A DNA stretch of 64,000 bases from a virus (taxonomy: Duplodnaviria > Caudoviricetes). The notes under the pieces are model-generated. The model saw nothing but the letters and a program-made list of their open reading frames with translations. It was not told the DNA's origin and did no database searches. The stretch is taken from positions 256,001 through 320,000 of the IMG/VR virus record IMGVR_UViG_3300028886_000028. One strand, written 5' to 3'. Position 1 is the first letter of the stretch. The number at the start of each line of letters is the position of its first letter. A program made the translations under genes and the position numbers. Below are positions 1 through 64,000 of the stretch, piece by piece.

Positions 1-1
1 G

Positions 2-118
2 GAATTGAGGCGTCTAGAAGCAGAAAAGAAAAAAATTGAAGATAATATAAATAAGTTAAAAGAAAGAAGAAAAGAGTGCTTTAAATCATTGTCAACTAAT
101 TTTATAAAAAAATCTTAA
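2..118 (+). CDS. 3' end of a hypothetical protein (truncated by window start)
   Basis: Open frame ELRRLEAEKKKIEDNINKLKE...S* from base 2 to TAA at 116-118. Confidence 0.5.
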   Translation, partial: ELRRLEAEKKKIEDNINKLKERRKECFKSLSTNFIKKS

Positions 119-165
119 ACTTTTTGAAAAATTAATATATTTATATAAAAACAAAAAATTAAAAA

Positions 166-258
166 ATGAAAAACGTAACAATTTACATACCAGAATATAT
201 TTATGGCGGCTACGAAGAGAATTATCTTTTCGGAGGTGAACCTATTGCGTTTGGTTAA
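166..258 (+). CDS. 30-aa small peptide (MKNVTIYIPEYIYGGYEENYLFGGEPIAFG)
   Basis: ATG after A-rich leader and TATTTATA motif; followed by an intrinsic terminator. Confidence 0.45.
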   Translation: MKNVTIYIPEYIYGGYEENYLFGGEPIAFG

Positions 259-301
259 GTAGATTGTCTTGATATGCGTTTTATTATAAATAAGGCTTAT
301 T

Positions 302-335
302 AGGTGGATAATCTACGCGGTTATCCACCTTTTTT
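302..335 (+). terminator. Intrinsic terminator
   Basis: AGGTGGATAA/TTATCCACCT 10-bp stem plus T run. Confidence 0.8.
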
Positions 336-357
336 GCATTTTTTAACTCATAAAATT

Positions 358-388
358 TTTGTTTTATAAATATTTTATGTATATTTGC
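358..388 (+). promoter_or_regulatory. Bacteroidota primary-sigma-type promoter (representative of dozens in the window)
   Basis: TTTG ... TATATTTG matching the -33 TTTG / -7 TAnnTTTG consensus, directly before cassette 1 and tRNA-Glu. Confidence 0.75.
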
Positions 389-403
389 AAAGATTTAACA
401 AAC

Positions 404-465
404 AAGGAAACATACAGCAAGTTTAATTTATGGATTGCAACTCTTTAAAAACAAATGTTTCCTAA
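404..465 (+). ncRNA. ACAGCAA cassette 1 (cargo: Cys-GCA anticodon stem-loop mimic)
   Basis: Stem AGGAAACAT(405-413)/ATGTTTCCT(455-463), ACAGCAA, internal GGA-TTGCAAC-TCT. Confidence 0.75.
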
Positions 466-469
466 ACAT

Positions 470-541
470 GGCCGGTTAGTGTAGCGGTCAGCACACGAGA
501 TTTTCATTCTCGGGACGGGGTTTCGACTACCCCACCGGCTA
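470..541 (+). tRNA. tRNA-Glu(TTC)
   Basis: Cloverleaf; CGAGA-TTTTCAT-TCTCG anticodon arm, TTCGA T-loop. Confidence 0.92.
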
Positions 542-566
542 CTTAATAGAATTTTAAAATGATGTT

Positions 567-818
567 ATGGCTAAACTTGTAGCAATTAACTGGGAAAGTT
601 TGAAAAGTGGAGCGATGCTTCGAATGAAAGATTTTCCATCAATAAAACTTTTGAAACTTAGTAACTCTAAAGCCTGTTATTTTCCATATGGCGACGATTC
701 AATTATAGTTGATATAAAAGAATATGAATCTGAAATTAATGGCTTTTATTATTATTTTCAGACAAAAAAAGACGACTGGCATCCATTAACAATAAGACTT
801 TGGGAAGAATATGATTGA
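567..818 (+). CDS. Hypothetical protein
   Basis: 83-aa ORF overlapping the next start. Confidence 0.65.
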   Translation: MAKLVAINWESLKSGAMLRMKDFPSIKLLKLSNSKACYFPYGDDSIIVDIKEYESEINGFYYYFQTKKDDWHPLTIRLWEEYD

Positions 819-1275
819 AAATAGTATTAGCCTTGCGTATAAAAGGATGAAAGAAAAAAAGTGGGATAAAATATATGTGCTGATTGATATACATAACACT
901 ATATTTAGACCTTCTTATCGTAACGGAGAAACTTATCAATGGTTTAATGGTGCTAAAGAAGCACTACAGTTTTTAACCAAAAATAGTAAGATTTGTTTGA
1001 TATTGTGGACTTCATCACATAAATCAAATATTGATGAATACATAAAAGTGTTTGAAGAAAATGGAATTCATTTTGATTATGTTAATGAAAATCCGGAAGT
1101 AACAAATGACGATATTGGAAATTTCGATAAAAAATTATATTTCAATATAGGAATTGACGATAAATTTGGCTTTGATGCAGAAAATGGAGACTGGATGTCA
1201 TTGTTGAAAAAAGTGACAACATTATTTCCATTAAAAAATGATGAGAAATGGGCAGAAGATGAACTGAAAATATAA
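811..1275 (+). CDS. HAD-superfamily hydrolase-like protein
   Basis: DIHNTI (DxD-like), LILWTS, VNENP and IDDK motifs. Confidence 0.65.
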   Translation: MIENSISLAYKRMKEKKWDKIYVLIDIHNTIFRPSYRNGETYQWFNGAKEALQFLTKNSKICLILWTSSHKSNIDEYIKVFEENGIHFDYVNENPEVTNDDIGNFDKKLYFNIGIDDKFGFDAENGDWMSLLKKVTTLFPLKNDEKWAEDELKI

Positions 1276-1282
1276 AATAACA

Positions 1283-1354
1283 CGGGAATTTACAGCAATT
1301 TTTGTTAAAACATATGAATATCTTACATAGAACGTTGAACACTTAGTTCCCTAA
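1283..1354 (+). ncRNA. ACAGCAA cassette 2
   Basis: Stem GGGAATT/AGTTCCC, TACAGCAA; shares inner scaffold TGTTAAAACAT...AACGTTGAACA with cassette 8. Confidence 0.75.
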
Positions 1355-1373
1355 TTTTAAAAGTACAGTAAAT

Positions 1374-1628
1374 ATGTTAAGAGGAAGTGATATTGAAATA
1401 ATATGCAAAAACAAAATGGAATACTTATTTATGGCTTCATTAATAAGTTCCGATAATATAAGAACTATAAAAGACGCAGAGGAATCATTGAAATTTATAA
1501 GTGAAGTAGAAGAAGCATTAAAAACGGCTCAAATTTCAGAAGATAAGAAAAAAGAATTTGAAAAATATATAGAAAAAGGAAAAAATATATTACAAACAGA
1601 TGTAGAAAGATTTAAAAACGAAAAATAA
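1374..1628 (+). CDS. Hypothetical protein
   Basis: 84-aa ORF. Confidence 0.6.
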   Translation: MLRGSDIEIICKNKMEYLFMASLISSDNIRTIKDAEESLKFISEVEEALKTAQISEDKKKEFEKYIEKGKNILQTDVERFKNEK

Positions 1629-1630
1629 AT

Positions 1631-1711
1631 TGTGTGGTTCCAGAGTGGTCAAATGGGCTTGACTGTAAATCAAGTGCTTCGGCTTCGGAGGTCCGAATCC
1701 TCCCCACACAA
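1631..1711 (+). tRNA. tRNA-Tyr(GTA)
   Basis: CTTGA-CTGTAAA-TCAAG arm, long variable arm, TGTGTGG/CCACACA acceptor. Confidence 0.92.
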
Positions 1712-1836
1712 CAAATAATAAATTAACATTTTTTTACAAGTTTTATTTTGCTTTTAAAATGTTTTTTTGTATATTTGCATAAATAACTCTAAATTTGAAA
1801 TTTCTCAACCTTGGCAAAGGCTAAAAACAATAAAGC

Positions 1837-1975
1837 AAGGAATCTAACAGCAAAAACTATATTTAGCAATTGGGGCCGTTGACGGTAGTTCGATTCTGCC
1901 TGCCCTGACGAACAATATGCGCTAAACATCAGGGTATAGTTCAGTGGTAGAATAACGTATTTAAATGATTCCTAA
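1837..1975 (+). ncRNA. ACAGCAA cassette 3 carrying circularly permuted tRNA-Gln(TTG)-like body
   Basis: Stem AGGAATC/GATTCCT; tRNA 3' part 1866-1908 precedes 5' part 1930-1957. Confidence 0.85.
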
Positions 1976-1981
1976 CATTAA

Positions 1982-2055
1982 CGGGGTGTAGCTCAGTAGG
2001 TTAGAGTGCTAGTTTTGGGAACTAGTTGTCGCAGGTTCGAGTCCTGTCACCCCGA
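1982..2055 (+). tRNA. tRNA-Pro(TGG)
   Basis: CGGGGTG/CACCCCG acceptor, CTAGT-TTTGGGA-ACTAG arm. Confidence 0.95.
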
Positions 2056-2195
2056 CAATAACCGCTGAGGCGCAAGAGCAATCGCAAGTGAGACGATAGT
2101 AAATAATGGACGGCGTGTAAACAACACATAAAAAGCCTCACCCATTTGAGGGTAGAATCAATCCGATAATCACTCTACGCAGTCAGGTTATAAAA

Positions 2196-2338
2196 ATAAT
2201 ATCAAATAATCGTTCCACGTAAGTCCAATAAACTGTGGGTTCGTGAAAATCGAAAGAATGTACCAGGTTATCTTCCTGGAGAGGTATGGGTGGAGGTAAG
2301 GTCTCTAGCAAAAGCCCAAACGTGATAGTTGATATTAT
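2196..2338 (+). ncRNA. Unassigned structured RNA
   Basis: 10-bp closing stem ATAATATCAA/TTGATATTAT with GC-rich internal hairpins, no ORF. Confidence 0.45.
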
Positions 2339-2344
2339 ATCGTC

Positions 2345-2460
2345 AAGGAGTCTAACAGCATATGTATAATTACGACGGTTAGCTTAGTGGTTAAAGCCTT
2401 GGATTTTACTAAGAGACGTTGGTTCGAATCCAGCACCACCGGGTTTAAAATGACTCCTAT
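2345..2460 (+). ncRNA. ACAGCA cassette 4 carrying a tRNA body with truncated acceptor and collapsed anticodon loop
   Basis: Stem AGGAGTC/GACTCCT; D arm GCTT-AGTGGTT-AAAGC and T arm GTTGG-TTCGAAT-CCAGC at 2376-2441. Confidence 0.8.
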
Positions 2461-2495
2461 TTTTTGAAAAACATTAATTTAAAAAAATAAAGATT

Positions 2496-2831
2496 ATGCT
2501 ACATGTTTATGAAAAAGTAACAAAGGATAAAATAGACTTTCCTGCGTATACATTATGCTTTCTTGGCATAATAATGAATAAACTTGAGTTTTATGGTTTA
2601 ATAGACGGTAAAAAAGGTAAGATTGATACAGAATCTCCTACTACACTCGTTATACCTGTTGTAAGCAGAAAGTTTGAATATTGCTATGATGGCATAGAAC
2701 TTATTAAAAAAACATTGAAACGTAGAGGCTTTGTGTGTGATATGGCTCATTACAAAACCATCGAAATTGACGAAAAAGATGGAACAAAAAGTAAAGGCTA
2801 TTCATACGAATATAAAATCTCAAAAGCCTAG
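2496..2831 (+). CDS. Hypothetical protein
   Basis: 111-aa ORF. Confidence 0.7.
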   Translation: MLHVYEKVTKDKIDFPAYTLCFLGIIMNKLEFYGLIDGKKGKIDTESPTTLVIPVVSRKFEYCYDGIELIKKTLKRRGFVCDMAHYKTIEIDEKDGTKSKGYSYEYKISKA

Positions 2832-2842
2832 TATATAATACA

Positions 2843-2909
2843 CGGGAGCGTACAGCAAAGTTTATGCATATTCACAGTAATTTTTGGGTAGTTAAACAGG
2901 CGTTCCCTT
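2843..2909 (+). ncRNA. ACAGCAA cassette 5
   Basis: Stem GGGAGCG/CGTTCCC, TACAGCAA. Confidence 0.7.
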
Positions 2910-2959
2910 TTTTTGAATTTATTGTTTTAAATTATAATAATTGTAATTAAAAAAAAAGA

Positions 2960-3982
2960 ATGAAGAAGTTTTTGTTTATGTTTGCCCTAATGTTGGGCGT
3001 AGTAAGTGCAAATGCGCAGATTGCTACACAGAATAGTGCTGCGCTTGATAATGTTAGTGTTGGAGTTACAGCTGGCGTATCTACTCCGCTTGATTTTAAC
3101 AGTGTTTTCCCTCTAAATACAAACTTGGGAATTAAGTTGCAGAAGGATTTTACAACTGCATTTGGCGTACAAATAGAGGGATTGGCGTTTCTTAATGATA
3201 ACCATTTTTCTGATATTAGTACCGCAGTAAAAGCAACAAATGTTGGCGCAAATGGCGTATTTAACCTTTCTAACATTTTTGGCGGATATAATGGAACGCC
3301 TAGGGTTTTTGAGGTTAGCACTGTAACTGGTATTGGGTGGTTGCATAGTTGGGACACAAAAAGTAATTTCCTAACTTCAAAGACAGGTATTGATTTTGCA
3401 TTCAATCTTGGTAATGAAAAGGCGCATTCAATTGTTATTACTCCAGCCGTCTATTGGAATCTTAATAAATTCGGTCATGTTCATTTTGACAAGCGTGGTT
3501 CACAGTTAGCAATTAATGTGTCATATGTTTATCACTTCAAGACTACTAATGGTACTCGTCATTTTAAGACGTATGATGTTGGAGCCATGATAGGTGAGAT
3601 TTCACGCTTGAATGCATCACTTGCTGAATGTGAAAAACGTGAGCCAAAGGTTATTGAAAGAGTAGTAGAAGTACCAGCAATCAATGGAGCAGCAGTTAAA
3701 ACCGGCAATGAAATGTGGGTAGTACCATTTGCTGTAGGAGAATCTACTCTTAGCAGTATCGCACAGGAAGTACTTAATCAGATTGGTAATGATGCAATCG
3801 TAGATGTTACTGCAACAGCATCACCGGATGGCCCAACTTATTTCAATAAGAGGCTTTCAGAGAGACGTGCAGCAGCAGTTGCTGATTATCTTACCAAACG
3901 TGGCGTTCGTGTGAATAGTTGGGCAGGAGAAGGCGTAAATCCTGAGACTGGACGTTCAGCAATCGTTAAGACTATTCAGTAG
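2960..3982 (+). CDS. OmpA-family outer-membrane protein (Bacteroidota type)
   Basis: Signal peptide, beta-barrel-like N-part, C-terminal ASPDG..FNKRLSERRAAAVADYL motif. Confidence 0.85.
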   Translation: MKKFLFMFALMLGVVSANAQIATQNSAALDNVSVGVTAGVSTPLDFNSVFPLNTNLGIKLQKDFTTAFGVQIEGLAFLNDNHFSDISTAVKATNVGANGVFNLSNIFGGYNGTPRVFEVSTVTGIGWLHSWDTKSNFLTSKTGIDFAFNLGNEKAHSIVITPAVYWNLNKFGHVHFDKRGSQLAINVSYVYHFKTTNGTRHFKTYDVGAMIGEISRLNASLAECEKREPKVIERVVEVPAINGAAVKTGNEMWVVPFAVGESTLSSIAQEVLNQIGNDAIVDVTATASPDGPTYFNKRLSERRAAAVADYLTKRGVRVNSWAGEGVNPETGRSAIVKTIQ

Positions 3983-4253
3983 TTATATATAGATATATTT
4001 GGCAGTGTTGATGAAGTACACTGCAAGCCTTATGAATCACGTTTTGGGTAGTAGTTTTTTGTGTTCTTTCATTATCAGAGGTTTTACTTTACCAAGCGTG
4101 GTAAAGGAGTGATTCAAATAAGGCGGTTGCCGATAAACGTAAACGGCTCGTGGCGTGTACCAAACGAGAGAATTGCAAAATTTTCAAGAAGCACGTTTAT
4201 CCTGTTTGCTGCTGCAAATAAAAGGTACTGGGCAAACCTAAATTGCCCAATTC

Positions 4254-4328
4254 GCAGGCGTCGCCTAGTTGATTATGGCACTTGGCTTCCAACCAGGAAT
4301 AACGTGGGTTTGAATCCCATCGCCTGCT
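4254..4328 (+). tRNA. tRNA-Gly(TCC)
   Basis: GCAGGCG/CGCCTGC acceptor, CTTGG-CTTCCAA-CCAGG arm, U73. Confidence 0.88.
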
Positions 4329-4397
4329 CATAATAAATGTCAGTTCTATTTACATTTTTCGCTCTTTTACTAATATTTATATACAAATAGATGTATT

Positions 4398-5168
4398 ATG
4401 GATATTAGTAAATTAAATGAAATTTTAGAGAAAAGTAAAAGTATGAGTGATGTTGCCAGATGTATTTTTGGCAAAGAAAATTATACTAATCGTGAAAAAT
4501 GCAAAAAAATCATTGAAGACTATGGTATAGACTGGAAAAAATGGTTAGCAGAAAAAAATATTAAGCCAAAAAGATATTGTCTTTATTGTGGTAAAGAAAT
4601 AACAGAAGGTGATAGTAGAAAAAAATTTTGTAACTCTTCTTGTGCAGCCAGCTATAACAATAAAGGTAAAAAACATTCTGATAATACAAAAAAGAAAATT
4701 TCAGAAGTATTACAAAAAAAAAGTGCTTCTTTTGATGGGACTATAAAACCAATAAAGGCAAGGTATAGAAGAAGTAAAGAAAATACCAATTGTTTGTATT
4801 GCGGAAAAGAGCTGAATGGCTATAGATTTTGTGATAATATATGTCGTTCAAAGTATAAAGCAAAACAATACATAGAACGTTGGAAAAAAGGAGAGGAAAC
4901 AGGATTAAGTGGTAAATATGGAATGGCAAGGGCAGTAAGAAATTATATTTTTGAAAGCAAAGAAAATAAATGTGAGTGCTGTGGCAATAACTATATAAAT
5001 CCATATACAGGTTTATCAGTTCTTCAAATACATCACAAGGACGGAGATTGCACGAACAACAAGGAAGAAAATCTTCAATTGCTTTGTCCAACTTGTCATG
5101 CAATGACAGAAAATTTCGGAAGCAGAAATAAAAATGCTACTAGAATAGATAATAGGAAAAGATATTAA
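4398..5168 (+). CDS. HNH endonuclease (free-standing homing endonuclease-like)
   Basis: Two CxxC...FC zinc knuckles and C-terminal CECCG...LQIHHKDGD..NN...NL.LLCPTCH. Confidence 0.9.
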   Translation: MDISKLNEILEKSKSMSDVARCIFGKENYTNREKCKKIIEDYGIDWKKWLAEKNIKPKRYCLYCGKEITEGDSRKKFCNSSCAASYNNKGKKHSDNTKKKISEVLQKKSASFDGTIKPIKARYRRSKENTNCLYCGKELNGYRFCDNICRSKYKAKQYIERWKKGEETGLSGKYGMARAVRNYIFESKENKCECCGNNYINPYTGLSVLQIHHKDGDCTNNKEENLQLLCPTCHAMTENFGSRNKNATRIDNRKRY

Positions 5169-5209
5169 ATATCGGGTAGACTCCCTGTTAGTCACAGGAC
5201 CGGCTCTAT

Positions 5210-5282
5210 GCGGATATAGCTCAATTGGTAGAGCGTCTGCTTGCCATGCAGAAGGTTGGGGAATCGTGCTCCCTTATCCGCT
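5210..5282 (+). tRNA. tRNA-Gly(GCC)
   Basis: GCGGATA/TATCCGC, TCTGC-TTGCCAT-GCAGA; atypical T-loop ATCGTGC. Confidence 0.88.
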
Positions 5283-5316
5283 CAATGAATTTAATAACTA
5301 ACTAAAAAAATCAAGA

Positions 5317-5640
5317 ATGGTAACAACAGCATTATTTACAGAAGCATTTTGGTACTATGCACCGATTTTGGCTTCTTTAACAGTAACAATTGCAGGAGCA
5401 ATTAATGGAAAATTTAACATCACAAATGGTATGTGGCCTCAGATTGTAGCATGGATTGTAGGCGTGGTGCTAACAGTAGGTGGATGGTTTATCGGTCTTG
5501 TACCACTAGGCGAACCTACTTGGCTTGCTATCGTTTGTTTGTGTGGTGTTGTAGGCCTTAGCAGTAATGGTATTTATGATATTCCATTTATCAAGAATTT
5601 GATAGATAAGATGCTGCCAGACGAAAAGTCTAAGGCTTAA
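5317..5640 (+). CDS. Small multi-pass membrane protein (holin-like)
   Basis: Three hydrophobic segments, GLSSNGIYD, charged C-terminus. Confidence 0.55.
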   Translation: MVTTALFTEAFWYYAPILASLTVTIAGAINGKFNITNGMWPQIVAWIVGVVLTVGGWFIGLVPLGEPTWLAIVCLCGVVGLSSNGIYDIPFIKNLIDKMLPDEKSKA

Positions 5641-5855
5641 ATTTATACGCCGAACAAAGGGCTACAGTAGGCAAACGTCAAACCAAAGCCCTTGAACCTC
5701 GTAAACGTCTCAACCGCATTATGCAAAGAGAGAGGTAACAGACCATTGGGCAATTCCATAGGAGTGTTGTTAGGACGTTTATTGCACCATCAATATGGTG
5801 CAATTTTTTTGTTTGTATATTTCTTTTTTTTAACTTTTTTTTGTATATTTGTATT

Positions 5856-6074
5856 ATGAAAAAATATGCAGAAAAATGTTGGCGATGTGGAAAGCCATTA
5901 ATATGTCACGGAAGCTTTATGATTAGTGACTGGGAAGGTATAGAAATGGATGAAAATGATGACGCTGTTATAACAGATTATTATTGTCCATATTGTGGTA
6001 TGGAATATTCTATTACAGATACGCCTAAAAATCAAATGAACAATTATCAATATTTTAAAAAAGAGCAAACATGA
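5856..6074 (+). CDS. Zinc-ribbon protein
   Basis: CWRCG...CPYCG; ATG after promoter. Confidence 0.65.
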   Translation: MKKYAEKCWRCGKPLICHGSFMISDWEGIEMDENDDAVITDYYCPYCGMEYSITDTPKNQMNNYQYFKKEQT

Positions 6075-6457
6075 AATTTGGAGAAAGTTATGAGATTTTA
6101 ACAAAGGGAGGTTTTGTTGCCAGAAAGATTTGGGAAGGAGTTTTTATTTGGCTTAAACCTTCAGCAATAGTTAAATCAGAATGGTGCAGAGACCCAATTT
6201 TGAAAATGATTGCTGATGCAAATGGTGGAGAAGTGAAAGCTGAAGCTGTTTTGTGCAAGCATAACATTTATAAAAATGAAGTTATGACTGGTTGGATTCC
6301 GCAACAAGATGATTTGGCAGCAGATGATTGGCATGAATGTAAACCAGAAATAGTAAATGGCATATCTGGTAAACTTATTGTTATTGATAGCGCTAATAAA
6401 AATGATGGCTATGTTGGTGATTTGTTTGATGGGGCAGATGTAATTAAAAAACCATAA
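6071..6457 (+). CDS. DUF2829 / Tad2-like protein
   Basis: MKFGES...G..VARK.W and GWIPQQDDLAADDW motifs. Confidence 0.8.
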   Translation: MKFGESYEILTKGGFVARKIWEGVFIWLKPSAIVKSEWCRDPILKMIADANGGEVKAEAVLCKHNIYKNEVMTGWIPQQDDLAADDWHECKPEIVNGISGKLIVIDSANKNDGYVGDLFDGADVIKKP

Positions 6458-6614
6458 ATTGTATTTTCATGTATAAAGTGCTATTCATTTATGACATTTA
6501 TGATGTAGATGAAGAACCAGATATTGAACCATATTTTGGAATAATGCCTCAAAAAAGGTCAATATAATTGCGTTTTTATTTACTCCACAAATTAATTTAT
6601 TATATTATATAAAA

Positions 6615-6700
6615 GCACCCGTACCCGAACTGGTATAGGGGCTACACTAAGGATGTAGTGTTCCGAAAGGGCATTGTGGGTTCGAGTCCCACCGGGTGTA
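6615..6700 (+). tRNA. tRNA-Leu(AAG)
   Basis: CTACA-CTAAGGA-TGTAG arm, long variable arm, A73. Confidence 0.88.
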
Positions 6701-6728
6701 CTAAAAATAATATAGTAATTTTTTTTAT

Positions 6729-7280
6729 ATGTCTGAATTTAAAACAATTGATGAAGATGGGGTTTTATTGAGAAGGTGTTGGGCAATGCCTAATAAAAAC
6801 ACTTTCTCAATAAAGCCGTTTAAAGAACTTATTGAAAAATACAAAGCTGAATTACCTGAAGGGGCTATCATATTAGACCCATTTGCTAATTCAAATAAGC
6901 ATGGCACGATAACAAATGATATAGACCCACAATATGATACAGATTATCATTTAGACGCAAAAGATTTTCTTAAGTTGTTTAGCGACAGCTCAATAGATAT
7001 GATATTGTATGACCCACCATTTTCGCCTACACAAGTTGTTACTTGTTATAAAAAACTAGAAAAAACCGTTGATTGGGAAAGTACATCTGCTTCTTTTTGG
7101 TCTAAACAAAAAGAGGAAATAGGAAGAATTTTAAAACCTGGAGGTATTTGCATAACGTTTGGATGGAATTCTGGTGGAGTAGGTAAAAAATATGGATGCG
7201 AAATAAAGGAAATATTACTTGTAGCACACGGAGGTCAGCATAACGATACTATTGCAGTTGTTGATGAAAAAATAAAATAG
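6729..7280 (+). CDS. Small adenine-specific DNA methyltransferase
   Basis: DPFAN motif I-like, YDPPFS motif IV, RILKPGG. Confidence 0.8.
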   Translation: MSEFKTIDEDGVLLRRCWAMPNKNTFSIKPFKELIEKYKAELPEGAIILDPFANSNKHGTITNDIDPQYDTDYHLDAKDFLKLFSDSSIDMILYDPPFSPTQVVTCYKKLEKTVDWESTSASFWSKQKEEIGRILKPGGICITFGWNSGGVGKKYGCEIKEILLVAHGGQHNDTIAVVDEKIK

Positions 7281-7283
7281 AAT

Positions 7284-8060
7284 ATGGCAATAGAAGTAAA
7301 CAAAATATATAATGAAGATTGTTTTGATACTATGAAACGTATGGAGGACAGGTCTATCAATGTAATATTGACAAGTCCTCCATATAACATGACGAAACGA
7401 AAAGGAGGCTATGCTGACAGTGGAAGGTATGATGTCTATAAAGATTGGAAAACTGAAAAAGAATATTTAGATTTTACTAAAAACTTGTTTAATGAATTTA
7501 ATAGAATCATATCTGATAATGGAGTAGTATTATATAATTTCGGCTACAGTATTGAAAATCCTGCATTACCTTATAAATTAGTAACTGAAATAGTTGAAAA
7601 TACTAACTGGCGTTTAGTTGACACTATATGTTGGAAAAAAAGTAGTGGTTTGCCTTTTCCTGCTAATAAATGTAGATTAAGCAGAACTTGGGAATATGTA
7701 TTTGTTTTTGCGAAAAATGGTATGATAAATGATTTTTTCATTGATAAAGGAATAGCATCAATTAGTGAAAAAACAAATCAAATATATTATAATGTATTTT
7801 ATAACTATATTGAAGCTAGAAACAATGATGAAAAAACAAATAAATTGAATCAAGCAACGTTTAGTAGTGAATTAGTTGTTAAACTTCTTGACTTATATTC
7901 AAGTGATGGCTTTATAATATACGACCCATTTATGGGGACAGGGACAACAGCAATAGGTTGTTTGAAGTCAAAAAAACAATTATATTATATTGGTAGTGAA
8001 ATATCAGAAGAACAGGTAAAATATTCTATAGAAAGGATAAACAAAACTCATTTTGTCTAA
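7284..8060 (+). CDS. N4-C/N6-A DNA methyltransferase (beta class)
   Basis: TSPPY then DPFMGTGTT. Confidence 0.9.
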   Translation: MAIEVNKIYNEDCFDTMKRMEDRSINVILTSPPYNMTKRKGGYADSGRYDVYKDWKTEKEYLDFTKNLFNEFNRIISDNGVVLYNFGYSIENPALPYKLVTEIVENTNWRLVDTICWKKSSGLPFPANKCRLSRTWEYVFVFAKNGMINDFFIDKGIASISEKTNQIYYNVFYNYIEARNNDEKTNKLNQATFSSELVVKLLDLYSSDGFIIYDPFMGTGTTAIGCLKSKKQLYYIGSEISEEQVKYSIERINKTHFV

Positions 8061-8081
8061 TATTTATTAAGAAAAAACATT

Positions 8082-8387
8082 ATGAATATAGACAAAATAA
8101 TAACAGAATCTATTAATAAAGTATTAAAAGAAGTTTGCGAAATAGACAATGCTCCTAATGGTTGGCATAGTTGGGCTGAAACAGATGCTGAAAATGGTAT
8201 GACGCCGGAAGAAGGTAAAGCAATTAGAATGCAGCCTGGTAATGCTGCTCGCGCTAAAGAACCAACACCAGTAACAACTGATTTCAGTAAAAGACCAACT
8301 GTTGAAGAATGGGAAGAAGTATATAAACCTATGGGTATGAAATATGGTGATTATTGTGAAAAAATTTATGGTGTTAAATTACGTTAA
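8082..8387 (+). CDS. Hypothetical protein (possible virion-internal protein)
   Basis: IDKIITESINKVLKE N-terminus; preceded by TATTTAT motif. Confidence 0.65.
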   Translation: MNIDKIITESINKVLKEVCEIDNAPNGWHSWAETDAENGMTPEEGKAIRMQPGNAARAKEPTPVTTDFSKRPTVEEWEEVYKPMGMKYGDYCEKIYGVKLR

Positions 8388-8586
8388 TTGCTTGTTTATT
8401 TGATTTTTTTTTTGTATATTTGCATTGTTAATTGAAAAAATAATAAATATGGTATACGTTTTAACATTTTTTGGCTTTATGACAGTGTTGGGCGCAATTA
8501 TAGCAGTAATTGAGGCAAGAAAAGCCCCATTGGTAAGTGATAAAGAGCCTTTTTTACATGATGATTATGTAGGAAATTAATATAAT

Positions 8587-8661
8587 GCACCTGTAGCTCA
8601 GCCGCATCAGAGCATGGCACTTCTAATGCCAGGGTCCCGGGTTGGAATCCCGGCAGGTGTA
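8587..8661 (+). tRNA. tRNA-Arg(TCT)
   Basis: TGGCA-CTTCTAA-TGCCA arm, GCACCTG/CAGGTGT acceptor. Confidence 0.88.
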
Positions 8662-8675
8662 CAAATTAAAATACA

Positions 8676-8850
8676 AAGGAACGTACAGCAAGTTTGTTTT
8701 AAATGTAATTTATTTATTTATTCAGACTGAAGCGAGAATAGAGAAGCACAAAATAATAATTGCGAGGCACTATTCTTATTTTTTACCGCAAATAATGAAG
8801 AATTTCATAATTTGCAAAGTCATTCCCGGACTTAAAAGGGCGTTCCTTAA
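8676..8850 (+). ncRNA. ACAGCAA cassette 6 (long, multi-hairpin cargo)
   Basis: Stem AAGGAACG/CGTTCCTT, TACAGCAA; includes AAGTC-ATTCCCG-GACTT hairpin. Confidence 0.75.
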
Positions 8851-8852
8851 AT

Positions 8853-8926
8853 GCACCAGTAACTCAGTGGATTAGAGTGTTTGATTACGAATCAAATGGG
8901 CGGGGGTTCGAGTCCCTCCTGGTGTA
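8853..8926 (+). tRNA. tRNA-Arg(ACG)
   Basis: TTTGA-TTACGAA-TCAAA arm. Confidence 0.92.
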
Positions 8927-9242
8927 CTAAAAAAAATTAAAAAAAGTTTTGTAAAAAACTATACTTTTCAAAATTAATTAATAATTATAGAAAAATAACT
9001 TCTAAAACTATGGCAAAAAACAGTAAACATAATGTATCATTTATCAATGCTGCGTTTATTTCTAATAAATGCATTGATAATAGTATGTCTACATCAGTCG
9101 TAGATTTTAGTCGAAAAGTTCATAAACAGCATAATTGTATGAGTACTTAGATTGCACTTACACTTCACTATAAATGCCAAGCTGTTGATGAACTCCTAAA
9201 AAAAGTTTTCAACAGCTTTTTTTTGATGTTAAAACAATTGTT

Positions 9243-9539
9243 ATGAAAAATAATTGCAATAGAACTAAGTTGTTTAGGTTTTTAAAAGAACGAAATATAT
9301 TTAAGCCTTTTATTAAGGCATTTTATGACGAATATCAAATTAATACAAGAGTTGAATGGTGTGACACAAGCCATAAATTTAACGGCCATGTACCCGCATC
9401 AATTTATGATTATTGCTATGAAATAAATTGTATTGAAGAAATTATCAATTACGCTTTTGAATGGGAAAAAACAGCACAGGGGTATGATTTTTGGTCAAGG
9501 GTAAATAGAGAGTGGAGGTATTATTGCGATAGCAATTAA
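9243..9539 (+). CDS. Hypothetical protein, FLKE...F.W..T.QG..FW paralog family
   Basis: Motifs shared with 18729, 22428, 35068, 39243, 55220. Confidence 0.7.
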   Translation: MKNNCNRTKLFRFLKERNIFKPFIKAFYDEYQINTRVEWCDTSHKFNGHVPASIYDYCYEINCIEEIINYAFEWEKTAQGYDFWSRVNREWRYYCDSN

Positions 9540-9599
9540 TAAAATTTAACATAAAATATTTTGTTATCAAAATTTTTTTATGTATATTTGCGCAAAAAT

Positions 9600-9673
9600 T
9601 GGGAGTTAGCACAGTTGGTTAGTGCAGCTGACTGTTAATCAGCAGGTCGTGGGTTCGAGTCCCACACTCCCAG
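9600..9673 (+). tRNA. tRNA-Asn(GTT)
   Basis: GCTGA-CTGTTAA-TCAGC arm, G73. Confidence 0.95.
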
Positions 9674-9680
9674 CACAAAT

Positions 9681-10519
9681 GGTGAGGTGGCAGAGTGGTC
9701 GATTGCACCGGTCTTGCGCCTAATTCGAGTGCTATGGCGAAAAATCCCATAGTAGAATCTCCCTAAAACGGTGGAAGTCCTTTGAGACTCCTATGAGAAT
9801 CCTTGTTGATTCAATAATGAGGTGACAATAATAACAAACACTAACCAATAATGTGTAAGGATAATACCGTGCTAAATTGAGAATAATACTAAAATTTATC
9901 ATATATGAGATAACAAATAGAGGAAACTAAATATGGTACTTGCGCAAAATTTTAGTTAGTATTAAAAATGAGTTGTATTCTTATATGGTAGACAGCCATT
10001 AAGTTGAGACGCTTAGTATAAATATGAGCATCAGGCGAGAGTGGGTTCAAACACCACCAACTCATTTATAAATTGAAAAGCATACAGAATATCCAAAAGT
10101 ATGTAAAAAGACGATGGTGCAACATAGTCAATTTTTAATTTATTTCTCATAAATGTGTAGAGAGTATATAGGAGATACCTAAGTTGAAATTAATTTGAGG
10201 GAAAGTACTCAGCGTAGTAATACGTAATACATGAAAATTGTATTTTAAAGGAGGTTTGCCAATTGGGATAGCCCTATCAAATTACTTGCAAGAATTTCAA
10301 TATGGTAAATATGTATTCCAGACTACAACGAACATAGGAGAAATAGCGAGGAGATAGTTCAAGACTAGAGCAGCAGTTCTTGTAAACTGAAGACAGTGGG
10401 TGTAATTCCCACACTTTTCGCCACGACTTTCTTCTAAATTTGGTTATGGCAACATAAAGTAGCAAGGAAAACCGGCGGACGTGACGAGCGTTCCGGGGGT
10501 TCGAATCCCTCCCTCACCG
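9681..10519 (+). tRNA. tRNA-Ser(TGA), split by intron (exon1 9681-9715, exon2 10467-10519)
   Basis: Joining CCGGTCTT|GAAAACCGG restores CCGGT-CTTGAAA-ACCGG; GGTGAGG/CCTCACC acceptor, long variable arm, G73. Confidence 0.9.
9716..10466 (+). mobile_element. Group I intron (ORF-less, 751 nt) in tRNA-Ser anticodon loop
   Basis: 5' exon ends in U, intron ends in G; P/Q/R/S-like blocks AAAACGGTGGAA, AATACCGTGCTAA, GTAGAGAGTATATAGGAGA, AATATGTATTCCAG. Confidence 0.85.
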
Positions 10520-10522
10520 CAT

Positions 10523-10873
10523 ATGATAAAACTTGAACATTTTAAAAAAGGCAATTATTATTATATAAATGCTTATAGTGGTGATACTAGAGTTGGAAAA
10601 CTTGGTATTGAATACAGAGGAAGCCAAAATATACATATTAATTATGTTATCACTAGCGTAAGTTACACCGGAAAAGGTATTGCTACTATGATGATTAACA
10701 AGGCTATTGAATTATTTAAAGGATATGATATAAGTCTTTATGTAGTACCAATGCCTAGGAGTGAAGAAAAAATTAAATATAAAACAATAAAAGGCCTTTC
10801 TGAATTTTACAATAAGTTTGGGTTTGTTCGTACTGATGACCCTTGTTTAGTTGAAATGATATTAAAAAGATGA
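10523..10873 (+). CDS. GNAT-family acetyltransferase
   Basis: SYTGKGIATMMI and FYNKFGF motifs; start set to ATG after the tRNA. Confidence 0.8.
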   Translation: MIKLEHFKKGNYYYINAYSGDTRVGKLGIEYRGSQNIHINYVITSVSYTGKGIATMMINKAIELFKGYDISLYVVPMPRSEEKIKYKTIKGLSEFYNKFGFVRTDDPCLVEMILKR

Positions 10874-10945
10874 AAATAAAACAGAAAACATATAAACAGA
10901 TGTAAGTCTGCGTCAGTTAAGAGTTATGACGCAGTTATGTAAAAT

Positions 10946-11019
10946 GCGCTCGTAGCTCAGCTGGTAGATGCACAACACTTTTAATGTTGGGGTCCTGGGT
11001 CCGAGTCCCAGCGGGCGCA
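10946..11019 (+). tRNA. tRNA-Lys(TTT)
   Basis: CAACA-CTTTTAA-TGTTG arm. Confidence 0.9.
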
Positions 11020-11218
11020 CTAAAATGTTACTATTATACGACATTTTATAGAAACTTTTAAGGATGTTTAATTTAAAGTATTTGAAAATTATGTTGACAT
11101 TTATTTTCGGTGCAGCAGTAGGCGCAGTCGCTTATAGCTGGTGGACTAAGCGATAAGTCCAAAAACATGGAGAGTAAGGTGGCGCACTCCGCCAATTAAA
11201 ACGTCACAATTATAAAAT

Positions 11219-11293
11219 TCCGTGATGGTGTAGGTGGTTGTTGCTCGTTGGACTGAAAATCCAAAGGCCCTTGTTCAACTCAAGGTCGCGGAA
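11219..11293 (+). tRNA. tRNA-Phe(GAA), atypical D arm
   Basis: TTGGA-CTGAAAA-TCCAA arm, CCTTG/CAAGG T stem. Confidence 0.82.
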
Positions 11294-11549
11294 CAAATAA
11301 AAAGTTGAAATTTATCTGTGGAATACAAACACGTTCAATCCAAGCAAGAAGGGGAACGATTTATAGGTATCAATCATAGACAGATAAAAATCTTGCAAGT
11401 ATTTCAGCTTTACTTTTAATGGTATGAGATAAACTAAGGGCTTATGTGAGGTTGTCACGAGCGTAGCATAGGAGGTGCAAGCCCACGTTTCACGAAGCTC
11501 AATGATTGACATCTATTTGTGACGTGGTTGTTTATCAATTGCCATATAT

Positions 11550-11632
11550 GGATGCGTGTAAGGACTCCTCTGGGGAGTGACCGTGTGATTGACATCAGGT
11601 AACAAACATAGGTTCGAATCCTATTGCATCCA
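11550..11632 (+). ncRNA. tRNA-like element (intact acceptor and T arm, non-canonical middle)
   Basis: GGATGCG/TGCATCC, ATAGG-TTCGAAT-CCTAT. Confidence 0.55.
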
Positions 11633-11813
11633 CAAATGCTTGATAATGAGTTTGGAGCAGTTAAAAAGGTGTGTGAAGCTCTAAATTAGTAGTTAGGCGG
11701 TATTATGTATGTGCTCTCGAAAGATTGAGCTGATTTAATATCGGTTAATGAACATGAAACAATTTCTCATTTCCGCAAGCATCAATAAAAATTGGGATGA
11801 AGATTAAGTAGTA

Positions 11814-11897
11814 GACATGCATGGGTATTCAAGCGGCTGAAGCGCCTAGTATTACAAACTAGTACACCATACGTATGTTCGAATCCTATTGCATCCA
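11814..11897 (+). pseudogene. Degenerate tRNA
   Basis: CTAGT-ATTACAA-ACTAG arm but poorly paired T and acceptor stems; 3' 25 nt duplicate 11612-11636. Confidence 0.5.
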
Positions 11898-12047
11898 CAA
11901 AAGGTGTTCGAAAAAACGTAGTTCGAAATGCGTTGAAGTAGATTAAATGTGGAAAGTCGTACCCTTCCGAGCAGACGTGTTTTCCACGCCTCGTTTGGGC
12001 TAAAGTGGGCAGAGATTCACGCCTCCAACACAGCATCTTTTTTATAT

Positions 12048-12127
12048 AGGGTATTAGCTCAGTTGGTTTAGAGCGTCTGACTTACATTCAGAAGGTTTCG
12101 TGGGTTCGATTCCCTCATACCCTACCA
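12048..12127 (+). tRNA. tRNA-Val(TAC), encoded CCA
   Basis: TCTGA-CTTACAT-TCAGA arm. Confidence 0.92.
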
Positions 12128-12251
12128 AGGAAACTAACAGCAAGGTTAAAAATGGCTTGTAACCCGTGGGTCACAGGTTCGAATCCTGTCTTAGGCTTTA
12201 AAAGTCTGGGTAGCTCAGTTGGCAGAGCAACGTTAATAAAATGTTTCCTAA
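12127..12251 (+). ncRNA. ACAGCAA cassette 7 carrying circularly permuted tRNA-Thr(TGT)
   Basis: Stem AGGAAAC/GTTTCCT; 3' part 12154-12197, linker TTAAAA, 5' part 12204-12232. Confidence 0.88.
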
Positions 12252-12255
12252 AAAT

Positions 12256-12329
12256 GTTGGTGTAGCTTAGTTGGTTAAAGCATTTGACTGATATTCAAAA
12301 GACCGGGGGTCCGAGTCCCTCCATCAACA
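12256..12329 (+). tRNA. tRNA-Ile(GAT)
   Basis: TTTGA-CTGATAT-TCAAA arm. Confidence 0.92.
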
Positions 12330-12344
12330 CACAATACAATTTTT

Positions 12345-12416
12345 GGGCTGTATAGTGTAAAGGCTAACACGAGACTTTTGCAAAGTCTAATTGCGGTTCG
12401 AGTCCGATACGGTCCA
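12345..12416 (+). tRNA. tRNA-Ala(TGC)
   Basis: AGACT-TTTGCAA-AGTCT arm, G3.U70. Confidence 0.85.
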
Positions 12417-12422
12417 CTAGAC

Positions 12423-12502
12423 AAGGGAACTAACAGCAAGTTATTATTTATGTTAAAACATCAGACTGCAAATTTGAAAACGTTGAACAAATAGTTCCCT
12501 AA
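12423..12502 (+). ncRNA. ACAGCAA cassette 8 (cargo: Cys-GCA anticodon stem-loop)
   Basis: Stem AGGGAACTA/TAGTTCCCT; CAGA-CTGCAAA-TTTG at 12462-12476. Confidence 0.8.
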
Positions 12503-12516
12503 TATTCATATTAAAC

Positions 12517-12924
12517 GGGCCTAAATTGGTATAGATTGGCAGTAGTTTGGTAGAAATCAAGCAGTGGGCATACACTAGAAATAGCAAAAAAAATATAAAC
12601 GGCGAGAATGTAGATTCTCCTGCTTATGCTTACGCAATGGCTGCGTAAGGCATGAGTCGAGAGACTAGGCTCTTAGGAACAGAACATCCTAGTAATTTTT
12701 CTTAGCGTTGTACGTTAAGATGGTGGAACTGATGACTTCTAGTCATCCCCTAGTTTTCCTCGTTTTCACAAAATGAGGTGGCGGTGAGTTAACTTTCCAA
12801 TGTTTTCCTCGTTTTCTCAAAATGAGGTGGTCTCAAAGGCGGTGTCTTCGGACACTTTGGGTAAGCTTGTATAAATTTCTATGGAACACTGAACAAGACG
12901 AGGGTTCAACTCCCTCTAGGTCCA
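12517..12924 (+). ncRNA. ssrA: tmRNA
   Basis: GGGCCTA/TAGGTCC acceptor with G3.U70, T arm GAGGG-TTCAACT-CCCTC, tag ORF 12601-12648 GENVDSPAYAYAMAA*. Confidence 0.93.
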
Positions 12925-13100
12925 CTAAATACTAAAAAAAAACTTATGAAACATTTTAGCGAAGGAAATCAAGAAGAAGAGTATGATTCTATGAAAGAAT
13001 ATGAAACTAACATACCTTCTCATTTTAAAGACGATTAAAAAAGTAACTTAAAATTTCTTTTTTACAATTTTTTTATGTATATTTGCAAAAAATATTGGTT

Positions 13101-13352
13101 ATGGGAAAAATTTTAGATGCAGAATTTAGAAAAGAACTTTATAAAAATCTTGTAGAGGCCGGGTATGAAAAGACAGAGGCTCAAAAGATTGTTGGTAAAA
13201 AGTATTATGGAGAGTTGCATGAAGAAGTAAAGAAGGAAGTTGATGTGTTTTTAAATGCATTAGTAAAAGAGGATTTTAGTGTTGTTTTTGATTGCGATTC
13301 AGTGACAAAGAAAGTAGAAGAACTTAAAAAGTTAAAAGAATTACTTAGTTAA
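13101..13352 (+). CDS. Hypothetical protein
   Basis: ORF after TATATTTG promoter; ATG start chosen. Confidence 0.7.
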   Translation: MGKILDAEFRKELYKNLVEAGYEKTEAQKIVGKKYYGELHEEVKKEVDVFLNALVKEDFSVVFDCDSVTKKVEELKKLKELLS

Positions 13353-13358
13353 TAATAT

Positions 13359-13431
13359 TGTGGGGTAGAGCAGTTGGTAGCTTGTCAGACTCATAATCTG
13401 GAGGTCGTGGGTTCGAGTCCCACCCCCGCTA
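13359..13431 (+). tRNA. tRNA-Met(CAT), initiator-like
   Basis: 1:72 mismatch, GAGC/GCTT D stem, CTCATAA loop; lacks the three G-C anticodon-stem pairs. Confidence 0.88.
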
Positions 13432-13443
13432 CTTTATAAATAC

Positions 13444-13575
13444 AAGGAAGTTGACAGCAAACGATAAGAAATTTTCCCAAGCCGGAGGTCGTTGGTTCGA
13501 ATCCAACTAGGAATTGTGTTTATCCTATAGCTCAGATGGTTTAGAGCGCCAGCTATTTCATTTAATGCTTCCTAA
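13444..13575 (+). ncRNA. ACAGCAA cassette 9 carrying circularly permuted tRNA-Gly(CCC)-like body
   Basis: Stem AGGAAGT/GCTTCCT; 3' part 13474-13512, 5' part 13523-13553. Confidence 0.85.
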
Positions 13576-13578
13576 AAT

Positions 13579-13655
13579 AGCCTCAGGGGATGCTAGGCGT
13601 GTCCGTCACTCTGTCACAGTGTTCAATCAGGTGGGTTCGAATCCCATTGGGGCTG
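13579..13655 (+). tRNA. tRNA-Asp(GTC)
   Basis: CACT-CTGTCAC-AGTG arm, G73. Confidence 0.85.
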
Positions 13656-13682
13656 CGTAGTATAAAACGTTTCCTAAAATAT

Positions 13683-13756
13683 GGTGTACGTGGTTGAGTG
13701 GTTTAGGCGCAAGATTGTGGTTCTTGTCTACGCAGGTTCGAATCCTGTCGTACACC
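13683..13756 (+). tRNA. tRNA-His(GTG)
   Basis: G-1:C73, CAAGA-TTGTGGT-TCTTG arm. Confidence 0.92.
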
Positions 13757-13944
13757 CTAGAATAATTTAATATTTTTAAATAAAATTAGTTATGAAAAGT
13801 TTTTGGTAGATTATCAATCAGTTTTGGTAGCTGAATCGTGTTCGTGGTACTCCTAGAGTTAATTTATTATCATCGAGTGAAAATAAGGGCGATAATAGTC
13901 CTTTTACAACATTAGAAAAATATAATAAATTAATATTAGGAATT

Positions 13945-14259
13945 ATGGAAAAATTACAATTTACAGACAAAGCAACCACAAAAGAACAGTATTTAAAGTT
14001 CAAGGAGTATATTAAGCAAAATTGTCACGGTCACGCTGCTTATGTAGCATACTACATTTTCAAGCATCGTATTGAAGGTGAAAAACGTGATGAATATCTT
14101 GAAGACGAGGTTAGACATCGTTGTTGGAAAGGCCTTTATCATGGTAGAATTCTACTCAGTGGTGGAGACATGACAGAAAACTATGCAATACCACTCTTTA
14201 AGAATAGGGTAATTAGAAAGTATAACGAATTTGCTGACCCAGATGGAAAAGAAAAATAA
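13945..14259 (+). CDS. Hypothetical protein
   Basis: 104-aa ORF. Confidence 0.7.
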   Translation: MEKLQFTDKATTKEQYLKFKEYIKQNCHGHAAYVAYYIFKHRIEGEKRDEYLEDEVRHRCWKGLYHGRILLSGGDMTENYAIPLFKNRVIRKYNEFADPDGKEK

Positions 14260-14539
14260 GTTATACGTATTAATTGACAAATCCCTTGATGCTGTATACG
14301 GTTGTGTTCAAGGTGGTCACGCAGTGGCGCAATGGTTACTTGAACATGATTATGGTTGGGAAAACGAGTACTTGATTTATTTGAGTGCTGATGTCTATAA
14401 GTGGAAAAACAAGTTATCTGTTCTTGGTGTCGGTTATACTGAATTTAAAGAACCAGACCTTGACAATAAAACCACATCTTTAGCTGTATTAGGGCACGAT
14501 AAGTTATTTAAGAAATTAAAATTAATCAGTGCTAATTAA
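14243..14539 (+). CDS. Peptidyl-tRNA hydrolase II (PTH2)-like protein
   Basis: LYVLIDKSL...VQGGHAVAQW...F.EPDLDN..TSLA pattern. Confidence 0.7.
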   Translation: MEKKNKLYVLIDKSLDAVYGCVQGGHAVAQWLLEHDYGWENEYLIYLSADVYKWKNKLSVLGVGYTEFKEPDLDNKTTSLAVLGHDKLFKKLKLISAN

Positions 14540-14568
14540 GCGTTACGGCTGTAGAAATACAGCCTATT

Positions 14569-14645
14569 GGCCCTATGGCAGAGTGGTCGATTGCGGTCGC
14601 TTCTAAACCGATTTATCATCGTGGGTTCGAATCCTACTAGGGTCA
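14569..14645 (+). tRNA. Amber suppressor tRNA (CTA)
   Basis: GGCCCTA/TAGGGTC acceptor; GTCGC-TTCTAAA-CCGAT puts CTA (14603-14605) in the loop centre. Confidence 0.75.
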
Positions 14646-14829
14646 CTACGGCTTGGTGTATCCATTGAGATACTGAAATAGGTTAGACAAGCACAAGTCA
14701 CGTAAGAAATGACAGGCAGGCAGTAATGCTGTGCGAGGATTAGTCCCTTGCTCTAATCTCTTGATGGTAATAGAGACCTTTTTAAGTTAGAGGTTAAACT
14801 TATATTTTTTTAAAAAAGTATTAATAATT

Positions 14830-15078
14830 ATGGTAGTACAAGATATTAAGCCTTTAGTGAAAGGCATCGCTCAATTACAATATGTATTAGCCGGAGGTAT
14901 AGCAGTATATAAAATAATTGCTGTAGATGGCACGGAATATCAACTGGAAATAGATGTGAGCAATAAAAATGATGTTGGAGCAAGTGCTTCTTTTAATACA
15001 ACTGAAAAGGCTTTACTTCTAATGAGGTGGATAAGGAAAGCTAATGAAAATGATACTCTTATCAAAATAAAGGGCTAG
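14830..15078 (+). CDS. Hypothetical protein
   Basis: 82-aa ORF. Confidence 0.7.
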   Translation: MVVQDIKPLVKGIAQLQYVLAGGIAVYKIIAVDGTEYQLEIDVSNKNDVGASASFNTTEKALLLMRWIRKANENDTLIKIKG

Positions 15079-15152
15079 CAGTAAAAGGTTCATCCTAAAG
15101 CTCTATTCGTAGGAATGCTGAAGGACTGAGTGTTCGAATCACTCCTAGTCCA
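15072..15152 (+). ncRNA. tRNA-like element with Ala-type acceptor and T arm, no D stem
   Basis: GGGCTAG/CTAGTCC (G3.U70), A73, GAGTG-TTCGAAT-CACTC. Confidence 0.6.
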
Positions 15153-15170
15153 CAAATTTAAATAAAAGTT

Positions 15171-15359
15171 ATGGCTATAATAGTTACAAAACATGGAGAT
15201 AGAATGCTTCATGGAAAATGCACAAAATGTGGCTGCGAATTTTTGTATCAATTTACTGATATAGTATATGATTATGATAGAATTAATGCATATGATTCAG
15301 AATTAAGGTGCAAATATGTACGTTGCCCAGAATGTAATGCTGTTATAGGATTAGATTAA
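15171..15359 (+). CDS. Zinc-ribbon protein
   Basis: CTKCGC...CPEC. Confidence 0.65.
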   Translation: MAIIVTKHGDRMLHGKCTKCGCEFLYQFTDIVYDYDRINAYDSELRCKYVRCPECNAVIGLD

Positions 15360-15365
15360 ACAAAT

Positions 15366-15698
15366 ATGGGAGAAAAGTACACTTATAGTGGATTTGAAAA
15401 CAGAGAAACTTGCGAACATTTAAGAGCAGGAGAAACATGCAAAGTAACTGGTATAGGAAATAGTATGACACCAGTTCTTCAATCTCACCAACCTGTTATT
15501 TGCGAACCGGTTACTGTTGAAACTGAATTGAAGAAAAAAGACATTGTTCTTTGTAAAGTGAAAAGATATTATTATTTACATTTTATTCATGCAATAAAGA
15601 ATAATGGAGAACAGTTTCTAATAGGCAACAATCATGGTCGCATGAATGGTTGGATAAGCAGAAATCAGGTATATGGTAAAGTTATAGAGATACTTTAA
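15366..15698 (+). CDS. S24/S26 peptidase-like protein
   Basis: GNSMTP...DIVL...H...GNN...V.GKV. Confidence 0.65.
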   Translation: MGEKYTYSGFENRETCEHLRAGETCKVTGIGNSMTPVLQSHQPVICEPVTVETELKKKDIVLCKVKRYYYLHFIHAIKNNGEQFLIGNNHGRMNGWISRNQVYGKVIEIL

Positions 15699-16430
15699 AA
15701 ATCTCTTTTATACACCCTAGTAGTTTAAATCGTGAAAACTAGATGTATTCTAATGGTGAGTCGAATCATCCTGGGGCACTTTAGTCCTATTATTCCCTGA
15801 GAGTTGCCTAGCGTCACTCAAAGTAGTAGGTTTTGTGAATGGGTAACTGTATGAAATGGCTGTTTGTATCTTATCGTGTAGATGCATGGCACGTCATACA
15901 AACACAATGGAGATAAATCATGCAACTTATCATCCTTGTTCACACAAAGTACCCATTCAATTTTTTTAAAAGTTTGTGATAATTATGGATGGGTTTGATT
16001 ACAAAAATGGAGAACTAGTCTGTAAAAGATGCGGAAGCAGAAATGTATCAGTAAGAGCTGGTATGATGACAGACAGAGCGATATGTAATAGTTGTGGTAA
16101 TGAAGATTACATTTAACAAAAATTAATATTTTTAATTTCTTTTTTATAATTATTTTTTGTATATTTGCGTTGTAATAAGAAAAACATATGGCTTCGCTAT
16201 CAAGAAGTCAAAGGCATAACAGCCTATCGCATTTGTCCATAGCGCTTGTAACTTTGCGAACGGCGGGCTTTTCTCTAGTACAGCCTAAAAACTTGAGGGT
16301 TAGTTGTTTATCCACAAAGCAAGCACGGGTTCGAGGAAATTGGTGGTGCGTCTATAAATCCTCCGAATAACCCACGATAAGGGTGTCGTTTTGTCTGTTG
16401 TACGGCACTAGTAAAACAATAGATAATTAT

Positions 16431-16503
16431 GCTCCGTTAGCTCAGTTGGAAGAGCACTAGATTTGTAATCCTGAGGTCGTGGGTTCAAGTCCCGCACGGA
16501 GCT
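16431..16503 (+). tRNA. tRNA-Thr(TGT), mismatched anticodon stem
   Basis: GCTCCGT/ACGGAGC; CTAGA-TTTGTAA-TCCTG has 2 mismatches. Confidence 0.8.
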
Positions 16504-16575
16504 CAGAATAAGGGGGAGAGCCTGTAGTTACGGCAGAACAGCATTCGGCTTCTACGCCAACCTCCCCAAATTTTT

Positions 16576-16649
16576 GCTCCATTAGCTCAGCTGTATAGAG
16601 CGTCATCCTCCTAAGATGAATGTCACAGGTTAGAGTCCTGTATGGAGCA
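16576..16649 (+). tRNA. tRNA-Arg(CCT)
   Basis: TCATC-CTCCTAA-GATGA arm. Confidence 0.88.
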
Positions 16650-16703
16650 CGGAAATCCCTTCTCAGTTGGGGGATAATAATATCACTGAGTGGCGGCTAA
16701 TTT

Positions 16704-17000
16704 ATGACAAAGAAATATTGGAAAGATTGGCAAAATAGAATTGGAGAAACCAAAAACATATACAAGTTTTGGAATTATTCAGATGGCAAAAAAATGAAAA
16801 GGTTTGGAGGTATATTAAACAACCTTGCAGGCGATAAATTATCTAAAGCAACATTTAATCATACAACAGATACTGTTGATTTGGTTATTGAAAGGTGGCA
16901 TCAAACGTTTTCAAAATCAATTCACATTCAGAATGAATATATAACATTGAATCGTGAAGATATTGCTTGTATAGAATTTAATAAAGAATATAATACATAG
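16704..17000 (+). CDS. Hypothetical protein
   Basis: 98-aa ORF. Confidence 0.65.
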   Translation: MTKKYWKDWQNRIGETKNIYKFWNYSDGKKMKRFGGILNNLAGDKLSKATFNHTTDTVDLVIERWHQTFSKSIHIQNEYITLNREDIACIEFNKEYNT

Positions 17001-17117
17001 AAGGACATACTGGGGTAAAATCTCAGAGAAGTTACCGTAGGCAACGAATAATTGCATCCTACATCAAGGCGTTGTTACAGTTGTACGGGATAGTGGAATG
17101 TAAGTATTATATATAAA

Positions 17118-17204
17118 GGAGGGATGGGTGAGTGGCTTAAACCAGCACATTGCTAACGTGCCGGCCCTTAATTGGGCCCGGGGGTTCGAATCCCTCTCCC
17201 TCCG
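17118..17204 (+). tRNA. tRNA-Ser(GCT)
   Basis: TTGCTAA loop, long variable arm, G73. Confidence 0.92.
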
Positions 17205-17225
17205 CTTAACTAAATTTAGTTAAAT

Positions 17226-17430
17226 GCTGTGCATCAGTGGTCCAGAGTGGTGCGCGGCTGCTACGCAAGGAAATATTCGAATAATGGTAATGCGTAGAAA
17301 ATCCCGGGCCGATGGATAGGAACGGAGAGCACCTGGTAGAGTGCGAAAGTGCGCGAAGGCGTTTACGGGTAGCTTAATGGTGTCGGTTAAGGCTTACGAT
17401 AGCCTTGTTTCATATTAGGTGATGTACAGC
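17226..17430 (+). ncRNA. Unassigned ~205-nt structured RNA
   Basis: 11-bp closing stem GCTGTGCATCA/TGATGTACAGC, GC-rich relative to genome. Confidence 0.55.
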
Positions 17431-17523
17431 CCTTTTATGGAAAAGTTATGAGGGTATATTAACTTAATGTTACGTTATGCCCTCATTTTTTTTATTTTAG
17501 TCTAACTAAAAATTTTATATCAT

Positions 17524-17769
17524 ATGGCGCAAAAGAAATTTTCTGAAATGGATATGATTATGATGGAACTACAGAAAATCGGAAACGATGAATTTATGTT
17601 GGGGTTCCAATATCCAGGGAACACTTTGGAAGAAGTTTTAACTGAAGCAATAAAAAAATTGCAGGATTATCTGGAAAACAATAAAGAAAATAAAGACAAA
17701 GTTTCTCCTTATGGCTACAGAATAAATCTTGAGCTTTTTAAAAAGGGAGAGCCAAAAAATATTTTCTAG
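17524..17769 (+). CDS. Hypothetical protein
   Basis: 81-aa ORF. Confidence 0.65.
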   Translation: MAQKKFSEMDMIMMELQKIGNDEFMLGFQYPGNTLEEVLTEAIKKLQDYLENNKENKDKVSPYGYRINLELFKKGEPKNIF

Positions 17770-17818
17770 GTGTATTTTCCTATCATAATTTGATATTTAT
17801 TAAAAATATTCAAATAAC

Positions 17819-18319
17819 ATGATAGGTTCATTACATACAATGAGTTATCTTAAACCTTGCAATGTTTTTTTAAAATTTTTTGCAAGGTTTAAAAGGACTC
17901 AAACAGTTAATATAAAAGAGCAGTATGAAAAATACAATATAAGGGTGTTTGACTTTCATATATACTTTGTTGGAATAAATGGCAAAGCCATTTTTAAATA
18001 CAGTGGTATAAAATACGAAATATCTTCTATGTACAAAATATTCAATTATTTAGAATACGTTGGCAATTCTTATGTTAGAATTGTATTAGAAGATAATGGT
18101 GAGAAAATCACAGAAAACGATAGGCTTTTACTTGAAAAACGTTTTATTGATTATTGTAAGATAATAGAGACTATATATCCCAGAATAAAATTTTTCGGAG
18201 GGTATAGAGAATATGATTCAAACATGTTATATAGATTTAAAAATGACGCTCCTAATGATTTAATCTTTTATAAAAGAGTTGATAAATTAAATAAATTCGC
18301 CGGTGGGGGAGTGGTTTAA
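17819..18319 (+). CDS. PI-PLC X-box-like phosphodiesterase fold protein (divergent)
   Basis: GS.H.MSY...TQ...I.EQY....IRVFD pattern. Confidence 0.5.
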   Translation: MIGSLHTMSYLKPCNVFLKFFARFKRTQTVNIKEQYEKYNIRVFDFHIYFVGINGKAIFKYSGIKYEISSMYKIFNYLEYVGNSYVRIVLEDNGEKITENDRLLLEKRFIDYCKIIETIYPRIKFFGGYREYDSNMLYRFKNDAPNDLIFYKRVDKLNKFAGGGVV

Positions 18320-18384
18320 CCCAGCAGTCTCCAAAACTGCCGTAGCTTAGGCTACCGCATGTTCGAATCGTGCCCGGCGAGCCA
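18297..18384 (+). tRNA. tRNA with Trp anticodon (CCA) and long variable arm; encoded CCA end
   Basis: GCAGT-CTCCAAA-ACTGC arm, GTAGC-TTAG-GCTAC V arm, G73. Confidence 0.88.
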
Positions 18385-18389
18385 TTTAC

Positions 18390-18466
18390 GGCGTGATAGC
18401 TCAGTTGGTCAGAGCAACAGACTCATATTCTGTGGGCCGTAAGTTCGAATCTTACTCACGCTACCA
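18390..18466 (+). tRNA. tRNA-Met(CAT) elongator (or Ile2), encoded CCA
   Basis: ACAGA-CTCATAT-TCTGT arm. Confidence 0.9.
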
Positions 18467-18580
18467 AGGGAACTTACAGCAAGTATTCATCGTGAAGGAA
18501 TGGTCTACTTGAAAGTCTTAAGAGCTTTTGTGCGTAAGCACTTGTGGGTTCGAATCCCACCGAAAATAAAAGTTCCCTAA
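18466..18580 (+). ncRNA. ACAGCAA cassette 10 carrying acceptor-less tRNA-Leu(TAA) body
   Basis: Stem AGGGAACTT/AAGTTCCCT; AAAGT-CTTAAGA-GCTTT arm, GTGC-GTAA-GCAC V arm, GTGGG/CCCAC T arm, only 3-bp acceptor. Confidence 0.85.
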
Positions 18581-18728
18581 TTTCTCCATTTTAATAATTT
18601 TAATATTGCAGTGCGTTTTTTTTTAAAAATGCACCGCAATTTTAGTTTAACTATTATTAACTATTATAATTTTGTTTTTCAATGTTTTTTTTGTATATTA
18701 CATATAATAAAACGAATTTAGTTTAAGT

Positions 18729-19118
18729 ATGACAATAGAAAAATTATTAAAAAGGTTTATGAAAGAAAATGGCATTTATGGAACAGAGTTATCAAAGGAT
18801 GCACTTATTTTTTTATTAAACCACGGCGAAGCAATGATGCCTTTTAATTCTTTTATATGGAGAAATACATTACAAGGCCATAATTACTGGTATGAAAAAG
18901 CCCTAAAGTGGGTTATTTGTTTATACGAAAATTATGAAAATATAAATTTAGCAGAAAAAGAAAAAAAATCTTTGTCTCTTGATGCGTTAATGATAAGTTG
19001 TTATAATTTACTTAAATATTATTGCTTAGAAGAAGAAAAAAAGGAAAATTTAATGAAAATTGATGCATATAATAAAGTTACTGAACTATATCATAAACTT
19101 CACAGCGAATCCCATTAA
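18729..19118 (+). CDS. Hypothetical protein, FLKE/W..T.QG..YW family
   Basis: RFMKEN...FIWRNTLQGHNYW. Confidence 0.7.
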   Translation: MTIEKLLKRFMKENGIYGTELSKDALIFLLNHGEAMMPFNSFIWRNTLQGHNYWYEKALKWVICLYENYENINLAEKEKKSLSLDALMISCYNLLKYYCLEEEKKENLMKIDAYNKVTELYHKLHSESH

Positions 19119-19215
19119 CAATTGATTTTTGTCAAGTATTGGCATAAAAAAACGCATAACACATCGTTTTTTTTCTTTATTATATTATTTTTATGTATAT
19201 TTGCAGCGTGAAAAG

Positions 19216-19650
19216 ATGGAGAAACATATAAAAATTATTACAAGGTTATTTAAAGAAGCAGGTGTATTTCCTAGTAAACAATATCGTCATATCATCAATT
19301 ATATAGAAGAAAAAAAATGTTGCGTTTTTTACGGAAGAGACGACATTAGTTATGGAAAATTAGGTGTTGAATATGAAATTAAATTTTTAAAATTACAATT
19401 TGACATTGTAAAAAAATTAATTGAATATGATTTATTAACAATACCTGAATATAATATTATACTATTTGACACAATAGGTAGATATGACATTAGATTTGCA
19501 AGCGAAGATTATAATAAATGGTACAGAGTTGCAAAAGAAACAAATAAAAAAGAGTTCGTTGATTATTTTTTTAACGTATATGAGGATAAAATTGGTAGCA
19601 TTAAAGAAAGCAAAAAAGTATCTGTAAGGATGGGCTTGCCAAGGGATTAA
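19216..19650 (+). CDS. Hypothetical protein
   Basis: ATG just after TATATTTG promoter. Confidence 0.65.
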   Translation: MEKHIKIITRLFKEAGVFPSKQYRHIINYIEEKKCCVFYGRDDISYGKLGVEYEIKFLKLQFDIVKKLIEYDLLTIPEYNIILFDTIGRYDIRFASEDYNKWYRVAKETNKKEFVDYFFNVYEDKIGSIKESKKVSVRMGLPRD

Positions 19651-19819
19651 CCTTGGCTTTTTAAAAGAAAAAACTTGTGTGCGCACACATTTATTTGATG
19701 TAAGTCAAAAAAACAGCCTTTACACATAAAAATACCTGTGAAAATGGTTGCATAATAAAAAATAGTGATATATATTAATTGAAGTGTAATAATAATTAGT
19801 GATTTAAAAGTGCAAAAAG

Positions 19820-20188
19820 ATGAAAAAGATTATTTTAGCAGTAGCGATGTTACTGGCTACTAATATCACTGCTATAGCAGAGGATAAAAACAGTAACGAA
19901 ATTAATATGGTTGAGGCATATGATATTAAAGTTAATATCAACAGCTTGGCAAAGTGTTTAGGTCTTTCTCGTGACCAAATTGGGTCTGTAGAAGACGTAC
20001 AGAAAATATTCTCTGAATGCTTAAAAGGCGCAGCCTTTTGTGATAGTGAAGAACTTCGTAAGAAAATGGTAAACAATGTTATAAACTATGATTTAAAGCA
20101 TATGAAATACATTCTTACGGAAGAACAGTATAGGAAATATTTATCGTTATTAAACGCAACACTTAACAATCGTGGAATAGAAAGATAA
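19820..20188 (+). CDS. Secreted hypothetical protein (Bacteroidota-like)
   Basis: Signal peptide; LTEEQYRKYL.LLNATLNNRG. Confidence 0.75.
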   Translation: MKKIILAVAMLLATNITAIAEDKNSNEINMVEAYDIKVNINSLAKCLGLSRDQIGSVEDVQKIFSECLKGAAFCDSEELRKKMVNNVINYDLKHMKYILTEEQYRKYLSLLNATLNNRGIER

Positions 20189-20339
20189 GAAAAATAAAAT
20201 TAGTGAAATGTAGTGCAAATACATTTATCCGGTAAGCATTCATTGAATATATTAAAAAGCTCACATTTATTGTGGGCTTTTTTTTGTTTTTTCATATTTT
20301 TTTTGTATATTTGTGAAAAAGTTAAAAAACCATAAAGAT

Positions 20340-20792
20340 ATGATTGACATTAATAAAGAAATTGCAGTGGCAATGAAGAATAGAGACAAGGAGAGATTGG
20401 ATACCTTGAAATTAATTAAAACAGAGTTGGTTAAAGTAGAAAAATCAGGAGTAATAATTGATGAAGCGAAAGAAGTTAACACTCTTCTTAAAATGATTGA
20501 CCAACGGAAAGAATCTATTGTCCAATATTTAAAAGGTGGAAGAAATGATTTGGCAGAATGTGAGCAGAAAGAAATAGACATTATTAAGCAATACATACCT
20601 GAGCAGCCAACTGATGAGGAAATAGAGAAATATACAGAAGACTCTATTAATGCTTATATAGAGCAAAATGATGCGGATTATAAAATTTCAATGAAAGATA
20701 TGAAATCTATTTTGTCTATGGTTCAAGAGAAATATCCAACCGCAAATGGAAAAATTGTTTCTAAAGTATTAAAGGAAAAAATAAATAACTAA
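20340..20792 (+). CDS. GatB/YqeY domain protein
   Basis: AMKNRDKERLDTLKLIK...QRKESI.QY..GGR.DLAE.E..EI..I..Y.P.Q. Confidence 0.9.
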   Translation: MIDINKEIAVAMKNRDKERLDTLKLIKTELVKVEKSGVIIDEAKEVNTLLKMIDQRKESIVQYLKGGRNDLAECEQKEIDIIKQYIPEQPTDEEIEKYTEDSINAYIEQNDADYKISMKDMKSILSMVQEKYPTANGKIVSKVLKEKINN

Positions 20793-20796
20793 TATC

Positions 20797-21591
20797 ATGG
20801 CAGATTCAACAAAGGTAATTAAAAGTGTAAACTATAATCAACATGCAATCATTCGTGATATTATTGAGTTGCATAATAACGGCAAGCCTTTTGATTGCGA
20901 TATTACTTATAGCATAGGTAATTTTTATGGGAATTTTAAACGTACAATACAAGAAAAACAAAATGATGGAAGCATAATAGAGAAACAAGAAGAATTTGAA
21001 ATACCGCAGCCTAAATATAAGTTTGATGTTGACCCGCAAGTAGAAGGAGTTGAAAAAATTGACCCTTGGGGACCGATTCCGTTGCCTGACAATAGTATTG
21101 ATAGTATGATGGTAGATTTACCATTTGTCATCGGACCAAGGGATTGTGCTTCAATGATAAACAAAAAAGAGGGTAGTAATGTTATTGGAAAGCGGTTTTC
21201 AAGTTATTATCCTCGTCATGAAATGTTCGAATCGTATGAACATTGGCTAAAAGAATCATATAGAGTGTTAAAGCCAGGAGGTGTTCTTGTTTGGAAGAGT
21301 CAGCCTGTTATATCAGGAGGTATAAATCTTATGACAAGTTATTATTCTTGTAGAGTAGCAGAAGATTTGGGATTTTATATTAAAGATGAATTTGTGTTGG
21401 TTGCAAAACAAAGATTAATATCAGGAAAAGTTAAAAACCAAATGCACTCAAGAAGATACCATTCTTTTTTCCATGTATTTGTTAAGGATGACCCTAAGAG
21501 AGATAAAACAAATTACTGGAAAAGGGAATTTATGGAAAAAAATAAGGAGATTGCTATAAAAACTCCAATTACAGATGCAGACATGAAGTGA
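20797..21591 (+). CDS. DNA methyltransferase
   Basis: DITYSIG, DLPF, ESYRVLKPGG. Confidence 0.75.
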   Translation: MADSTKVIKSVNYNQHAIIRDIIELHNNGKPFDCDITYSIGNFYGNFKRTIQEKQNDGSIIEKQEEFEIPQPKYKFDVDPQVEGVEKIDPWGPIPLPDNSIDSMMVDLPFVIGPRDCASMINKKEGSNVIGKRFSSYYPRHEMFESYEHWLKESYRVLKPGGVLVWKSQPVISGGINLMTSYYSCRVAEDLGFYIKDEFVLVAKQRLISGKVKNQMHSRRYHSFFHVFVKDDPKRDKTNYWKREFMEKNKEIAIKTPITDADMK

Positions 21592-22367
21592 AATTTTTAA
21601 CAGAAGAAGAAATAAAATGGAAAGGCGTAGATTATTATGTTTCGTTAAAAAAGAAGTGGAATAAAGATGAATATGGCAAATATTGGCAAAGAATTTATTC
21701 TGGTAAGCCTTCAGTAGGGGCTATGGTATATCTTTGTGATAAATGGAAACCTGAATCTTATGAAGATTTTTTTAATATGTATATTACAAATTATTCAGGA
21801 AATGATAAAATACATAGAGGAAGAAGTTTAGAAGAACTAGAAAATATTGCAGTTAATTGGCAAAAAGATACCGGAGATTATAATACTCCTTTATCTGAAT
21901 ATTTTGATGCTATAATATTGCATACTATAGTTGAAACATATGCCGGCAATGATTTTGAGAAAAAAGCCATACAAGCAATGTTAGACACAAAAAAATTTAT
22001 TATAGAAAAAAGTTCTGATGAAGAAGATTCTGCCATGAGCATTGATTTTAAAGTGTTTAATCTTGAACATAAATTATTGTATTTTATACAGGTGAAGCCA
22101 ATATCTTTTATTACTAGTGATAAATTACATACATTTAAAGACAGAGTTAATGCTTTTGAAAAGCATAAAAAGGGTAATGAAATATATCCGGGAATACCAT
22201 ATTATTATCTTGTATATGATGCTTATACTAATAAATGGGTAGTAAATCCAAATAAAAATAGATGCTTATTTAAATACGATGAATTAGTAAAATCAAATGG
22301 AGAGCCACAAAGAAGCAAATATATAATGCAAAAATACGAAAGCGAAACATTATTTAACAATAATTAA
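21588..22367 (+). CDS. MjaI-like type II restriction endonuclease (PD-(D/E)xK fold)
   Basis: ETYAG..FE...D....IDF......IQVKP.SF; overlaps the upstream MTase stop. Confidence 0.55.
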   Translation: MKFLTEEEIKWKGVDYYVSLKKKWNKDEYGKYWQRIYSGKPSVGAMVYLCDKWKPESYEDFFNMYITNYSGNDKIHRGRSLEELENIAVNWQKDTGDYNTPLSEYFDAIILHTIVETYAGNDFEKKAIQAMLDTKKFIIEKSSDEEDSAMSIDFKVFNLEHKLLYFIQVKPISFITSDKLHTFKDRVNAFEKHKKGNEIYPGIPYYYLVYDAYTNKWVVNPNKNRCLFKYDELVKSNGEPQRSKYIMQKYESETLFNNN

Positions 22368-22427
22368 CACGAAATATTTGTTTGTTTCGTGTTTTTTTTG
22401 TACTTTTGCATTCGTTATTAATATAAT

Positions 22428-22709
22428 ATGGTAATGTTAGCAATTGATGAAAGTAGAAAAGAGGTTTTTAAACGATTTACTCGTTTTTTAAAAGAAAATA
22501 AAGTATATTACAGATATTTTTCAATTTTAAAAGAATGCCCAAACGGAGATTTTCAACATTTTTATAACGGAAGTATAGAATATTTTTTTAATAACTGTGG
22601 CTATTATGATTGGTTAAATTCTTGTTTTATTTGGACTATGTATTCAAAATACGCTGATTGGTCAGATTTATGCTGTAAATGGAGAAAAGACTATTCTTTT
22701 TTAGCATGA
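22428..22709 (+). CDS. Hypothetical protein, FLKE family
   Basis: RFLKEN...CFIW...W. Confidence 0.65.
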   Translation: MVMLAIDESRKEVFKRFTRFLKENKVYYRYFSILKECPNGDFQHFYNGSIEYFFNNCGYYDWLNSCFIWTMYSKYADWSDLCCKWRKDYSFLA

Positions 22710-23491
22710 GATATAGTGGTAGTAAGGCTAAAATAGCAAAATACATAATTCCTTTTATAATGAAGGAATTAAAACCAGGTTTTAAATATGTAGAACCATT
22801 TGTAGGTGGCTGTAATGTAATTGATAAGGTTGATTGGAAGTGTAAGTACGGCTACGACACCAATAATTACGTTATTTCCTTATGGAATGCGATGAAAATG
22901 GGTTTATTTGGCAACATTCCGAAGGAAGTTACAGAGGAAGAATATAGCAAAATGAAAGAATTAGCTAGGAATAATAGTTGCTCTGTTAAATATCCACGCT
23001 ATATTATAGGATATGTTGGTAACGCATGTTCATATGGTTCTGCTTGGTTCAATGGCTATGCAAAATTTAACGAAAAACGTGGAGAAGACCATATAAAAGA
23101 GGCATATAATGGTTTTAGAAAACAGGTATTTTGGTTTGAACATTTACATGACACGTATTTTATCACCGCTGATTATAAAACAGCAATTGCACTTGAAACT
23201 GGCTTAGGAAGCAATAAAAACGTTGTAATATATTGTGACCCCCCATATAGAGGTACTAAAGGCTATAAAGATGGAAATTTTAACAGTGATGAATTTTGGG
23301 ACTTTATAAGAGAATATTCAAAACTCGGCATTAAAATATTTGTATCTGAATATGAAGCACCTGACGATTTTAAATGTATATGGAGTGCTGAAAGAAAAGA
23401 TGGTATGGCTACAACAAAATGCGGTTGCAAGCAAAAAACAAAAATAGAAAAATTATTTGTGTATAACGGTATAAATTTAAATGAAATATAA
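22706..23491 (+). CDS. Dam-like (D12 class) adenine DNA methyltransferase
   Basis: RYSGSK, EPFVGG, YCDPPY. Confidence 0.9.
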   Translation: MRYSGSKAKIAKYIIPFIMKELKPGFKYVEPFVGGCNVIDKVDWKCKYGYDTNNYVISLWNAMKMGLFGNIPKEVTEEEYSKMKELARNNSCSVKYPRYIIGYVGNACSYGSAWFNGYAKFNEKRGEDHIKEAYNGFRKQVFWFEHLHDTYFITADYKTAIALETGLGSNKNVVIYCDPPYRGTKGYKDGNFNSDEFWDFIREYSKLGIKIFVSEYEAPDDFKCIWSAERKDGMATTKCGCKQKTKIEKLFVYNGINLNEI

Positions 23492-23493
23492 TT

Positions 23494-24057
23494 ATGTTAG
23501 AGAAGTTAAAAAGTTTTTTCACGAAAAAGAACTATAATACTAATTTTTCCACTGTTAACCAACCATGTTTCAACAAAGACGGAAAATTTTTAGGTTGGTT
23601 TAGTCGTTCAATGGCAACTGCAATGTTCTTTTTCTGTAGGGATAAAGAAAACAATTTGTATGTTCTAGCGTCAGAAAGAGGTAAAGGAGCAGCTGATTTC
23701 CAAGGTTATTGGAATTGTCCATGCGGCTATCTTGATTTCAATGAAACAACAAAGCAATGCGCAATACGTGAGCTTGAAGAGGAAACAGGTATTGGAGTTT
23801 CAGAGGATATTGTGAGGTTCATTGCTTACGAGGATGACCCTATTACTGCAAATCATCAAAACGTTACGTTTAGGTTTGGGGCATATGACCCAGATAACAC
23901 TATTGAAAATTTGTCAAGTTTTTCCAAAAAGCATAATGAAAAAGATGAAGTAGGGCAGATTGCTTGGATTCCTGTTAATAACATTGATAAATACCAATGG
24001 GCATTTAATCATAAAACAAGAATAGTTGAGATTGCTCGTGAAATGCAGTTGATTTAA
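23494..24057 (+). CDS. Nudix hydrolase
   Basis: PCGYLDFNET..QCAIRELEEETG Nudix box. Confidence 0.9.
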   Translation: MLEKLKSFFTKKNYNTNFSTVNQPCFNKDGKFLGWFSRSMATAMFFFCRDKENNLYVLASERGKGAADFQGYWNCPCGYLDFNETTKQCAIRELEEETGIGVSEDIVRFIAYEDDPITANHQNVTFRFGAYDPDNTIENLSSFSKKHNEKDEVGQIAWIPVNNIDKYQWAFNHKTRIVEIAREMQLI

Positions 24058-24188
24058 ATCAAAATGATGTTGAAAAACGAAAAAATAATTATATTTATTT
24101 TTGTTTTATAATATTTATTTGTATATTTGCATAGATTTAAAACAATAAATAATAATAACAAATTGTTTAATTAAAAAAAAAGAAAGAA

Positions 24189-24356
24189 ATGAAAAAGTTA
24201 GTTTTTATGGCATGCTTTATGGCTATTGCTTCATTTATGGCATGCGGCAACAAAACAGAAGCAAGCGTTTCTAATGCCGACAGTGACACTGTAGTGGTAG
24301 ATTCTCTGGATACACTTGTTGTAGATTCACTTGATTCAATTGCTGTAAGTGAATAA
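24189..24356 (+). CDS. Small acidic lipoprotein (55 aa; absent from ORF track)
   Basis: MKKLVFMACFMAIASFMACGNK lipobox, VVDSL repeats. Confidence 0.75.
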   Translation: MKKLVFMACFMAIASFMACGNKTEASVSNADSDTVVVDSLDTLVVDSLDSIAVSE

Positions 24357-24426
24357 AAAAATCAGCACACAACAATGTTAATTGTGTGCTGTTTACTTTG
24401 GCCAATTTAATGGTAAAAACAATAAT

Positions 24427-24481
24427 TTAACATTATTTAACGTGAGATATTTGCGTATCTCACGTTTTTTTTGTATCTTTG
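24427..24481 (+). promoter_or_regulatory. Repeated hairpin-promoter element
   Basis: TTAACAnnATTTAAC plus inverted repeat enclosing TTTG, then TATCTTTG; copies at 22354, 34001, 48262, 49211, 52682, 55139. Confidence 0.75.
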
Positions 24482-24511
24482 CATAGAATAATGTATAATT
24501 TATAAATAACA

Positions 24512-24856
24512 ATGAATGAAAGTATTACATTAAGCAAAACAGAAATACTATCTCGTGCAAAAAGCAAATGGGATGGCGAAAGCAATGCTAATAGAGTAAG
24601 GGCAGGTTCAAAATATCAACATTTTATTGATAAGTTTAAACTTAACGTTAATGATTGGGAAAATGACTTTGAACGCCTTTCCAAGCATCAGCAAAACTTG
24701 ATAGTAAAGGGAGAATTAATAAGGACTTATGATTCTTTACCCAATTCTGTTAAGACTAAAATTATGCTTGATTTTGGCTTATCATCATTTTCAAGTAAGT
24801 GGTATAGAATGTCTAGTAAAGATAAAAAAATTTTACTTAATTACGTTATAAAATGA
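24512..24856 (+). CDS. Hypothetical protein
   Basis: 114-aa ORF. Confidence 0.7.
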   Translation: MNESITLSKTEILSRAKSKWDGESNANRVRAGSKYQHFIDKFKLNVNDWENDFERLSKHQQNLIVKGELIRTYDSLPNSVKTKIMLDFGLSSFSSKWYRMSSKDKKILLNYVIK

Positions 24857-25092
24857 AAAAAGACTATACCCGTGATTTCAACGACATAGCATATTTTATC
24901 GACCACGTTAATGATATAGACGCAAGGGTTGATGTGTTACAGAAACTAGGGTATAAAATAGGAGTTGATATTGTAACAAAAGAAACCAATGTGGTTAAAA
25001 GGGTTATTAAAGGAAAACGCGGAGAACTAAGAGTTCAAATAGCCCCAGCCCCTAAAGGACTACCATTAGCAAAATGTGTAATATTAGAATGA
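24853..25092 (+). CDS. Hypothetical protein
   Basis: 79-aa ORF coupled to upstream gene. Confidence 0.65.
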   Translation: MKKDYTRDFNDIAYFIDHVNDIDARVDVLQKLGYKIGVDIVTKETNVVKRVIKGKRGELRVQIAPAPKGLPLAKCVILE

Positions 25093-25445
25093 ATAAAAAA
25101 CTTACTGAAATTCTCACTGCTTGGAAAGAAAAGTATGGAGAAAATATGAGCGTTTATCCGGACGAACGCATTGCTGAAATAGCAACAAATTGTATGTCGT
25201 TAGCACAAGTCTGGCTTGAAAGCATAAAAAACGTGAAAAACATATCTTTGGAACTCAGTTTATATAATAAAGATAATGTTTTATGTGATATACTTCATGG
25301 CATAAATGATGATAATTTGGTTGAAACAATGTTAGATATTTTGGTTAATAAACACGAAAAATATTCTAAAATATCTCTCAATTATTATTCTTATGTTAAT
25401 GGAAGTAAAAGAGAAGGTTTGGTGGGAGAAATGGATATTAGTTAA
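25089..25445 (+). CDS. Hypothetical protein
   Basis: ATGA-overlap start. Confidence 0.65.
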   Translation: MNKKLTEILTAWKEKYGENMSVYPDERIAEIATNCMSLAQVWLESIKNVKNISLELSLYNKDNVLCDILHGINDDNLVETMLDILVNKHEKYSKISLNYYSYVNGSKREGLVGEMDIS

Positions 25446-25532
25446 AAAAGATTAAAAAAAACAATTAGATTTTTCTATTAAGAATATTTTTTGTACATTT
25501 GCAGCAAAACATAAAATTTAACATAGTATAAA

Positions 25533-26927
25533 ATGAATAACTCAAACGATGTAAAGGCCAATGGCCAAGAGAAAGAAACTGCCGTTGTAAACGGCGAAAA
25601 AGTCAACACTACAACTGGTGAGGTTCTTGGTAAGGCTGCTGAGAATAAAGCAGAAAAAAATGGCGCGACAGAAAAACGTCCTATGACTGAAAAAGAGGCC
25701 CGTGAGTATATTGCAAGCCTTCCTTTTAAGCACATTGATGTTAAAGAACTTTATGAGGTTATGCAAGTGCCATCTTGTAGTAAATACGAGTTCCGTATGG
25801 CAGCTTACATTATTTTATGGGCACGTAGAAATGGCGTAGACTACAAGTTTGATAAAAAAGGAAATGTGTATCTTACAAAAGGTACTCTTTCGGAAGGAGA
25901 ATTTTATCCCTGTGTCACTTCACATATGGACACGGTACAAGACAAATCTAAGCCTTTTGCATTGGCTGGTGCGGAATTACCTCTTCGTACAAGAAGAGTA
26001 AAATCTACCACTACTGATGAATGCCGCCACGAAATTTATATTGATGGCCAAGGAATAGGTGCAGACGATAAACTGGGAGTTTACATATCTTTGCAAATTG
26101 TAAAGAATGTTGAAAAATGTAAAGCGGCATTTTTTGTTGAAGAGGAAATTGGAATGCAAGGCAGTAAAGAACTTGACAAAGAATTCTTCAATGATGTTGC
26201 GTATGTAATTGGTTGGGACTCTCCAGACCTTTTACGAGCCGCTTGGAAATGCAGTGGCACTCAGTTGTTTACCAGCGATTTTTATAAAAGCCACCTTAAA
26301 CCTGTCGTCTCAAAATGGGGATTCACAGACAAATGCTTCCATTCAGAGCCGTTCACTGACGTAGTTAATATTCGTGAAAAAACAGGCGTTATATGTATGA
26401 ACTTTGGTAATGGCGGTTATCAAGCGCATTCTTCCACTGAATATCTGGTAATAGAGCATGTTGACCACGCTCTTGGAATGGGTTTGGACATTATCAAAAC
26501 GATTGGTAATAAGGAGCAGTTTAAGTTTACTAAAACATATAACAGAACTGGTGTAGGTGTTACGTCCTCATACGAAGATGAAAGAGAATGCGAAAAAATG
26601 TTCAGCACATATATCGGTAGTACTTATGGAACTAGTACCACACGCACCTCTACAGCATCAAGCACAGCTAGTTCAACTAACCGTTCAGATGGTTATGTGA
26701 ACAAAGCGCCTAATGAAGACGCTATTAATGAAGAAACCGTTAAATACATTGTAGACACATATGATGAATATGTTAACGGAATTAAGGCTGAGATTGAAAA
26801 GAAATGCAATGTTATTGAAGACTTGATTAAAGACAAGTTCCGTGAGGTTGGCATTGATTATAGCACTTTTGATGTCAATATCAAAAAAGAGTTGTCAGAA
26901 GTTTTCAGCAATGAAATAAAATTCTAA
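25533..26927 (+). CDS. M20/M28-type zinc peptidase
   Basis: SHMDTV, GIGADDKLG, EEEIG, YQAH ligand motifs. Confidence 0.85.
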   Translation: MNNSNDVKANGQEKETAVVNGEKVNTTTGEVLGKAAENKAEKNGATEKRPMTEKEAREYIASLPFKHIDVKELYEVMQVPSCSKYEFRMAAYIILWARRNGVDYKFDKKGNVYLTKGTLSEGEFYPCVTSHMDTVQDKSKPFALAGAELPLRTRRVKSTTTDECRHEIYIDGQGIGADDKLGVYISLQIVKNVEKCKAAFFVEEEIGMQGSKELDKEFFNDVAYVIGWDSPDLLRAAWKCSGTQLFTSDFYKSHLKPVVSKWGFTDKCFHSEPFTDVVNIREKTGVICMNFGNGGYQAHSSTEYLVIEHVDHALGMGLDIIKTIGNKEQFKFTKTYNRTGVGVTSSYEDERECEKMFSTYIGSTYGTSTTRTSTASSTASSTNRSDGYVNKAPNEDAINEETVKYIVDTYDEYVNGIKAEIEKKCNVIEDLIKDKFREVGIDYSTFDVNIKKELSEVFSNEIKF

Positions 26928-26940
26928 AATTTTTAAAAAA

Positions 26941-29418
26941 ATGATAGGGACAAAAGTAAAGGGTTTTCGCCATTTGATTAGAATGGCGAAAACCTTATCA
27001 GAAGTAGAATTTTTCTTTAAGCATGACATATTCCATATTGGGTGTGGAATTGCTTTGTACGTTAGTGCGGACAAAAGCAAAAATCCATATATGCCTAAAA
27101 ATGGGGATTATGTCATGATTTTTAATGAATCAGTATCTAATGTTAGGTATAATAGTTCATACCATTCAGATGATAGCATTGGAAAAAGAATCAAAGAAAT
27201 AGCAGAAAAATATCCTTATTTGTGGATAATAACAGTTGATAGAAAAAACTTCAATGATGATTACCACATGTTTTCTCAAATGCTCGCAGTTCCTAGCGAT
27301 TTCGAAGAAAAATATAGTGCGTTTTGCGAAGCTAATAAAAAGCAAATGCCTAATGCCACAAAATATGCTGACATCAATAGTGCGGCTCTGAGGTATTTTT
27401 TTGCTATAACAAACGGCTCTAAAAACTTTTTCTTTTGGGCTGTTAATGCATACTTCAAGCAAAATGTGTCTATTTTCTTGTTGGAAAAACTTATGATTTG
27501 GAATGATAACTATAATCAGTTATCAAACAAACTTAAAAAAGGTACTATTACTGGTTATACTAATGGGCGTGATATTTTCAATCTTGTGATTGAAATGTCT
27601 AAACTGAGGCGTAACAAAAGAGCAAATGACGTTATAAATATGTTCAACACCGCTCAGAAAAAGGCATTGAAGGGGTATAAACTTAATGATAGAGACTATG
27701 ACACTTTATCTAAATTTGGTAAAATGTCATGTAAGAAAAAAAATAATTTTATAAGAAAAATGTCAACTATAGAAGATGCTGCTGAAATTTTAAAACAGAT
27801 GTCTTTTTTAGCTGATATTCATTTCGAATGGAAAAAAGAGTCTCTACTTGAATTTATTAAAAATTCTGAAGGATTTAATTGCGATGTTGCTATTGATAAG
27901 GATGACATCATTTTGCTTAAAGTAAAAGATTACGAGACTGTCAAACGACTAGCAAAAACCACAAACTGGTGTATTTCAAAAGATAAGAAATACTGGAACG
28001 AATATGTGGAGAATAAGCGTAACGCCACTCAATATGTCTTGATGGATTTTTCCAAAAAAGAAGATGATAATTTATCTATTGTAGGATTCACATCAGTACA
28101 TGATAGAGGTATTACAAACGCACACGATTTCCAAAATAAAGACCTGATGAAAGGCAGAATGTCTAGCGCAGCTTCTGAAATAAAATCTTTTGTTTCAAAA
28201 TATATTGATTGCAGCAGTATATATGGTGTGCTAGATAAATATGGAATCAAATTGTCTGATGTGGTAACATATGAGCCGAATCAATATAAATGGAATAGAG
28301 AAAGTATGTTTGATTATCTTAATCAATGTATAGATGAAGATGATTATTACATAATTTATGATGATGGCGATAAAGTGGCATTTATTGCTGAAAATAGAAA
28401 TATTAGATATTTCCTTGGCGATGCTTATATTGATAACAGAAGGGGCGATGAATCTGATTATCAGCACATTATTTTTGCTGATTTTACAAAGAAAGCAACA
28501 GACCCTAATAAGTTAGTTTTTGGAATAATCACCCATGATTTTGATGAACACGAAAGCGCATGTGCTAGGCTATATAATGAGAGATATGAGCCAATACCTC
28601 AATCTTTCGATTCTAAATTAGAGGAATATGGTTTACCTTATGACATCATTTGTAGGCAAGAAGATGTGGTTGAAAGGTTTTATAATGCCATTTCTTCACT
28701 GGAACTTGCTACTGCAAAAGACCTCTTAAAGGACGAAAAAGTGAAAAAAGAGCTTCTTTCTTGTGATAGGGCTAATTTTGTCAGAGACTATATAGTTAAT
28801 GTAACTTTCGGGTATAATTCAGCAGATTACATTAATATGTTTTATGACTGCGGATATAGTCTTGTAGATATTATTGGTATAAGGAGTGCTTCTGATATAG
28901 CAAGGCGTATGTTGAACAATATAACAGCTACTGCTGTTAATTTTCCTAACTCTACAGCATTTGTGCCAACTTCTGAAGACATTAAGGAGTTCAATAATGG
29001 AAAGATAAACGATTATAACAAAGCTTTTTATATTGGCTATTTCTTAATGCTAATGAAGATGCTAGACAAAGAAAATAATAATGATTTTTTGTGTAGAGTA
29101 GTTCAAAATGTTTTCGAAAGGTCTGAAACGTCAGATGTCTTTGACTTAATAATGTCTAGGGTGTTTAACAAAATTGACGCTGAAACAAATTACGATGTTG
29201 GAAAATATGTTGTAACTTATGCTTTTGTCTATAATAGGCCTAGGGTTATTAATGTTATAAACTCTAAGAAAAAACTAGATGAAAGATTGGTACAAATAAT
29301 ATCTTCTAAAAAAGTAGATGTTAAGACCACAGAAATGTGGGTTAAAAATGGCGACGGCGTATATGTTATTGATGGAATAAATGAAGAAGCAGCAATTCAT
29401 TCGCCCAGACGTAGGTAA
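26941..29418 (+). CDS. Large hypothetical protein with WCI module
   Basis: TNWCISK...W.EY...QY.LMDFSK...IVGFT; paralog of 29575 and 43350. Confidence 0.8.
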   Translation: MIGTKVKGFRHLIRMAKTLSEVEFFFKHDIFHIGCGIALYVSADKSKNPYMPKNGDYVMIFNESVSNVRYNSSYHSDDSIGKRIKEIAEKYPYLWIITVDRKNFNDDYHMFSQMLAVPSDFEEKYSAFCEANKKQMPNATKYADINSAALRYFFAITNGSKNFFFWAVNAYFKQNVSIFLLEKLMIWNDNYNQLSNKLKKGTITGYTNGRDIFNLVIEMSKLRRNKRANDVINMFNTAQKKALKGYKLNDRDYDTLSKFGKMSCKKKNNFIRKMSTIEDAAEILKQMSFLADIHFEWKKESLLEFIKNSEGFNCDVAIDKDDIILLKVKDYETVKRLAKTTNWCISKDKKYWNEYVENKRNATQYVLMDFSKKEDDNLSIVGFTSVHDRGITNAHDFQNKDLMKGRMSSAASEIKSFVSKYIDCSSIYGVLDKYGIKLSDVVTYEPNQYKWNRESMFDYLNQCIDEDDYYIIYDDGDKVAFIAENRNIRYFLGDAYIDNRRGDESDYQHIIFADFTKKATDPNKLVFGIITHDFDEHESACARLYNERYEPIPQSFDSKLEEYGLPYDIICRQEDVVERFYNAISSLELATAKDLLKDEKVKKELLSCDRANFVRDYIVNVTFGYNSADYINMFYDCGYSLVDIIGIRSASDIARRMLNNITATAVNFPNSTAFVPTSEDIKEFNNGKINDYNKAFYIGYFLMLMKMLDKENNNDFLCRVVQNVFERSETSDVFDLIMSRVFNKIDAETNYDVGKYVVTYAFVYNRPRVINVINSKKKLDERLVQIISSKKVDVKTTEMWVKNGDGVYVIDGINEEAAIHSPRRR

Positions 29419-29574
29419 AATCCGTGTTGCAAGGTAAAATGCTTTACCTTGCAATATTTTAAAGAAAATTTGTTTAACGTTAATTAACTTAAATAATTTA
29501 TTTTTGTTGATTTTTTATTGTATATTTGCAGAGTTAAAAGTATTTTGAATCGTGAATAATAAAAAAATAAAAAA

Positions 29575-31656
29575 ATGTCAGAATTAAATTACTCTAAAAA
29601 GCAAATTCAGCCTTTGATTGAAAAGTATGCAATCAATCCTGAAACTAACACAACTTTTGCTAAAATCATCAAAATGTTTGATGGCCAGCCTAACTACCAA
29701 TTGTGGGGCGTTAAAGTTGTTTTTAGCAAAGCAGTAAGAATTGAGGAGCTAGAGGCAATCAAAAGCTGGGCTGATGAGAATCCTAGCCTCATTAAACTTC
29801 TTAGTAAGAATGGTAACATAATTTGTTACTCTAGTGCTACTGATATTATAACGCTACGTATAGAAACTGATGGCTTGAGCAAAATATCGTTTGTTAAGAA
29901 TATCATTAGTCGCTTCAACACAGACCAACGTAAGATTCTTACAGAAGTTATAGAGCCTGATAAATTAAACGGCCTTACTTGCCAAAAAAACGCCAAGTTT
30001 AATGAATGGTTTGATTTATTTACCAAATTCAATCGCCTTTCAGCCAGCACAAAAGCTAATGTGATTGGCCGTATGTCAGCAGTAAGGGACGCTAATGAAA
30101 TTAAAAATTTGCTTAAGCAGTCACTAAAAGAAAAATATGCGTGGAATAAAGAGGACTTACTTTCTTTCGTTTCCAACAACACTCCAAAGTGTAATGTGAT
30201 TTTTAATGATAAGGATGTGGTCATTCTTGATGTTACTAGTTACAACGATTCTAACACTCTTTGCTATGGACGTACATCTTGGTGTATCACATCTTCAGAA
30301 AGTCAGTGGAAGAACTACGTATCAAGTAAGGGTAATAAGCAGTACTTCTTATTTGACTTCTCTAAGCCAGAAAGCGATGAACTTGCTCATATTGGGTTTA
30401 CTGTAAACGACTCTATTGGATTCCATGCTGCTCATTCAAAGAGTGACGGTAATTTGATGAATTCGGGTATAAGTTACCACGGAAAGCATGTTAATATTCA
30501 GCAAGCACTGATTAAGGCTGGCGTTAAACTTGGAACGTTCCTAAAATTAAAGAGAAACAACAATTTTAAATGGGATGAAAAATCTCTTATTAAATTTGTT
30601 GAGGAACATAATAGTGATTTGGCTATAGCATACTCAAAAGGAGGCCGCATTATTGTCAATGCACTTACAAGTCAGGGATTTAACTATCTTTGTTCTCATA
30701 GCTTTATTAAAGTCTCAACAATGCCAATAACGGCAGAAACTAAGTGTTATGTGCTGTTCGATTTTAATTTGGATTCTAACGATGACAAATGCATAGTTGT
30801 AGTATATTACAAAAAGGATAACTACAAAATTGACACTCTCAACCAGTCTTGGGATGCCTATGGCACAAACCTTAAAGATGAGAAGTATTTATCAAAACTT
30901 GGTATCAAGACTGACGAGTATCTTAACAGAGAAGAAGTCAATCCTAGCATATTGCTTCACAAACTAATTGATGAAGGCGATGAGGAAGGGGCAATTGAAC
31001 TTATTGATAACAACAAAGAAGTTGATGTCAACTATGTGTTTAACGAAAGACGCCCTATTTTCAGTGCTATTGATGCTAAAATGCATAGGGTTGTTGGTAA
31101 AATCATCATAAACGACAAGTTTGACAGTAATGTTGATGATGGCTTTGGAGAGTCATTGATTCAGAACTTGCTTTACACTTATTATCTTGATGAAACCAAT
31201 AAGCTCAAGCCAGGTAACGAAGCAAATGTAAAAGAAATGATAAATGCCATTGTTGATAGCGGTAAATTTGATTTGAACTTCATTGATGATAACGATGATA
31301 CAGCAATCAACATTGCTTGCACTGATTCTAAAATGAATTGGTTGGTCGAAAAGCTTTCAGCACGTAAAGACATTCTTGTCAATTGCGTTAATGATATTGG
31401 ATGGACAGCACTTGGTAATGCTATTCGCCACAAAAATGTTGAGGCTATTAGAATACTTGGAAAACGTCCAGACCTTGAAATCCGTGAACGAGACATGGAA
31501 TTGGCAAGTAAACTTGGTATAGACCTTAATAAGCTTATCAAGCCAGAACCCTTCAATGAGGTTACTGAAACAAAAGTTGGAGATACAGTTGTTACCGCAG
31601 AAGTGGCTGATGCTGATAAATACAACGAGATTTTCAAAAAGGTGTTTTCAGTATAA
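29575..31656 (+). CDS. WCI-module protein with C-terminal ankyrin repeats
   Basis: TSWCIT; VDVN...RPIFSAI, DTAINIAC, GWTALGNAI. Confidence 0.8.
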   Translation: MSELNYSKKQIQPLIEKYAINPETNTTFAKIIKMFDGQPNYQLWGVKVVFSKAVRIEELEAIKSWADENPSLIKLLSKNGNIICYSSATDIITLRIETDGLSKISFVKNIISRFNTDQRKILTEVIEPDKLNGLTCQKNAKFNEWFDLFTKFNRLSASTKANVIGRMSAVRDANEIKNLLKQSLKEKYAWNKEDLLSFVSNNTPKCNVIFNDKDVVILDVTSYNDSNTLCYGRTSWCITSSESQWKNYVSSKGNKQYFLFDFSKPESDELAHIGFTVNDSIGFHAAHSKSDGNLMNSGISYHGKHVNIQQALIKAGVKLGTFLKLKRNNNFKWDEKSLIKFVEEHNSDLAIAYSKGGRIIVNALTSQGFNYLCSHSFIKVSTMPITAETKCYVLFDFNLDSNDDKCIVVVYYKKDNYKIDTLNQSWDAYGTNLKDEKYLSKLGIKTDEYLNREEVNPSILLHKLIDEGDEEGAIELIDNNKEVDVNYVFNERRPIFSAIDAKMHRVVGKIIINDKFDSNVDDGFGESLIQNLLYTYYLDETNKLKPGNEANVKEMINAIVDSGKFDLNFIDDNDDTAINIACTDSKMNWLVEKLSARKDILVNCVNDIGWTALGNAIRHKNVEAIRILGKRPDLEIRERDMELASKLGIDLNKLIKPEPFNEVTETKVGDTVVTAEVADADKYNEIFKKVFSV

Positions 31657-31680
31657 TATAGATACAATTTCATAAAAAAT

Positions 31681-31720
31681 AAGCACTGTTAATAATAGTT
31701 AACGGTGCTTATTTTTTTTA
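31681..31720 (+). terminator. Intrinsic terminator
   Basis: AAGCACTGTTAA/TTAACGGTGCTT plus T run. Confidence 0.75.
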
Positions 31721-31805
31721 TTTTTCATTATTTTTTTTTAATTATTTTTTGTATATTTGTAGAAAATAGTTAAAAAATGTATTAACCAAAATTATTGAAT
31801 GAATT

Positions 31806-33209
31806 ATGAATACTTATTCTTTAGAAAACGTTAGCAATATTTTTGTTCTTGGAAGCTGCAATGGAGATTTAAAAAGATGTTTCGATAATATTAAAAATGG
31901 GTTATCAATTAAAGATGGCGATGAAGATAAGCCACACCCAAAAGAAATTGAAAGGTTGGCAAGAAAGGCTGCTAAAGAGCAACAGATGCTTGATGAAATA
32001 CGTAGAGGTATGCCACACGGTATTGAAGCATATAATACTCGTGATGCTATTACCACAGAACAATTGTACAAAACTTTCAAAGCATCAAAAAAAAGTAACA
32101 AATATAATTTGTATTCTAATTCTGTATTTATTATAACAGGAGATTGCGGAATTGGTATTAAACAACCAAAATATTATGAAGAATTGTTTGATAAATTTAA
32201 TAATATATTATCTTATAATAATTCATTTATAATATTAATTAGAGGTAATTATGACGACCCTGCTTATTTTGATGGAGCGAAAATTAACTTTTCTAACATA
32301 AAAGCAGTACCAGACTATTCAGTTATATCAGCCAATGGTAAAAATATACTTTGTGTTGGAGGCGCAATATCTATTGATAGAACTTGGAAAATAAAGCAAG
32401 AGGAAAGAATCAATAGATTTAGTACTGATAAAAAGAAAAATATCTATTGGGAAGCTGAACGCCCTGTGTTTAACGAAGGCGCAATTAAAGAATTAGCGAA
32501 TATGTTAAACATAGATTATGTTGTTTCTCATAGTGCCCCATCGTTTGTTATGCCAGAATTATGCTTTGGTTTTGAGGAATGGTCTGAATACGATAAAAGT
32601 TTGGCTGAAGATATTCAATCTGAAAGGAAAACTTTAGATAAAGTGTTTGAAACTTTAAGAGATTGCAATATGAAACCAAAATATTGGGTGTATGGACATT
32701 TCAATTTAAGTAACATTGAAAAACGTTCAGATACAATATTTAGAAGTTTACAAAACGGATTTTGCCCTATTTTGATTGAAACTGATATTATTTCATTCAT
32801 GCAAAATGAAGAAGAAAAAAAGAAAAAGAAAACTATTAAAAAAGCAATAAAAAAGATGCATGAAAGTAATGATGTTCATATAGAAATGCCGGAAATAGGC
32901 CGTGAAATTCGTCGTGAAGAGGATAATCCTTTTAATGATGTAGAGGATTTTCTAGACGAGTTTGATATAGCAGGTGCCGTTGGTGACCGCCGAGAGAATG
33001 CCCCTGAAATAATAGTAAACAATGCGGAAACTAGAGAAGTATATACAGAACGTATACGAAGAGGACTTGATGAATTAATTAGAAACCGTCGTAACGAACA
33101 TACAAATCCATATGCACTTAATGCACTTAATGCGACAATTCCAACGTTTACAACGCCAGTTAATGCTATTAATGTTGGCCCTACAGTAACTTTTACAAAC
33201 GGTATATAA
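31806..33209 (+). CDS. Calcineurin-like metallophosphoesterase, degenerate active site
   Basis: GSCNG (for DxH), GDCG, RGNYD, HSAP, YGHF. Confidence 0.7.
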   Translation: MNTYSLENVSNIFVLGSCNGDLKRCFDNIKNGLSIKDGDEDKPHPKEIERLARKAAKEQQMLDEIRRGMPHGIEAYNTRDAITTEQLYKTFKASKKSNKYNLYSNSVFIITGDCGIGIKQPKYYEELFDKFNNILSYNNSFIILIRGNYDDPAYFDGAKINFSNIKAVPDYSVISANGKNILCVGGAISIDRTWKIKQEERINRFSTDKKKNIYWEAERPVFNEGAIKELANMLNIDYVVSHSAPSFVMPELCFGFEEWSEYDKSLAEDIQSERKTLDKVFETLRDCNMKPKYWVYGHFNLSNIEKRSDTIFRSLQNGFCPILIETDIISFMQNEEEKKKKKTIKKAIKKMHESNDVHIEMPEIGREIRREEDNPFNDVEDFLDEFDIAGAVGDRRENAPEIIVNNAETREVYTERIRRGLDELIRNRRNEHTNPYALNALNATIPTFTTPVNAINVGPTVTFTNGI

Positions 33210-33231
33210 ACAATTTGTTAATTAAAAAATA

Positions 33232-33999
33232 ATGGCAGGAAGTAAGTTTTTATCTGTTATGGTTGTGGGAGACAATCCAGAACAGTTAATGGAAAAATAT
33301 GACAAATCATTAAAAGTAAAACCATACATAAAATATAGATACTTAGATGCAAAAAAAATGAAAGAAAATTCATTAAAGATGCTATCAGAAATAACAAATA
33401 AACCTGAAAAGTTTACTCTTAGCAAATTCCAAGTAGATTATTTTAAAGAAAGGTTAAAAGCCATTAATGCAATGTCATCTTTCGAATATTATAGGACTAT
33501 TACAGAAGGAATGCATTATGACGAAAATGGTGATGCATTAACTGATATTAACCCAAATGGAAAGTGGGACAAATATAATATTGGGAAAAATTTTTCTTAC
33601 CCTTTAAAACTTAAAAATGGGAAAGAAGCATACCAAGCATATGCCAAAGATATTAACTGGGATGATATGCACATGAATAACGAATATGTTAAACTATTCG
33701 AAACAATATGGGCATTAGTAATAGATGATGATGACCCGTCTACGCAAGATGAAAAATCTCTTAAAGAAAACTGGATTACTAAAAAAAATTATTTATCCAA
33801 TTTCAAAACAGTTGATGATTTCGTTTCTCACAATTGTGCTTATTGGAATTATGCTTTTTTAAATAGTGATGGCTGGGTTGATATGGATGATGAAATTAAT
33901 GAATCAAAATGGATAAGTAATTTTTTCGAAAGGTTTATAGAACCATTAAAAGATGATGATTTAGTCACAATATATGAATATTGTATAACAAATGAATGA
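33232..33999 (+). CDS. Hypothetical phage protein
   Basis: 255-aa ORF, NPNGKWD motif. Confidence 0.75.
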   Translation: MAGSKFLSVMVVGDNPEQLMEKYDKSLKVKPYIKYRYLDAKKMKENSLKMLSEITNKPEKFTLSKFQVDYFKERLKAINAMSSFEYYRTITEGMHYDENGDALTDINPNGKWDKYNIGKNFSYPLKLKNGKEAYQAYAKDINWDDMHMNNEYVKLFETIWALVIDDDDPSTQDEKSLKENWITKKNYLSNFKTVDDFVSHNCAYWNYAFLNSDGWVDMDDEINESKWISNFFERFIEPLKDDDLVTIYEYCITNE

Positions 34000-34075
34000 T
34001 TTAACATTATTTAACGTGGAATATTTGTATGTTCCACGTTTTTTTTGTATCTTTGCAAAAAATATATAATTAAAT

Positions 34076-35071
34076 ATGGAAAAAAATACGCACGAATTAA
34101 AACTACTTCGCCATAGGTTTTGTGAAGATAGTGGCGCACCAATTCAGGTGCTTCAAGACCCTTATTTTACGCAAAGATTGGGACTGTTTGAAAAAGAATT
34201 CAACACCATGACAGACTATAAAAGTTATGTAAATTACGTTGAAAATGCTTTCAATGGAAACATACAAGAATATCTTGAATTTTACCATTCTTTACGCGAT
34301 AAAATAATTAATGACGTGTCTAATTCTAAAGCATTTAGAGATTTTTGTGATGATGATACTATAACAAGGGAAATAAGGGATTACAAACCAATTATAGGTA
34401 ATCGTGATTTATATACTCAGGAACAGATAAAAGAAGGTGACAACTGTTTTTTATCTTTGGATTTGAAAAAGGCTAATTTCCAAACACTTAGGTGGATTAA
34501 CCCGGCAATTTTGTATGATTGCGATACATATGAGCAATTCATTGGAAGGTATACCGATATGGAATGGGCAGCTAAATCAAAGAGAACAAGAGAAATAATT
34601 TTCGGCAAACTGAACCCTAATAGGACAATGAAATATGAAAAGGTAATAATGGGTGTAGTTGAAAACTATATTCGAAAAACTGTTATTACTGACTATTTCG
34701 ACTTATTTTCTCTTAACTCTGACGAATTGATTTACAAACTTAAACCAGGTTTATCTTTTGAAGATGCCATTAAAGCAGTATCATCATTAGTTACAGAAGA
34801 TAATTTACACGCCAATCTTAGCCTACACATTAGAATCGAGTTTTTTAAACTTATTGGCTATCATTTCAAGACAGTAAACTCTGATAAAATAATGAATGTG
34901 TTCGTCAAAGAGCATCATAACGGTAAAAAAACATACAAGTGTGCAAACGAAATTTATTTTCCTCAAACTTATAAATTAATTAATGGCATTGAAATAAACG
35001 ATGATGACTTGGCGTTTTATTTTGATAAAACAGAAATAGCTAGGTTTTTCAATCCAATTAAAATGGTATGA
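34076..35071 (+). CDS. Hypothetical protein with polymerase palm-like motifs
   Basis: SLDLKKANF and NSDELI. Confidence 0.6.
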   Translation: MEKNTHELKLLRHRFCEDSGAPIQVLQDPYFTQRLGLFEKEFNTMTDYKSYVNYVENAFNGNIQEYLEFYHSLRDKIINDVSNSKAFRDFCDDDTITREIRDYKPIIGNRDLYTQEQIKEGDNCFLSLDLKKANFQTLRWINPAILYDCDTYEQFIGRYTDMEWAAKSKRTREIIFGKLNPNRTMKYEKVIMGVVENYIRKTVITDYFDLFSLNSDELIYKLKPGLSFEDAIKAVSSLVTEDNLHANLSLHIRIEFFKLIGYHFKTVNSDKIMNVFVKEHHNGKKTYKCANEIYFPQTYKLINGIEINDDDLAFYFDKTEIARFFNPIKMV

Positions 35072-35361
35072 AATTACATAGATATACGAAAAGTTTTATT
35101 AGATTATTAAAAGAAGAAAAATTATATAATGCATTTTTAAATGGAGTAAGGAGAAGATATATCACTCATAAGCCATTAAAAATGATTAATAATTTAATAT
35201 TACTTAATGCATCAAATATTTCAAAAAAGTATTATTTATCTAGTTTAGTAGATATGTGCTTTTCGTGGGATAGTGGCATAATTTCAGAAGACGAATTTGA
35301 ACGCATTTTTTACGAAGCAACAAAAGCACAAGAAGATTTAAAATATTGTAATCATGAATGA
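35068..35361 (+). CDS. Hypothetical protein, FLKE family
   Basis: FIRLLKE...CFSW. Confidence 0.65.
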   Translation: MKLHRYTKSFIRLLKEEKLYNAFLNGVRRRYITHKPLKMINNLILLNASNISKKYYLSSLVDMCFSWDSGIISEDEFERIFYEATKAQEDLKYCNHE

Positions 35362-36775
35362 GTTATTAAAAATAAACGATAGTAAATACATTAAGCTTAT
35401 AGATAGAATTAAAGAACTAATCAAAGGTAGCATTTTTGAGAATAAAGTGTATATCGTTGGCGGCTTTGTGCGTGATGCTATTTTAGGTAAGCCTATTAAA
35501 GACATTGATTTGGTTATAGAAGCCCCTGATGGCGGAATAGGCTTCGCTTCTTGGCTAGCTTTTCATACAGGATGCCACATTAACGGTAAAAATCCTTGCA
35601 TTTTTCCCACATATGGCACGGCTAAACTACAGATATATTCTGACCCTGAAATATCTGACATAGAAATAGAATGCGTACAAACCAGAAAAGAAAAATATGA
35701 TAAAAACTCAAGAAACCCTTCTACTGTTTATGGAACAATACAAGAAGACGCCATGAGACGTGACCTTACAATCAATGCATTATATTACAATATTAGCACT
35801 GATGAAGTATGCGATTATACAAAAATGGGGCTTGATGATATTAAAAATCACGTAATACGTACCACTGGTGACGCTAATATGATATTTGATGATGACCCTC
35901 TTAGAATATTAAGGGTCATCAGGTTCTCGACAAGACTAGGATGGAAAATAGAAAAAAATACTTGGTTGGGTATGATTATGAATTCAAAAAGAGTTAGCAT
36001 ACTTACTCAAGAAAGAGTCACAGACGAAATTAATAAAATACTACTTAGCGATAATCCTAGTGATGCTATAAGAATGCTTGATAGGTGTAATGTGTTACGT
36101 AAAATATTTCCTTCATTGGACATGAGTAAACACGTTTATCAAGATTTAAGGCCACTACGTACACTTTATGAACATGTATTGGAAACCCTAGATAAAACTC
36201 CAAAAGTCCTTGAAACGCGATTGGCAGCATTATTTCACGATATTGGCAAGTTGAAAACATATGAAAAAGGCTTTCTATACCATTCTCAAATAGGGGCTGA
36301 TATGGCAGAAGAAGTCATGAAAGCCATGAAATATTCTAATGCTACAATTTCAACTGTTAAAAAGGCGATAGAAGTGCATGATGATTTTTCATCTTATATG
36401 TCAAATTCTATTCCTCGCCCTGCTGTTATAAGGAAATTCGTTGCTAAATTTGATGGAAACGATAATGACTTGAATGTGGCTTTAGATTTAATTCACGCCA
36501 ATAACATTACACAAATGTATGGCAAAAAAATAAAGTTGGTTCCTGGTATTCGTAAAAAAATTGAAGAACTTGATAAAAAAAGCAAAGCAGAAAGTGGCAA
36601 AAAAATAGAAATACCATTATCAGGAAAAGATATAATGGCAGAATTCAATTTAAGGCCAGGCCCTGTGATTGGAACTATTATGGCTAAAATAAAAAGCAAA
36701 GTCATTGAAAATCCATACGTCACAAAAGAAGAACTCTTTAAATATGTTGAAGATTATATTAAAAAGGTTGCTTAA
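35354..36775 (+). CDS. cca: CCA-adding tRNA nucleotidyltransferase with HD domain
   Basis: VGGFVRD...DID, RRDLTINA, DDPLRILR, ERV.DE, LFHDIGK. Confidence 0.92.
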   Translation: MNELLKINDSKYIKLIDRIKELIKGSIFENKVYIVGGFVRDAILGKPIKDIDLVIEAPDGGIGFASWLAFHTGCHINGKNPCIFPTYGTAKLQIYSDPEISDIEIECVQTRKEKYDKNSRNPSTVYGTIQEDAMRRDLTINALYYNISTDEVCDYTKMGLDDIKNHVIRTTGDANMIFDDDPLRILRVIRFSTRLGWKIEKNTWLGMIMNSKRVSILTQERVTDEINKILLSDNPSDAIRMLDRCNVLRKIFPSLDMSKHVYQDLRPLRTLYEHVLETLDKTPKVLETRLAALFHDIGKLKTYEKGFLYHSQIGADMAEEVMKAMKYSNATISTVKKAIEVHDDFSSYMSNSIPRPAVIRKFVAKFDGNDNDLNVALDLIHANNITQMYGKKIKLVPGIRKKIEELDKKSKAESGKKIEIPLSGKDIMAEFNLRPGPVIGTIMAKIKSKVIENPYVTKEELFKYVEDYIKKVA

Positions 36776-36863
36776 CAAAGGCAACCTTTTTTTTATCTAA
36801 ACTATTTATTGTTAAAAATAAGTTTGTCCATTAAGGCAAAAAATGCATAACTAGTTTTAAAAG

Positions 36864-39119
36864 ATGACAGTAAAAAATTTAAAAGAATGCTTTTCTGAAT
36901 TTAACATTAAAACGAAAATAATGATTCCAGACAATAGGGAAATAACAAATCATGATATTGAAGAAGGAAAAATATTTCAAAAATTCGTTTTAAATGAAAA
37001 CATTCAAAGAATAGTAAGTGGTTTAGAAATACATGATAATAAAATTTGTTATTTTTATGTTGCATTTGATAGTATAGAAATTGAAACTGATGAACAATTC
37101 CCTCCATGCGGCGGGGAACAGGAAATTGCTGTATATGCATATTACTCAATACGTATGCGTGATACTGATGGTAATGACAGCGAATTTACTGTAGGCAGAA
37201 GTAAAATAAACGCTATTATAAAAATAGACAATAGTTTATTTTCTTATGAAAAGCCTAATCTTATTAACAAGCAAGCAAATAATACTGATGTAAATAATTA
37301 CGTTAAAGTTTATGCTTTATATTATTATAAAGGCAAAAAATACGAAGACACAAAGCAGATTGAACAAGGTTTAAATAAAGAGTCCTCTTGGTTAGTAGAA
37401 GAAGAACCTACGCAATTTATTTCAATGACTTTAAGCGAAAACGAGGTTTCTAATAAAGGTGGAATAGTAATTGCTAAAGTTGAAAGGCACTTCACAAGAA
37501 TATCTTATAAAAAAGATACATGCGGAAACAAAATAAAGCATAAATCAGAAAATGATTTAATTGAAGATATTACTAGAAAAAGTTTAATAACTATCTCAAA
37601 TAAAAAAAATTTTAGTATTAGTAAAAACATAATAACAGTAAATAAACAGTCTGCTGGAGCCGCAAAAAGAGAATGCACCATTACTGCTAGGTATATGGAT
37701 AAAACGTCTTCTGTTTTGTTGGTTCAAAAAGAAGGTGGAAAAATTACATATTCTCATGAATTAGAATTTGCAGATGGGTCAAAAATGTCTTTTATCGACT
37801 TAGAGACAAGCCTACCTACGGAAAGAAAAATATCTATAATATCGAAAAAAAATAAATATATAGATGGGGAGTTTGATTCTATAATCAATACAAATGAATT
37901 TAAAATAGAAAGCGATTCTGAGTGGGTATATGGCGAACAAAAAGAAGGCGATGATGGCATAAATATTTTTTTAAAAGTTATTGGCACAAATGAAGATAAA
38001 AATAACGATAGAGAAGCAACTTTAACAATAACTAGCACAATTGATACTAAAACATTTATCAAATTAATAGTTTATCAGCAATCTCTTGAAATTAAAAAAG
38101 AACAGTATTGTTGCTCTTTTGTAAGTGATGGAGAATATACACCTGAAGAAATTGATAATTCTGATTTATATTTCAGCCCTTATAAATTGCTTATTTACGA
38201 AGACGATAGCATAGAAAGAGTAAATATAGAAGATTATATGACTGTTAAATATGTAGAAACATCTAGTGATAGTAGTATTTTTAGCATCAATAAGTTAATT
38301 AAGAAAGGCGAGAATTATCATGTTAAATTTAACAATTTTGTATCATATAGTATAAAAGATATTACTTTTGCTGCTAAACTCATATTTTATGATGTTAACA
38401 ATGAAAAAATATTTGAAAGCAATAAAGCTAATATTATAGTTAAAAGCGGCCAAATAATAGACTATAACTATGAGTTATGCTTTAACAACCACAATAAATA
38501 TGAAGAAGTTTTTTGGGTAAATTCAACAGAACCTAAAATTATAAAGGTTAATTCATTGAAGCATAAAATGATTAATGGAAAATATTCTGATACGGAAAAT
38601 ATACCTTTCAAGGTTGGAATATACGATGAAAACGGAAACGAATTTTTTGATGACAATTTTTCAATAAAAATATCAGGCGATGAAATATTGGTTTTTCCAA
38701 TAAAAACTAATAAAAATTTGAATAATATATATACAATAACGCAAAAAGAAACTGGAGAAAAAATGTCATTCAAACTTTCTTATGAAATTATTGAAACTTC
38801 ATTTGAAATACCATTGAAAGTAATTGTATATAGTAATAAAATAGGTAAAGATGTGTGGACAGGAGAAAATGGCTATCTATTAATAGATGGAAATGAACAA
38901 ATTAAATTAAATCCTTGTTGGCTGTCGCCTAACATGAAAGATAATGTTGATACAGCATACAATGGAATAATTGAATTAAAAGAAGGCACTCATATATTTG
39001 AAACATTTAATGTTCTTTGCATAGAATATGGCAACAAAACGTATAAAGATTGTAATATTTACAATGAAATAACAGTTAATGAGTCAACAAAAAACATAAT
39101 CTTAAAAATAAAAGTGTAA
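36864..39119 (+). CDS. Large beta-rich protein, possibly virion-associated (BACON/Ig-like segment)
   Basis: SDSEWV...N....REATLTI...L.VYQ; preceded by TATTTAT. Confidence 0.65.
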   Translation: MTVKNLKECFSEFNIKTKIMIPDNREITNHDIEEGKIFQKFVLNENIQRIVSGLEIHDNKICYFYVAFDSIEIETDEQFPPCGGEQEIAVYAYYSIRMRDTDGNDSEFTVGRSKINAIIKIDNSLFSYEKPNLINKQANNTDVNNYVKVYALYYYKGKKYEDTKQIEQGLNKESSWLVEEEPTQFISMTLSENEVSNKGGIVIAKVERHFTRISYKKDTCGNKIKHKSENDLIEDITRKSLITISNKKNFSISKNIITVNKQSAGAAKRECTITARYMDKTSSVLLVQKEGGKITYSHELEFADGSKMSFIDLETSLPTERKISIISKKNKYIDGEFDSIINTNEFKIESDSEWVYGEQKEGDDGINIFLKVIGTNEDKNNDREATLTITSTIDTKTFIKLIVYQQSLEIKKEQYCCSFVSDGEYTPEEIDNSDLYFSPYKLLIYEDDSIERVNIEDYMTVKYVETSSDSSIFSINKLIKKGENYHVKFNNFVSYSIKDITFAAKLIFYDVNNEKIFESNKANIIVKSGQIIDYNYELCFNNHNKYEEVFWVNSTEPKIIKVNSLKHKMINGKYSDTENIPFKVGIYDENGNEFFDDNFSIKISGDEILVFPIKTNKNLNNIYTITQKETGEKMSFKLSYEIIETSFEIPLKVIVYSNKIGKDVWTGENGYLLIDGNEQIKLNPCWLSPNMKDNVDTAYNGIIELKEGTHIFETFNVLCIEYGNKTYKDCNIYNEITVNESTKNIILKIKV

Positions 39120-39242
39120 GGCGTTCTTTACAGAACGCTTTTTTTTTCACATTAAGCATTTTTAACTAAAAATATTTTTTTTATTTGATTTTTTTTTGTA
39201 TCTTTGCAGTTGAAAAAGGTGTACTTAACTGCAATATGTTAA

Positions 39243-39701
39243 ATGGTTACTATTAAAGAAGCGATAAAACGTTATAAACGTTTTTTAAAAGAAGTAGGCG
39301 CATATTCTTCAGCTAAAAAAATACATAAAAGTTCAGCGTTTAGATTCAACACTGATATTGAAAATCTTTTTTTAAAGTCCAAAAATGCCCCATTTTTATG
39401 GATGAGTAACGTAAATACTTTTTGCGTATGGTCTAATACAAAAGAAGGAATTAATTATTGGTGGAAAGTATCTTTAATGTGGCAAATGATTTGCATAATA
39501 GAAAATATCACTTTAACACAACTAAAAGGTACGAGTTATGATTGGACTAACGAAAAAAGATTTTATATAAACAAAGTAATTAATGAAGGTGAATGTATTT
39601 CATCAATTTATGAATCACTATTCAAATCCATAGAAGAACTTACAAATTTCAGAAAACAAGTTAATTACATACGTAAAAATTTTCTTCCTGATTATAAATA
39701 A
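39243..39701 (+). CDS. Hypothetical protein, FLKE/W.NT.EG..YW family
   Basis: RFLKEVG...WSNTKEGINYW. Confidence 0.7.
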   Translation: MVTIKEAIKRYKRFLKEVGAYSSAKKIHKSSAFRFNTDIENLFLKSKNAPFLWMSNVNTFCVWSNTKEGINYWWKVSLMWQMICIIENITLTQLKGTSYDWTNEKRFYINKVINEGECISSIYESLFKSIEELTNFRKQVNYIRKNFLPDYK

Positions 39702-39715
39702 AAAACAATAAATTT

Positions 39716-40294
39716 ATGAAAGTTAATAAAAAAGTTTTAATCGTTGTTGACGCGCAATACGATTTCATAAACGGTAGTCTTCCAGCCCCCGGTGCTAATG
39801 AAGCCATGACTAATTTGGCAGAATGGCTGAAAGAACACGCTAATGAATACAATTTCATATTTTTAACTGCTGACTGGCATCCTTTGACGCATTGTTCATT
39901 TGACAAAAATGGCGGGCAGTGGCCAGTTCACTGTGTTCAGCATACACACGGAGCAGCAATTTATCAGCCAATTATTGATTCGTTGGACGAGGCAAAAGTT
40001 GATTATGAAGTTCTTGTCAAAGGTGATGATGAAGCACATGAGGAATATTCAATATTTAACAATGTTATTAGTGGGTCGTTTTTAAAAATAATTGGTGAAG
40101 ATGTTAATATAACACAAGTAGACATTTGTGGGCTTGCCGGGGATATTTGCGTTTTGAACACTCTTCGTGATGCATTAAGAAATTTCCCAAATTCAAACTT
40201 TGTTGTTTTAAACGAATTTTCTCCTTCGTTGGATGGAGGTAAAGCGTTAAAAGAGTTTGTGGAATCCACTGAAAGAGCATCTTTTTCTTCTTGA
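39716..40294 (+). CDS. pncA: Nicotinamidase
   Basis: VDAQYDF..GSL, DWHP..H.SF, WPVHCVQ, GLAGDICV. Confidence 0.92.
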   Translation: MKVNKKVLIVVDAQYDFINGSLPAPGANEAMTNLAEWLKEHANEYNFIFLTADWHPLTHCSFDKNGGQWPVHCVQHTHGAAIYQPIIDSLDEAKVDYEVLVKGDDEAHEEYSIFNNVISGSFLKIIGEDVNITQVDICGLAGDICVLNTLRDALRNFPNSNFVVLNEFSPSLDGGKALKEFVESTERASFSS

Positions 40295-40316
40295 TTTTTT
40301 AATTCAAAATAAAGTT

Positions 40317-40730
40317 ATGGCTAAAAATTTTAAGAAAAATCAGCCTGTAGTTGCTACATTACCAACTGGTAGAGTAGTTGAGGGAGTTTATGTTGAGCCT
40401 TGGGGAGAAGATGGTCATTCTATATATGTAGATGAATACGAAGGAGAAAGGGGCGGAAAAGCAGTATATAATAAAGTTATGTACGGCGTTAAAGATGATT
40501 GTATTGAATCAATGAACTCTGTTTCTTCAGCGGTTTCTGATGCTCAATATAAAGCATGGTTAAAACGTGCAATGGTCTTAGAAGAAAGGATTAATGATGA
40601 CAAAAAATCTCTTTCTAAGTTAGAATCTGGAAGTAAAGAAGAGGAGAAACTTAAAAAGAAAATAGAAAGAAATCAATCCAAACTTGACCAGATAAATGAG
40701 AAAATTAGCGAATTCGAAGGAGAAGAATAA
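40317..40730 (+). CDS. Hypothetical protein, C-terminal coiled coil
   Basis: ORF from ATG 40317. Confidence 0.7.
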   Translation: MAKNFKKNQPVVATLPTGRVVEGVYVEPWGEDGHSIYVDEYEGERGGKAVYNKVMYGVKDDCIESMNSVSSAVSDAQYKAWLKRAMVLEERINDDKKSLSKLESGSKEEEKLKKKIERNQSKLDQINEKISEFEGEE

Positions 40731-40745
40731 AGTCATATTTGGTTT

Positions 40746-41192
40746 ATGATGAATAAAAGGTATCTTGATTTTAAAAAATTATGGCAAAACGAAATAAAAC
40801 GCAAATTTCTTCGTAGTTCTAAAGAAGCCGGTGTATATCCTACAATAAAAAAAACTTTAAGCCCAAATAAACAAATATTTAGGGATGATTTAATTTATTA
40901 TCTTTATGTTGACGTTATAAATGAATTAATTCGTTGCGAAAACAGAATAATAGATTACACAAACGGAGGTAGGCTATCTGTTAAAAGAAAATACAGCGTA
41001 GATACTGCTGTAAACTCTCCCAGGCATTTTTCACAAGTATTCGTTTTCAATATTCTTAGATTATCAAATATAACTGATGATAAATTTAAAGAAATATTTG
41101 AGGAAATGGATAAAAAAATATTTGAAGAGTGCCAAATCAAATCTTTTTTCAAAGAAAAAAAAGGCATAATAAAATTATTCTTTAAAAATTAA
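40746..41192 (+). CDS. Hypothetical protein
   Basis: 148-aa ORF. Confidence 0.65.
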   Translation: MMNKRYLDFKKLWQNEIKRKFLRSSKEAGVYPTIKKTLSPNKQIFRDDLIYYLYVDVINELIRCENRIIDYTNGGRLSVKRKYSVDTAVNSPRHFSQVFVFNILRLSNITDDKFKEIFEEMDKKIFEECQIKSFFKEKKGIIKLFFKN

Positions 41193-41198
41193 AAATAT

Positions 41199-42389
41199 AT
41201 GATAAAATCTATACTGGATACTGACCTGTACAAGTTTACTGTTTCTAACGCATATTTTCAACTTTACCCTAACGCAGAATGCACATTTACATTCAATGAT
41301 AGGAATAAAGAAAAATATGATGAAAAATTCCTAGAAATGCTCAATATAGAGTTTGCTAAACTATGCACACTCAAAATGTCAGAAGCAGAATTCGCATTTG
41401 TGGCTTCAATACGTTTTTTAGCAACAAATTATGTTGAGTGGCTAAAAGGATTTCAATTTGAGTTAGACAAGATTAAATTTGGCATTGATGAAAATGGTCA
41501 TTTGCACATTGAAGTTACTGACAAATGTTATAAGGCCACTCTGTACGAAGTTCCTATTTTAGCGATTGTCGCTGAATGCCGTAATAAGTGGCTCGGTGTC
41601 AAGCCAGACCTTTCTTTAATCTTGAAATTACTTGAGCGTAAAGTTAACATAGCAAATGAGAACCAAATGAAGTTTGCAGAATTTGGTACTCGTCGCCGTT
41701 TCAGCTACCTAGTTCAAGAAGAGGTGATAAAATACCTTAAAGAAAAGTGCCCTATTTATTGCGTAGGTACGTCTAACGTATATCTAGCAATGAAATACAA
41801 TATGATGCCAAGTGGTACGTTCCCTCACGAATGGGTTATGTTCCATGCTGGTATTGGCGGTTTTAAAACCGCAAACCTTTCTGCTTTAAATGATTGGATT
41901 AAAGTTTATGATGGAGACCTAGGCATTGCGCTAATAGATACATATACAACTGCATCATTTTTGCACACACTTACATTGAAGCAAGCAAAACTGCTCGATG
42001 GGTTCCGTCAAGATTCTGGAGACGAGTATAAGATTGGCAACATGATTATAGATAAGTTGAAAGAATTACGCATAGACCCTCTTACTAAAACTATTGTTTT
42101 CAGTAATGCCCTTGATTTTGATAAGGCATCTGACATATTGAAATACTTCAAAAACAGAATCAAAGTCAGCTTCGGTATTGGAACTAATCTTACTTGCGAT
42201 ATAGGTATTGAAGGCTATAAACCCGCAAATATAGTTATGAAAATGTCCAAATGTCGTTATAGCCCTCGTGATTTTTGGGAGTATGTGATAAAAATTTCTG
42301 ACGATTTGGGCAAGCATATGGGGCTTAAAGAATTGTTTGATATTGCAGTCCGTGAACTGCATCTTAGCGAATTAGGAGTTTCTATTTAG
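41199..42389 (+). CDS. pncB: Nicotinate phosphoribosyltransferase
   Basis: LDTDLYK, EFGTRRR, GTSNV, RQDSGD, FGIGTNL. Confidence 0.95.
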   Translation: MIKSILDTDLYKFTVSNAYFQLYPNAECTFTFNDRNKEKYDEKFLEMLNIEFAKLCTLKMSEAEFAFVASIRFLATNYVEWLKGFQFELDKIKFGIDENGHLHIEVTDKCYKATLYEVPILAIVAECRNKWLGVKPDLSLILKLLERKVNIANENQMKFAEFGTRRRFSYLVQEEVIKYLKEKCPIYCVGTSNVYLAMKYNMMPSGTFPHEWVMFHAGIGGFKTANLSALNDWIKVYDGDLGIALIDTYTTASFLHTLTLKQAKLLDGFRQDSGDEYKIGNMIIDKLKELRIDPLTKTIVFSNALDFDKASDILKYFKNRIKVSFGIGTNLTCDIGIEGYKPANIVMKMSKCRYSPRDFWEYVIKISDDLGKHMGLKELFDIAVRELHLSELGVSI

Positions 42390-42628
42390 CGAAAAGGGCA
42401 GAATTTTCTGCCCTTTAACTTTTTTTAACACAAAATATTTGTTTATATAAAAAAAAACCATTACCTTTGCACTATGAAAATAATAACAGTAGCATACATA
42501 GCAATAGCAAGCATAATTTTAGCCTTTTCTATGGCATATAAGCAAAATATTATGTGTTTCAAGTATGAGACAAGCAATTGCCATAAATGCGCCTATAAAC
42601 ATTAATTAATAACATAAAAAAAACAATC

Positions 42629-43333
42629 ATGGCAAGTATGAATAGTTACGAGGCAACCACGTATGTAGTAATTGGTGGCAAAAAAATGACAATTCAGGAG
42701 TATCGTAAATACAAAAAAGAAAAGGATGCTATTATCCAGAGTAAATTGTCAAAGAAAAAGCAACGTGAAATAAACAAAGCTAAGCGCGAAGCTAAGAAAA
42801 AGCGTGAAACTGAAATCACCATTCTTCCTACTATAGTTAAAAATATAGTGAAAAATGCAGGCCCAATCAAGAGCCTCGCCGCCTATTATGACAATGCATA
42901 TCGCCAGTGGGGAACAATAGCAACTATCATTCTCAAATCTCCTGAAATAGACGAGCCATTCCGTTTGTTCAGAGTAGATGCATACCAGATTGTTGACGCT
43001 ATTAAAGAAATATCTGAAGTGGCAAAAGGAAACGAAAAAGCCGTATTCCATTACGTTCAGAAATTGTCATGGAAACTTGATAACGTGAAAACAAAAATGA
43101 AGATATTATACAATGGTGTAATATCATCTGGCGCCCTTGACCAATTTAAGGATAAAGAATGCATTAACGGCGAAAGTAGGCGTCTGGGACTTAGAATATT
43201 AATGACCAGAACGTTTAAGAGCCTTGATAATATAGAAAATGCCATTAACGAACTCAATAAAATAGCAAAAGAAGGCCTTGGGGCATTTGAATACAGAACA
43301 GATAAACTAGAAAGAGCATATAGAACAATTTAA
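42629..43333 (+). CDS. Hypothetical protein
   Basis: 234-aa ORF. Confidence 0.75.
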   Translation: MASMNSYEATTYVVIGGKKMTIQEYRKYKKEKDAIIQSKLSKKKQREINKAKREAKKKRETEITILPTIVKNIVKNAGPIKSLAAYYDNAYRQWGTIATIILKSPEIDEPFRLFRVDAYQIVDAIKEISEVAKGNEKAVFHYVQKLSWKLDNVKTKMKILYNGVISSGALDQFKDKECINGESRRLGLRILMTRTFKSLDNIENAINELNKIAKEGLGAFEYRTDKLERAYRTI

Positions 43334-43349
43334 TAAATAAAATACTGTT

Positions 43350-43901
43350 ATGATTTTTAACAATAGAGAAAGACTTTTTGAAATAATATCAAAAGAATGT
43401 AACGATACCAAAGTTATATATGACGAAAATGGAGTTGTTATAATTAAAGTTGACTCATATAAAGACTGCCACAGGCTATTTTTTGATAGCAGCGTAAACT
43501 GGTGTATAGCCAACGATAAATCTCATTGGGATGGCTATGTTAATCATCCAGAACGTGAACAATATTTTATCATTGATTTCAATAAAATTTACAACGATTC
43601 TGTTCAAATTTGTGATAAAAATTCTCTTATTGGTGTCACTTTAAATAACGGAGAATTATATGCTGCCCATGATAGGCTCGACAATAACCTTTTATCTAGC
43701 AGCGAAAAAACATATTATGGTTATCATCCACTAGAAAAAATACTTAAAGAAAATCATACATATAAATTTGCAATAAAAAAGAAATTTGGCAGCACTAAAA
43801 GAAAGCCAATAGATTGGGGCGCAGTTTTTCTATACTTCATTACTTTTATAGTGCTTTTTGGAATACCATTTTTAATTTCTATATTGGTCAATAAACGTTA
43901 A
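43350..43901 (+). CDS. Stand-alone WCI-module protein with C-terminal TM helix
   Basis: VNWCIA...W..YV...QYFIIDFN...IGVT...AAHD. Confidence 0.75.
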   Translation: MIFNNRERLFEIISKECNDTKVIYDENGVVIIKVDSYKDCHRLFFDSSVNWCIANDKSHWDGYVNHPEREQYFIIDFNKIYNDSVQICDKNSLIGVTLNNGELYAAHDRLDNNLLSSSEKTYYGYHPLEKILKENHTYKFAIKKKFGSTKRKPIDWGAVFLYFITFIVLFGIPFLISILVNKR

Positions 43902-43990
43902 TATTTTTTAACATAAAAATTATCAAAAAATATTTTGTTTTCCAAATTATTTTTGTATATTTGCGACTGAAAATTTAAAACAAATTAATT

Positions 43991-44614
43991 ATGGGAATAT
44001 TTGGTAATACGTTGTCACGTCTCATTGACAATGGAGAGCGTCAAGCATTGTCACTATTGAGTGAGGCTCAGAGAGCCATCGACAACTTCGATTTTGACGC
44101 AACTATTGACTCAATTGTTGAAAGCAGTAAAAACGCTTTTGCTGATTTTAACGATGCTATGAAAGCAATCAAGGACACCGTTTCTGACCTTAAAGTTACA
44201 ATCCCTTTCAATGAAAAGAAAGAGAAGTATGAGTACTCTATCGAGGATGGAATTCTTAAAGTCGTTGTAAGAGGTAAAGGCACTGTCCGTGAAGCATCAA
44301 CTACTATCCCCAGTAATTGTATTCTTGACAAACTATCAGTTTTCGTAGATAAGAAGAATGGTAATCTTATCATTACTATTCCAAAGAACCTAGCCGAAGA
44401 CGAAAGCATTAAGAAAATTAAGAATACTGTGGTTTCAACAGCAAACAATACAGCTGGGTGGATTAAAGACGCTCTTAAAGAAAGAGCAAAGGCTGTAGCA
44501 GATTCTACTACTGCTCCAACATCTAAGCCTAAGTCTAACAATACTAACGGTAAGCCTCGTTCAAAAATGGTACGTGGCAAGGATGGTAAGTTCAGGTCTG
44601 TTAAGAAAGCCTAA
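43991..44614 (+). CDS. Hsp20/alpha-crystallin-like protein
   Basis: IEDGILKV...TIP...NGNLIITIPK. Confidence 0.6.
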   Translation: MGIFGNTLSRLIDNGERQALSLLSEAQRAIDNFDFDATIDSIVESSKNAFADFNDAMKAIKDTVSDLKVTIPFNEKKEKYEYSIEDGILKVVVRGKGTVREASTTIPSNCILDKLSVFVDKKNGNLIITIPKNLAEDESIKKIKNTVVSTANNTAGWIKDALKERAKAVADSTTAPTSKPKSNNTNGKPRSKMVRGKDGKFRSVKKA

Positions 44615-44638
44615 AAATTGGGAGTAATGCTCCCTAAT

Positions 44639-44730
44639 GACAGGGTGGCAGAATGGTGATGCACTAGTCTGCAAAACTAGTCAAAAGGTGGGTAATCCTG
44701 CCTATGCGGGTTCGAATCCCGTCCCTGTCT
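44639..44730 (+). tRNA. tRNA-Cys(GCA) with long variable arm
   Basis: CTAGT-CTGCAAA-ACTAG, U73, extra AGGTGGG-TAAT-CCTGCCT stem. Confidence 0.88.
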
Positions 44731-44771
44731 CTAAACAATCTATATGTTTTATTTTTTAATTTTAAGTAAAT

Positions 44772-45536
44772 ATGAAGAAATTTTTAGCAATTGCAATTGT
44801 TTTCGCTGCTTCTTTTGCAGCAGTATCTTGTGGCGATTATTCAGAAGATGATTTATTCGCCAACGAGTCAAAAACCACAATGGTGTCGTTTGACTACTCT
44901 TTTATGTCTGGCGGCATCGGTAACGTCACAAGGGCAGCAACATCTGACGATGAAGCCTATACTACGTTGTATAACAAAATTTTGTCAAAAGAACTAATAG
45001 CAGATAACTATACTATTACGCTTACTGATGTTTCTTCCAACAAGTCTTATACGTTCAGCGGTAACTGGAATGATAATAATTCTATCTTGGTTAAAACAGG
45101 TACATATAAGGTAACTGGAAAGAGTACAGCGTCTGGAGAATGCTTACAGAGTAAGTGCTCAATAAAATTTAACACACAAATTGAAATTAAGGCATCAACC
45201 TCATATATCACATTGCCGGCTGAATATGATTGTACGCTGTTGATTTTCGATAGGAGCGTTATCAAGAATGCCTTTGTCCTATATGGCATCAACAACTCCA
45301 AAGTATCTGAAAAGAACTTCTTTAATTGCGACAATTTGTATTATGGCTTTTCAACAAAGTTATACAATGAAAATGTTTCAGTAAACCAATTTCTTATTGT
45401 AGATTATTACGATGATTCTAGACAACATTTTTCAGCAGACAAATTTGAAATTGGTAAGTATTACTTGTTTAGTGGAAATAGTTCAGCTAGAAGCAGTTTC
45501 TCTTTACCCAAAATGGTAAAGGGGGATGTTCAATAA
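44772..45536 (+). CDS. Bacteroidota-type lipoprotein
   Basis: AAVSC lipobox, acidic patch, VTRA motif. Confidence 0.8.
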   Translation: MKKFLAIAIVFAASFAAVSCGDYSEDDLFANESKTTMVSFDYSFMSGGIGNVTRAATSDDEAYTTLYNKILSKELIADNYTITLTDVSSNKSYTFSGNWNDNNSILVKTGTYKVTGKSTASGECLQSKCSIKFNTQIEIKASTSYITLPAEYDCTLLIFDRSVIKNAFVLYGINNSKVSEKNFFNCDNLYYGFSTKLYNENVSVNQFLIVDYYDDSRQHFSADKFEIGKYYLFSGNSSARSSFSLPKMVKGDVQ

Positions 45537-45613
45537 GAATTGTTAATTGTTATTTGTATTATTACCTCGCATAGCCAAAACTATGCGAGGGTTTTATTAA
45601 TTTTAGATATATT

Positions 45614-46306
45614 ATGATTAAAATTTGTGCAATTTCTGATATGCATGGTAATTTAAACTTTGATATTAAACCATGCGACATATTGTGTATATGTGGTGAT
45701 ATTGTCCCATTAAATGTCCAGACTTTTCTTGAAGGGACACTTAGATGGATTTCAAAAAAATTCATACCTTGGTGCGAAAAACAACCTTGTGAAAAAATAT
45801 TTTTAATTGCGGGCAACCATGACTGGATTGCAATGAAACACCCTGATGATTGGGAGAAAATGTTTAATGATACTAAAATAACATATTTGCTTAATTCATC
45901 GGCAGAATATGTTAAAGAAACTGATGGAGAATATCAAGAAATAAGCATATATGGTACTCCTTGGTGTCACCAATTCTATAATTGGGCATTTATGACATCT
46001 GATGTTAATTTGGCAAAAATATATGAGTCAATACCATATAAAGTTGATGTGTTACTTACTCATGATGCCCCTCATGGAACTAGCGACGTAATTTTACAAG
46101 ACACTCCTTGGAGAACTGACGAACATATTGGTTGTATACCTCTTGGAGAAGCCGTAGATAATAAAAAGCCTAGACTTTTGCTGCATGGCCATTTGCATTC
46201 AACTAATCATTCACTGGAGAAAAGAGGCGATACTGATGTGTATAATGTTAGTATGGTGGATGAAAAGTATGATTTGGTATATGAACCTTTATATATAGAA
46301 ATTTAA
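45614..46306 (+). CDS. Metallophosphoesterase
   Basis: SDMHG, GD, AGNHD, THDAP, HGHLH. Confidence 0.92.
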   Translation: MIKICAISDMHGNLNFDIKPCDILCICGDIVPLNVQTFLEGTLRWISKKFIPWCEKQPCEKIFLIAGNHDWIAMKHPDDWEKMFNDTKITYLLNSSAEYVKETDGEYQEISIYGTPWCHQFYNWAFMTSDVNLAKIYESIPYKVDVLLTHDAPHGTSDVILQDTPWRTDEHIGCIPLGEAVDNKKPRLLLHGHLHSTNHSLEKRGDTDVYNVSMVDEKYDLVYEPLYIEI

Positions 46307-46384
46307 GTTTATTTAACATTATTTTTTTTGCTTTCATAAATATTTTGTGTATATTTGAAGCATAAAAGTATTAAACAGTTAAAT

Positions 46385-47065
46385 ATGAAAAAAAAGAAAG
46401 ATAACGTTGAAATTGAAGTTGTAGTATTCAACTATTTTGTTCGTGCTCTCAAATCAGACGGAAAATATATGATTTTTAGGCAAGGAGTTAATAATACTGG
46501 TATTATGAAATTCCTCGTTAAAAAAGCGCATACGCATGATAGTCCGTTTTCATCTTTAAGTACCACAAAAGAAATTGTTGAAACCCTTAGAAAGATAACA
46601 GATGATATGGCCAGGAATAATGGCAATTCAAATGGGGTGTACGGCATGGATAAATACGAGCATGTTACAATGACAATTAATCACTTGCTTCACTTTTTCT
46701 TAGAATCATACGGCTTGCCAATGGATAAATTGTGTTCGCTTGGAGAGGAAATATATAATTATAGCTGCCATAAGTTATTTGGCGATACAATGGAAGATTT
46801 GGAAACTCAAAAAGCAGAAAATATTAACAAAGTTAATAGTGAAGCAGAGCTGATGGCTAAATTGTTCCATAATTTTGTTAATGAACGGAATTCAGGCAAA
46901 ATTAGCAAAGACGTTACGTTTGATATGTATGCCAAAAAGCATCAAAATGAATTCATAAAACTAAATTTACCTACTGAGCACGATGATGTGGGCCATATTC
47001 TAGGAAGAGGCCCCGAAGATATAGAAGATTTCCGTCGTCCTCGTTGGCTCGATGATAATGAATAA
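46385..47065 (+). CDS. Hypothetical protein
   Basis: ORF from ATG after promoter. Confidence 0.7.
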   Translation: MKKKKDNVEIEVVVFNYFVRALKSDGKYMIFRQGVNNTGIMKFLVKKAHTHDSPFSSLSTTKEIVETLRKITDDMARNNGNSNGVYGMDKYEHVTMTINHLLHFFLESYGLPMDKLCSLGEEIYNYSCHKLFGDTMEDLETQKAENINKVNSEAELMAKLFHNFVNERNSGKISKDVTFDMYAKKHQNEFIKLNLPTEHDDVGHILGRGPEDIEDFRRPRWLDDNE

Positions 47066-47099
47066 AATATACTCATTTGATGTATAGAAATATAATATT

Positions 47100-47756
47100 A
47101 TGAGAAATTTTGGTTTAGTGCCAGTTGGCGATAATCCATCCACTGCACAAATAATAATTCCTGGCGCGGTTACAAGGCATAGTGTTGCTCCATTTGGGGC
47201 AACACAACTGCTTTTACCGTTTAAAGATGATAATAGCGCAAAAAATGAAAGTGAATATTGCAATTTGTGCGAACATTTTCTAAAAATAAAAAAAGGCTAT
47301 AAAACAACTTTCAATACAAGGTGTAAAGCAGATACCACAAGGCCAGGCGGCTCTGAAAGGGTTATTAAGTTAAACGTATACGAAGATGAAAAGGTTAAGA
47401 AACCATTTTGGTGTCCTTTAGTTAAATCTGCCATTGAAAAGCCATTAAACGATGGTATAAAAATTGGTGGAAGAACAGTTTATCCTGCAAGGGTTAATTC
47501 AGGATATACTGAAAGGGCTAACTTTGAAAGAAATTTAAGGGAAAAATGGCTATCAGCCCCAGGACTAATGTCTTGGAATGAAATAAAAATAGATAGTATT
47601 TATCATCTTCCTCCTACATTCAAAAAGCCTAGAATGACAATTGTAGTCAAAAAGAAATTCGCAAGTTCCATACACGCTGAAAATGTATTAACTAAAGATA
47701 ATGTTTGGCTATATAAAGATGACGAGGAATACAAATTTATGTCTCTAGTGAAATGA
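47100..47756 (+). CDS. Hypothetical protein (YHLPP family, N-terminal Cys cluster)
   Basis: CNLC...C...WCP; WNEI...IYHLPP. Confidence 0.7.
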   Translation: MRNFGLVPVGDNPSTAQIIIPGAVTRHSVAPFGATQLLLPFKDDNSAKNESEYCNLCEHFLKIKKGYKTTFNTRCKADTTRPGGSERVIKLNVYEDEKVKKPFWCPLVKSAIEKPLNDGIKIGGRTVYPARVNSGYTERANFERNLREKWLSAPGLMSWNEIKIDSIYHLPPTFKKPRMTIVVKKKFASSIHAENVLTKDNVWLYKDDEEYKFMSLVK

Positions 47757-48016
47757 TTGATAGAAACAAATTAACCAACTTCATTAAGCTTAGGCAAATG
47801 AATCCATTAACTGAGTGGGATGATATAAAAGAGGGAGAAAAATATCATTTGCCACCTTTAATATTTAACAAAAGGATGGATTTTATCGTTGCTGAAAAAA
47901 GGCCAAATAGTTTAAGATTTAAAAAAACTGATTGTTCCTATTGTCAAACTATGTTTAAAACAGATTTAACGACTAGGTTTATCGTAAAAAAACAAGAAAT
48001 ACATGGCAGTACTTGA
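47753..48016 (+). CDS. Hypothetical protein (YHLPP family)
   Basis: WDDIKEGEKYHLPP...RMDF. Confidence 0.7.
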   Translation: MIDRNKLTNFIKLRQMNPLTEWDDIKEGEKYHLPPLIFNKRMDFIVAEKRPNSLRFKKTDCSYCQTMFKTDLTTRFIVKKQEIHGST

Positions 48017-48275
48017 TAAAAAATATTATGATTATTATAGGCTAAAAAAGCATAAGCCTATCATGACTTATGATGATATTGAAATTGGTACTACATACCA
48101 CATACCACCTACTATATTATATGATAGGAGAGATTTTATATGCGAAACTAAAGATGCCTATAGAGCAACAGGAAAAATGCTTTCTAGTGACGGTATTTGG
48201 CGGCAAGCAACTATATACCCAACAGAAATTTCAGTTACATTTTTAGTTAAAAAACGTACTATTAACAAACATTAA
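48003..48275 (+). CDS. Hypothetical protein (YHLPP family)
   Basis: YDDIEIGTTYHIPP...RRDF. Confidence 0.7.
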   Translation: MAVLDKKYYDYYRLKKHKPIMTYDDIEIGTTYHIPPTILYDRRDFICETKDAYRATGKMLSSDGIWRQATIYPTEISVTFLVKKRTINKH

Positions 48276-48379
48276 CACAGAATATTTATTTATTCTGTGT
48301 TTTTTTTGTACATTTGTGTTATGGACATAAGAGATAGAGTTGTATTCTTATAATAGCAAAAAAATATAGTAAATTAAAT

Positions 48380-48811
48380 ATGAACATTAACTATTATAAA
48401 AATTGTTGTATAACATTATCATTTGATGATTTAGATTACAACAAAATTGCCTCTGAGAGTTTTAAAAAAGATTTAGTGGATTGGTGTAAGGCTGATAGGA
48501 AAAAATGGCTCAGAACGTCTGTAAACTACATTTACGAGCAACTTTACTTGCCTACAAGAAAAAAGAGGTTTGATTCGCTACCTGAAGAAGAGCAAATTAA
48601 GTATGTTAAAGAGAAAAAGCCTTTTGGTATAAGTATGGACGTAATAAAGAAAAACGCTTTATACAGATACAATATCGAAAGGATAAAAATGTATAAAACC
48701 AAAGAAAACTTTATCAAAGTTCATGGCGAATATGCTTTTAATCGTTTTTTCTGTGGCCCTGATTTAGAATGGGAAAAAATTGAGGATTTAATTATTAAAG
48801 GGTTTGACTGA
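48380..48811 (+). CDS. Hypothetical protein
   Basis: 143-aa ORF. Confidence 0.65.
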   Translation: MNINYYKNCCITLSFDDLDYNKIASESFKKDLVDWCKADRKKWLRTSVNYIYEQLYLPTRKKRFDSLPEEEQIKYVKEKKPFGISMDVIKKNALYRYNIERIKMYKTKENFIKVHGEYAFNRFFCGPDLEWEKIEDLIIKGFD

Positions 48812-49188
48812 TGAATGAAGAAAAAGAATTTTATCTGGATGCATATGATTTCATTTGCTCTTTAATGGAATATGTTAATAGAATTTCTAATGAAATGACA
48901 AAAATAAGTATTGATAATTACAGAGAACGATTCAGTACTTGTAAAGAAACTATTAGCAGGCTTGGTGAACAAATAATGAAATTTGTAAACAAATGGAACT
49001 GTGATGATGAAAAGGTTTGTTCTACTTTGAGAACTATTAAAGAATACTACGAATTTTATCGTGTAACATTTAGCAGTTCTTCAAATTATTTATATGAACG
49101 TGATGCTAATTACATAATAGAATCTATTGGCTCTTCCAAATTGATTCTCTCACATAAATTGAAGATGTTAAAATCTAAAATATGTTAA
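48811..49188 (+). CDS. Hypothetical protein
   Basis: 125-aa ORF, TGATG coupling. Confidence 0.65.
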   Translation: MNEEKEFYLDAYDFICSLMEYVNRISNEMTKISIDNYRERFSTCKETISRLGEQIMKFVNKWNCDDEKVCSTLRTIKEYYEFYRVTFSSSSNYLYERDANYIIESIGSSKLILSHKLKMLKSKIC

Positions 49189-49293
49189 ATGCAGCAATAA
49201 AATATTCATATTAACAATAATTAACGTGGAATGTTTGTGCGTTCCGCGTTTTTTTATTACCTTTGCAGCGAAATAAACAAATAGTTAAACGCA

Positions 49294-51114
49294 ATGATTA
49301 ATATTGAAGAAATTTTAAAGACTCCAAACGACAAGTTTAGAAAGACATTTAGTAAAAAACATGGTTATCTTTTCGATAGCCAAATAAACACTGCTAAAGA
49401 TATTGTCTCTAATTTAACAAGAAAGACAACTCGCAGAAACCATGTGATACTTGCAGCCAAAATGCAGAGTGGCAAAACTGGTGTTTGCAATGCAGTGGTA
49501 AATATCATATCTCAAACTGACATACAAAGATACCTTGCTGTTGATAAATATATGTTTATAACAGGTATGAATGACTGTGGCTTGAAGTCTCAGACATTAA
49601 AGCGTGTAGAAGAGCAAGTAATTGGGGCAAACAAAGATAATATATATTCAGGATTAAGAAGTAAAAAGAACCTTTTGCCAAATCATTTCTTCGTAATGAA
49701 AAACAGTGATTTGTTGAAATATGATGGCGATATTAATAATACTGTAATATTCATTGATGAAGCCCATTACGGTTCTGGCGATAAAAACATTTTAAGCAAA
49801 TTTTTGTATAAACACAGTATTGATTGGAAAGATACTAATGACCTTATTAAAAGGAATATATATATCGTTTCTGTATCAGCAACTCCGTTTGATGAAATAG
49901 TAAGCGACACTAAAGAAGTAAAAAGCATTGTAGAACTTACGCCATCAAAAGAATATATTGGAGTATCTGAATATCTTTGCAATGGTCAAGTAATGGATGC
50001 AGAAAAAGATGATATTGAAGAAGAGGGAGCAATCTTTGACTATATCAATGATGCGCATCAAAGGATGGTTGACAATGATGAAGCCGGTGTGATAATAATT
50101 CGCACACGTAAGTTTAATGTTATCGAAGCAGACCCGTATATAAAGAAAGATTTTGATATATTTGAAATGTATTCCTCAGGTAGTAATATAGAGTACGATA
50201 AGTTCAATGAAATGGCTAAAGACCTTATTGATAAAAACGAATACAATAAAAAAATATCAAAAATGAAGTCTTCGTCCGCTATCATTGGTGGTATGCCAAA
50301 GATGTACGTAAAGCCGCTTATTGTGTTAATTAAGGGCGCATTTAGGGCAGGTATCACGCTTGATTCAAGATTAAAGGATTACATATATATGATATATGAT
50401 TTTTCTCTTAAAGCAGATACTACCGCCCAGGCATTACTTGGACGTTTGTGTGGGTATCGTGATAAAAAGGCAAATATCAACAATACATATATCTATGTAA
50501 ACAAAAAGTTCGCTGATATGTATTCAGCTTGGGAAAATGATTTTCAAAACAGAACTATTGTTCCTTGTAGTAAAACGACCTTTCAGTGGATTCCAAACGA
50601 TGTGGTAAATCCAATGGCTCAGATTGGAACTAAGTCTAGGGGAAATATAGCAATTGACCTTACTGACAAAGAAATAAGAGAAATATATCAATACAGTTCT
50701 CAATTAAAAAACAGGGTAGGCTACATGAAAATGGCTCTTCCTGATTTGCTAAAAAGACACAATGTGTCCATTGATTATGATTATATTGGCGAGGCTGTAT
50801 TAAGTGGCAAGAATAACTATACAAGAGCCAGCCAAGTGAAGCGATTTGAGTCGTTTACATCTGATTCTCTAGTCTATCAGTTCAGACCTTATAAAATTAA
50901 AGATTTCGTTCTTGAAACAAATCGTGATTATCTCACGTATGATGACCTTGGCAAATCTGCTGTATTCGTTGTACTAGATGCAACTATAGACGATAATGGA
51001 CTTGATATTGGTGGCAATAAAAGGCTTTTGATTTACAATGTAGAAGTGGGGCAGAAAATAACCATTCCTAACACTCGTTCTTTGTACAAAGCCCATAAAG
51101 ACACTGATATTTAA
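49294..51114 (+). CDS. SF2 helicase-like ATPase
   Basis: AKMQSGKT Walker A, DEAH, SAT, QALLGRLCGY motif VI. Confidence 0.85.
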   Translation: MINIEEILKTPNDKFRKTFSKKHGYLFDSQINTAKDIVSNLTRKTTRRNHVILAAKMQSGKTGVCNAVVNIISQTDIQRYLAVDKYMFITGMNDCGLKSQTLKRVEEQVIGANKDNIYSGLRSKKNLLPNHFFVMKNSDLLKYDGDINNTVIFIDEAHYGSGDKNILSKFLYKHSIDWKDTNDLIKRNIYIVSVSATPFDEIVSDTKEVKSIVELTPSKEYIGVSEYLCNGQVMDAEKDDIEEEGAIFDYINDAHQRMVDNDEAGVIIIRTRKFNVIEADPYIKKDFDIFEMYSSGSNIEYDKFNEMAKDLIDKNEYNKKISKMKSSSAIIGGMPKMYVKPLIVLIKGAFRAGITLDSRLKDYIYMIYDFSLKADTTAQALLGRLCGYRDKKANINNTYIYVNKKFADMYSAWENDFQNRTIVPCSKTTFQWIPNDVVNPMAQIGTKSRGNIAIDLTDKEIREIYQYSSQLKNRVGYMKMALPDLLKRHNVSIDYDYIGEAVLSGKNNYTRASQVKRFESFTSDSLVYQFRPYKIKDFVLETNRDYLTYDDLGKSAVFVVLDATIDDNGLDIGGNKRLLIYNVEVGQKITIPNTRSLYKAHKDTDI

Positions 51115-51212
51115 TCATTTAACTTTAATTAACTTAATATATTTCTGTTATCGACAATTTATTTGTATATTTGCTTCAAAGTGTTAATATAGTAATGTAA
51201 TAAACGTAATAT

Positions 51213-51878
51213 ATGTTTCTATTAATATCGTTTGTGGCTGCGTTGATTTCGCTTTATTATCTTGGTGTAATGGCTGATACCTATAACGCAGATACTACAT
51301 ATCTAACCCCATTGATGGTTTTGCTGATTTACTCAGTTTTATCTATTTTTAGGCAACTAAAAAATGGAGTACTATCATTTCTTGCAGATGATTATAACTA
51401 TAACGATTCAACTTATTACAGGAGTTATCCAACGAACAATTCATACAATAATTCCTATAATAACGCATATAGACAAAGGGAAGAAGTGGAGTATTTCACA
51501 GTTGACGATAAAAAAGAAAAAAATAACGTACAAGAATTAATTCATTACCCGTCCAATAAAGAAATTAGGGAAAAAATAAAAGAACTAGAAGACAGCCGTT
51601 GGTTCAGATTTAAAAGAGGCTTTGCTGCAATATTCGGCATAGATATTACTACGAAATATTACGAAAAGTTTAAAAAACCTTATAAGGTTACAACTAAGTG
51701 TACTTCAAGTAATGTTAACAAAGAAGACAACAATCGTTTTAAGCCAAACAATAACTTTTGGGCAGCAAAAGAAATAACAGAATATAATTCTGTAACAAAG
51801 CTAATGAGTGGCAGAAGTTGTGAAATTGCTATTGCCAATGATAATGAAGATACCAATAACAATTCAAATGATGAATAA
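51213..51878 (+). CDS. Membrane protein
   Basis: Two N-terminal TM segments. Confidence 0.65.
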   Translation: MFLLISFVAALISLYYLGVMADTYNADTTYLTPLMVLLIYSVLSIFRQLKNGVLSFLADDYNYNDSTYYRSYPTNNSYNNSYNNAYRQREEVEYFTVDDKKEKNNVQELIHYPSNKEIREKIKELEDSRWFRFKRGFAAIFGIDITTKYYEKFKKPYKVTTKCTSSNVNKEDNNRFKPNNNFWAAKEITEYNSVTKLMSGRSCEIAIANDNEDTNNNSNDE

Positions 51879-52002
51879 TAAAAACGAAGAATTCATACTT
51901 CCTTCTAGCATTATTAATGTGAAATCTAACCCTCATAAAAGTGCTACAGTTAAAAAGCATACCGTATCAGTAGGGTATTATCATGAAACATATTATTAAC
52001 GT

Positions 52003-52215
52003 ATGAAAATTTTCAAACTAAATGATAATGAAAAAGAAAATGCTAAAGCCTTTGTAAATGAACATAGTGAGTGCGTAAAGAAAATGCCTGTGGCAACAGA
52101 TGGCGTTTATGCCTTTACATATTCATTCACTCCTGGCGGAATTGGCGTGATAGCCAAAATAAAGTGTAATTGTTGTGGAAAAGAATTAAATATTACAGAC
52201 TATAAAAACTGGTAA
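52003..52215 (+). CDS. Small zinc-binding phage protein
   Basis: H..C...FTPGGIG...CNCCG...ITDY..W. Confidence 0.7.
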   Translation: MKIFKLNDNEKENAKAFVNEHSECVKKMPVATDGVYAFTYSFTPGGIGVIAKIKCNCCGKELNITDYKNW

Positions 52216-52219
52216 AATA

Positions 52220-52666
52220 ATGGAAAATAAAGAAGAATTAAAAAATGGTTCAACAACTACAACTATGGTTGGAGAGAAAGTTGGCACTCAGGAAAACGCA
52301 ACATCTGAGGATAAGAAAGAAACAACTAGTTATGAAGGAGATTTGAAAAGCTTGATTGGCGATGGCAAATACAACATTTCAGCCCCTCTTTTCTTGATGT
52401 TTGCTGAGTATCTTGGCTATGTTGGTAAAACGCTTCCTTGGGTTGACTCTTGGTGTGTTGACAAGAAGAAACCTGAAGACTACAAGGTTAAGTTTATCGA
52501 AGTTGAGGCTATTACAGTTCTTCGTGAAGCCAAAACTAAGTTTACAGAGCAGAAACTTCGTGAACTCTATGATAGCCTTTATGAGGTGATTTTGTTCATC
52601 TATGATGATAACCTCAAAGAGTTGGATAAAGAAAGCAAAGAAAAAGCTGACAGAGTAACAACATAA
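52220..52666 (+). CDS. Hypothetical protein
   Basis: 148-aa ORF. Confidence 0.7.
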   Translation: MENKEELKNGSTTTTMVGEKVGTQENATSEDKKETTSYEGDLKSLIGDGKYNISAPLFLMFAEYLGYVGKTLPWVDSWCVDKKKPEDYKVKFIEVEAITVLREAKTKFTEQKLRELYDSLYEVILFIYDDNLKELDKESKEKADRVTT

Positions 52667-52763
52667 ACATTTGAAAGAAGATTAACATTATTTAACGTGG
52701 AATATTTGCTTATTCCACGTTTTTTTATTACCTTTGCACACAGAAAGTAATAAACAATTATCT

Positions 52764-53036
52764 ATGATTATATTATATATCATAATTTCTTTAACAAATG
52801 TATTCTTACACATTGTGAGAAGCATTTTGGTTATTAAATCAAGCAAATTAATTGCTTCTCTTGCAAACTGCATCTGCTACACATTTTCTGCTGTCGTGAT
52901 TAAATTCATTGCAGAAGTCGATTTATGGATTGCAATTGCTGTTCAGGCATCTACAAACTTTATAGGGTGTTATATAGCAATGATGTTTTGTGATTACATA
53001 CTAAATAAAAATAAACGTTATGAACCAGTTAATTGA
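52764..53036 (+). CDS. Small membrane protein (DUF2179/DUF5698-like)
   Basis: NVFLHIVRSILVIK...AS.AN; three TM segments. Confidence 0.6.
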   Translation: MIILYIIISLTNVFLHIVRSILVIKSSKLIASLANCICYTFSAVVIKFIAEVDLWIAIAVQASTNFIGCYIAMMFCDYILNKNKRYEPVN

Positions 53037-53241
53037 ATTTAAAGAATCAATAAATGTAAAAATCGAAGGAAGATTTGCATACTTTACAAAGAAAATTGTT
53101 AAAGTGTTTGTTCTGCGTAGTGGAAAGCCGTCATACGTAATTGACGAAGATGGTAGCAAATACGATTTCGAATACGTAGAAGATAAAGATTTAGTATATC
53201 GTACAATTGTTAGAAATTTAATGTTTAAAGAATTAATTTAA
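53020..53241 (+). CDS. Hypothetical protein
   Basis: 73-aa ORF. Confidence 0.6.
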   Translation: MNQLIEFKESINVKIEGRFAYFTKKIVKVFVLRSGKPSYVIDEDGSKYDFEYVEDKDLVYRTIVRNLMFKELI

Positions 53242-53242
53242 T

Positions 53243-53947
53243 ATGAAAGAATATAGATTAACCGGCGGTTCTGCTACCGTTTATGATAATAAAGAAGAAA
53301 TAGAATCTGTTATTAAAAAATTCGTAAAAAATAAAGAATACTTAAAAGGTATTTTAAGCCAATGGTGCTTATCTAATGGCTATAACAGTGATTTGTGTAT
53401 ATTGTTTAAAAGTGACAAAACAAATAAATATCTCGCAATATTTAGAACATATTTGGGTGGCGCAGAAGCAATTTATACATTAACATATGGGTATGATATA
53501 GTAATATATGTCGAGCCAAATTCAAAACTTGTTTTTATTAATTTAATAAATGAATTTTTCGAAAAAAATGAGGAATTCATATTGCCTTATCAAAAAGAAA
53601 TATTAAATAGGACAAAAACATTTGATAGAATTTTTATACCGTTATTAAGTAAAAATGTTGATTTAATAAATGCAAAAATTTCAAAAAAATATTTCTGGCT
53701 ATACGGTCAAGAACTTGTACAATTTATGGAAGTTGATGGCGGAAAAACGTATATACCATTTTTCAATGAAGTAAGCAAAGAATACTTTATATGTTTAGAA
53801 GGTAAAAGCCAAGAAGTACAGATATTTTTTGATAAAGCACAAGCAACAAATTACGCTTTAAATATATTAACAAACAGGTTAAATAGTAAAATAAGCCAAG
53901 TAGAAGATTTGAAAAAAAGAATAAATAATTTAAAAAATATAGATTAA
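53243..53947 (+). CDS. Hypothetical protein
   Basis: 234-aa ORF. Confidence 0.7.
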   Translation: MKEYRLTGGSATVYDNKEEIESVIKKFVKNKEYLKGILSQWCLSNGYNSDLCILFKSDKTNKYLAIFRTYLGGAEAIYTLTYGYDIVIYVEPNSKLVFINLINEFFEKNEEFILPYQKEILNRTKTFDRIFIPLLSKNVDLINAKISKKYFWLYGQELVQFMEVDGGKTYIPFFNEVSKEYFICLEGKSQEVQIFFDKAQATNYALNILTNRLNSKISQVEDLKKRINNLKNID

Positions 53948-54131
53948 TATGAAGTCATTAGAAGAAATTAAAAATATAGTGCTGGAAAACGCCAAAAAAG
54001 GTGTTCTATTGCCAACAGGTATATAGTTCCCAGTAATTAATATATACCGTATAAAAATGCAATCAGTAATGATTGCATTTTTTTGTTGCCAAATGATATT
54101 TATATACAAAAACATTGTATATAAATAAAAT

Positions 54132-55142
54132 ATGAAAAATATAATAACAGAAGATATAATTAGAAACGCATTAAATGAATCCATTGATGAATTCATTATT
54201 GAAGAAGAATTTGGTAAAGGATTAAAATCATGGTGGAATAAACCATATATGCAAACCGCAAGGAATTATGTTGGAAAAGCATATAACGGCTTAAAAAATG
54301 CTGCTGCCGAATATATGAATTTAAGGACAAACGGGCAATGGAATCAAAAATACGGAATCAATCCTATTTACAACGTTAGTCAATTTAGCGAACTCAGATA
54401 TTTAACGCAATGGTTTTATATACAAAAAAACACATTACAAAATATATTAAATCCGCGAAGTCCTTCACAGATTTCTACTGATAGAACTAAAATAAATCAA
54501 TATGAAGATAGACCTAATGATTTTATTGCAAAAGAATGTACTTATCAAAACTTTACTAAGTGGGCAGGACAATATATAAGAAATTATAAAGGACTTAAAT
54601 TCATTGATACATACATATATAACTACATAACGAAAAATTATCAAGACCCACAAAAAGCAATGCAAGCAATGGATTTAAATGTTTTTTTAAAAACATCTAT
54701 TGGAAATGAAACATATAAAGAAGCCGCTATTGATAACAATAACAGAGAAACAACGACAAATATACAAGAATTACAAAAAGAAGTTGTAGATATTTCTAAT
54801 TTTTTTGAAAATTTAAAAAAATTAATTGAAAAAGTAATAAATAATAATGTTGAAGATTTACCTAATTTTTTTGAATATAATGTTAATAATTATTTCAACC
54901 AATATTTTAAATTATATTTATTATCAAATGACAAATCTACCATTCAAAGGTTAAATCTAGTAAAAAAATATTTATTTAATCAATGGAGTTCGTGGAAAAG
55001 AACAATAGAAAACGACCCATCAAAAGCGAAAATGTTTAAAGATTGGATTGATTATAATAATTTTTTCAATAATAAAGAAGGAAAGCAATATTGGTATTTG
55101 CAAAGGCAAACAGGAGCATATGGAAATGAACATAAATATTAA
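54132..55142 (+). CDS. Hypothetical protein (possible virion-internal protein)
   Basis: IITEDIIRNALNESIDEFIIEE N-terminus; preceded by TATTTATA. Confidence 0.7.
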   Translation: MKNIITEDIIRNALNESIDEFIIEEEFGKGLKSWWNKPYMQTARNYVGKAYNGLKNAAAEYMNLRTNGQWNQKYGINPIYNVSQFSELRYLTQWFYIQKNTLQNILNPRSPSQISTDRTKINQYEDRPNDFIAKECTYQNFTKWAGQYIRNYKGLKFIDTYIYNYITKNYQDPQKAMQAMDLNVFLKTSIGNETYKEAAIDNNNRETTTNIQELQKEVVDISNFFENLKKLIEKVINNNVEDLPNFFEYNVNNYFNQYFKLYLLSNDKSTIQRLNLVKKYLFNQWSSWKRTIENDPSKAKMFKDWIDYNNFFNNKEGKQYWYLQRQTGAYGNEHKY

Positions 55143-55219
55143 CAATATTTAACGTGAGATATTTGTTTATCTCACGTTTTTTTTATATATTTGTTTATAT
55201 CTTTAATTGACTATTAGTT

Positions 55220-55555
55220 ATGGCAAAGAAAGAGTATAAAGACTACAATGTTCACAAAAAATATTTTTTAAGGTATTTAAAAGAACGTGGCGCATATACT
55301 GCATATTTAAGAAACATACGCAGTACAAAATGCCCCAATTTTTATAAACAACGTTATCCTTCTTGTACATTTGAAAGTGCGGCAAAACATAATGGAATGC
55401 AATCAATGATTTCATTGTTGTTTGTTTGGGAAAAAACGCCTGAAGGCCATAAATTTTGGAGCGATATAAATAAAAGTTACTGCAAAGATTTCTTAAAAAA
55501 ATTCCCCGATTATACACGTTATTTCGATAGTTATTTTATCGCTAGATATGAATAA
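55220..55555 (+). CDS. Hypothetical protein, FLKE/WEKTPEG..FW family
   Basis: RYLKERG...FVWEKTPEGHKFW. Confidence 0.7.
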   Translation: MAKKEYKDYNVHKKYFLRYLKERGAYTAYLRNIRSTKCPNFYKQRYPSCTFESAAKHNGMQSMISLLFVWEKTPEGHKFWSDINKSYCKDFLKKFPDYTRYFDSYFIARYE

Positions 55556-55835
55556 AAACGATATTAAACACCTCCCCAGAAAAAAACCACAAGAACCTAA
55601 ATGGTATCAGAAAGTAATAACTCCTGACCAATTTGATATAAAACAAAATAGCATAGGGCTTTTTTTCGCGCATCATCACGCTTGGAAAAAAACTGTATGG
55701 ATTGGGCCTTATGAAACGGAAGAAGAAATTTCAAAAGTTATTGCATCTTATGCAACAGTTACAAAAAAACCATTCGGTAAAAGAAAAGAATTGAAAAGCG
55801 TACATTCGATTATAATTGAAGAAAAGGATTGGTAA
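55548..55835 (+). CDS. Hypothetical protein
   Basis: 95-aa ORF. Confidence 0.65.
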   Translation: MNKNDIKHLPRKKPQEPKWYQKVITPDQFDIKQNSIGLFFAHHHAWKKTVWIGPYETEEEISKVIASYATVTKKPFGKRKELKSVHSIIIEEKDW

Positions 55836-55950
55836 TATAAAAAGGGAACTATAAAAAAGTATGTGAATATAAACAGATACAAAAAATGCAGACATTAATG
55901 TCTGCATTTTTATGACTTGATATTAACATGTACATAATTCACTCCTTTTA

Positions 55951-58002
55951 TTATTGTTCTACCTTTGTCCAACTATACTTTCCTAAGTAATAGTTTCCTG
56001 TTCCCATCCATACATTATAACCACTACTACCTACAGGAACATATAACTTACCATTTCTTCCAACTAAATAAAATGTGCGACTTTGTATTGTAGGCGCAGT
56101 TACAGCATTTGATGTTATACTTCTAAGACTAGTAGCAGTATCGAATGCACTACCACCAATACTTGTTACACCACTACCTATTGTACAACTTGTAAGGCCT
56201 CTACAGTCAGCGAAAGCACTGCCACCAATACTTCTTACACTATCAGGTATAACTATACTTGTAAGGCCACTACATTCTCTGAAAGCACTAGTTCCAATAC
56301 TTGTAACGCCACTACCTATCATACAACTTGTAAGACTAGTGCAAGCACTGAAAACATTATTACCAATACTTGTTACACCATCACCTATTGTGCAACTTGT
56401 AAGACTACTACAATGAGTAAATGCACTATTACCAATACTTGTAACACTATCAGGTATATCTATATTTGTGAGGCCACTACAACACCAAAAAGTATTATCA
56501 CCAATACTTGTAACACCACTTGGAATATCTATACTTGTAAGACCGCTACAATTGTAGAAAGCATAACCGCCAATACTTGTTACACCACTTCCAATGGTAC
56601 AACTTGTAAGACCAATACAACCATTGAATACACTAACATCCATACTTGTTACACTATTTGGTATAACTATACTTGTAAGGCTAGTAGCACTATAGAATGC
56701 ACTATTACCAATACTTGTAACACTATCTGGTATTGTTACACTTGTAAGACTAGTACATCTAGAAAAAGCATTATTACCAATACTTGTAACACTATTAGGT
56801 ATATCTATACTTATAAGATTAGTAGCACCATAGAATGCACTATCACCAATACTAGTCACGGTATTTGGAATAACCGTGTTTTTGCATCCTAATATTAATA
56901 CATTTGTAGATGTTTCAATAATAGCATTACAGTTATTACGTGAATCATATGCAGTGTTATTATTATAAACTGTTATACTACTAAGGCCACTACAACCTCT
57001 GAAAGCATAATTTCCAATACTTATTACGCTATCAGGTATATCTATACTTGTAAGACTACTACAATCTCTGAAAGCATAATCTCCAATACTTATTACGCTA
57101 TCTGGTATAGTTACACTTGTAAGACTACTACAATCTCTTAAAGCATTCCATCCTATAATTGTTGGGTCTTTTAATGTGTATTTAATTGTATGCTCACCTG
57201 TTGTGTCAAATGTATAACCAGATGATACTGATGGTTGTTCAACACCATCTATCTCAATTGAACTGAAACTGCTTGTACCACTTGCAATTTTTGTTGGACT
57301 ACTTGTATCTGTTACATTGAACTTAGCCGTTACCTTTGCCTCAAATTTGCTCTGAGTAACACTATACTCAATCTCATTTCCATAATAATCAACTGTACCA
57401 CTTACAGTTCTTGCATCGCTTGTGCTAGGATTTTCTCCGCAATTAACTGTTACAGTATCTGTACCTGTAGTAACAATCTGCTGACACTTTTTATTAATGT
57501 CAGTTCTTCTATAATCAAGTGTAATATCAAATGATTGGCTAGCCCCGTCTATCGAAGCAGGGTATGATGGGTTGCCTATAATTTCGCACACTGTAGATTC
57601 TGGGCATATTTTGCTTTGTACAACTTCATATTCAATATTAATATCATTCCATACTACTGTGCCACTAACGGTTCTACTATCAGATGTGCTGGTATTTTCA
57701 CCGCAATTAACAGTTACAGTATCTGCGCTGTTTATGATTTCAAGCTCTTGGCATTCTTTGTTAATATAAGTTCTTTTATAATTGAAACTAATGTCAAATG
57801 ATGAAACATCACCGTATATAGTAGCCGGGTAAGATGGAGTTCCTACAATCTCATATACATAGCCCTCTTCACAGGAAATATATGGATTATAATGCACTTC
57901 CATAGGCGTATCAAGGCAAAATGATACATTTGGCAAAATTAAACTACTTTTAGCTTCTTCATAATCAATATGTTCGTTAAATAATTTTATATATCTTCCC
58001 AT
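55951..58002 (-). CDS. BspA-type leucine-rich repeat (LRR_5) protein
   Basis: Many C.SLTS..IPDSVTSIG..AF 23-aa repeats; duplicated N-terminal GENxSTSD.RTVSGTV module. Confidence 0.92.
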   Translation of the reverse strand: MGRYIKLFNEHIDYEEAKSSLILPNVSFCLDTPMEVHYNPYISCEEGYVYEIVGTPSYPATIYGDVSSFDISFNYKRTYINKECQELEIINSADTVTVNCGENTSTSDSRTVSGTVVWNDINIEYEVVQSKICPESTVCEIIGNPSYPASIDGASQSFDITLDYRRTDINKKCQQIVTTGTDTVTVNCGENPSTSDARTVSGTVDYYGNEIEYSVTQSKFEAKVTAKFNVTDTSSPTKIASGTSSFSSIEIDGVEQPSVSSGYTFDTTGEHTIKYTLKDPTIIGWNALRDCSSLTSVTIPDSVISIGDYAFRDCSSLTSIDIPDSVISIGNYAFRGCSGLSSITVYNNNTAYDSRNNCNAIIETSTNVLILGCKNTVIPNTVTSIGDSAFYGATNLISIDIPNSVTSIGNNAFSRCTSLTSVTIPDSVTSIGNSAFYSATSLTSIVIPNSVTSMDVSVFNGCIGLTSCTIGSGVTSIGGYAFYNCSGLTSIDIPSGVTSIGDNTFWCCSGLTNIDIPDSVTSIGNSAFTHCSSLTSCTIGDGVTSIGNNVFSACTSLTSCMIGSGVTSIGTSAFRECSGLTSIVIPDSVRSIGGSAFADCRGLTSCTIGSGVTSIGGSAFDTATSLRSITSNAVTAPTIQSRTFYLVGRNGKLYVPVGSSGYNVWMGTGNYYLGKYSWTKVEQ

Positions 58003-58091
58003 TTCTTTTACAATTTATATATAAATATTTATTTAACTTTATTTAACTCAAATAATTTCCTTTTTTTGCCGTTTTATTGTATATTTGCAGT

Positions 58092-58409
58092 ATGATTACT
58101 ATAAACAATGAAATAAACAGAAATCTCAAAGGAATCATATATCATAAGGAAACGCCAATAGGCGAATGCAATAGTGTTGAAACCTTTTTAGATATTCTTT
58201 GCCAAGTTAAAAAGGAACAGAGCGAAGATTATTCAATGAAAGTTGAAGTGGAGGTGTCTAAAGATACCAAGAGAATTTATGTTTATCATTTCACCAAAGA
58301 GGGTAAAGTAATTCCCTCTTCATATCCTGGGGTTTATCTTTGGACAGATATGATGAACAAGGATTTATTGTATTTATACAACTTTTCAATCAGTCATAGT
58401 TTTGATTAA
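58092..58409 (+). CDS. Hypothetical protein
   Basis: ATG after promoter. Confidence 0.65.
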   Translation: MITINNEINRNLKGIIYHKETPIGECNSVETFLDILCQVKKEQSEDYSMKVEVEVSKDTKRIYVYHFTKEGKVIPSSYPGVYLWTDMMNKDLLYLYNFSISHSFD

Positions 58410-58427
58410 TAAAACATCTATAATATA

Positions 58428-59189
58428 ATGAAATCAAATTTAAAGTTTAAAAGGGGCGAGTTTATTACTCAAAATACTTGCCCTGATTCATTTGCAATAT
58501 TCGGAGGTGATGCATACGAGCCTATTGTTGAAGGCGAAGGAGTTGATTATTCGTTAATATGCTATCATAACCCTTCTCATTATGCTCAAAATAGCGAAGG
58601 CAAATGGGTTCGTGAAGATGTATTCGAATATGACCTTGATAATGAGGAAACTTGTGAATATACCATAAATGCTTGCGATATGGAATACTGGCGCGCTTGC
58701 ACTCAAGAAGAGATTGATACCGCGCTTAGGTTCCTAGCCAATAAACATATTGGTTGGAATGATTCAACACATAAACTAAGAAAACTTGGAATGAATGAGC
58801 AAATAAGGTTTGGACAACCTGCTTGCACTGGAGTTCCCGGTGGTAATGTCAATAGGACAAGCCCAATATACAATACCCCAGGGATTGTAAATCCTAACGC
58901 TCGTGGCTCTGCTGTTTCTGTTAGGACTACAATAACAAGGATTGTTAATGATAATTGGGAGCAGAAAGAGCCTATTAGTGCTATGGATGATAAACGTAGA
59001 GTGTTTGTTGTTGAACAATGCAATAAACTTAAATGGGCGTTTGATACATGCGGTAATAGTGTTGTTATATATCCCAGCAATGGAAGCCAAGTACCCCGTA
59101 GATATGATTATAATGAAGACGTTATGGGACATGGTATAAACGCACTAATGAGAGGCTGTGATGACTGGGGATTTTATGAATGCGAATAA
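58428..59189 (+). CDS. Hypothetical protein
   Basis: 253-aa ORF. Confidence 0.75.
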   Translation: MKSNLKFKRGEFITQNTCPDSFAIFGGDAYEPIVEGEGVDYSLICYHNPSHYAQNSEGKWVREDVFEYDLDNEETCEYTINACDMEYWRACTQEEIDTALRFLANKHIGWNDSTHKLRKLGMNEQIRFGQPACTGVPGGNVNRTSPIYNTPGIVNPNARGSAVSVRTTITRIVNDNWEQKEPISAMDDKRRVFVVEQCNKLKWAFDTCGNSVVIYPSNGSQVPRRYDYNEDVMGHGINALMRGCDDWGFYECE

Positions 59190-59191
59190 AT

Positions 59192-59800
59192 ATGAAAATA
59201 GGTTTTTTTATGGGGTCATTTGACCCAATACATATAGGGCACGTTAATTTAATAAGAGAAGCATTAAATTTCCTCGATAAAGTTATTGTTGTTCCTTCAG
59301 GTCATAATCCTTGGAAAAAAGATATAACGCCGGCTCCATTTGAGTTGAGGATGAATATGATTTCTGAATCAATAAAGCATTTCGGCGATAAAGTGGAAGT
59401 GTCAGGAATTGAATCAACTTTCGAGCCTCCTTATTATGCTAATAAGCCGTTGAATTATTTCAAAAATATTTACAAAGATGATGAACTGTATATTATTTGT
59501 GGAACAGACACAGTAGAAAAAATACCTTACTGGAAAAATGCTGTTATAGATATTTTGCCTTTTTATAGATTGCTATGCCTAGAGAGGGATGAAAATATTA
59601 CTCAAAATGGTAATGTTGAAATCACTAAAACAATAAAAGATAAAGAAGGCAAAGAACATGAATATTTATATATTCCAATTCATCCAATATCTATATCTTC
59701 AACACACATTAGAGCTCTAGTTAAAAACAACAAAATATTATATCCTCTTGTAGAAGAAGCAGTAGAAAAAATCATTTACAATAATTCTTTATACAGATAA
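59192..59800 (+). CDS. nadD: Nicotinate-nucleotide adenylyltransferase
   Basis: GSFDPIHIGH, NPWK, ISSTHIR. Confidence 0.93.
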   Translation: MKIGFFMGSFDPIHIGHVNLIREALNFLDKVIVVPSGHNPWKKDITPAPFELRMNMISESIKHFGDKVEVSGIESTFEPPYYANKPLNYFKNIYKDDELYIICGTDTVEKIPYWKNAVIDILPFYRLLCLERDENITQNGNVEITKTIKDKEGKEHEYLYIPIHPISISSTHIRALVKNNKILYPLVEEAVEKIIYNNSLYR

Positions 59801-59958
59801 CACAAAGTTTACTTGATTTCATATATAATTACCTATAAGGAATAAAAAAGGCAGAAGTTGGTGTTTCTTCTGCCTTTTAATGTTTTTTAACACAAAATAT
59901 TTGCATACATCAAAAAATATTATTACCTTTGCATCATCAAATAAAAAAACAATAATAT

Positions 59959-60441
59959 ATGGATTATTTTTACGCAGCAATTTTATTTATATTCATTATT
60001 TTTTCGCCAATAATTTTGCCGTTATTATACTGTTTTATTAAACATTGTAATTACATTAAAATACGTGATAAACAGCATCTTATGTTTTGCCAAATGAAAA
60101 AAGGCGATTACATATGGAGAAGTTTTGAAGGTGAGGTTGTAAATCTAGAAATAAAAAAAATAACTTATCATTTTAATGGTAAAAGATTGAGCTCAATTAG
60201 ATTTATTACCAATAAAAGGATAGATATAGATTTCAGCCCCTTCAAATTTAAATCATATAAATTTGGTAATTATTTCGCATTATATAGCGAAGCTAAAGCT
60301 TGCGCGGAAGCATATAATTTTGAACGTGAAAAGCAAATAAATTCTTTAAAAAATGTTTCTGGAAAAGAACTAAATGGGGAAATTGAAAAATTAATAGAAA
60401 GATTGAAAACTTATAAATTAAATACAAATGATACAAATTGA
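59959..60441 (+). CDS. Hypothetical protein with N-terminal TM helix
   Basis: 160-aa ORF. Confidence 0.65.
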   Translation: MDYFYAAILFIFIIFSPIILPLLYCFIKHCNYIKIRDKQHLMFCQMKKGDYIWRSFEGEVVNLEIKKITYHFNGKRLSSIRFITNKRIDIDFSPFKFKSYKFGNYFALYSEAKACAEAYNFEREKQINSLKNVSGKELNGEIEKLIERLKTYKLNTNDTN

Positions 60442-61750
60442 AGGAAAACAATGTAAAGATATAAAAATCTTTACAGACAACATAGAAGAAAGTGCATTAG
60501 CATTGTTATATGAATTATCCAATTCTCCTATGTTTAAAGGGGCTAAAATTAGAATAATGCCTGACGTTCACCTTGGTGTGGGAATTGTTATAGGTTTCAC
60601 TTGTCCAATTCCAAAGGAGAACACATTCTTAAGCCCTAATTTTGTAGGAATAGATATAGGCTGCGGCGTAGAGTCTATCTTTTTTGATAAGCCTTTAGAG
60701 GAAAAGAAATATCCTTTATTTGAAAGAAGAATTAAAAAAGAAATACCAACCGGCTTTAATATACATAAGACACGTCAATTTGAAATGAAAGAGTTTATTA
60801 AATTTATAAACTCTGAAATTCAAAAAGCGTATCAATCATCAGGAGGAATCATTAATTTTGTTGAATTTAAAACAGAAGATGATTTTGAAAATTGGTGTAA
60901 AGGGTTCGGTATGAATTTTGGTACTTTTATCAAATCTATTGGTAGTCTTGGAGGTGGTAATCACTACCTTGAATATGACGTAAATGAAGATTTGAAAAAA
61001 TATGCTTTTACAATTCATACTGGTTCACGCAATCTTGGTAAAGCCGTTTGCCAAAAATGGCTACATGCATCAAAAGGTATTGAGGTCAATATAGAAGAAA
61101 GAGAAAAAGAAATTAAAGAGTTTACCGCTAATTTTAAAGGAGACCCTACTGAAATACCTGGAAATATAAAAAATATTCGTGAAAAATATAAGGTGTATGG
61201 AAGTGATGGATTTTTAAGCGGCAAAAATCTTGTTGGCTACCTTACTGATATGGTCATTGCTCAGGCATATGCTAAATTTAATAGAATGATTATTCTTAGA
61301 AAAGCGGCTGACGTAATGAATAAGATTAATGGGGCAAAAGTTATTGACCACATTGCATCAGTTCACAATTACCTTGATTTTGATGATATGACAATACGCA
61401 AAGGCTCTATACGTTCATATAAAGGCGAAAAGATAATTATACCATTCAATATGAAAGATGGTATTGCTATTTGCGAAGGTAAATCAAATGAGGATTGGAA
61501 CTGTTCAGCACCTCATGGTGCAGGGCGTTCTATGTCAAGGTCACAGGCTAAGAAGAAAATCAGTATTAACAATTTCCAAAAACAAATGAACGACGCCGGT
61601 GTATATTCTACATCAGTATGCGAAAGCACTCTTGATGAAGCACCAGACGCTTATAAGCCTATGGAAGAAATAGTTGAACTCATCAAAGACACATGCGATG
61701 TCTTATATTTTATGAAGCCAAAAATAAACATAAAAGCCACAGGTGGATAA
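60428..61750 (+). CDS. rtcB: RtcB-family RNA ligase
   Basis: MPDVH.G, VGIDIGCG, GSLGGGNH, HTGSR, HNY, SAPHGAGR, DEAP.AYK. Confidence 0.95.
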   Translation: MIQIEGKQCKDIKIFTDNIEESALALLYELSNSPMFKGAKIRIMPDVHLGVGIVIGFTCPIPKENTFLSPNFVGIDIGCGVESIFFDKPLEEKKYPLFERRIKKEIPTGFNIHKTRQFEMKEFIKFINSEIQKAYQSSGGIINFVEFKTEDDFENWCKGFGMNFGTFIKSIGSLGGGNHYLEYDVNEDLKKYAFTIHTGSRNLGKAVCQKWLHASKGIEVNIEEREKEIKEFTANFKGDPTEIPGNIKNIREKYKVYGSDGFLSGKNLVGYLTDMVIAQAYAKFNRMIILRKAADVMNKINGAKVIDHIASVHNYLDFDDMTIRKGSIRSYKGEKIIIPFNMKDGIAICEGKSNEDWNCSAPHGAGRSMSRSQAKKKISINNFQKQMNDAGVYSTSVCESTLDEAPDAYKPMEEIVELIKDTCDVLYFMKPKINIKATGG

Positions 61751-61783
61751 AATAAATTTTTAAACAAATATTGGAAGCAAAAA

Positions 61784-62044
61784 ATGTTAACAGATAAACA
61801 ATTAGAATTCGCCCTTGGAGAAATACAGGGTATACAGAAAAAAGTATTGGGCACAGGCGTAGGTCTAACAATTTCAACTGAATGCTGTACCACAGAATTT
61901 GATGTTACCGTTATATATGGGCTTGAAGTATTTGAAGACTGTTGCCGTAAATATAATGAAAAGACATTTGAGTTTAAGAAATCTTTAACAGAAGACCAGT
62001 GTGTTGATTATTTGCAAGATATTGAAAGCCTTTTAAAGAAATAA
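61784..62044 (+). CDS. Hypothetical protein
   Basis: 86-aa ORF. Confidence 0.65.
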   Translation: MLTDKQLEFALGEIQGIQKKVLGTGVGLTISTECCTTEFDVTVIYGLEVFEDCCRKYNEKTFEFKKSLTEDQCVDYLQDIESLLKK

Positions 62045-62048
62045 CTAT

Positions 62049-62444
62049 ATGCCATTTAGCATCAATTTTAAATACAAAAAAGGAATTAAAAGCTCACTTT
62101 CCAATTTCTGTTGGAAACATAATGAAGAAATATTTATAATTTTTACTTCATTGCTTTTCATTATGTTAGCCTTTAGCGTTATATTTGGTGGAATATATTT
62201 GAAAAAAAGAACCGGTATTAAAAAAGACACTTCAAATGTTATTAAAACCGCAATAGTAGTTAAAAAGAAAAATGGTTTAATTAATAAAATAATTGTAAAC
62301 TCTTATGATTCAATAAAGGTTTATGCTAAAATGGGCAGAAAAGATATTTTGTATATCAGGGAAAATGATGAAAATGGACTTGGAATTCCTATCCACATGA
62401 ATACTATAGTTGAAAATGTTGATTCTTTTTATATTGAAAAATAA
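62049..62444 (+). CDS. Hypothetical membrane-anchored protein
   Basis: One TM segment. Confidence 0.6.
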   Translation: MPFSINFKYKKGIKSSLSNFCWKHNEEIFIIFTSLLFIMLAFSVIFGGIYLKKRTGIKKDTSNVIKTAIVVKKKNGLINKIIVNSYDSIKVYAKMGRKDILYIRENDENGLGIPIHMNTIVENVDSFYIEK

Positions 62445-62601
62445 AAAAGCATGTTAGAAAAATATATTGAATTTAGATTTAGAACTAATAATATTCGAAG
62501 GTATTATGAAAAATATTATGAAGAATGGATTAAAGGTTTAACTAGCGAACAGTTAATTTATTTTGAACGCGAAATGAGTAATTTAATTAAATCAGGAAAA
62601 T

Positions 62602-62814
62602 ATGACCCAGAAAGATAATTTAATTCTTATAATCGAAAAAGCCATAGATTCATTAAAACAAAGAATTGAATCGTATAAAAAAGTTGATGCATCTTTATCA
62701 GAACTAACCTTGTTTAAAACTGCATCATACCTAAACATGGCAGATGAAGTTCTTGAAAAAGGCTTTGTAAAAGATTCATTAAATGAAGTTAATAACGCTT
62801 TACTTGTTAATTGA
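62602..62814 (+). CDS. Hypothetical protein
   Basis: 70-aa ORF. Confidence 0.55.
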   Translation: MTQKDNLILIIEKAIDSLKQRIESYKKVDASLSELTLFKTASYLNMADEVLEKGFVKDSLNEVNNALLVN

Positions 62815-62819
62815 ATAAT

Positions 62820-63059
62820 ATGGAAATTTTTAAATTCATACCATCTATTTTTACAGGCATAATTTCAATTGCTTTGTTTTACAATTCAGAAAAAGAAGAA
62901 GATTATGTTAATAAAATTTGGGGCTTCATAATAGCATCCATACTAGTATGGTTTACAATCTTCATATTCAAAGAAACAATTGAATATGATAATGATTTTA
63001 ATGGAACAAACAAAACAGAATATATTTATGACTACATGAATAATAATATACTGGAATAG
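62820..63059 (+). CDS. Small membrane protein
   Basis: Two TM segments. Confidence 0.55.
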   Translation: MEIFKFIPSIFTGIISIALFYNSEKEEDYVNKIWGFIIASILVWFTIFIFKETIEYDNDFNGTNKTEYIYDYMNNNILE

Positions 63060-63189
63060 TTTCCAGTATATTTTATTATATATATATAATTTATATTATA
63101 ATATATTAAAAATAGTTAAATTATATTAAAATATTTTTTTTTATCATTTTTTTTTGTATATTTGTATTATAGTAATATAAATTGTTTTT

Positions 63190-64000
63190 ATGGAAAGAGA
63201 AGAATTAATTAATATTTTTGGAGAGACTGTAAATGTAGTAAACCAAGGCTTTTACACTAATAGCAAAGGAGAAAAGGTAGAGATTCCAAGCGAACACGAT
63301 GGCCTTTCTGTTGACAATGTTACTTTTTACGATAGTGATATTAAAAAGAAAATCAACTTCGATAAACTAAAAAGATACAAAACAGAAATTACTGTTGTAA
63401 ACAATGATTGTTTGAAAGAAGCACAAAAGTTGGTTTTGGACGGATACTCGCCTGCTGTTGTTAATTTTGCTTCATTCAAAGTTCCTGGTGGAGGCGTAAG
63501 AAAAGGCTCAAGAGCTCAAGAGGAAAATATATGTCGCAGAACAAATCTGTTTGAATCAATTTTCAGATTCATAGATACATTAGCAAAAGAATATGGCTTA
63601 CCACTTGAGAAAAAACGCTATCCATTGCCAGTTAATCACGGAGCAATATATTCACCTGCAATTACAGTATTTAGAGAAAGCGATGAAGAACGATATGAAT
63701 TTCTTGATACTCCTTTCAATATAGATGTAATAACAATTGCTGCTCTTAAAAACCCTCCACTTGATTCAAACAAACATCTTAATGATTGGGCTAAAAGCAT
63801 TACAAAGGAAAAAATAAGAACAATGCTCAATCTTGCAATATATTGGGAAAATGATTCAATTGTATTAGGCGCTTTTGGCTGTGGAGCATTTGGCAATCCT
63901 CCTGAAGATGTTGCGCAACTTTTTAAGGAAGTTCTTGAAGAACCTGAATATTGCGACAAACTGGAAAAAATTGTTTTTGCCGTTCTTGATGATGGTAATT
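63190..64000 (+). CDS. Microbial PARG-type macrodomain protein (TIGR02452/DUF2263-like), runs off window; absent from ORF track
   Basis: NFAS..VPGGG...G.RAQEENICRRTNL and LGAFGCGAFGNPP. Confidence 0.9.
   Translation, partial: MEREELINIFGETVNVVNQGFYTNSKGEKVEIPSEHDGLSVDNVTFYDSDIKKKINFDKLKRYKTEITVVNNDCLKEAQKLVLDGYSPAVVNFASFKVPGGGVRKGSRAQEENICRRTNLFESIFRFIDTLAKEYGLPLEKKRYPLPVNHGAIYSPAITVFRESDEERYEFLDTPFNIDVITIAALKNPPLDSNKHLNDWAKSITKEKIRTMLNLAIYWENDSIVLGAFGCGAFGNPPEDVAQLFKEVLEEPEYCDKLEKIVFAVLDDGN

What the first reader, a model, noticed from the sequence alone, without database searches (positions are those of the whole stretch)
404..18580. Family of 10 ACAGCAA RNA cassettes carrying interchangeable tRNA-mimic cargo
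Seen: ten elements (404, 1283, 1837, 2345, 2843, 8676, 12127, 12423, 13444, 18466) share one layout. A 7-9 bp terminal stem covaries between copies (GGAAACAT/ATGTTTCC, GGAATC/GATTCC, GGAGTC/GACTCC, GGGAGCG/CGTTCCC, GGGAACTA/TAGTTCCC), is followed by an unpaired ACAGCA(A), and usually ends in TAA. The cargo between the strands varies: permuted tRNAs (3), tRNA bodies lacking a usable acceptor (2), or hairpins that in several copies have anticodon stem-loop geometry. Established: YrlA-class bacterial Y RNAs have a protein-binding terminal stem plus a T-arm/closed-acceptor/D-arm tRNA-like module, and sit with Ro60 (Rsr/TROVE) and RtcB. Inference: this is a modular RNP system in which one protein binds the stem+ACAGCAA handle and displays a library of non-chargeable tRNA mimics, for example decoys for host anticodon nucleases or adaptors for RtcB tRNA repair. 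I do not recognise ACAGCAA as the canonical Ro-binding motif, and no TROVE gene is in this window.
Basis: partly seen in the sequence, partly recalled or inferred. Interest (0 to 1): 0.95.

Follow-up and report, generated by a model that had tools for sequence, protein, structure and literature searches.

The report
Phage Ro60-like protein's partner small RNAs
A 401-kb cattle-rumen phage carries eleven small RNA genes among its tRNA genes; all share one "handle" (a short clamp helix plus the letters ACAGCAA) around tRNA-like inserts, and they are most likely the RNA partners of a Ro60-shaped protein encoded just upstream, a pairing I could not find described.

Summary
All ten elements are present on the + strand, and an eleventh lies elsewhere in the genome. 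Each has a 6-9 bp clamp helix (GGRA.../...TYCC), then 0-3 nt, then ACAGCAA, around variable cargo: three circularly permuted tRNA look-alikes, two tRNA bodies and five hairpin sets.

The helix covaries strongly across 33 copies from 15 phage loci. The family is not in Rfam; the only matches are sub-threshold YrlA hits on the tRNA-like part.

The handle travels with this gene:
- All four cassette-bearing records I could search encode the protein.
- All 41 covariance-model hits in 80 loci found through the protein lie on the gene's strand.
- Many hits abut the gene where no tRNA is present.
- Felix O1 and a mycobacteriophage show the same pairing.

Best reading: these are Y-RNA-like partners of a phage Ro60-like protein, released from tRNA transcripts. 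The proposed decoy or repair-adaptor roles are untested. The handle also matches the Class I RNAs of Dictyostelium. This scan has found the family before, in more than 100 other genomes.

The parts
406..462 (+). Cassette 1: handle GGAAACAT/ATGTTTCC + ACAGCAA with hairpin cargo. It ends 7 nt before tRNA-Glu and lies about 20 nt after a TGTATATTTGC promoter-like box.
   Evidence: R1 match at 53.9 bits (this copy was in the training set)
1284..1351 (+). Cassette 2: handle GGGAATT/AGTTCCC + ACAGCAA with hairpin cargo that is a paralogue of cassette 8. It lies between two small ORFs.
   Evidence: R1 match at E 0.016, not in the training set
1839..1972 (+). Cassette 3: the cargo is a circularly permuted tRNA look-alike (T arm, closed acceptor stem, D arm). 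It ends 9 nt before tRNA-Pro.
2347..2457 (+). Cassette 4: handle GGAGTC/GACTCC + ACAGCAT. The cargo is a normal-order tRNA body with a conserved 6-nt 'anticodon' loop (AUUUUA).
   Evidence: tRNA model 38.7 bits; orthologues in five other contigs
2844..2907 (+). Cassette 5: handle GGGAGCG/CGTTCCC + ACAGCAA with hairpin cargo, followed by a run of seven T.
   Evidence: R1 match at 32.2 bits (in the training set)
8678..8846 (+). Cassette 6: the longest copy (169 nt), with multi-hairpin cargo. It lies between two tRNA-Arg genes, 15 nt after one and 6 nt before the next.
12129..12248 (+). Cassette 7: permuted tRNA look-alike with a 7-bp closed acceptor stem. It starts 1 nt after tRNA-Val and ends 7 nt before tRNA-Ile.
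   Evidence: YrlA 34.3 bits, below the 69-bit cut-off; T arm and acceptor stem covary among orthologues
12425..12499 (+). Cassette 8: the cargo has a clean anticodon-arm mimic (5-bp stem, loop CUGCAAA). It lies between tRNA-Ala and the tmRNA gene.
   Evidence: R1 match at E 3.4e-6, not in the training set
13446..13572 (+). Cassette 9: permuted tRNA look-alike with a 5-bp closed acceptor stem. It lies between tRNA-Met and tRNA-Asp.
   Evidence: (YrlA 27.6 bits)
18468..18577 (+). Cassette 10: tRNA body (D-like arm, anticodon arm with loop CUUAAGA, T arm) in which the handle replaces the acceptor stem. It starts 1 nt after tRNA-Met.
   Evidence: (tRNA model 37.1 bits)
378..388 (+). Promoter-like box TGTATATTTGC (Bacteroidota TAnnTTTG type). 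The identical 11-mer precedes the Ro60-like gene, cassette 3 (at 1768) and several tRNA operons.
   Evidence: 22 + strand copies in the genome, 14 of them in the 246-315 kb stretch
60428..61750 (+). RtcB RNA ligase gene, a possible but distant functional associate.
   Evidence: PF01139, 1.5e-58

Best explanation
The cassettes are genes for a family of Y-RNA-like small RNAs. Each is made of a constant protein-binding handle and a variable, mostly tRNA-derived cargo. The handle is a 6-9 bp helix that joins the RNA's two ends, with a conserved C-G pair near its inner end, followed by the single-stranded word ACAGCAA. The RNAs are transcribed within the phage's tRNA operons. They are cut out by the host enzymes that trim the neighbouring tRNAs: RNase P at the 3' side, and RNase Z or exonucleases at the 5' side. 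They are then bound through the handle by the phage's own Ro60-like ring protein (DUF2828/DUF7788 + vWA, genome 246215-247882, which is 8.5 kb upstream of cassette 1 on the same strand). The resulting particles present T-arm/acceptor/D-arm modules or anticodon-arm mimics to proteins that handle tRNA. Steps shown here: the RNA family and its covarying helix; the Ro60 fold of the protein (predicted model); and the genomic coupling of handle and gene. Steps inferred: processing, binding and display. The physiological role is open. It is probably counter-defence or RNA repair and quality control during infection.
For: Family and helix: there are 11 copies in this genome and about 46 distinct copies in about 10 other IMG/VR contigs. 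Helix covariation gives 86% paired against 62% shuffled and 34-47% slid, with 0/500 shuffles reaching the observed value.
Coupling: all 4 of 4 searchable cassette-bearing records encode the protein at 30-78% identity. In 76 loci fetched through the protein, strict cassettes number 55 on the gene's strand, 8 on the other strand and 10 in the reversed control. All 41 R1 hits are on the gene's strand, and about half were not in the training set. Many lie 50-130 nt upstream of the start codon or directly after the stop codon. 32 of 55 hits lie in loci with no tRNA gene, so the link is to the gene and not to tRNA arrays. Salmonella phage Felix O1 gp42 has 4 cassettes after it. Mycobacterium phage Tourach gp54 has 3 cassettes and no tRNA.
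Processing context: 7 of 11 copies end 6-17 nt before a tRNA or tmRNA, and 5 start 1-15 nt after one. The same promoter-like box precedes the protein gene and the RNA operons.
Published precedent: Ro60 binds Y RNAs through a conserved 5'-strand motif next to the terminal helix (PMC4201824). A phage Ro60 binds phage-encoded Y-like RNAs (PMC12135203). Bas63 gp130, a Ro60-like protein just upstream of a tRNA array, counters the Ppl defence, and its authors guessed that some of the 'tRNAs' are Y RNAs (bioRxiv 10.1101/2024.10.10.617714).
Against: No binding experiment exists for any member of this protein family with any of these RNAs. In this genome the gene and the cassettes are 8.5-28 kb apart, and one cassette is 57 kb away, so they are not adjacent. 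Only 26 of 76 protein loci show a strict cassette within 10 kb. The protein does not match Pfam TROVE, and its N-terminal DUF2828 match is weak here (E 0.026). Co-location across related phages partly reflects shared ancestry, although the pairing holds down to 24-27% protein identity.
Confidence: 0.75

Rival explanations
1. They are canonical YrlA-type Y RNAs that work with the host's own Ro60 (Rsr, TROVE) and not with a phage protein.
For: Three cassettes have the YrlA module order (T arm, closed acceptor stem, D arm) and give the only Rfam hits besides tRNA and tmRNA. Bacteroides thetaiotaomicron, one of the tool's named control genomes, has a TROVE gene (control line).
Against: Scores of 34 and 28 bits fall far below the 69-bit cut-off and come from the tRNA-like part only. 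The Rsr motif GNCGAAN0-1G is absent from all ten copies. Seven of ten cassettes have no YrlA-like module. The handle tracks the phage DUF2828-type gene in hosts of many phyla.
Confidence: 0.07
2. They are spacer elements of tRNA operons with no dedicated protein partner: structured trailers and leaders that help RNase P/Z processing or stabilise the transcript.
For: Most copies abut tRNA or tmRNA genes within 1-17 nt.
Against: Cassettes 2, 4 and 5 are not next to tRNAs. 32 of 55 family members near Ro60-like genes lie in loci without any tRNA, and Tourach has three cassettes and no tRNA. An invariant 7-nt single-stranded word and conserved tRNA-like cargo are not needed for a spacer.
Confidence: 0.08
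3. The permuted copies are true permuted tRNA genes. They would mature into working tRNAs by cutting at the clamp, ligation by RtcB and opening of the acceptor loop, as in the alga Cyanidioschyzon.
For: Rotated copies are called tRNAs by ARAGORN. In cassette 7 the two halves could form a perfect 5-bp anticodon stem (read from the sequence). The phage encodes RtcB.
Against: Cassette 9 has only a 5-bp acceptor stem and a mismatched anticodon stem, conserved as such in orthologues. The same handle encloses plain hairpins and normal-order tRNA bodies. No splicing-type endonuclease motif (bulge-helix-bulge) is evident. The phage already has ordinary tRNAs for the same anticodons.
Confidence: 0.03
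4. They are DNA-level repeats (miniature inverted-repeat elements) or transcription terminators.
For: They have terminal inverted repeats, and cassette 5 is followed by a T run.
Against: The inverted repeats differ between copies by compensatory changes that keep pairing. All copies are on one strand. Only one copy has a T run. Orthologous copies sit at the same places in related phages.
Confidence: 0.02

Closest known systems
YrlA-type bacterial and phage Y RNAs with Ro60/Rsr (Rfam RF02553; Chen et al. 2014, PMC4201824; Thermus phage phiLo Ro60 with Yrl1/Yrl2, PMC12135203)
   Same: A terminal helix joins the 5' and 3' ends. A conserved single-stranded motif sits on the 5' strand next to that helix. 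In 3-4 copies there is a tRNA-like module in the order T arm, closed acceptor stem, D arm. The RNAs are encoded on the same strand as a ring-shaped Ro60-fold + vWA protein. An RtcB gene is in the genome.
   Different: The motif is ACAGCAA, not GNCGAAN0-1G or CGAA. The protein is Pfam DUF2828/DUF7788, not TROVE. There are eleven RNAs per genome instead of one or two. Most cargo is not the YrlA module but hairpins, anticodon-arm mimics or normal-order tRNA bodies. The RNAs are embedded in tRNA operons up to tens of kb from the protein gene. Rfam scores are less than half the cut-off.
Class I RNAs of Dictyostelium (Rfam RF01414; Aspegren 2004; Kjellin et al. 2021, PMC7919456; pattern GTTGRCCTTACAGCAA...GTCAACTG in PMC5054030)
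   Same: The architecture is the same and the core word is identical. Both start with AAG, have a roughly 6-bp covarying helix joining the ends, carry (C)UU/UA-ACAGCAA directly 3' of the 5' strand, and have a variable interior. Both have many genes per genome. In other phage lineages the 3' tail is CUGU, as in the amoebae.
   Different: The Rfam model does not detect the phage copies: none is among its hits at E <= 10. In this phage the tail is CCUAA, not CUGU. The cargo is often long and tRNA-like (57-169 nt against 42-65 nt). The known Class I partner is an RRM protein (Rnp1A), and no Ro60-like partner has been reported. Homology as opposed to convergence is not settled.
Bas63 (Felixounavirus) gp130, a Ro60-like counter-defence protein (PhageMaP preprint, bioRxiv 10.1101/2024.10.10.617714)
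   Same: It is a phage Ro60-fold protein directly upstream of a tRNA array, and the authors suggested that some of the 'tRNAs' are Y RNAs. The Felix O1 homologue gp42 is related to the protein here (25.8% identity over 91%) and is followed by four ACAGCAA cassettes.
   Different: The preprint neither defines the RNA family nor shows RNA binding. I did not check the sequence relationship of gp130 itself to the protein here. The Ppl counter-defence activity is shown only for that E. coli phage.
Stable non-tRNA RNAs in phage tRNA clusters (T4 species 1 and 2 RNAs); recalled from memory, not checked here
   Same: They are small stable RNAs co-transcribed with phage tRNAs and released by tRNA-processing enzymes.
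   Different: I know of no shared handle and no link to a Ro60-like protein for them.

Membership tests
YrlA (Rfam RF02553) | Score at or above the curated gathering threshold (69 bits) | tested here: not met
   The best scores are 34.3 bits (12145-12255) and 27.6 bits (13454-13574). The other eight cassettes give no hit.
YrlA (Rfam RF02553) | tRNA-like domain in the order T arm, closed acceptor stem, D arm, between the strands of a terminal stem | tested here: met
   Met for cassettes 3, 7 and 9, and for the copy at genome 189041. Not met for the other seven.
YrlA (Rfam RF02553) | GNCGAAN0-1G motif near the 5' end (the presumed Rsr contact; PMC4201824) | tested here: not met
   A regular-expression search found it in none of the ten cassettes.
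YrlA (Rfam RF02553) | Encoded within about 4 kb of, and on the same strand as, a TROVE-domain Ro60 gene | tested here: not met
   PF05731 has no match in the 401-kb genome. The Ro60-like gene present is DUF2828/DUF7788, 8.5 kb or more away on the same strand.
Dictyostelium Class I RNA (Rfam RF01414) | Score at or above the gathering threshold (41.5 bits) | tested here: not met
   None of the nine weak hits in the genome (best 16.1 bits) is a cassette. A cmscan of cassette 8 alone also gave no hit.
Dictyostelium Class I RNA (Rfam RF01414) | Short (about 6 bp) covarying stem joining the 5' and 3' ends, with an 11-nt motif (T3, C6, C9, A10, A11; ..TTACAGCAA) directly after its 5' strand | tested here: met
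   The stem is shown. The 11-mers are ACTTACAGCAA, ACTAACAGCAA, TCTAACAGCAA and similar. C6, C9 and A10 are kept in all ten and A11 in nine; T3 is kept in seven of ten. The motif definition comes from PMC7919456 and PMC5054030.
Dictyostelium Class I RNA (Rfam RF01414) | Conserved ends (AAG at the start, CUGU at the end) and a length of 42-65 nt | tested here: inconclusive
   AAG is encoded at the 5' edge in 8 of 10 copies. The 3' edge is CC-UAA here, and CUGU/CUGA in other phage lineages. Lengths are 57-169 nt. Mature ends were not mapped.
Ro60 / TROVE proteins (for the partner protein) | Pfam TROVE domain (PF05731) | tested here: not met
   Pfam finds DUF7788 (1.4e-20), with weak DUF2828 and VWA_2 matches.
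Ro60 / TROVE proteins (for the partner protein) | Helical-repeat ring followed by a vWA domain with a MIDAS motif | tested here: met
Ro60 / TROVE proteins (for the partner protein) | Binds Y RNA through the terminal helix and an adjacent 5'-strand motif | not testable with these tools
   Only genomic coupling is shown.
Stem-ACAGCAA RNAs beside DUF2828/DUF7788 genes (I found no published description; noted repeatedly by this scan) | Covarying terminal helix with a C-G pair near its inner end, 0-3 nt, ACAGCA(A), variable interior, on the same strand as a DUF2828/DUF7788 gene in the genome | tested here: met
   The C-G pair is present in 31 of 33 aligned copies.

The most novel reading that the evidence does not exclude
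The eleven RNAs would be a display library mounted on the phage's Ro60-like ring. Each particle would show a different tRNA part, and the 'anticodon' shown would be under diversifying pressure. Evidence for that pressure: orthologous cassettes keep stem and flanks while the loop triplet changes (GCA/UGA/UGG in one set; UAA/GCA/GAA in another). On this reading the particles bait or block host nucleases that cut tRNA anticodon loops, or steer RtcB repair. A corollary is that the Class I RNAs of Dictyostelium are relatives of this family and also work with a Ro60-like or DUF2828-type protein. Atlas clusters of the family list giant viruses (Nucleocytoviricota) beside phages.
Probability: 0.2. Interest if true: 0.9.

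Novelty: new variant of a known kind. Interest (0 to 1): 0.8.

Why it matters
Ro60-Y RNA particles are known from animals, a few bacteria and a few phages, always with the TROVE protein and a CGAA-type motif, and with one to four RNAs.

What is different here:
- A second version of the same design uses another protein family (DUF2828/DUF7788) and another RNA motif (ACAGCAA).
- It expands to eleven RNAs with swappable tRNA-like cargo in one giant rumen phage.

How widespread it is:
- tblastn finds the protein in 680 cultivated phage records, including Felix O1, Listeria A511, Campylobacter and Bacillus phages and mycobacteriophages.
- The cassettes themselves I confirmed only in Felix O1 and Tourach.

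If binding is confirmed:
- A whole class of unannotated phage small RNAs gets a name and a partner.
- Many 'odd tRNAs' and 'pseudo-tRNAs' in phage annotations are explained.
- A reported counter-defence protein (Bas63 gp130) gets a candidate RNA cofactor.
- The function of Dictyostelium Class I RNAs, open for 20 years, gets a concrete and testable lead.

Tried and rejected
I have no transcript ends, and the word shares show presence only.
- Rfam: searched at gathering and at E <= 5. Nothing but tRNA, tmRNA and two weak YrlA hits.
- RF01414 on the genome: only noise.
- Direct genome search with PF05731 and PF11443: no match.
- PDB by sequence profile: no hit.
- First DNA pattern: mostly chance matches. 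The 110 leftover loci are a poor background set because they were selected for half of the motif, so I used opposite-strand and reversed-sequence controls instead.
- Bacterial genome scan: found only 7 MAG contigs, probably phage DNA, so it says little about cellular carriers.
- Minimum-free-energy folds of the AT-rich cargo were unreliable, so I relied on comparative evidence.
- RNAalifold proposed pairing between GCAA of the handle and UUGU in the cargo. This cannot be tested because the word never varies, so I dropped it.
- A closing helix P2 (GUU/AAC) after the motif is present in some copies but not in all, so it is not part of the definition.
- Complex prediction was not used because it does not take RNA.

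Full report
**What the window is.** The 64-kb window is bases 256001-320000 of a 401,138-bp IMG/VR phage record that CheckV rates complete. The DNA comes from cattle gut or rumen metagenomes. GC content is 31%. Promoter-like boxes are of the Bacteroidota TAnnTTTG type. The first 18.6 kb of the window hold 25 tRNA-type genes called by ARAGORN (two of them lie inside cassettes) and a tmRNA gene. Between them lie small ORFs, among them a Tad2-like anti-Thoeris gene, a DNA methylase, an HNH endonuclease and a GNAT.

- The shared layout is cAA, then a GGRA-type 5' strand, then 0-3 nt, then ACAGCAA (ACAGCAT in the copy at 2347), then cargo, then the complementary TYCC-ending strand, then usually TAA.
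- Ten + strand ACAGCAA words fall in 18.2 kb. The whole window, both strands, is expected to hold about 11 by chance.
- A genome-wide scan added an eleventh copy at 189041-189179, again between two tRNA genes. It found no convincing copy on the other strand.
- DNA pattern scans of IMG/VR found about 46 distinct copies in about ten other contigs. Many are orthologues of individual window cassettes.

**The clamp helix is an RNA helix.** Among 46 copies there are 31 distinct stems. Positions 1-6 always pair, using several pair types. Swapping partners between copies drops the mean continuous stem from 6.9 to 4.4 pairs. On a MAFFT alignment of 33 short copies from 15 loci:
- 86% of cells pair, against 62% in column shuffles (0 of 500 reach it) and 34-47% when the partner is slid.
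- The covariation score is 0.669 against 0.228.
- Eight of nine pairs change on both sides.
- The seventh pair is C-G in 31 of 33 copies.

A covariance model built from that alignment (R1) recovers two further window cassettes that it was not trained on.

**Cargo.**
- Cassettes 3, 7 and 9, and the eleventh copy, are circularly permuted tRNA look-alikes: T arm, an acceptor stem closed by a loop, then the D arm.
  - ARAGORN calls three of them tRNAs after rotation.
  - Rfam gives sub-threshold YrlA matches to two.
  - Among orthologues, the T arm and the closed acceptor stem keep pairing through double changes.
- Cassette 4 is a normal-order tRNA body with a conserved 6-nt loop.
- In cassette 10 the handle sits where an acceptor stem would be.
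- The rest are hairpins.
- Anticodon-arm geometry means a stem of at least 4 bp and a 7-nt loop of the form YU-NNN-R-N. It occurs in 14 of 46 family members against 4.4 +/- 2.0 for shuffled cargo. In the window it is clear for 12425 (CUGCAAA) and 18468 (CUUAAGA).
- Orthologous cassettes keep stem and flanks while the loop triplet differs. One set shows GCA, UGA and UGG. The other shows UAA, GCA and GAA. The sample is small, so I treat this as a lead.

**The partner.** An earlier first-stage note on this same genome spoke of a Ro60-like vWA protein just upstream of my window, so I fetched that stretch.
- Genome 246215-247882 (+), probably starting at the ATG 45 nt in, encodes a 539-aa protein. 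Pfam gives DUF7788 at 1.4e-20, with weak DUF2828 and VWA_2 matches.
- It has 1,703 database homologues at E <= 1e-5. Many of those listed carry PF11443+PF25043, and some are named 'DUF2828 family protein'.
- An AlphaFold model built on 28 homologues has pLDDT 81 and pTM 0.80.
- Its twelve best Foldseek matches in the PDB are all Ro60/Rsr/TROVE structures aligned end to end.
- The vWA MIDAS motif DTSGS is invariant.
- tblastn finds the family in 680 cultivated phage records, some annotated 'Ro-like RNA binding protein'.

**Handle and gene travel together.**
- All four cassette-bearing records that could be searched encode the protein, at 78, 75, 54 and 30% identity.
- In the other direction, I fetched 76 IMG/VR loci through the protein (79% down to 24% identity, +/-10 kb flanks). 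A strict detector finds 55 cassettes on the gene's strand, 8 on the opposite strand and 10 in reversed sequence, both strands.
- R1 finds 41 hits at E <= 0.01 in 80 loci, all on the gene's strand, and about half were not in the training set.
- Many hits lie in the gene's 5' leader, ending a few nt to about 100 nt before the start codon, or directly after the stop codon.
- The link is not a by-product of tRNA arrays. 32 of 55 hits are in loci without any tRNA, and 17 of the 21 hits within 500 nt of the gene have no tRNA within 1 kb.
- In cultivated phages, Felix O1 gp42 is followed by four cassettes inside its tRNA array. Mycobacterium phage Tourach gp54 is followed by three cassettes and has no tRNA in 13 kb.
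- In the present genome the same 11-nt promoter-like box precedes the protein gene, cassettes 1 and 3, and several tRNA operons.

**How it most likely works.**
- Shown: an RNA family with a selected terminal helix and an invariant adjacent word; a neighbouring gene whose product is predicted to have the Ro60 fold; and a strand-specific genomic coupling of the two across distant phages.
- Inferred from established Ro60 biology: Ro60 contacts mainly the 5' strand of the conserved helix of Y RNAs (PMC4201824), and a phage Ro60 binds phage Y-like RNAs and host PNPase (PMC12135203). By analogy, the ring protein holds the helix plus ACAGCAA and leaves the cargo exposed.
- Inferred from position: seven copies end 6-17 nt before a tRNA or tmRNA, and five start 1-15 nt after a tRNA. 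RNase P and the 3'-end tRNA trimming enzymes should therefore release them with the helix at their ends.
- Open: what the particles do. The Ro60-like gp130 of Bas63 counters the Ppl defence (bioRxiv 10.1101/2024.10.10.617714), and this island carries other counter-defence genes. Counter-defence is therefore my leading guess. RNA repair with RtcB is second: RtcB is in the window and lies within 10 kb of the gene in 14 of 83 loci.

**Comparison with known families.** It works like a Ro60-Y RNA system. It fails the membership tests for YrlA on score, motif and the TROVE neighbour. The architecture and the word ACAGCAA match the Class I RNAs of Dictyostelium. Their published search pattern is GTTGRCCTTACAGCAA...GTCAACTG (PMC5054030), and they start with AAG, end with CUGU, and have a 6-bp covarying stem (PMC7919456). 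Even so, the Rfam model for Class I does not detect the phage copies. Literature searches for DUF2828, for ACAGCAA with tRNA, for permuted tRNAs in phages, and for Ro60 with phage and Y RNA found no description of this RNA family.

**Earlier notes of this scan.** The scan has reported the same handle and protein pairing in well over 100 other genomes. I used those notes as leads: the DUF2828 name, the Class I resemblance and the Bas63 paper. I re-tested each point above on my own data.

**Verdict.** The feature is real and well supported. It is a new variant of the Ro60-Y RNA kind and is unusually rich here, with eleven RNAs. The partner assignment is probable (about 0.75). The function is still to be shown.

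Noticed in passing
window 9675-10520: The two halves of a class II (long variable arm) tRNA-like gene (GGTGAGG...5' half at 9675, ...CCCTCACCG 3' half at 10467-10519) appear to be separated by about 750 nt of non-coding sequence. That insert itself contains a weak tRNA-like element (10348-10420, 30 bits). No Rfam intron family matched.
   Followed up: no
window 11295-12047: This is a 750-nt stretch with no sizeable + strand ORF after tRNA-Phe. It holds two copies of the same tRNA 3' end (GTTCGAATCCTATTGCATCCACAAA at about 11612 and 11878) and a weak tRNA-like hit (11550-11632, 25.5 bits). It may be an interrupted or duplicated tRNA gene.
   Followed up: no
window 2057-2340: About 280 nt of relatively GC-rich sequence with no sizeable + strand ORF lie between tRNA-Pro and cassette 4, with no Rfam match. 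It may be another structured RNA.
   Followed up: no
window 13660-13680: An orphan 3' half of a handle (AACGTTTCC-TAAAAT) lies just before tRNA-His, with no 5' strand or ACAGCAA upstream. It is either a decayed cassette or a shared tRNA leader.
   Followed up: partly
L157 9876-9944, L170 9889-9956, L171 9888-9956, L180 5414-5471, L201 9920-9976, L237 5876-5946, L238 5940-5998: In many related phages a hairpin-type cassette lies in the 5' leader of the Ro60-like gene itself, ending a few nt to about 100 nt before its start codon. This suggests the protein may regulate its own mRNA. This genome has only a promoter-like box there (L147 6080-6260).
   Followed up: partly
window 12425-12499 vs L110 8244-8318 and L132 2955-3025; window 18468-18577 vs L051 2536-2625 and L058 2228-2325: Orthologous cassettes keep the anticodon-like stem but differ in the loop triplet: GCA, UGA and UGG in one set; UAA, GCA and GAA in the other. 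Between the window copy and L110, 2 of 5 differences in 83 nt fall in the triplet.
   Followed up: partly
window 14569-14646: A tRNA with anticodon CUA (reads TAG; ARAGORN labels it 'Pyl'). Reading TAG as sense raises the total length of stop-free frames only modestly (1.06 to 1.20 genome lengths), so recoding is not evident.
   Followed up: partly
window 6071-6457, 7284-8060, 63190-63999: Counter-defence-type genes are scattered through the tRNA and small-RNA island: a Tad2-like anti-Thoeris domain (1.5e-10), a DNA methylase (1.5e-33) and a microbial PARG (6.5e-32).
   Followed up: no
L147 8213-9490 (genome 248213-249490): A phage-encoded tyrosyl-tRNA synthetase (8.6e-79) lies directly downstream of the Ro60-like gene, behind the same promoter-like box.
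   Followed up: no

What the first reader, a model, noticed from the sequence alone, without database searches (positions are those of the whole stretch)
12127..12251. Circularly permuted tRNA-Thr(UGU) with the same 29/30 breakpoint
The 3' part GG-CTTGTAA-CCCGT-GGGTC-ACAGG-TTCGAAT-CCTGT-CTTAGGC-T precedes a TTAAAA linker and the 5' part GTCTGGG-TA-GCTC-AGTTGGCA-GAGC-A-ACG. ACG+GG restores a perfect ACGGG/CCCGT stem with a canonical loop. Two different tRNAs opened at the same register suggests a rule, not decay. Unprocessed, the RNA would show an intact anticodon loop on an L-shaped body with no free CCA end. The normal tRNA-Thr(UGU) at 16431 has two anticodon-stem mismatches.
Basis: partly seen in the sequence, partly recalled or inferred. 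Interest (0 to 1): 0.87.

Follow-up and report, generated by a model that had tools for sequence, protein, structure and literature searches.

The report
Phage Y-RNA with inside-out tRNA-Thr
A 401-kb phage, probably from the cattle gut, encodes a small RNA built like a threonine tRNA turned inside out and clamped by a conserved handle; it is best read as a Ro60-type "Y RNA" that imitates the tRNA which bacterial anti-phage nucleases are known to cut, not as a working tRNA gene.

Summary
At 12154-12232 the 3' part of a tRNA (positions 30-73) precedes the 5' part (1-29). Rejoined, ARAGORN calls it tRNA-Thr(UGU).

It is not decay. Nineteen distinct homologues in other phages keep the same 29/30 break, with 99% of stem positions paired and 13 pairs changed on both sides.

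It is probably not a tRNA gene either. The body sits inside a covarying terminal handle (12128-12134 with 12243-12249) followed by ACAGCAA. Ten other RNAs of this phage share that handle. It matches Rfam YrlA end to end, but below threshold.

The phage encodes a protein with the Ro60 fold (Pfam DUF2828/DUF7788) and RtcB. A Ro60-type gene was found in 12 of 12 complete phage records carrying such RNAs and in 0 of 7 complete control records.

What is new relative to YrlA is an intact anticodon arm. That arm carries the features that P2-OLD requires of its substrates. The phage's real tRNA-Thr(UGU) lacks them.

My reading is a Y-RNA tRNA mimic, possibly a bait for such nucleases. Maturation into a tRNA is unsupported.

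This scan has already seen the handle-RNA/Ro60-like pairing on other DNA (Felix O1-type phages).

The parts
12128..12134 (+). 5' strand of the terminal handle (AGGAAAC). It starts directly after the encoded CCA of tRNA-Val (12125-12127).
   Evidence: It pairs with 12243-12249 and is in the MFE fold. The helix covaries among the 11 cassettes of this genome: GGAAAC/GTTTCC, GGAATC/GATTCC, GGAGTC/GACTCC, GGGAAC/GTTCCC, GGAAGT/GCTTCC. It also covaries among 44 cassettes in other phages.
12135..12143 (+). Unpaired conserved motif, TA + ACAGCAA. It is the candidate contact for the Ro60-like protein.
   Evidence: GGAANCTAACAGCAA with up to 2 mismatches occurs 7 times in the window, all on the + strand, against 0.55 expected. 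The motif stands at the position of YrlA's GNCGAA motif, and Rfam's YrlA alignment of the 13454 copy places ACAGCAA on acggCgaA.
12144..12153 (+). Leader, a variable spacer between the handle motif and position 30.
   Evidence: It is not conserved even among the closest relatives (L003, L006, L011), whereas the adjacent loop is.
12154..12167 (+). Anticodon hairpin and 3' strand of the anticodon stem: G30 G31, loop CUUGUAA (U33, UGU, A37), C39-U43.
   Evidence: Pair 31:39 covaries (C-G 13, A-U 3, G-C 3), while 30:40 is G-C in 19 of 19. The loop is 7 nt, with U33 in 18 of 19 rows (the window's own Gln-like copy has A33) and a purine at 37 in all 19.
12168..12189 (+). Variable loop (GGGTC) and T arm (ACAGG TTCGAAT CCTGT).
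   Evidence: Four of the five T-stem pairs change on both sides across homologues.
12190..12210 (+). Acceptor stem closed into a hairpin: 3' strand CTTAGGC, then U73 plus TTAAAA as the loop, then 5' strand GTCTGGG. It has 7 bp, 3 of them G.U.
   Evidence: All 7 pairs change on both sides across 19 homologues, with 98.5% paired.
12211..12232 (+). Positions 8-9, D arm (GCTC AGTTGGCA GAGC), A26, and A27 C28 G29, which is the 5' strand of the upper anticodon stem.
   Evidence: The D arm is that of the YrlA consensus (GUAGCUCA..GAGC).
12233..12242 (+). Trailer (TTAATAAAAT) between G29 and the handle.
   Evidence: It is 7-14 nt in the relatives with an ACAGC-type handle (ACAGCA; ACAGCT in L085).
12243..12249 (+). 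3' strand of the handle (GTTTCCT), followed by AA. tRNA-Ile starts at 12256.
16431..16504 (+). The phage's ordinary tRNA-Thr(UGU). Its anticodon stem is CUAGA/UCCUG, with two mismatches and no C28-N-G30 / C40-N-G42 motif.
   Evidence: It is compared with Govande et al. 2025 (PMC12445682).
60545..61735 (+). RtcB RNA ligase gene.
   Evidence: Pfam PF01139, 197 bits, E 5e-59, at G000:316545-317735.

Best explanation
The locus 12128-12249 encodes one small structured RNA, not a tRNA gene. It is a Y RNA of the YrlA kind.

Anatomy. A 7-bp terminal handle followed by unpaired ACAGCAA carries a tRNA-shaped module written in permuted order: anticodon hairpin, variable loop, T arm, loop-closed acceptor stem, D arm.

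Release (inferred). The RNA is probably cut out of the polycistronic tRNA transcript by the enzymes that trim its neighbours. Its 5' end abuts the CCA of tRNA-Val, and tRNA-Ile follows 6 nt after its 3' end.

Partner (inferred from fold and co-occurrence; binding is not shown). The handle and motif are bound by the phage's Ro60-fold protein (DUF2828/DUF7788 type, genome 246215-247879, about 20 kb upstream on the same strand).

Difference from described YrlA RNAs. The module keeps a complete anticodon arm. The strands enter and leave between positions 29 and 30, so that ACG+GG pairs with CCCGU under a canonical CUUGUAA loop.

Likely role (inference, about 0.4 on its own). The arm copies the nuclease-sensitive form of tRNA-Thr(UGU): A37 plus the paired C28-N-G30 / C40-N-G42 motif that P2-OLD requires. 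PARIS AriB also cuts after C40. The RNP could therefore act as a bait, trap or sensor for anticodon-stem nucleases of the host or of rival elements. Decoding of ACA would be left to the phage's own tRNA-Thr(UGU), whose stem has lost that motif.

At the level of class (Y-RNA-type tRNA mimic, not a tRNA precursor) I put about 0.8.
For: Structure is real and selected.
- The rejoined sequence is called tRNA-Thr(tgt).
- In 19 distinct homologues, 99.2% of stem cells pair, 13 pairs change on both sides, and the acceptor stem is entirely rewritten yet still paired.

Y RNA kinship.
- Rfam YrlA is the only non-tRNA family matching the locus end to end (34.3 bits).
- YrlA is by definition a Ro60-bound RNA with a permuted tRNA-like domain and a loop-closed acceptor (Chen 2014; Wang 2018).

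Family.
- Eleven handle/ACAGCA RNAs occur in this genome, with varied cargo.
- Forty-four more occur in 19 loci of other large phages.

Partner protein.
- The AlphaFold model of the 539-aa DUF7788 protein (pLDDT 81) has as its top PDB matches Xenopus Ro60, D. radiodurans Rsr and phage phiLo Ro60. They align over the full length at probability 1.0.
- Ten of 12 complete records with such RNAs encode this protein type. The other two encode canonical TROVE, and their RNAs have a different motif.
- Zero of 7 complete (0 of 19 in all) tRNA-Thr-bearing control records encode either.
- RtcB, the usual neighbour of rsr and yrlA, is in the window.

Closed acceptor. Relatives cap it with GAAA, UACG or cUUCGg.

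Bait idea.
- P2-OLD cuts tRNA-Thr(UGU) at 28/29 and 40/41 and needs A37 and two CNG motifs. Resistant phage tRNA-Thr have altered CNG motifs and a shortened stem.
- AriB's prime targets include Thr(UGU), and it cuts after C40.
- The mimic has C28 G29 G30 / C40 C41 G42 and A37.
- The real tRNA-Thr at 16431 has UAG/CCU with two mismatches.
- Seven of 8 real tRNA-Thr(UGU) genes in mimic-bearing loci also lack the paired motif.
- The loop is conserved among close relatives while the adjacent leader is not.
Against: - No experiment or read shows the RNA, its ends, or its binding to the Ro60-like protein.
- The match to YrlA is half the gathering score, and none of ten relatives' loci reaches it.
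- YrlA's GNCGAA motif is replaced by ACAGCAA.
- Pfam TROVE does not match anything in the genome.
- The Ro60-like gene lies about 20 kb away, not within the 4 kb typical of YrlA.

Against the bait idea specifically:
- Over-expressed sensitive tRNA-ThrU gave little protection against P2-OLD.
- Seven of the 19 aligned rows carry other anticodons: UGG x4 (three of them with G37, which does not fit OLD's A37 rule), UGA, AAG and the window's own Gln-like UUG. Besides the 10 UGU rows, one each carries UUU and GUU.
- C28 and G29 were fixed by my search pattern, and rows were kept only if the stem paired. Only G30:C40 is an unforced invariant.
- The host and its nucleases are unknown.
- The same CNG pair appears, by reading, in the Gly-like and Leu-like cargo classes. 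It may therefore serve the RNP itself rather than a nuclease.
Confidence: 0.6

Rival explanations
1. Same Ro60-type RNP, but the tRNA module is only a stable scaffold or a tether to a general partner such as PNPase, as proposed for YrlA and Yrn1. On this view the anticodon arm is an inherited remnant of a tRNA-Thr ancestor with no target of its own.
For: - Published views of YrlA give the tRNA-like domain a protective or tethering role.
- Sister RNAs with the same handle carry non-tRNA cargo.
- Many anticodon loops in the subfamily differ by only a base or two (UGU, UGG, UUU, UGA, GUU), as expected under drift.
- The Gln-like paralogue has A33.
Against: - The loop always keeps 7 nt, has U33 in 18 of 19 rows and a purine at 37 in all. 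It is conserved where the adjacent leader is not.
- UGU persists across at least 7 lineages that have unrelated handles and acceptor stems.
- Pair 31:39 covaries, which keeps the two-pair hairpin.
- The contrast with the real tRNA-Thr in the same genomes is unexplained.
Confidence: 0.25
2. It is a genuine permuted tRNA gene. The handle-closed precursor is cut on both sides of the 29/30 junction and sealed, for example by the phage RtcB, into a circle. The closing loop is then opened by RNase P and 3' trimming with CCA addition, giving a working tRNA-Thr(UGU).
For: - The cloverleaf is perfect on rejoining.
- The anticodon loop is canonical and the acceptor has 7 bp with G1.
- The break register is constant.
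- RtcB is present.
- One relative (L042) encodes ACCA after the 3' acceptor strand.
- Wang et al. raised this possibility for YrlA.
- M. smegmatis YrlA is cut by RNase P and receives CCA.
Against: - The genome has no splicing-endonuclease domain at E<=1, while the control genomes do match.
- I saw no conserved bulge-helix-bulge next to the junction. Leaders are 15-37 nt, trailers 7-30 nt, and both are unconserved.
- Relatives close the acceptor with stable tetraloops and have no discriminator.
- Pairs 1:72 and 2:71 are not conserved among the UGU members (G-C, U-A, C-G, G.U).
- A normal tRNA-Thr(UGU) already exists in the array.
- The same handle encloses cargo that cannot become a tRNA.
- Co-occurrence with Ro60-type proteins points to an RNP.
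Confidence: 0.08
3. It is a two-piece mimic. As in M. smegmatis YrlA, RNase P cuts 5' of G1 (12204) in the closing loop and CCA is added after U73. This leaves two fragments held together by the stems and the handle, perhaps chargeable. This is compatible with the main explanation rather than opposed to it.
For: - The acceptor stem has 7 bp with G1 and a 7-nt A/U loop.
- RNase P cutting and CCA addition are published for a 7-bp YrlA.
Against: - Three of the seven acceptor pairs are G.U.
- Relatives with tetraloop caps cannot follow this route.
- No read data bear on it.
Confidence: 0.12
4. It is decay: remnants of two tandem tRNA-Thr genes, or a recombination scar.
For: None beyond the unusual order.
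Against: The two parts are exactly complementary. Conservation with compensatory changes is seen in 19 homologues from different phages.
Confidence: 0.01

Closest known systems
YrlA (Y RNA-like A; Rfam RF02553), the Ro60/Rsr-bound tRNA-mimicking Y RNA of bacteria and mycobacteriophages (Chen et al. 2014, PMC4201824; Wang et al. 2018, 10.1101/312249)
   Same: - The 5' and 3' ends pair into a stem with a short conserved unpaired motif on the 5' side.
- The tRNA-like domain is in the order V/T/closed acceptor/D.
- The D arm (GUAGCUCA..GAGC) and T loop are the same.
- It is encoded among tRNAs and processed with them, in genomes that hold a Ro60-fold protein and RtcB.
   Different: - Its score is half Rfam's threshold.
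- The motif is ACAGCAA, not GNCGAA(N)G.
- The partner is a DUF2828/DUF7788 protein that Pfam TROVE does not detect, and its gene is about 20 kb away.
- Eleven paralogues occur per genome.
- Above all it has a complete anticodon stem-loop, whereas 'YrlA lacks the anticodon loop'.
Mycobacterium smegmatis YrlA
   Same: It has a 7-bp acceptor-like stem closed by a loop.
   Different: That RNA is shown to be cut by RNase P and to receive CCA. Nothing is known about this here.
Circularly permuted tRNA genes of Cyanidioschyzon merolae, some green algae and Thermofilum pendens (as cited in Wang et al. 2018; otherwise my own knowledge)
   Same: - The 3' half lies upstream of the 5' half, joined through the acceptor end.
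- Leader and trailer pair with each other.
- Rejoining gives a perfect tRNA.
   Different: Those precursors carry a bulge-helix-bulge site and are cut by the archaeal/eukaryal splicing endonuclease. Here there is no such enzyme and I saw no such motif. The system is bacterial: it has tmRNA and a sigma-70-type factor.
Thermus phage phiLo Ro60 with Yrl1/Yrl2 (PMC12135203)
   Same: It is a phage-encoded Ro60-fold protein with phage-encoded stem-bulge-stem RNAs. The structure 9l5y is among the fold matches.
   Different: The phiLo RNAs carry the CGAA motif, and no tRNA-like anticodon arm is described for them.
Nuclease-resistant phage tRNA-Thr(UGU) that rescue from P2-OLD (PMC12445682) and T5 tRNAs that neutralise PARIS AriB (PMC12409363)
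   Same: - The same tRNA species is at stake.
- The window's real tRNA-Thr(UGU) shows the published resistance features: lost CNG motifs and a shortened stem.
   Different: The element studied here is the opposite. It has a sensitive-type arm on a body that cannot be charged as it stands. I know of no report of a tRNA-mimic bait.
Dictyostelium Class I RNAs (PMC7919456)
   Same: They have a short terminal stem joining the 5' and 3' ends, a conserved 11-nt unpaired motif next to the 5' strand, and a variable remainder. Earlier notes of this scan say the motifs resemble each other.
   Different: The motif's letters are not in the text I could read. No Rfam match appeared at E<=10. This resemblance is a lead, not a test.

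Membership tests
YrlA / bacterial Y RNA (Rfam RF02553) | tRNA-like domain in permuted order, with T arm, loop-closed acceptor stem and D arm | tested here: met
YrlA / bacterial Y RNA (Rfam RF02553) | Score at or above Rfam's gathering threshold (69 bits) | tested here: not met
   The locus scores 34.3 bits. Ten relatives' loci give no YrlA hit at gathering.
YrlA / bacterial Y RNA (Rfam RF02553) | Terminal stem with the GNCGAA(N)G Ro60-contact motif near the 5' end | tested here: not met
   The terminal stem is present and covaries. The motif is ACAGCAA, and Rfam aligns it to acggCgaA with two purine changes. TROVE-type relatives have GGCGACAG.
YrlA / bacterial Y RNA (Rfam RF02553) | Encoded near a Ro60/TROVE gene (within about 4 kb, same strand) | tested here: inconclusive
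   Pfam TROVE gives no hit. A Ro60-fold protein lies on the same strand about 20 kb upstream. Co-occurrence is 12/12 against 0/7.
YrlA / bacterial Y RNA (Rfam RF02553) | Bound by Ro60/Rsr in vivo | not testable with these tools
   This needs immunoprecipitation or EMSA.
YrlA / bacterial Y RNA (Rfam RF02553) | No anticodon loop; the stem equivalent to the anticodon stem runs straight into the Ro60-binding stem | tested here: not met
   A 7-nt loop closed by pairs 30:40 and 31:39 is present and conserved. Wang 2018 states that YrlA lacks it.
Circularly permuted tRNA gene (algal/archaeal type) | 3' half upstream of 5' half; rejoining restores a canonical tRNA | tested here: met
Circularly permuted tRNA gene (algal/archaeal type) | Bulge-helix-bulge site at the junction and a splicing endonuclease to cut it | tested here: not met
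   PF01974 gives no hit at E<=1 in the 401-kb genome, while the control genomes do match. Leader and trailer next to the junction are unconserved in length and sequence. The search for the motif was by eye only.
Circularly permuted tRNA gene (algal/archaeal type) | A mature, rejoined tRNA exists | tested here: inconclusive
   Contigs of four RNA libraries show no 12232->12154 joint. Contigs of standard libraries could hardly show one.
Canonical tRNA gene | Contiguous cloverleaf detected by ARAGORN or Rfam tRNA | tested here: not met
   The locus is not called at 12128-12249.
Substrate type of P2-OLD (PMC12445682) | A37 and paired CNG motifs at 28-30 and 40-42 of the anticodon stem | tested here: met
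   C28 G29 G30 / C40 C41 G42 and A37 are present (rule). Actual cleavage or binding was not tested. The strand break at 29/30 lies inside the motif.

The most novel reading that the evidence does not exclude
The handle-closed permuted RNAs are stored 'pro-tRNAs'. They are held by the Ro60-like ring and converted, by a still unknown cut at the 29/30 junction plus RtcB sealing and RNase P/CCA opening of the acceptor loop, into working tRNAs when host nucleases have destroyed the normal ones. That would be a permuted-tRNA maturation pathway in the bacterial/phage world.
Probability: 0.07. Interest if true: 0.92.

Novelty: new variant of a known kind. Interest (0 to 1): 0.64.

Why it matters
Y RNAs with tRNA-like domains are known, but what the tRNA part is for is an open question.

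Here the mimic is complete down to a canonical anticodon arm of one particular tRNA. The same genomes carry a real copy of that tRNA whose stem has lost the nuclease-recognition features.

This turns a vague role ('effector-binding domain') into a testable one: does a Ro60-type RNP bait, trap or sense anticodon-stem nucleases such as OLD and PARIS?

It also shows three further things.
- A large, unannotated family of handle RNAs (11 in this phage) pairs with a Ro60-fold protein that Pfam's TROVE model misses.
- tRNA finders silently skip these genes.
- The 29/30 junction makes these RNAs the closest bacterial-world look-alikes of permuted pre-tRNAs.

Tried and rejected
- Similarity to deposited phages: megablast of 11000-14000 found no match.
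- Pfam TROVE on the whole genome: no hit. The Ro60 relationship came only from a fold search.
- phmmer of the protein against PDB sequences: nothing meaningful.
- Literature on DUF2828: only incidental mentions.
- RNA evidence: 24 runs share words with 11900-12700, mostly bovine-gut metatranscriptomes. I laid four of them.
  - They are Logan contigs, not reads.
  - They cover the tmRNA well. One 229-nt contig is identical over 12447-12675.
  - They touch the element only through short conserved pieces, mostly from relatives or other organisms.
  - No 12232->12154 joint was seen, and the listed joints are chimeric matches between conserved tRNA segments.
  - This neither shows nor excludes expression or ligation.
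- Bulge-helix-bulge: I tried by eye to pair the leader and trailer next to the junction, for Thr and Gln. The pairings were A/U-rich, inconsistent between copies, and not of the 3-4-3 form.
- TAG recoding, suggested by the tRNA with a CUA anticodon: reading TAG as Gln did not lengthen ORFs in 19-27 kb.
- Dictyostelium Class I motif: the paper's text does not give the letters, so the resemblance stays untested.
- Anticodon-to-handle pairing (UGU with the ACA of ACAGCAA): only 3 bp, and absent in the members with other anticodons. Dropped.
- Caveat on selection: I kept only rows whose anticodon stem paired perfectly. The dropped hits were ordinary tRNA neighbours (7 loci) and four unclear cases (L081/L108, L091, L102, L103/L107).
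Full report
**1. Where we are.** The window is bases 256001-320000 of a 401-kb IMG/VR virus record rated complete. Its first 19 kb are a + strand array of about 26 tRNA genes plus a tmRNA. Contigs of bovine-gut RNA libraries hold near-identical pieces, one of 229 nt with no mismatch, so the phage probably lives in the cattle gut.

**2. The observation.** All letters and coordinates of the finding are right.
- Positions 30-73 of a tRNA lie at 12154-12197.
- A TTAAAA linker lies at 12198-12203.
- Positions 1-29 lie at 12204-12232.

Joined 12232->12154, the sequence is called tRNA-Thr(tgt) by ARAGORN. As it stands, no tRNA finder calls it. A scan for the order 'T arm, 3' acceptor strand, short linker, 5' acceptor strand, D arm' found one more good case in the window. 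This is a Gln(UUG)-like element at 1866-1957 with the same ACG|G break. The ordinary tRNA-Thr(UGU) at 16431 has two anticodon-stem mismatches, as stated.

**3. The surroundings change the picture.** The permuted body is enclosed by a 7-bp helix, 12128-12134 with 12243-12249, followed on the 5' side by TA-ACAGCAA.
- The motif GGAANCTAACAGCAA (up to 2 mismatches) occurs 7 times on the + strand, against 0.55 expected.
- A pairing-aware search finds 10 such cassettes in the window and one more 67 kb upstream.
- Their helices covary: GGAAAC/GTTTCC, GGAATC/GATTCC, GGAGTC/GACTCC, GGGAAC/GTTCCC, and GGAAGT/GCTTCC with a U.G pair. This is therefore an RNA helix.
- The cargo differs between cassettes: three permuted tRNA bodies (Gln-like 1838, Thr-like 12128, Gly-like 13445), two non-permuted tRNA-like bodies (2346, 18468), and short or long non-tRNA inserts (406, 1284, 2844, 8678, 12425).
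- The element begins right after the encoded CCA of tRNA-Val and ends 6 nt before tRNA-Ile. tRNA processing of the neighbours would release it (inference).

**4. What Rfam says.** With the E-value threshold, the only non-tRNA family matching the locus over its whole model is YrlA. It scores 34.3 bits against a gathering score of 69, with E 2.6e-5. The Gly-like cassette scores 27.6 bits.

YrlA is the bacterial and phage Y RNA bound by the Ro60 orthologue Rsr. Its ends pair into a stem carrying GNCGAA(N)G, and its middle is a tRNA mimic in exactly this permuted order with a loop-closed acceptor (Chen 2014). [quoted passage not shown] They state that YrlA 'lacks the anticodon loop', and they raise the possibility of processing like algal permuted tRNAs.

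**5. A Ro60-type partner exists.**
- Pfam TROVE finds nothing in the genome.
- A 539-aa protein at genome 246215-247879 (+ strand, about 20 kb upstream, next to IF3, a sigma factor and TyrRS genes) matches DUF7788, and weakly DUF2828 and VWA.
- It has more than 1,700 homologues.
- Its AlphaFold model (pLDDT 81) has as best PDB matches Xenopus Ro60 (1yvp, 2i91, 1yvr), D. radiodurans Rsr (2nvo) and Thermus phage phiLo Ro60 (9l5y). All align over the full length at probability 1.0, with TM about 0.5 for the best matches (0.34-0.43 for 2nvo and 9l5y).
- RtcB, which accompanies rsr and yrlA in many bacteria, is at 60545-61735.

**6. Relatives.** Three pattern scans of IMG/VR gave the comparative set.
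- The handle/ACAGCA family is widespread in phages of 100-380 kb: 44 cassettes in 19 loci.
- A scan that did not constrain the anticodon region (T loop ... AGAGCAACGT) returned permuted elements from many lineages. Eighteen distinct ones, plus this one, have a perfect 5-bp anticodon stem rebuilt across a break that always lies between 29 and 30.
- On the alignment the named structure pairs in 99.2% of cells, against 36-54% when partners are slid.
- Thirteen pairs change on both sides, including all seven acceptor pairs and 31:39 (C-G 13, A-U 3, G-C 3). No shuffle of 500 reaches the observed values on four of the five measures, and one does on the fifth.
- The loop is always 7 nt, with U33 in 18 of 19 rows (the Gln-like copy has A33) and a purine at 37 in all. 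Across the 19 aligned rows, anticodons are UGU x10, UGG x4, and GUU, UUU, UGA, AAG and UUG (the window's Gln-like copy) once each.
- Closing loops include GAAA, UACG and cUUCGg, which are stable caps and not processing linkers. One (L042) encodes ACCA.
- None of ten such loci reaches Rfam's YrlA threshold.

**7. Co-occurrence.** Of the records that carry such RNAs and are at least 90% complete, 10 of 12 encode the DUF2828-type protein. The other two encode canonical TROVE. The RNAs of those two lack ACAGCA, and the L088 one reads GGCGACAG, closer to the published GNCGAA.

In 19 control records that carry an ordinary tRNA-Thr(UGU) but no permuted element, neither protein was found: 0 of 7 complete ones. 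Taken at face value, 12/12 against 0/7 has a Fisher probability of about 2e-5 (my arithmetic). The records are not phylogenetically independent.

**8. Is it a tRNA precursor?**

Points for:
- a perfect cloverleaf;
- a constant break;
- RtcB in the window;
- the M. smegmatis precedent for RNase P cutting and CCA addition.

Points against:
- no splicing-endonuclease domain in 401 kb;
- no conserved structure next to the junction;
- tetraloop-capped acceptors in relatives;
- pairs 1:72 and 2:71 not conserved among UGU members;
- a normal tRNA-Thr(UGU) in the same array;
- the same handle around cargo that can never be a tRNA.

I put this reading at about 0.08.

**9. Why a threonine anticodon arm?** Two recent papers show that tRNA-Thr(UGU) is a prime target of anti-phage Toprim nucleases that cut the anticodon stem.
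- P2-OLD cuts between 28/29 and after 40. It requires A37 and paired CNG motifs (C28-N-G30 and C40-N-G42). Phage tRNA-Thr escape through altered CNG motifs and a shortened stem, and phage ligases cannot repair the damage (PMC12445682).
- PARIS AriB cuts after C40. Its targets are Lys(UUU), Thr(UGU) and Asn(GUU) (PMC12409363).

The mimic has C28 G29 G30 / C40 C41 G42 with A37 and UGU. That is the sensitive type, with the strand break inside the motif. G30:C40 is G-C in 19 of 19 although my search did not force it.

The window's real tRNA-Thr(UGU) reads CUAGA/UCCUG: both CNG motifs are gone and there are two mismatches. Seven of 8 real tRNA-Thr(UGU) genes found in loci that also carry a mimic lack the paired motif, and five of them have a mismatch at 28:42 or 29:41.

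So these phages appear to be under selection from such nucleases, yet they keep a sensitive-looking arm on an RNA that is not needed for decoding. A bait, trap or sensor role for the RNP is my preferred inference, at about 0.4.

Cautions:
- Over-expressed sensitive tRNA-ThrU hardly protected against P2-OLD.
- The members with other anticodons, especially those with G37, do not fit the OLD rule.
- By reading, the CNG pair also occurs in the Gly-like, Leu-like and L008-type cargo. It could be a contact of the RNP itself.
- The host is unknown.

**10. Verdict.** The object, however, is a Y-RNA-type tRNA mimic with a Ro60-fold partner, not a tRNA gene awaiting ligation.

Relative to published YrlA, three things are new: the intact anticodon arm, the ACAGCAA handle with a DUF2828-type partner, and the possible link to anticodon-stem nucleases.

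Earlier notes of this scan had already seen handle RNAs beside Ro60-like genes in this genome and in Felix O1-type phages. The Y RNA lead came from them, and I tested it here.

Noticed in passing
window 406-462, 1284-1351, 1838-1973, 2346-2458, 2844-2907, 8678-8846, 12425-12499, 13445-13573, 18468-18577; genome 189040-189180: These are ten further RNAs with the same covarying handle plus ACAGCA(A). Their cargo is: a Gln(UUG)-like permuted tRNA with A33; a Gly(CCC)-like permuted body with a 5-bp acceptor and a break at 31/32 (orthologues have UCC); two non-permuted tRNA-like bodies that ARAGORN miscalls (2373-2442 '???', 18486-18568 'Leu'); a 169-nt insert; and short hairpins, one of which (12425) shows a CUGCAAA loop.
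   Followed up: partly
window 16431-16504: The ordinary tRNA-Thr(UGU) has anticodon stem CUAGA/UCCUG, with two mismatches and no CNG motifs. This is the pattern published for phage tRNA-Thr that resist P2-OLD. The same trend holds in 7 of 8 relatives' loci.
   Followed up: partly
genome 246215-247879 (about 8-10 kb before the window start; L021:2263-3879): A Ro60-fold protein that Pfam TROVE misses (DUF7788 plus weak DUF2828/VWA). It is flanked by IF3, a sigma-70-type factor and TyrRS genes.
   Followed up: yes
window 14569-14646: A tRNA with anticodon CUA, which ARAGORN labels 'Pyl' and which reads as an amber suppressor. Reading TAG as Gln did not lengthen ORFs in 19-27 kb, so its use is unclear.
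   Followed up: partly
window 12517-12927: A phage tmRNA (tag GENVDSPAYAYAMAA) directly downstream of a handle RNA. It is the best-covered part in bovine-gut RNA-library contigs.
   Followed up: no
window 10348-10420 and 11550-11632: Two weak Rfam tRNA matches (30 and 25.5 bits) that ARAGORN does not call. They may be degenerate tRNAs or further mimics.
   Followed up: no
L042:5042-5121 (-) and L042:6232-6558: A relative's Thr(UGU) mimic encodes ACCA right after the 3' acceptor strand and has G1-C72. It is the most tRNA-like member. The same locus holds a permuted (alpha-type) tmRNA gene.
   Followed up: no
L086:39-667 (-): A ROOL RNA (351 bits) lies in the same tRNA region as a UGG-loop permuted mimic.
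   Followed up: no
L088:3950-4033 and flanks: In a phage with canonical TROVE, the mimic's handle reads AUCGAGG-CGACAG. A second module with GAGGCGACAG follows within 50 nt, so this is a tandem Y RNA array whose motif is intermediate between GNCGAA and ACAGCA.
   Followed up: partly
genome 189040-189180 (L022): The Leu-type permuted mimic has UUUGUAA, a Thr anticodon-loop sequence, lying unpaired in its leader 10 nt before the stem strand.
   Followed up: no
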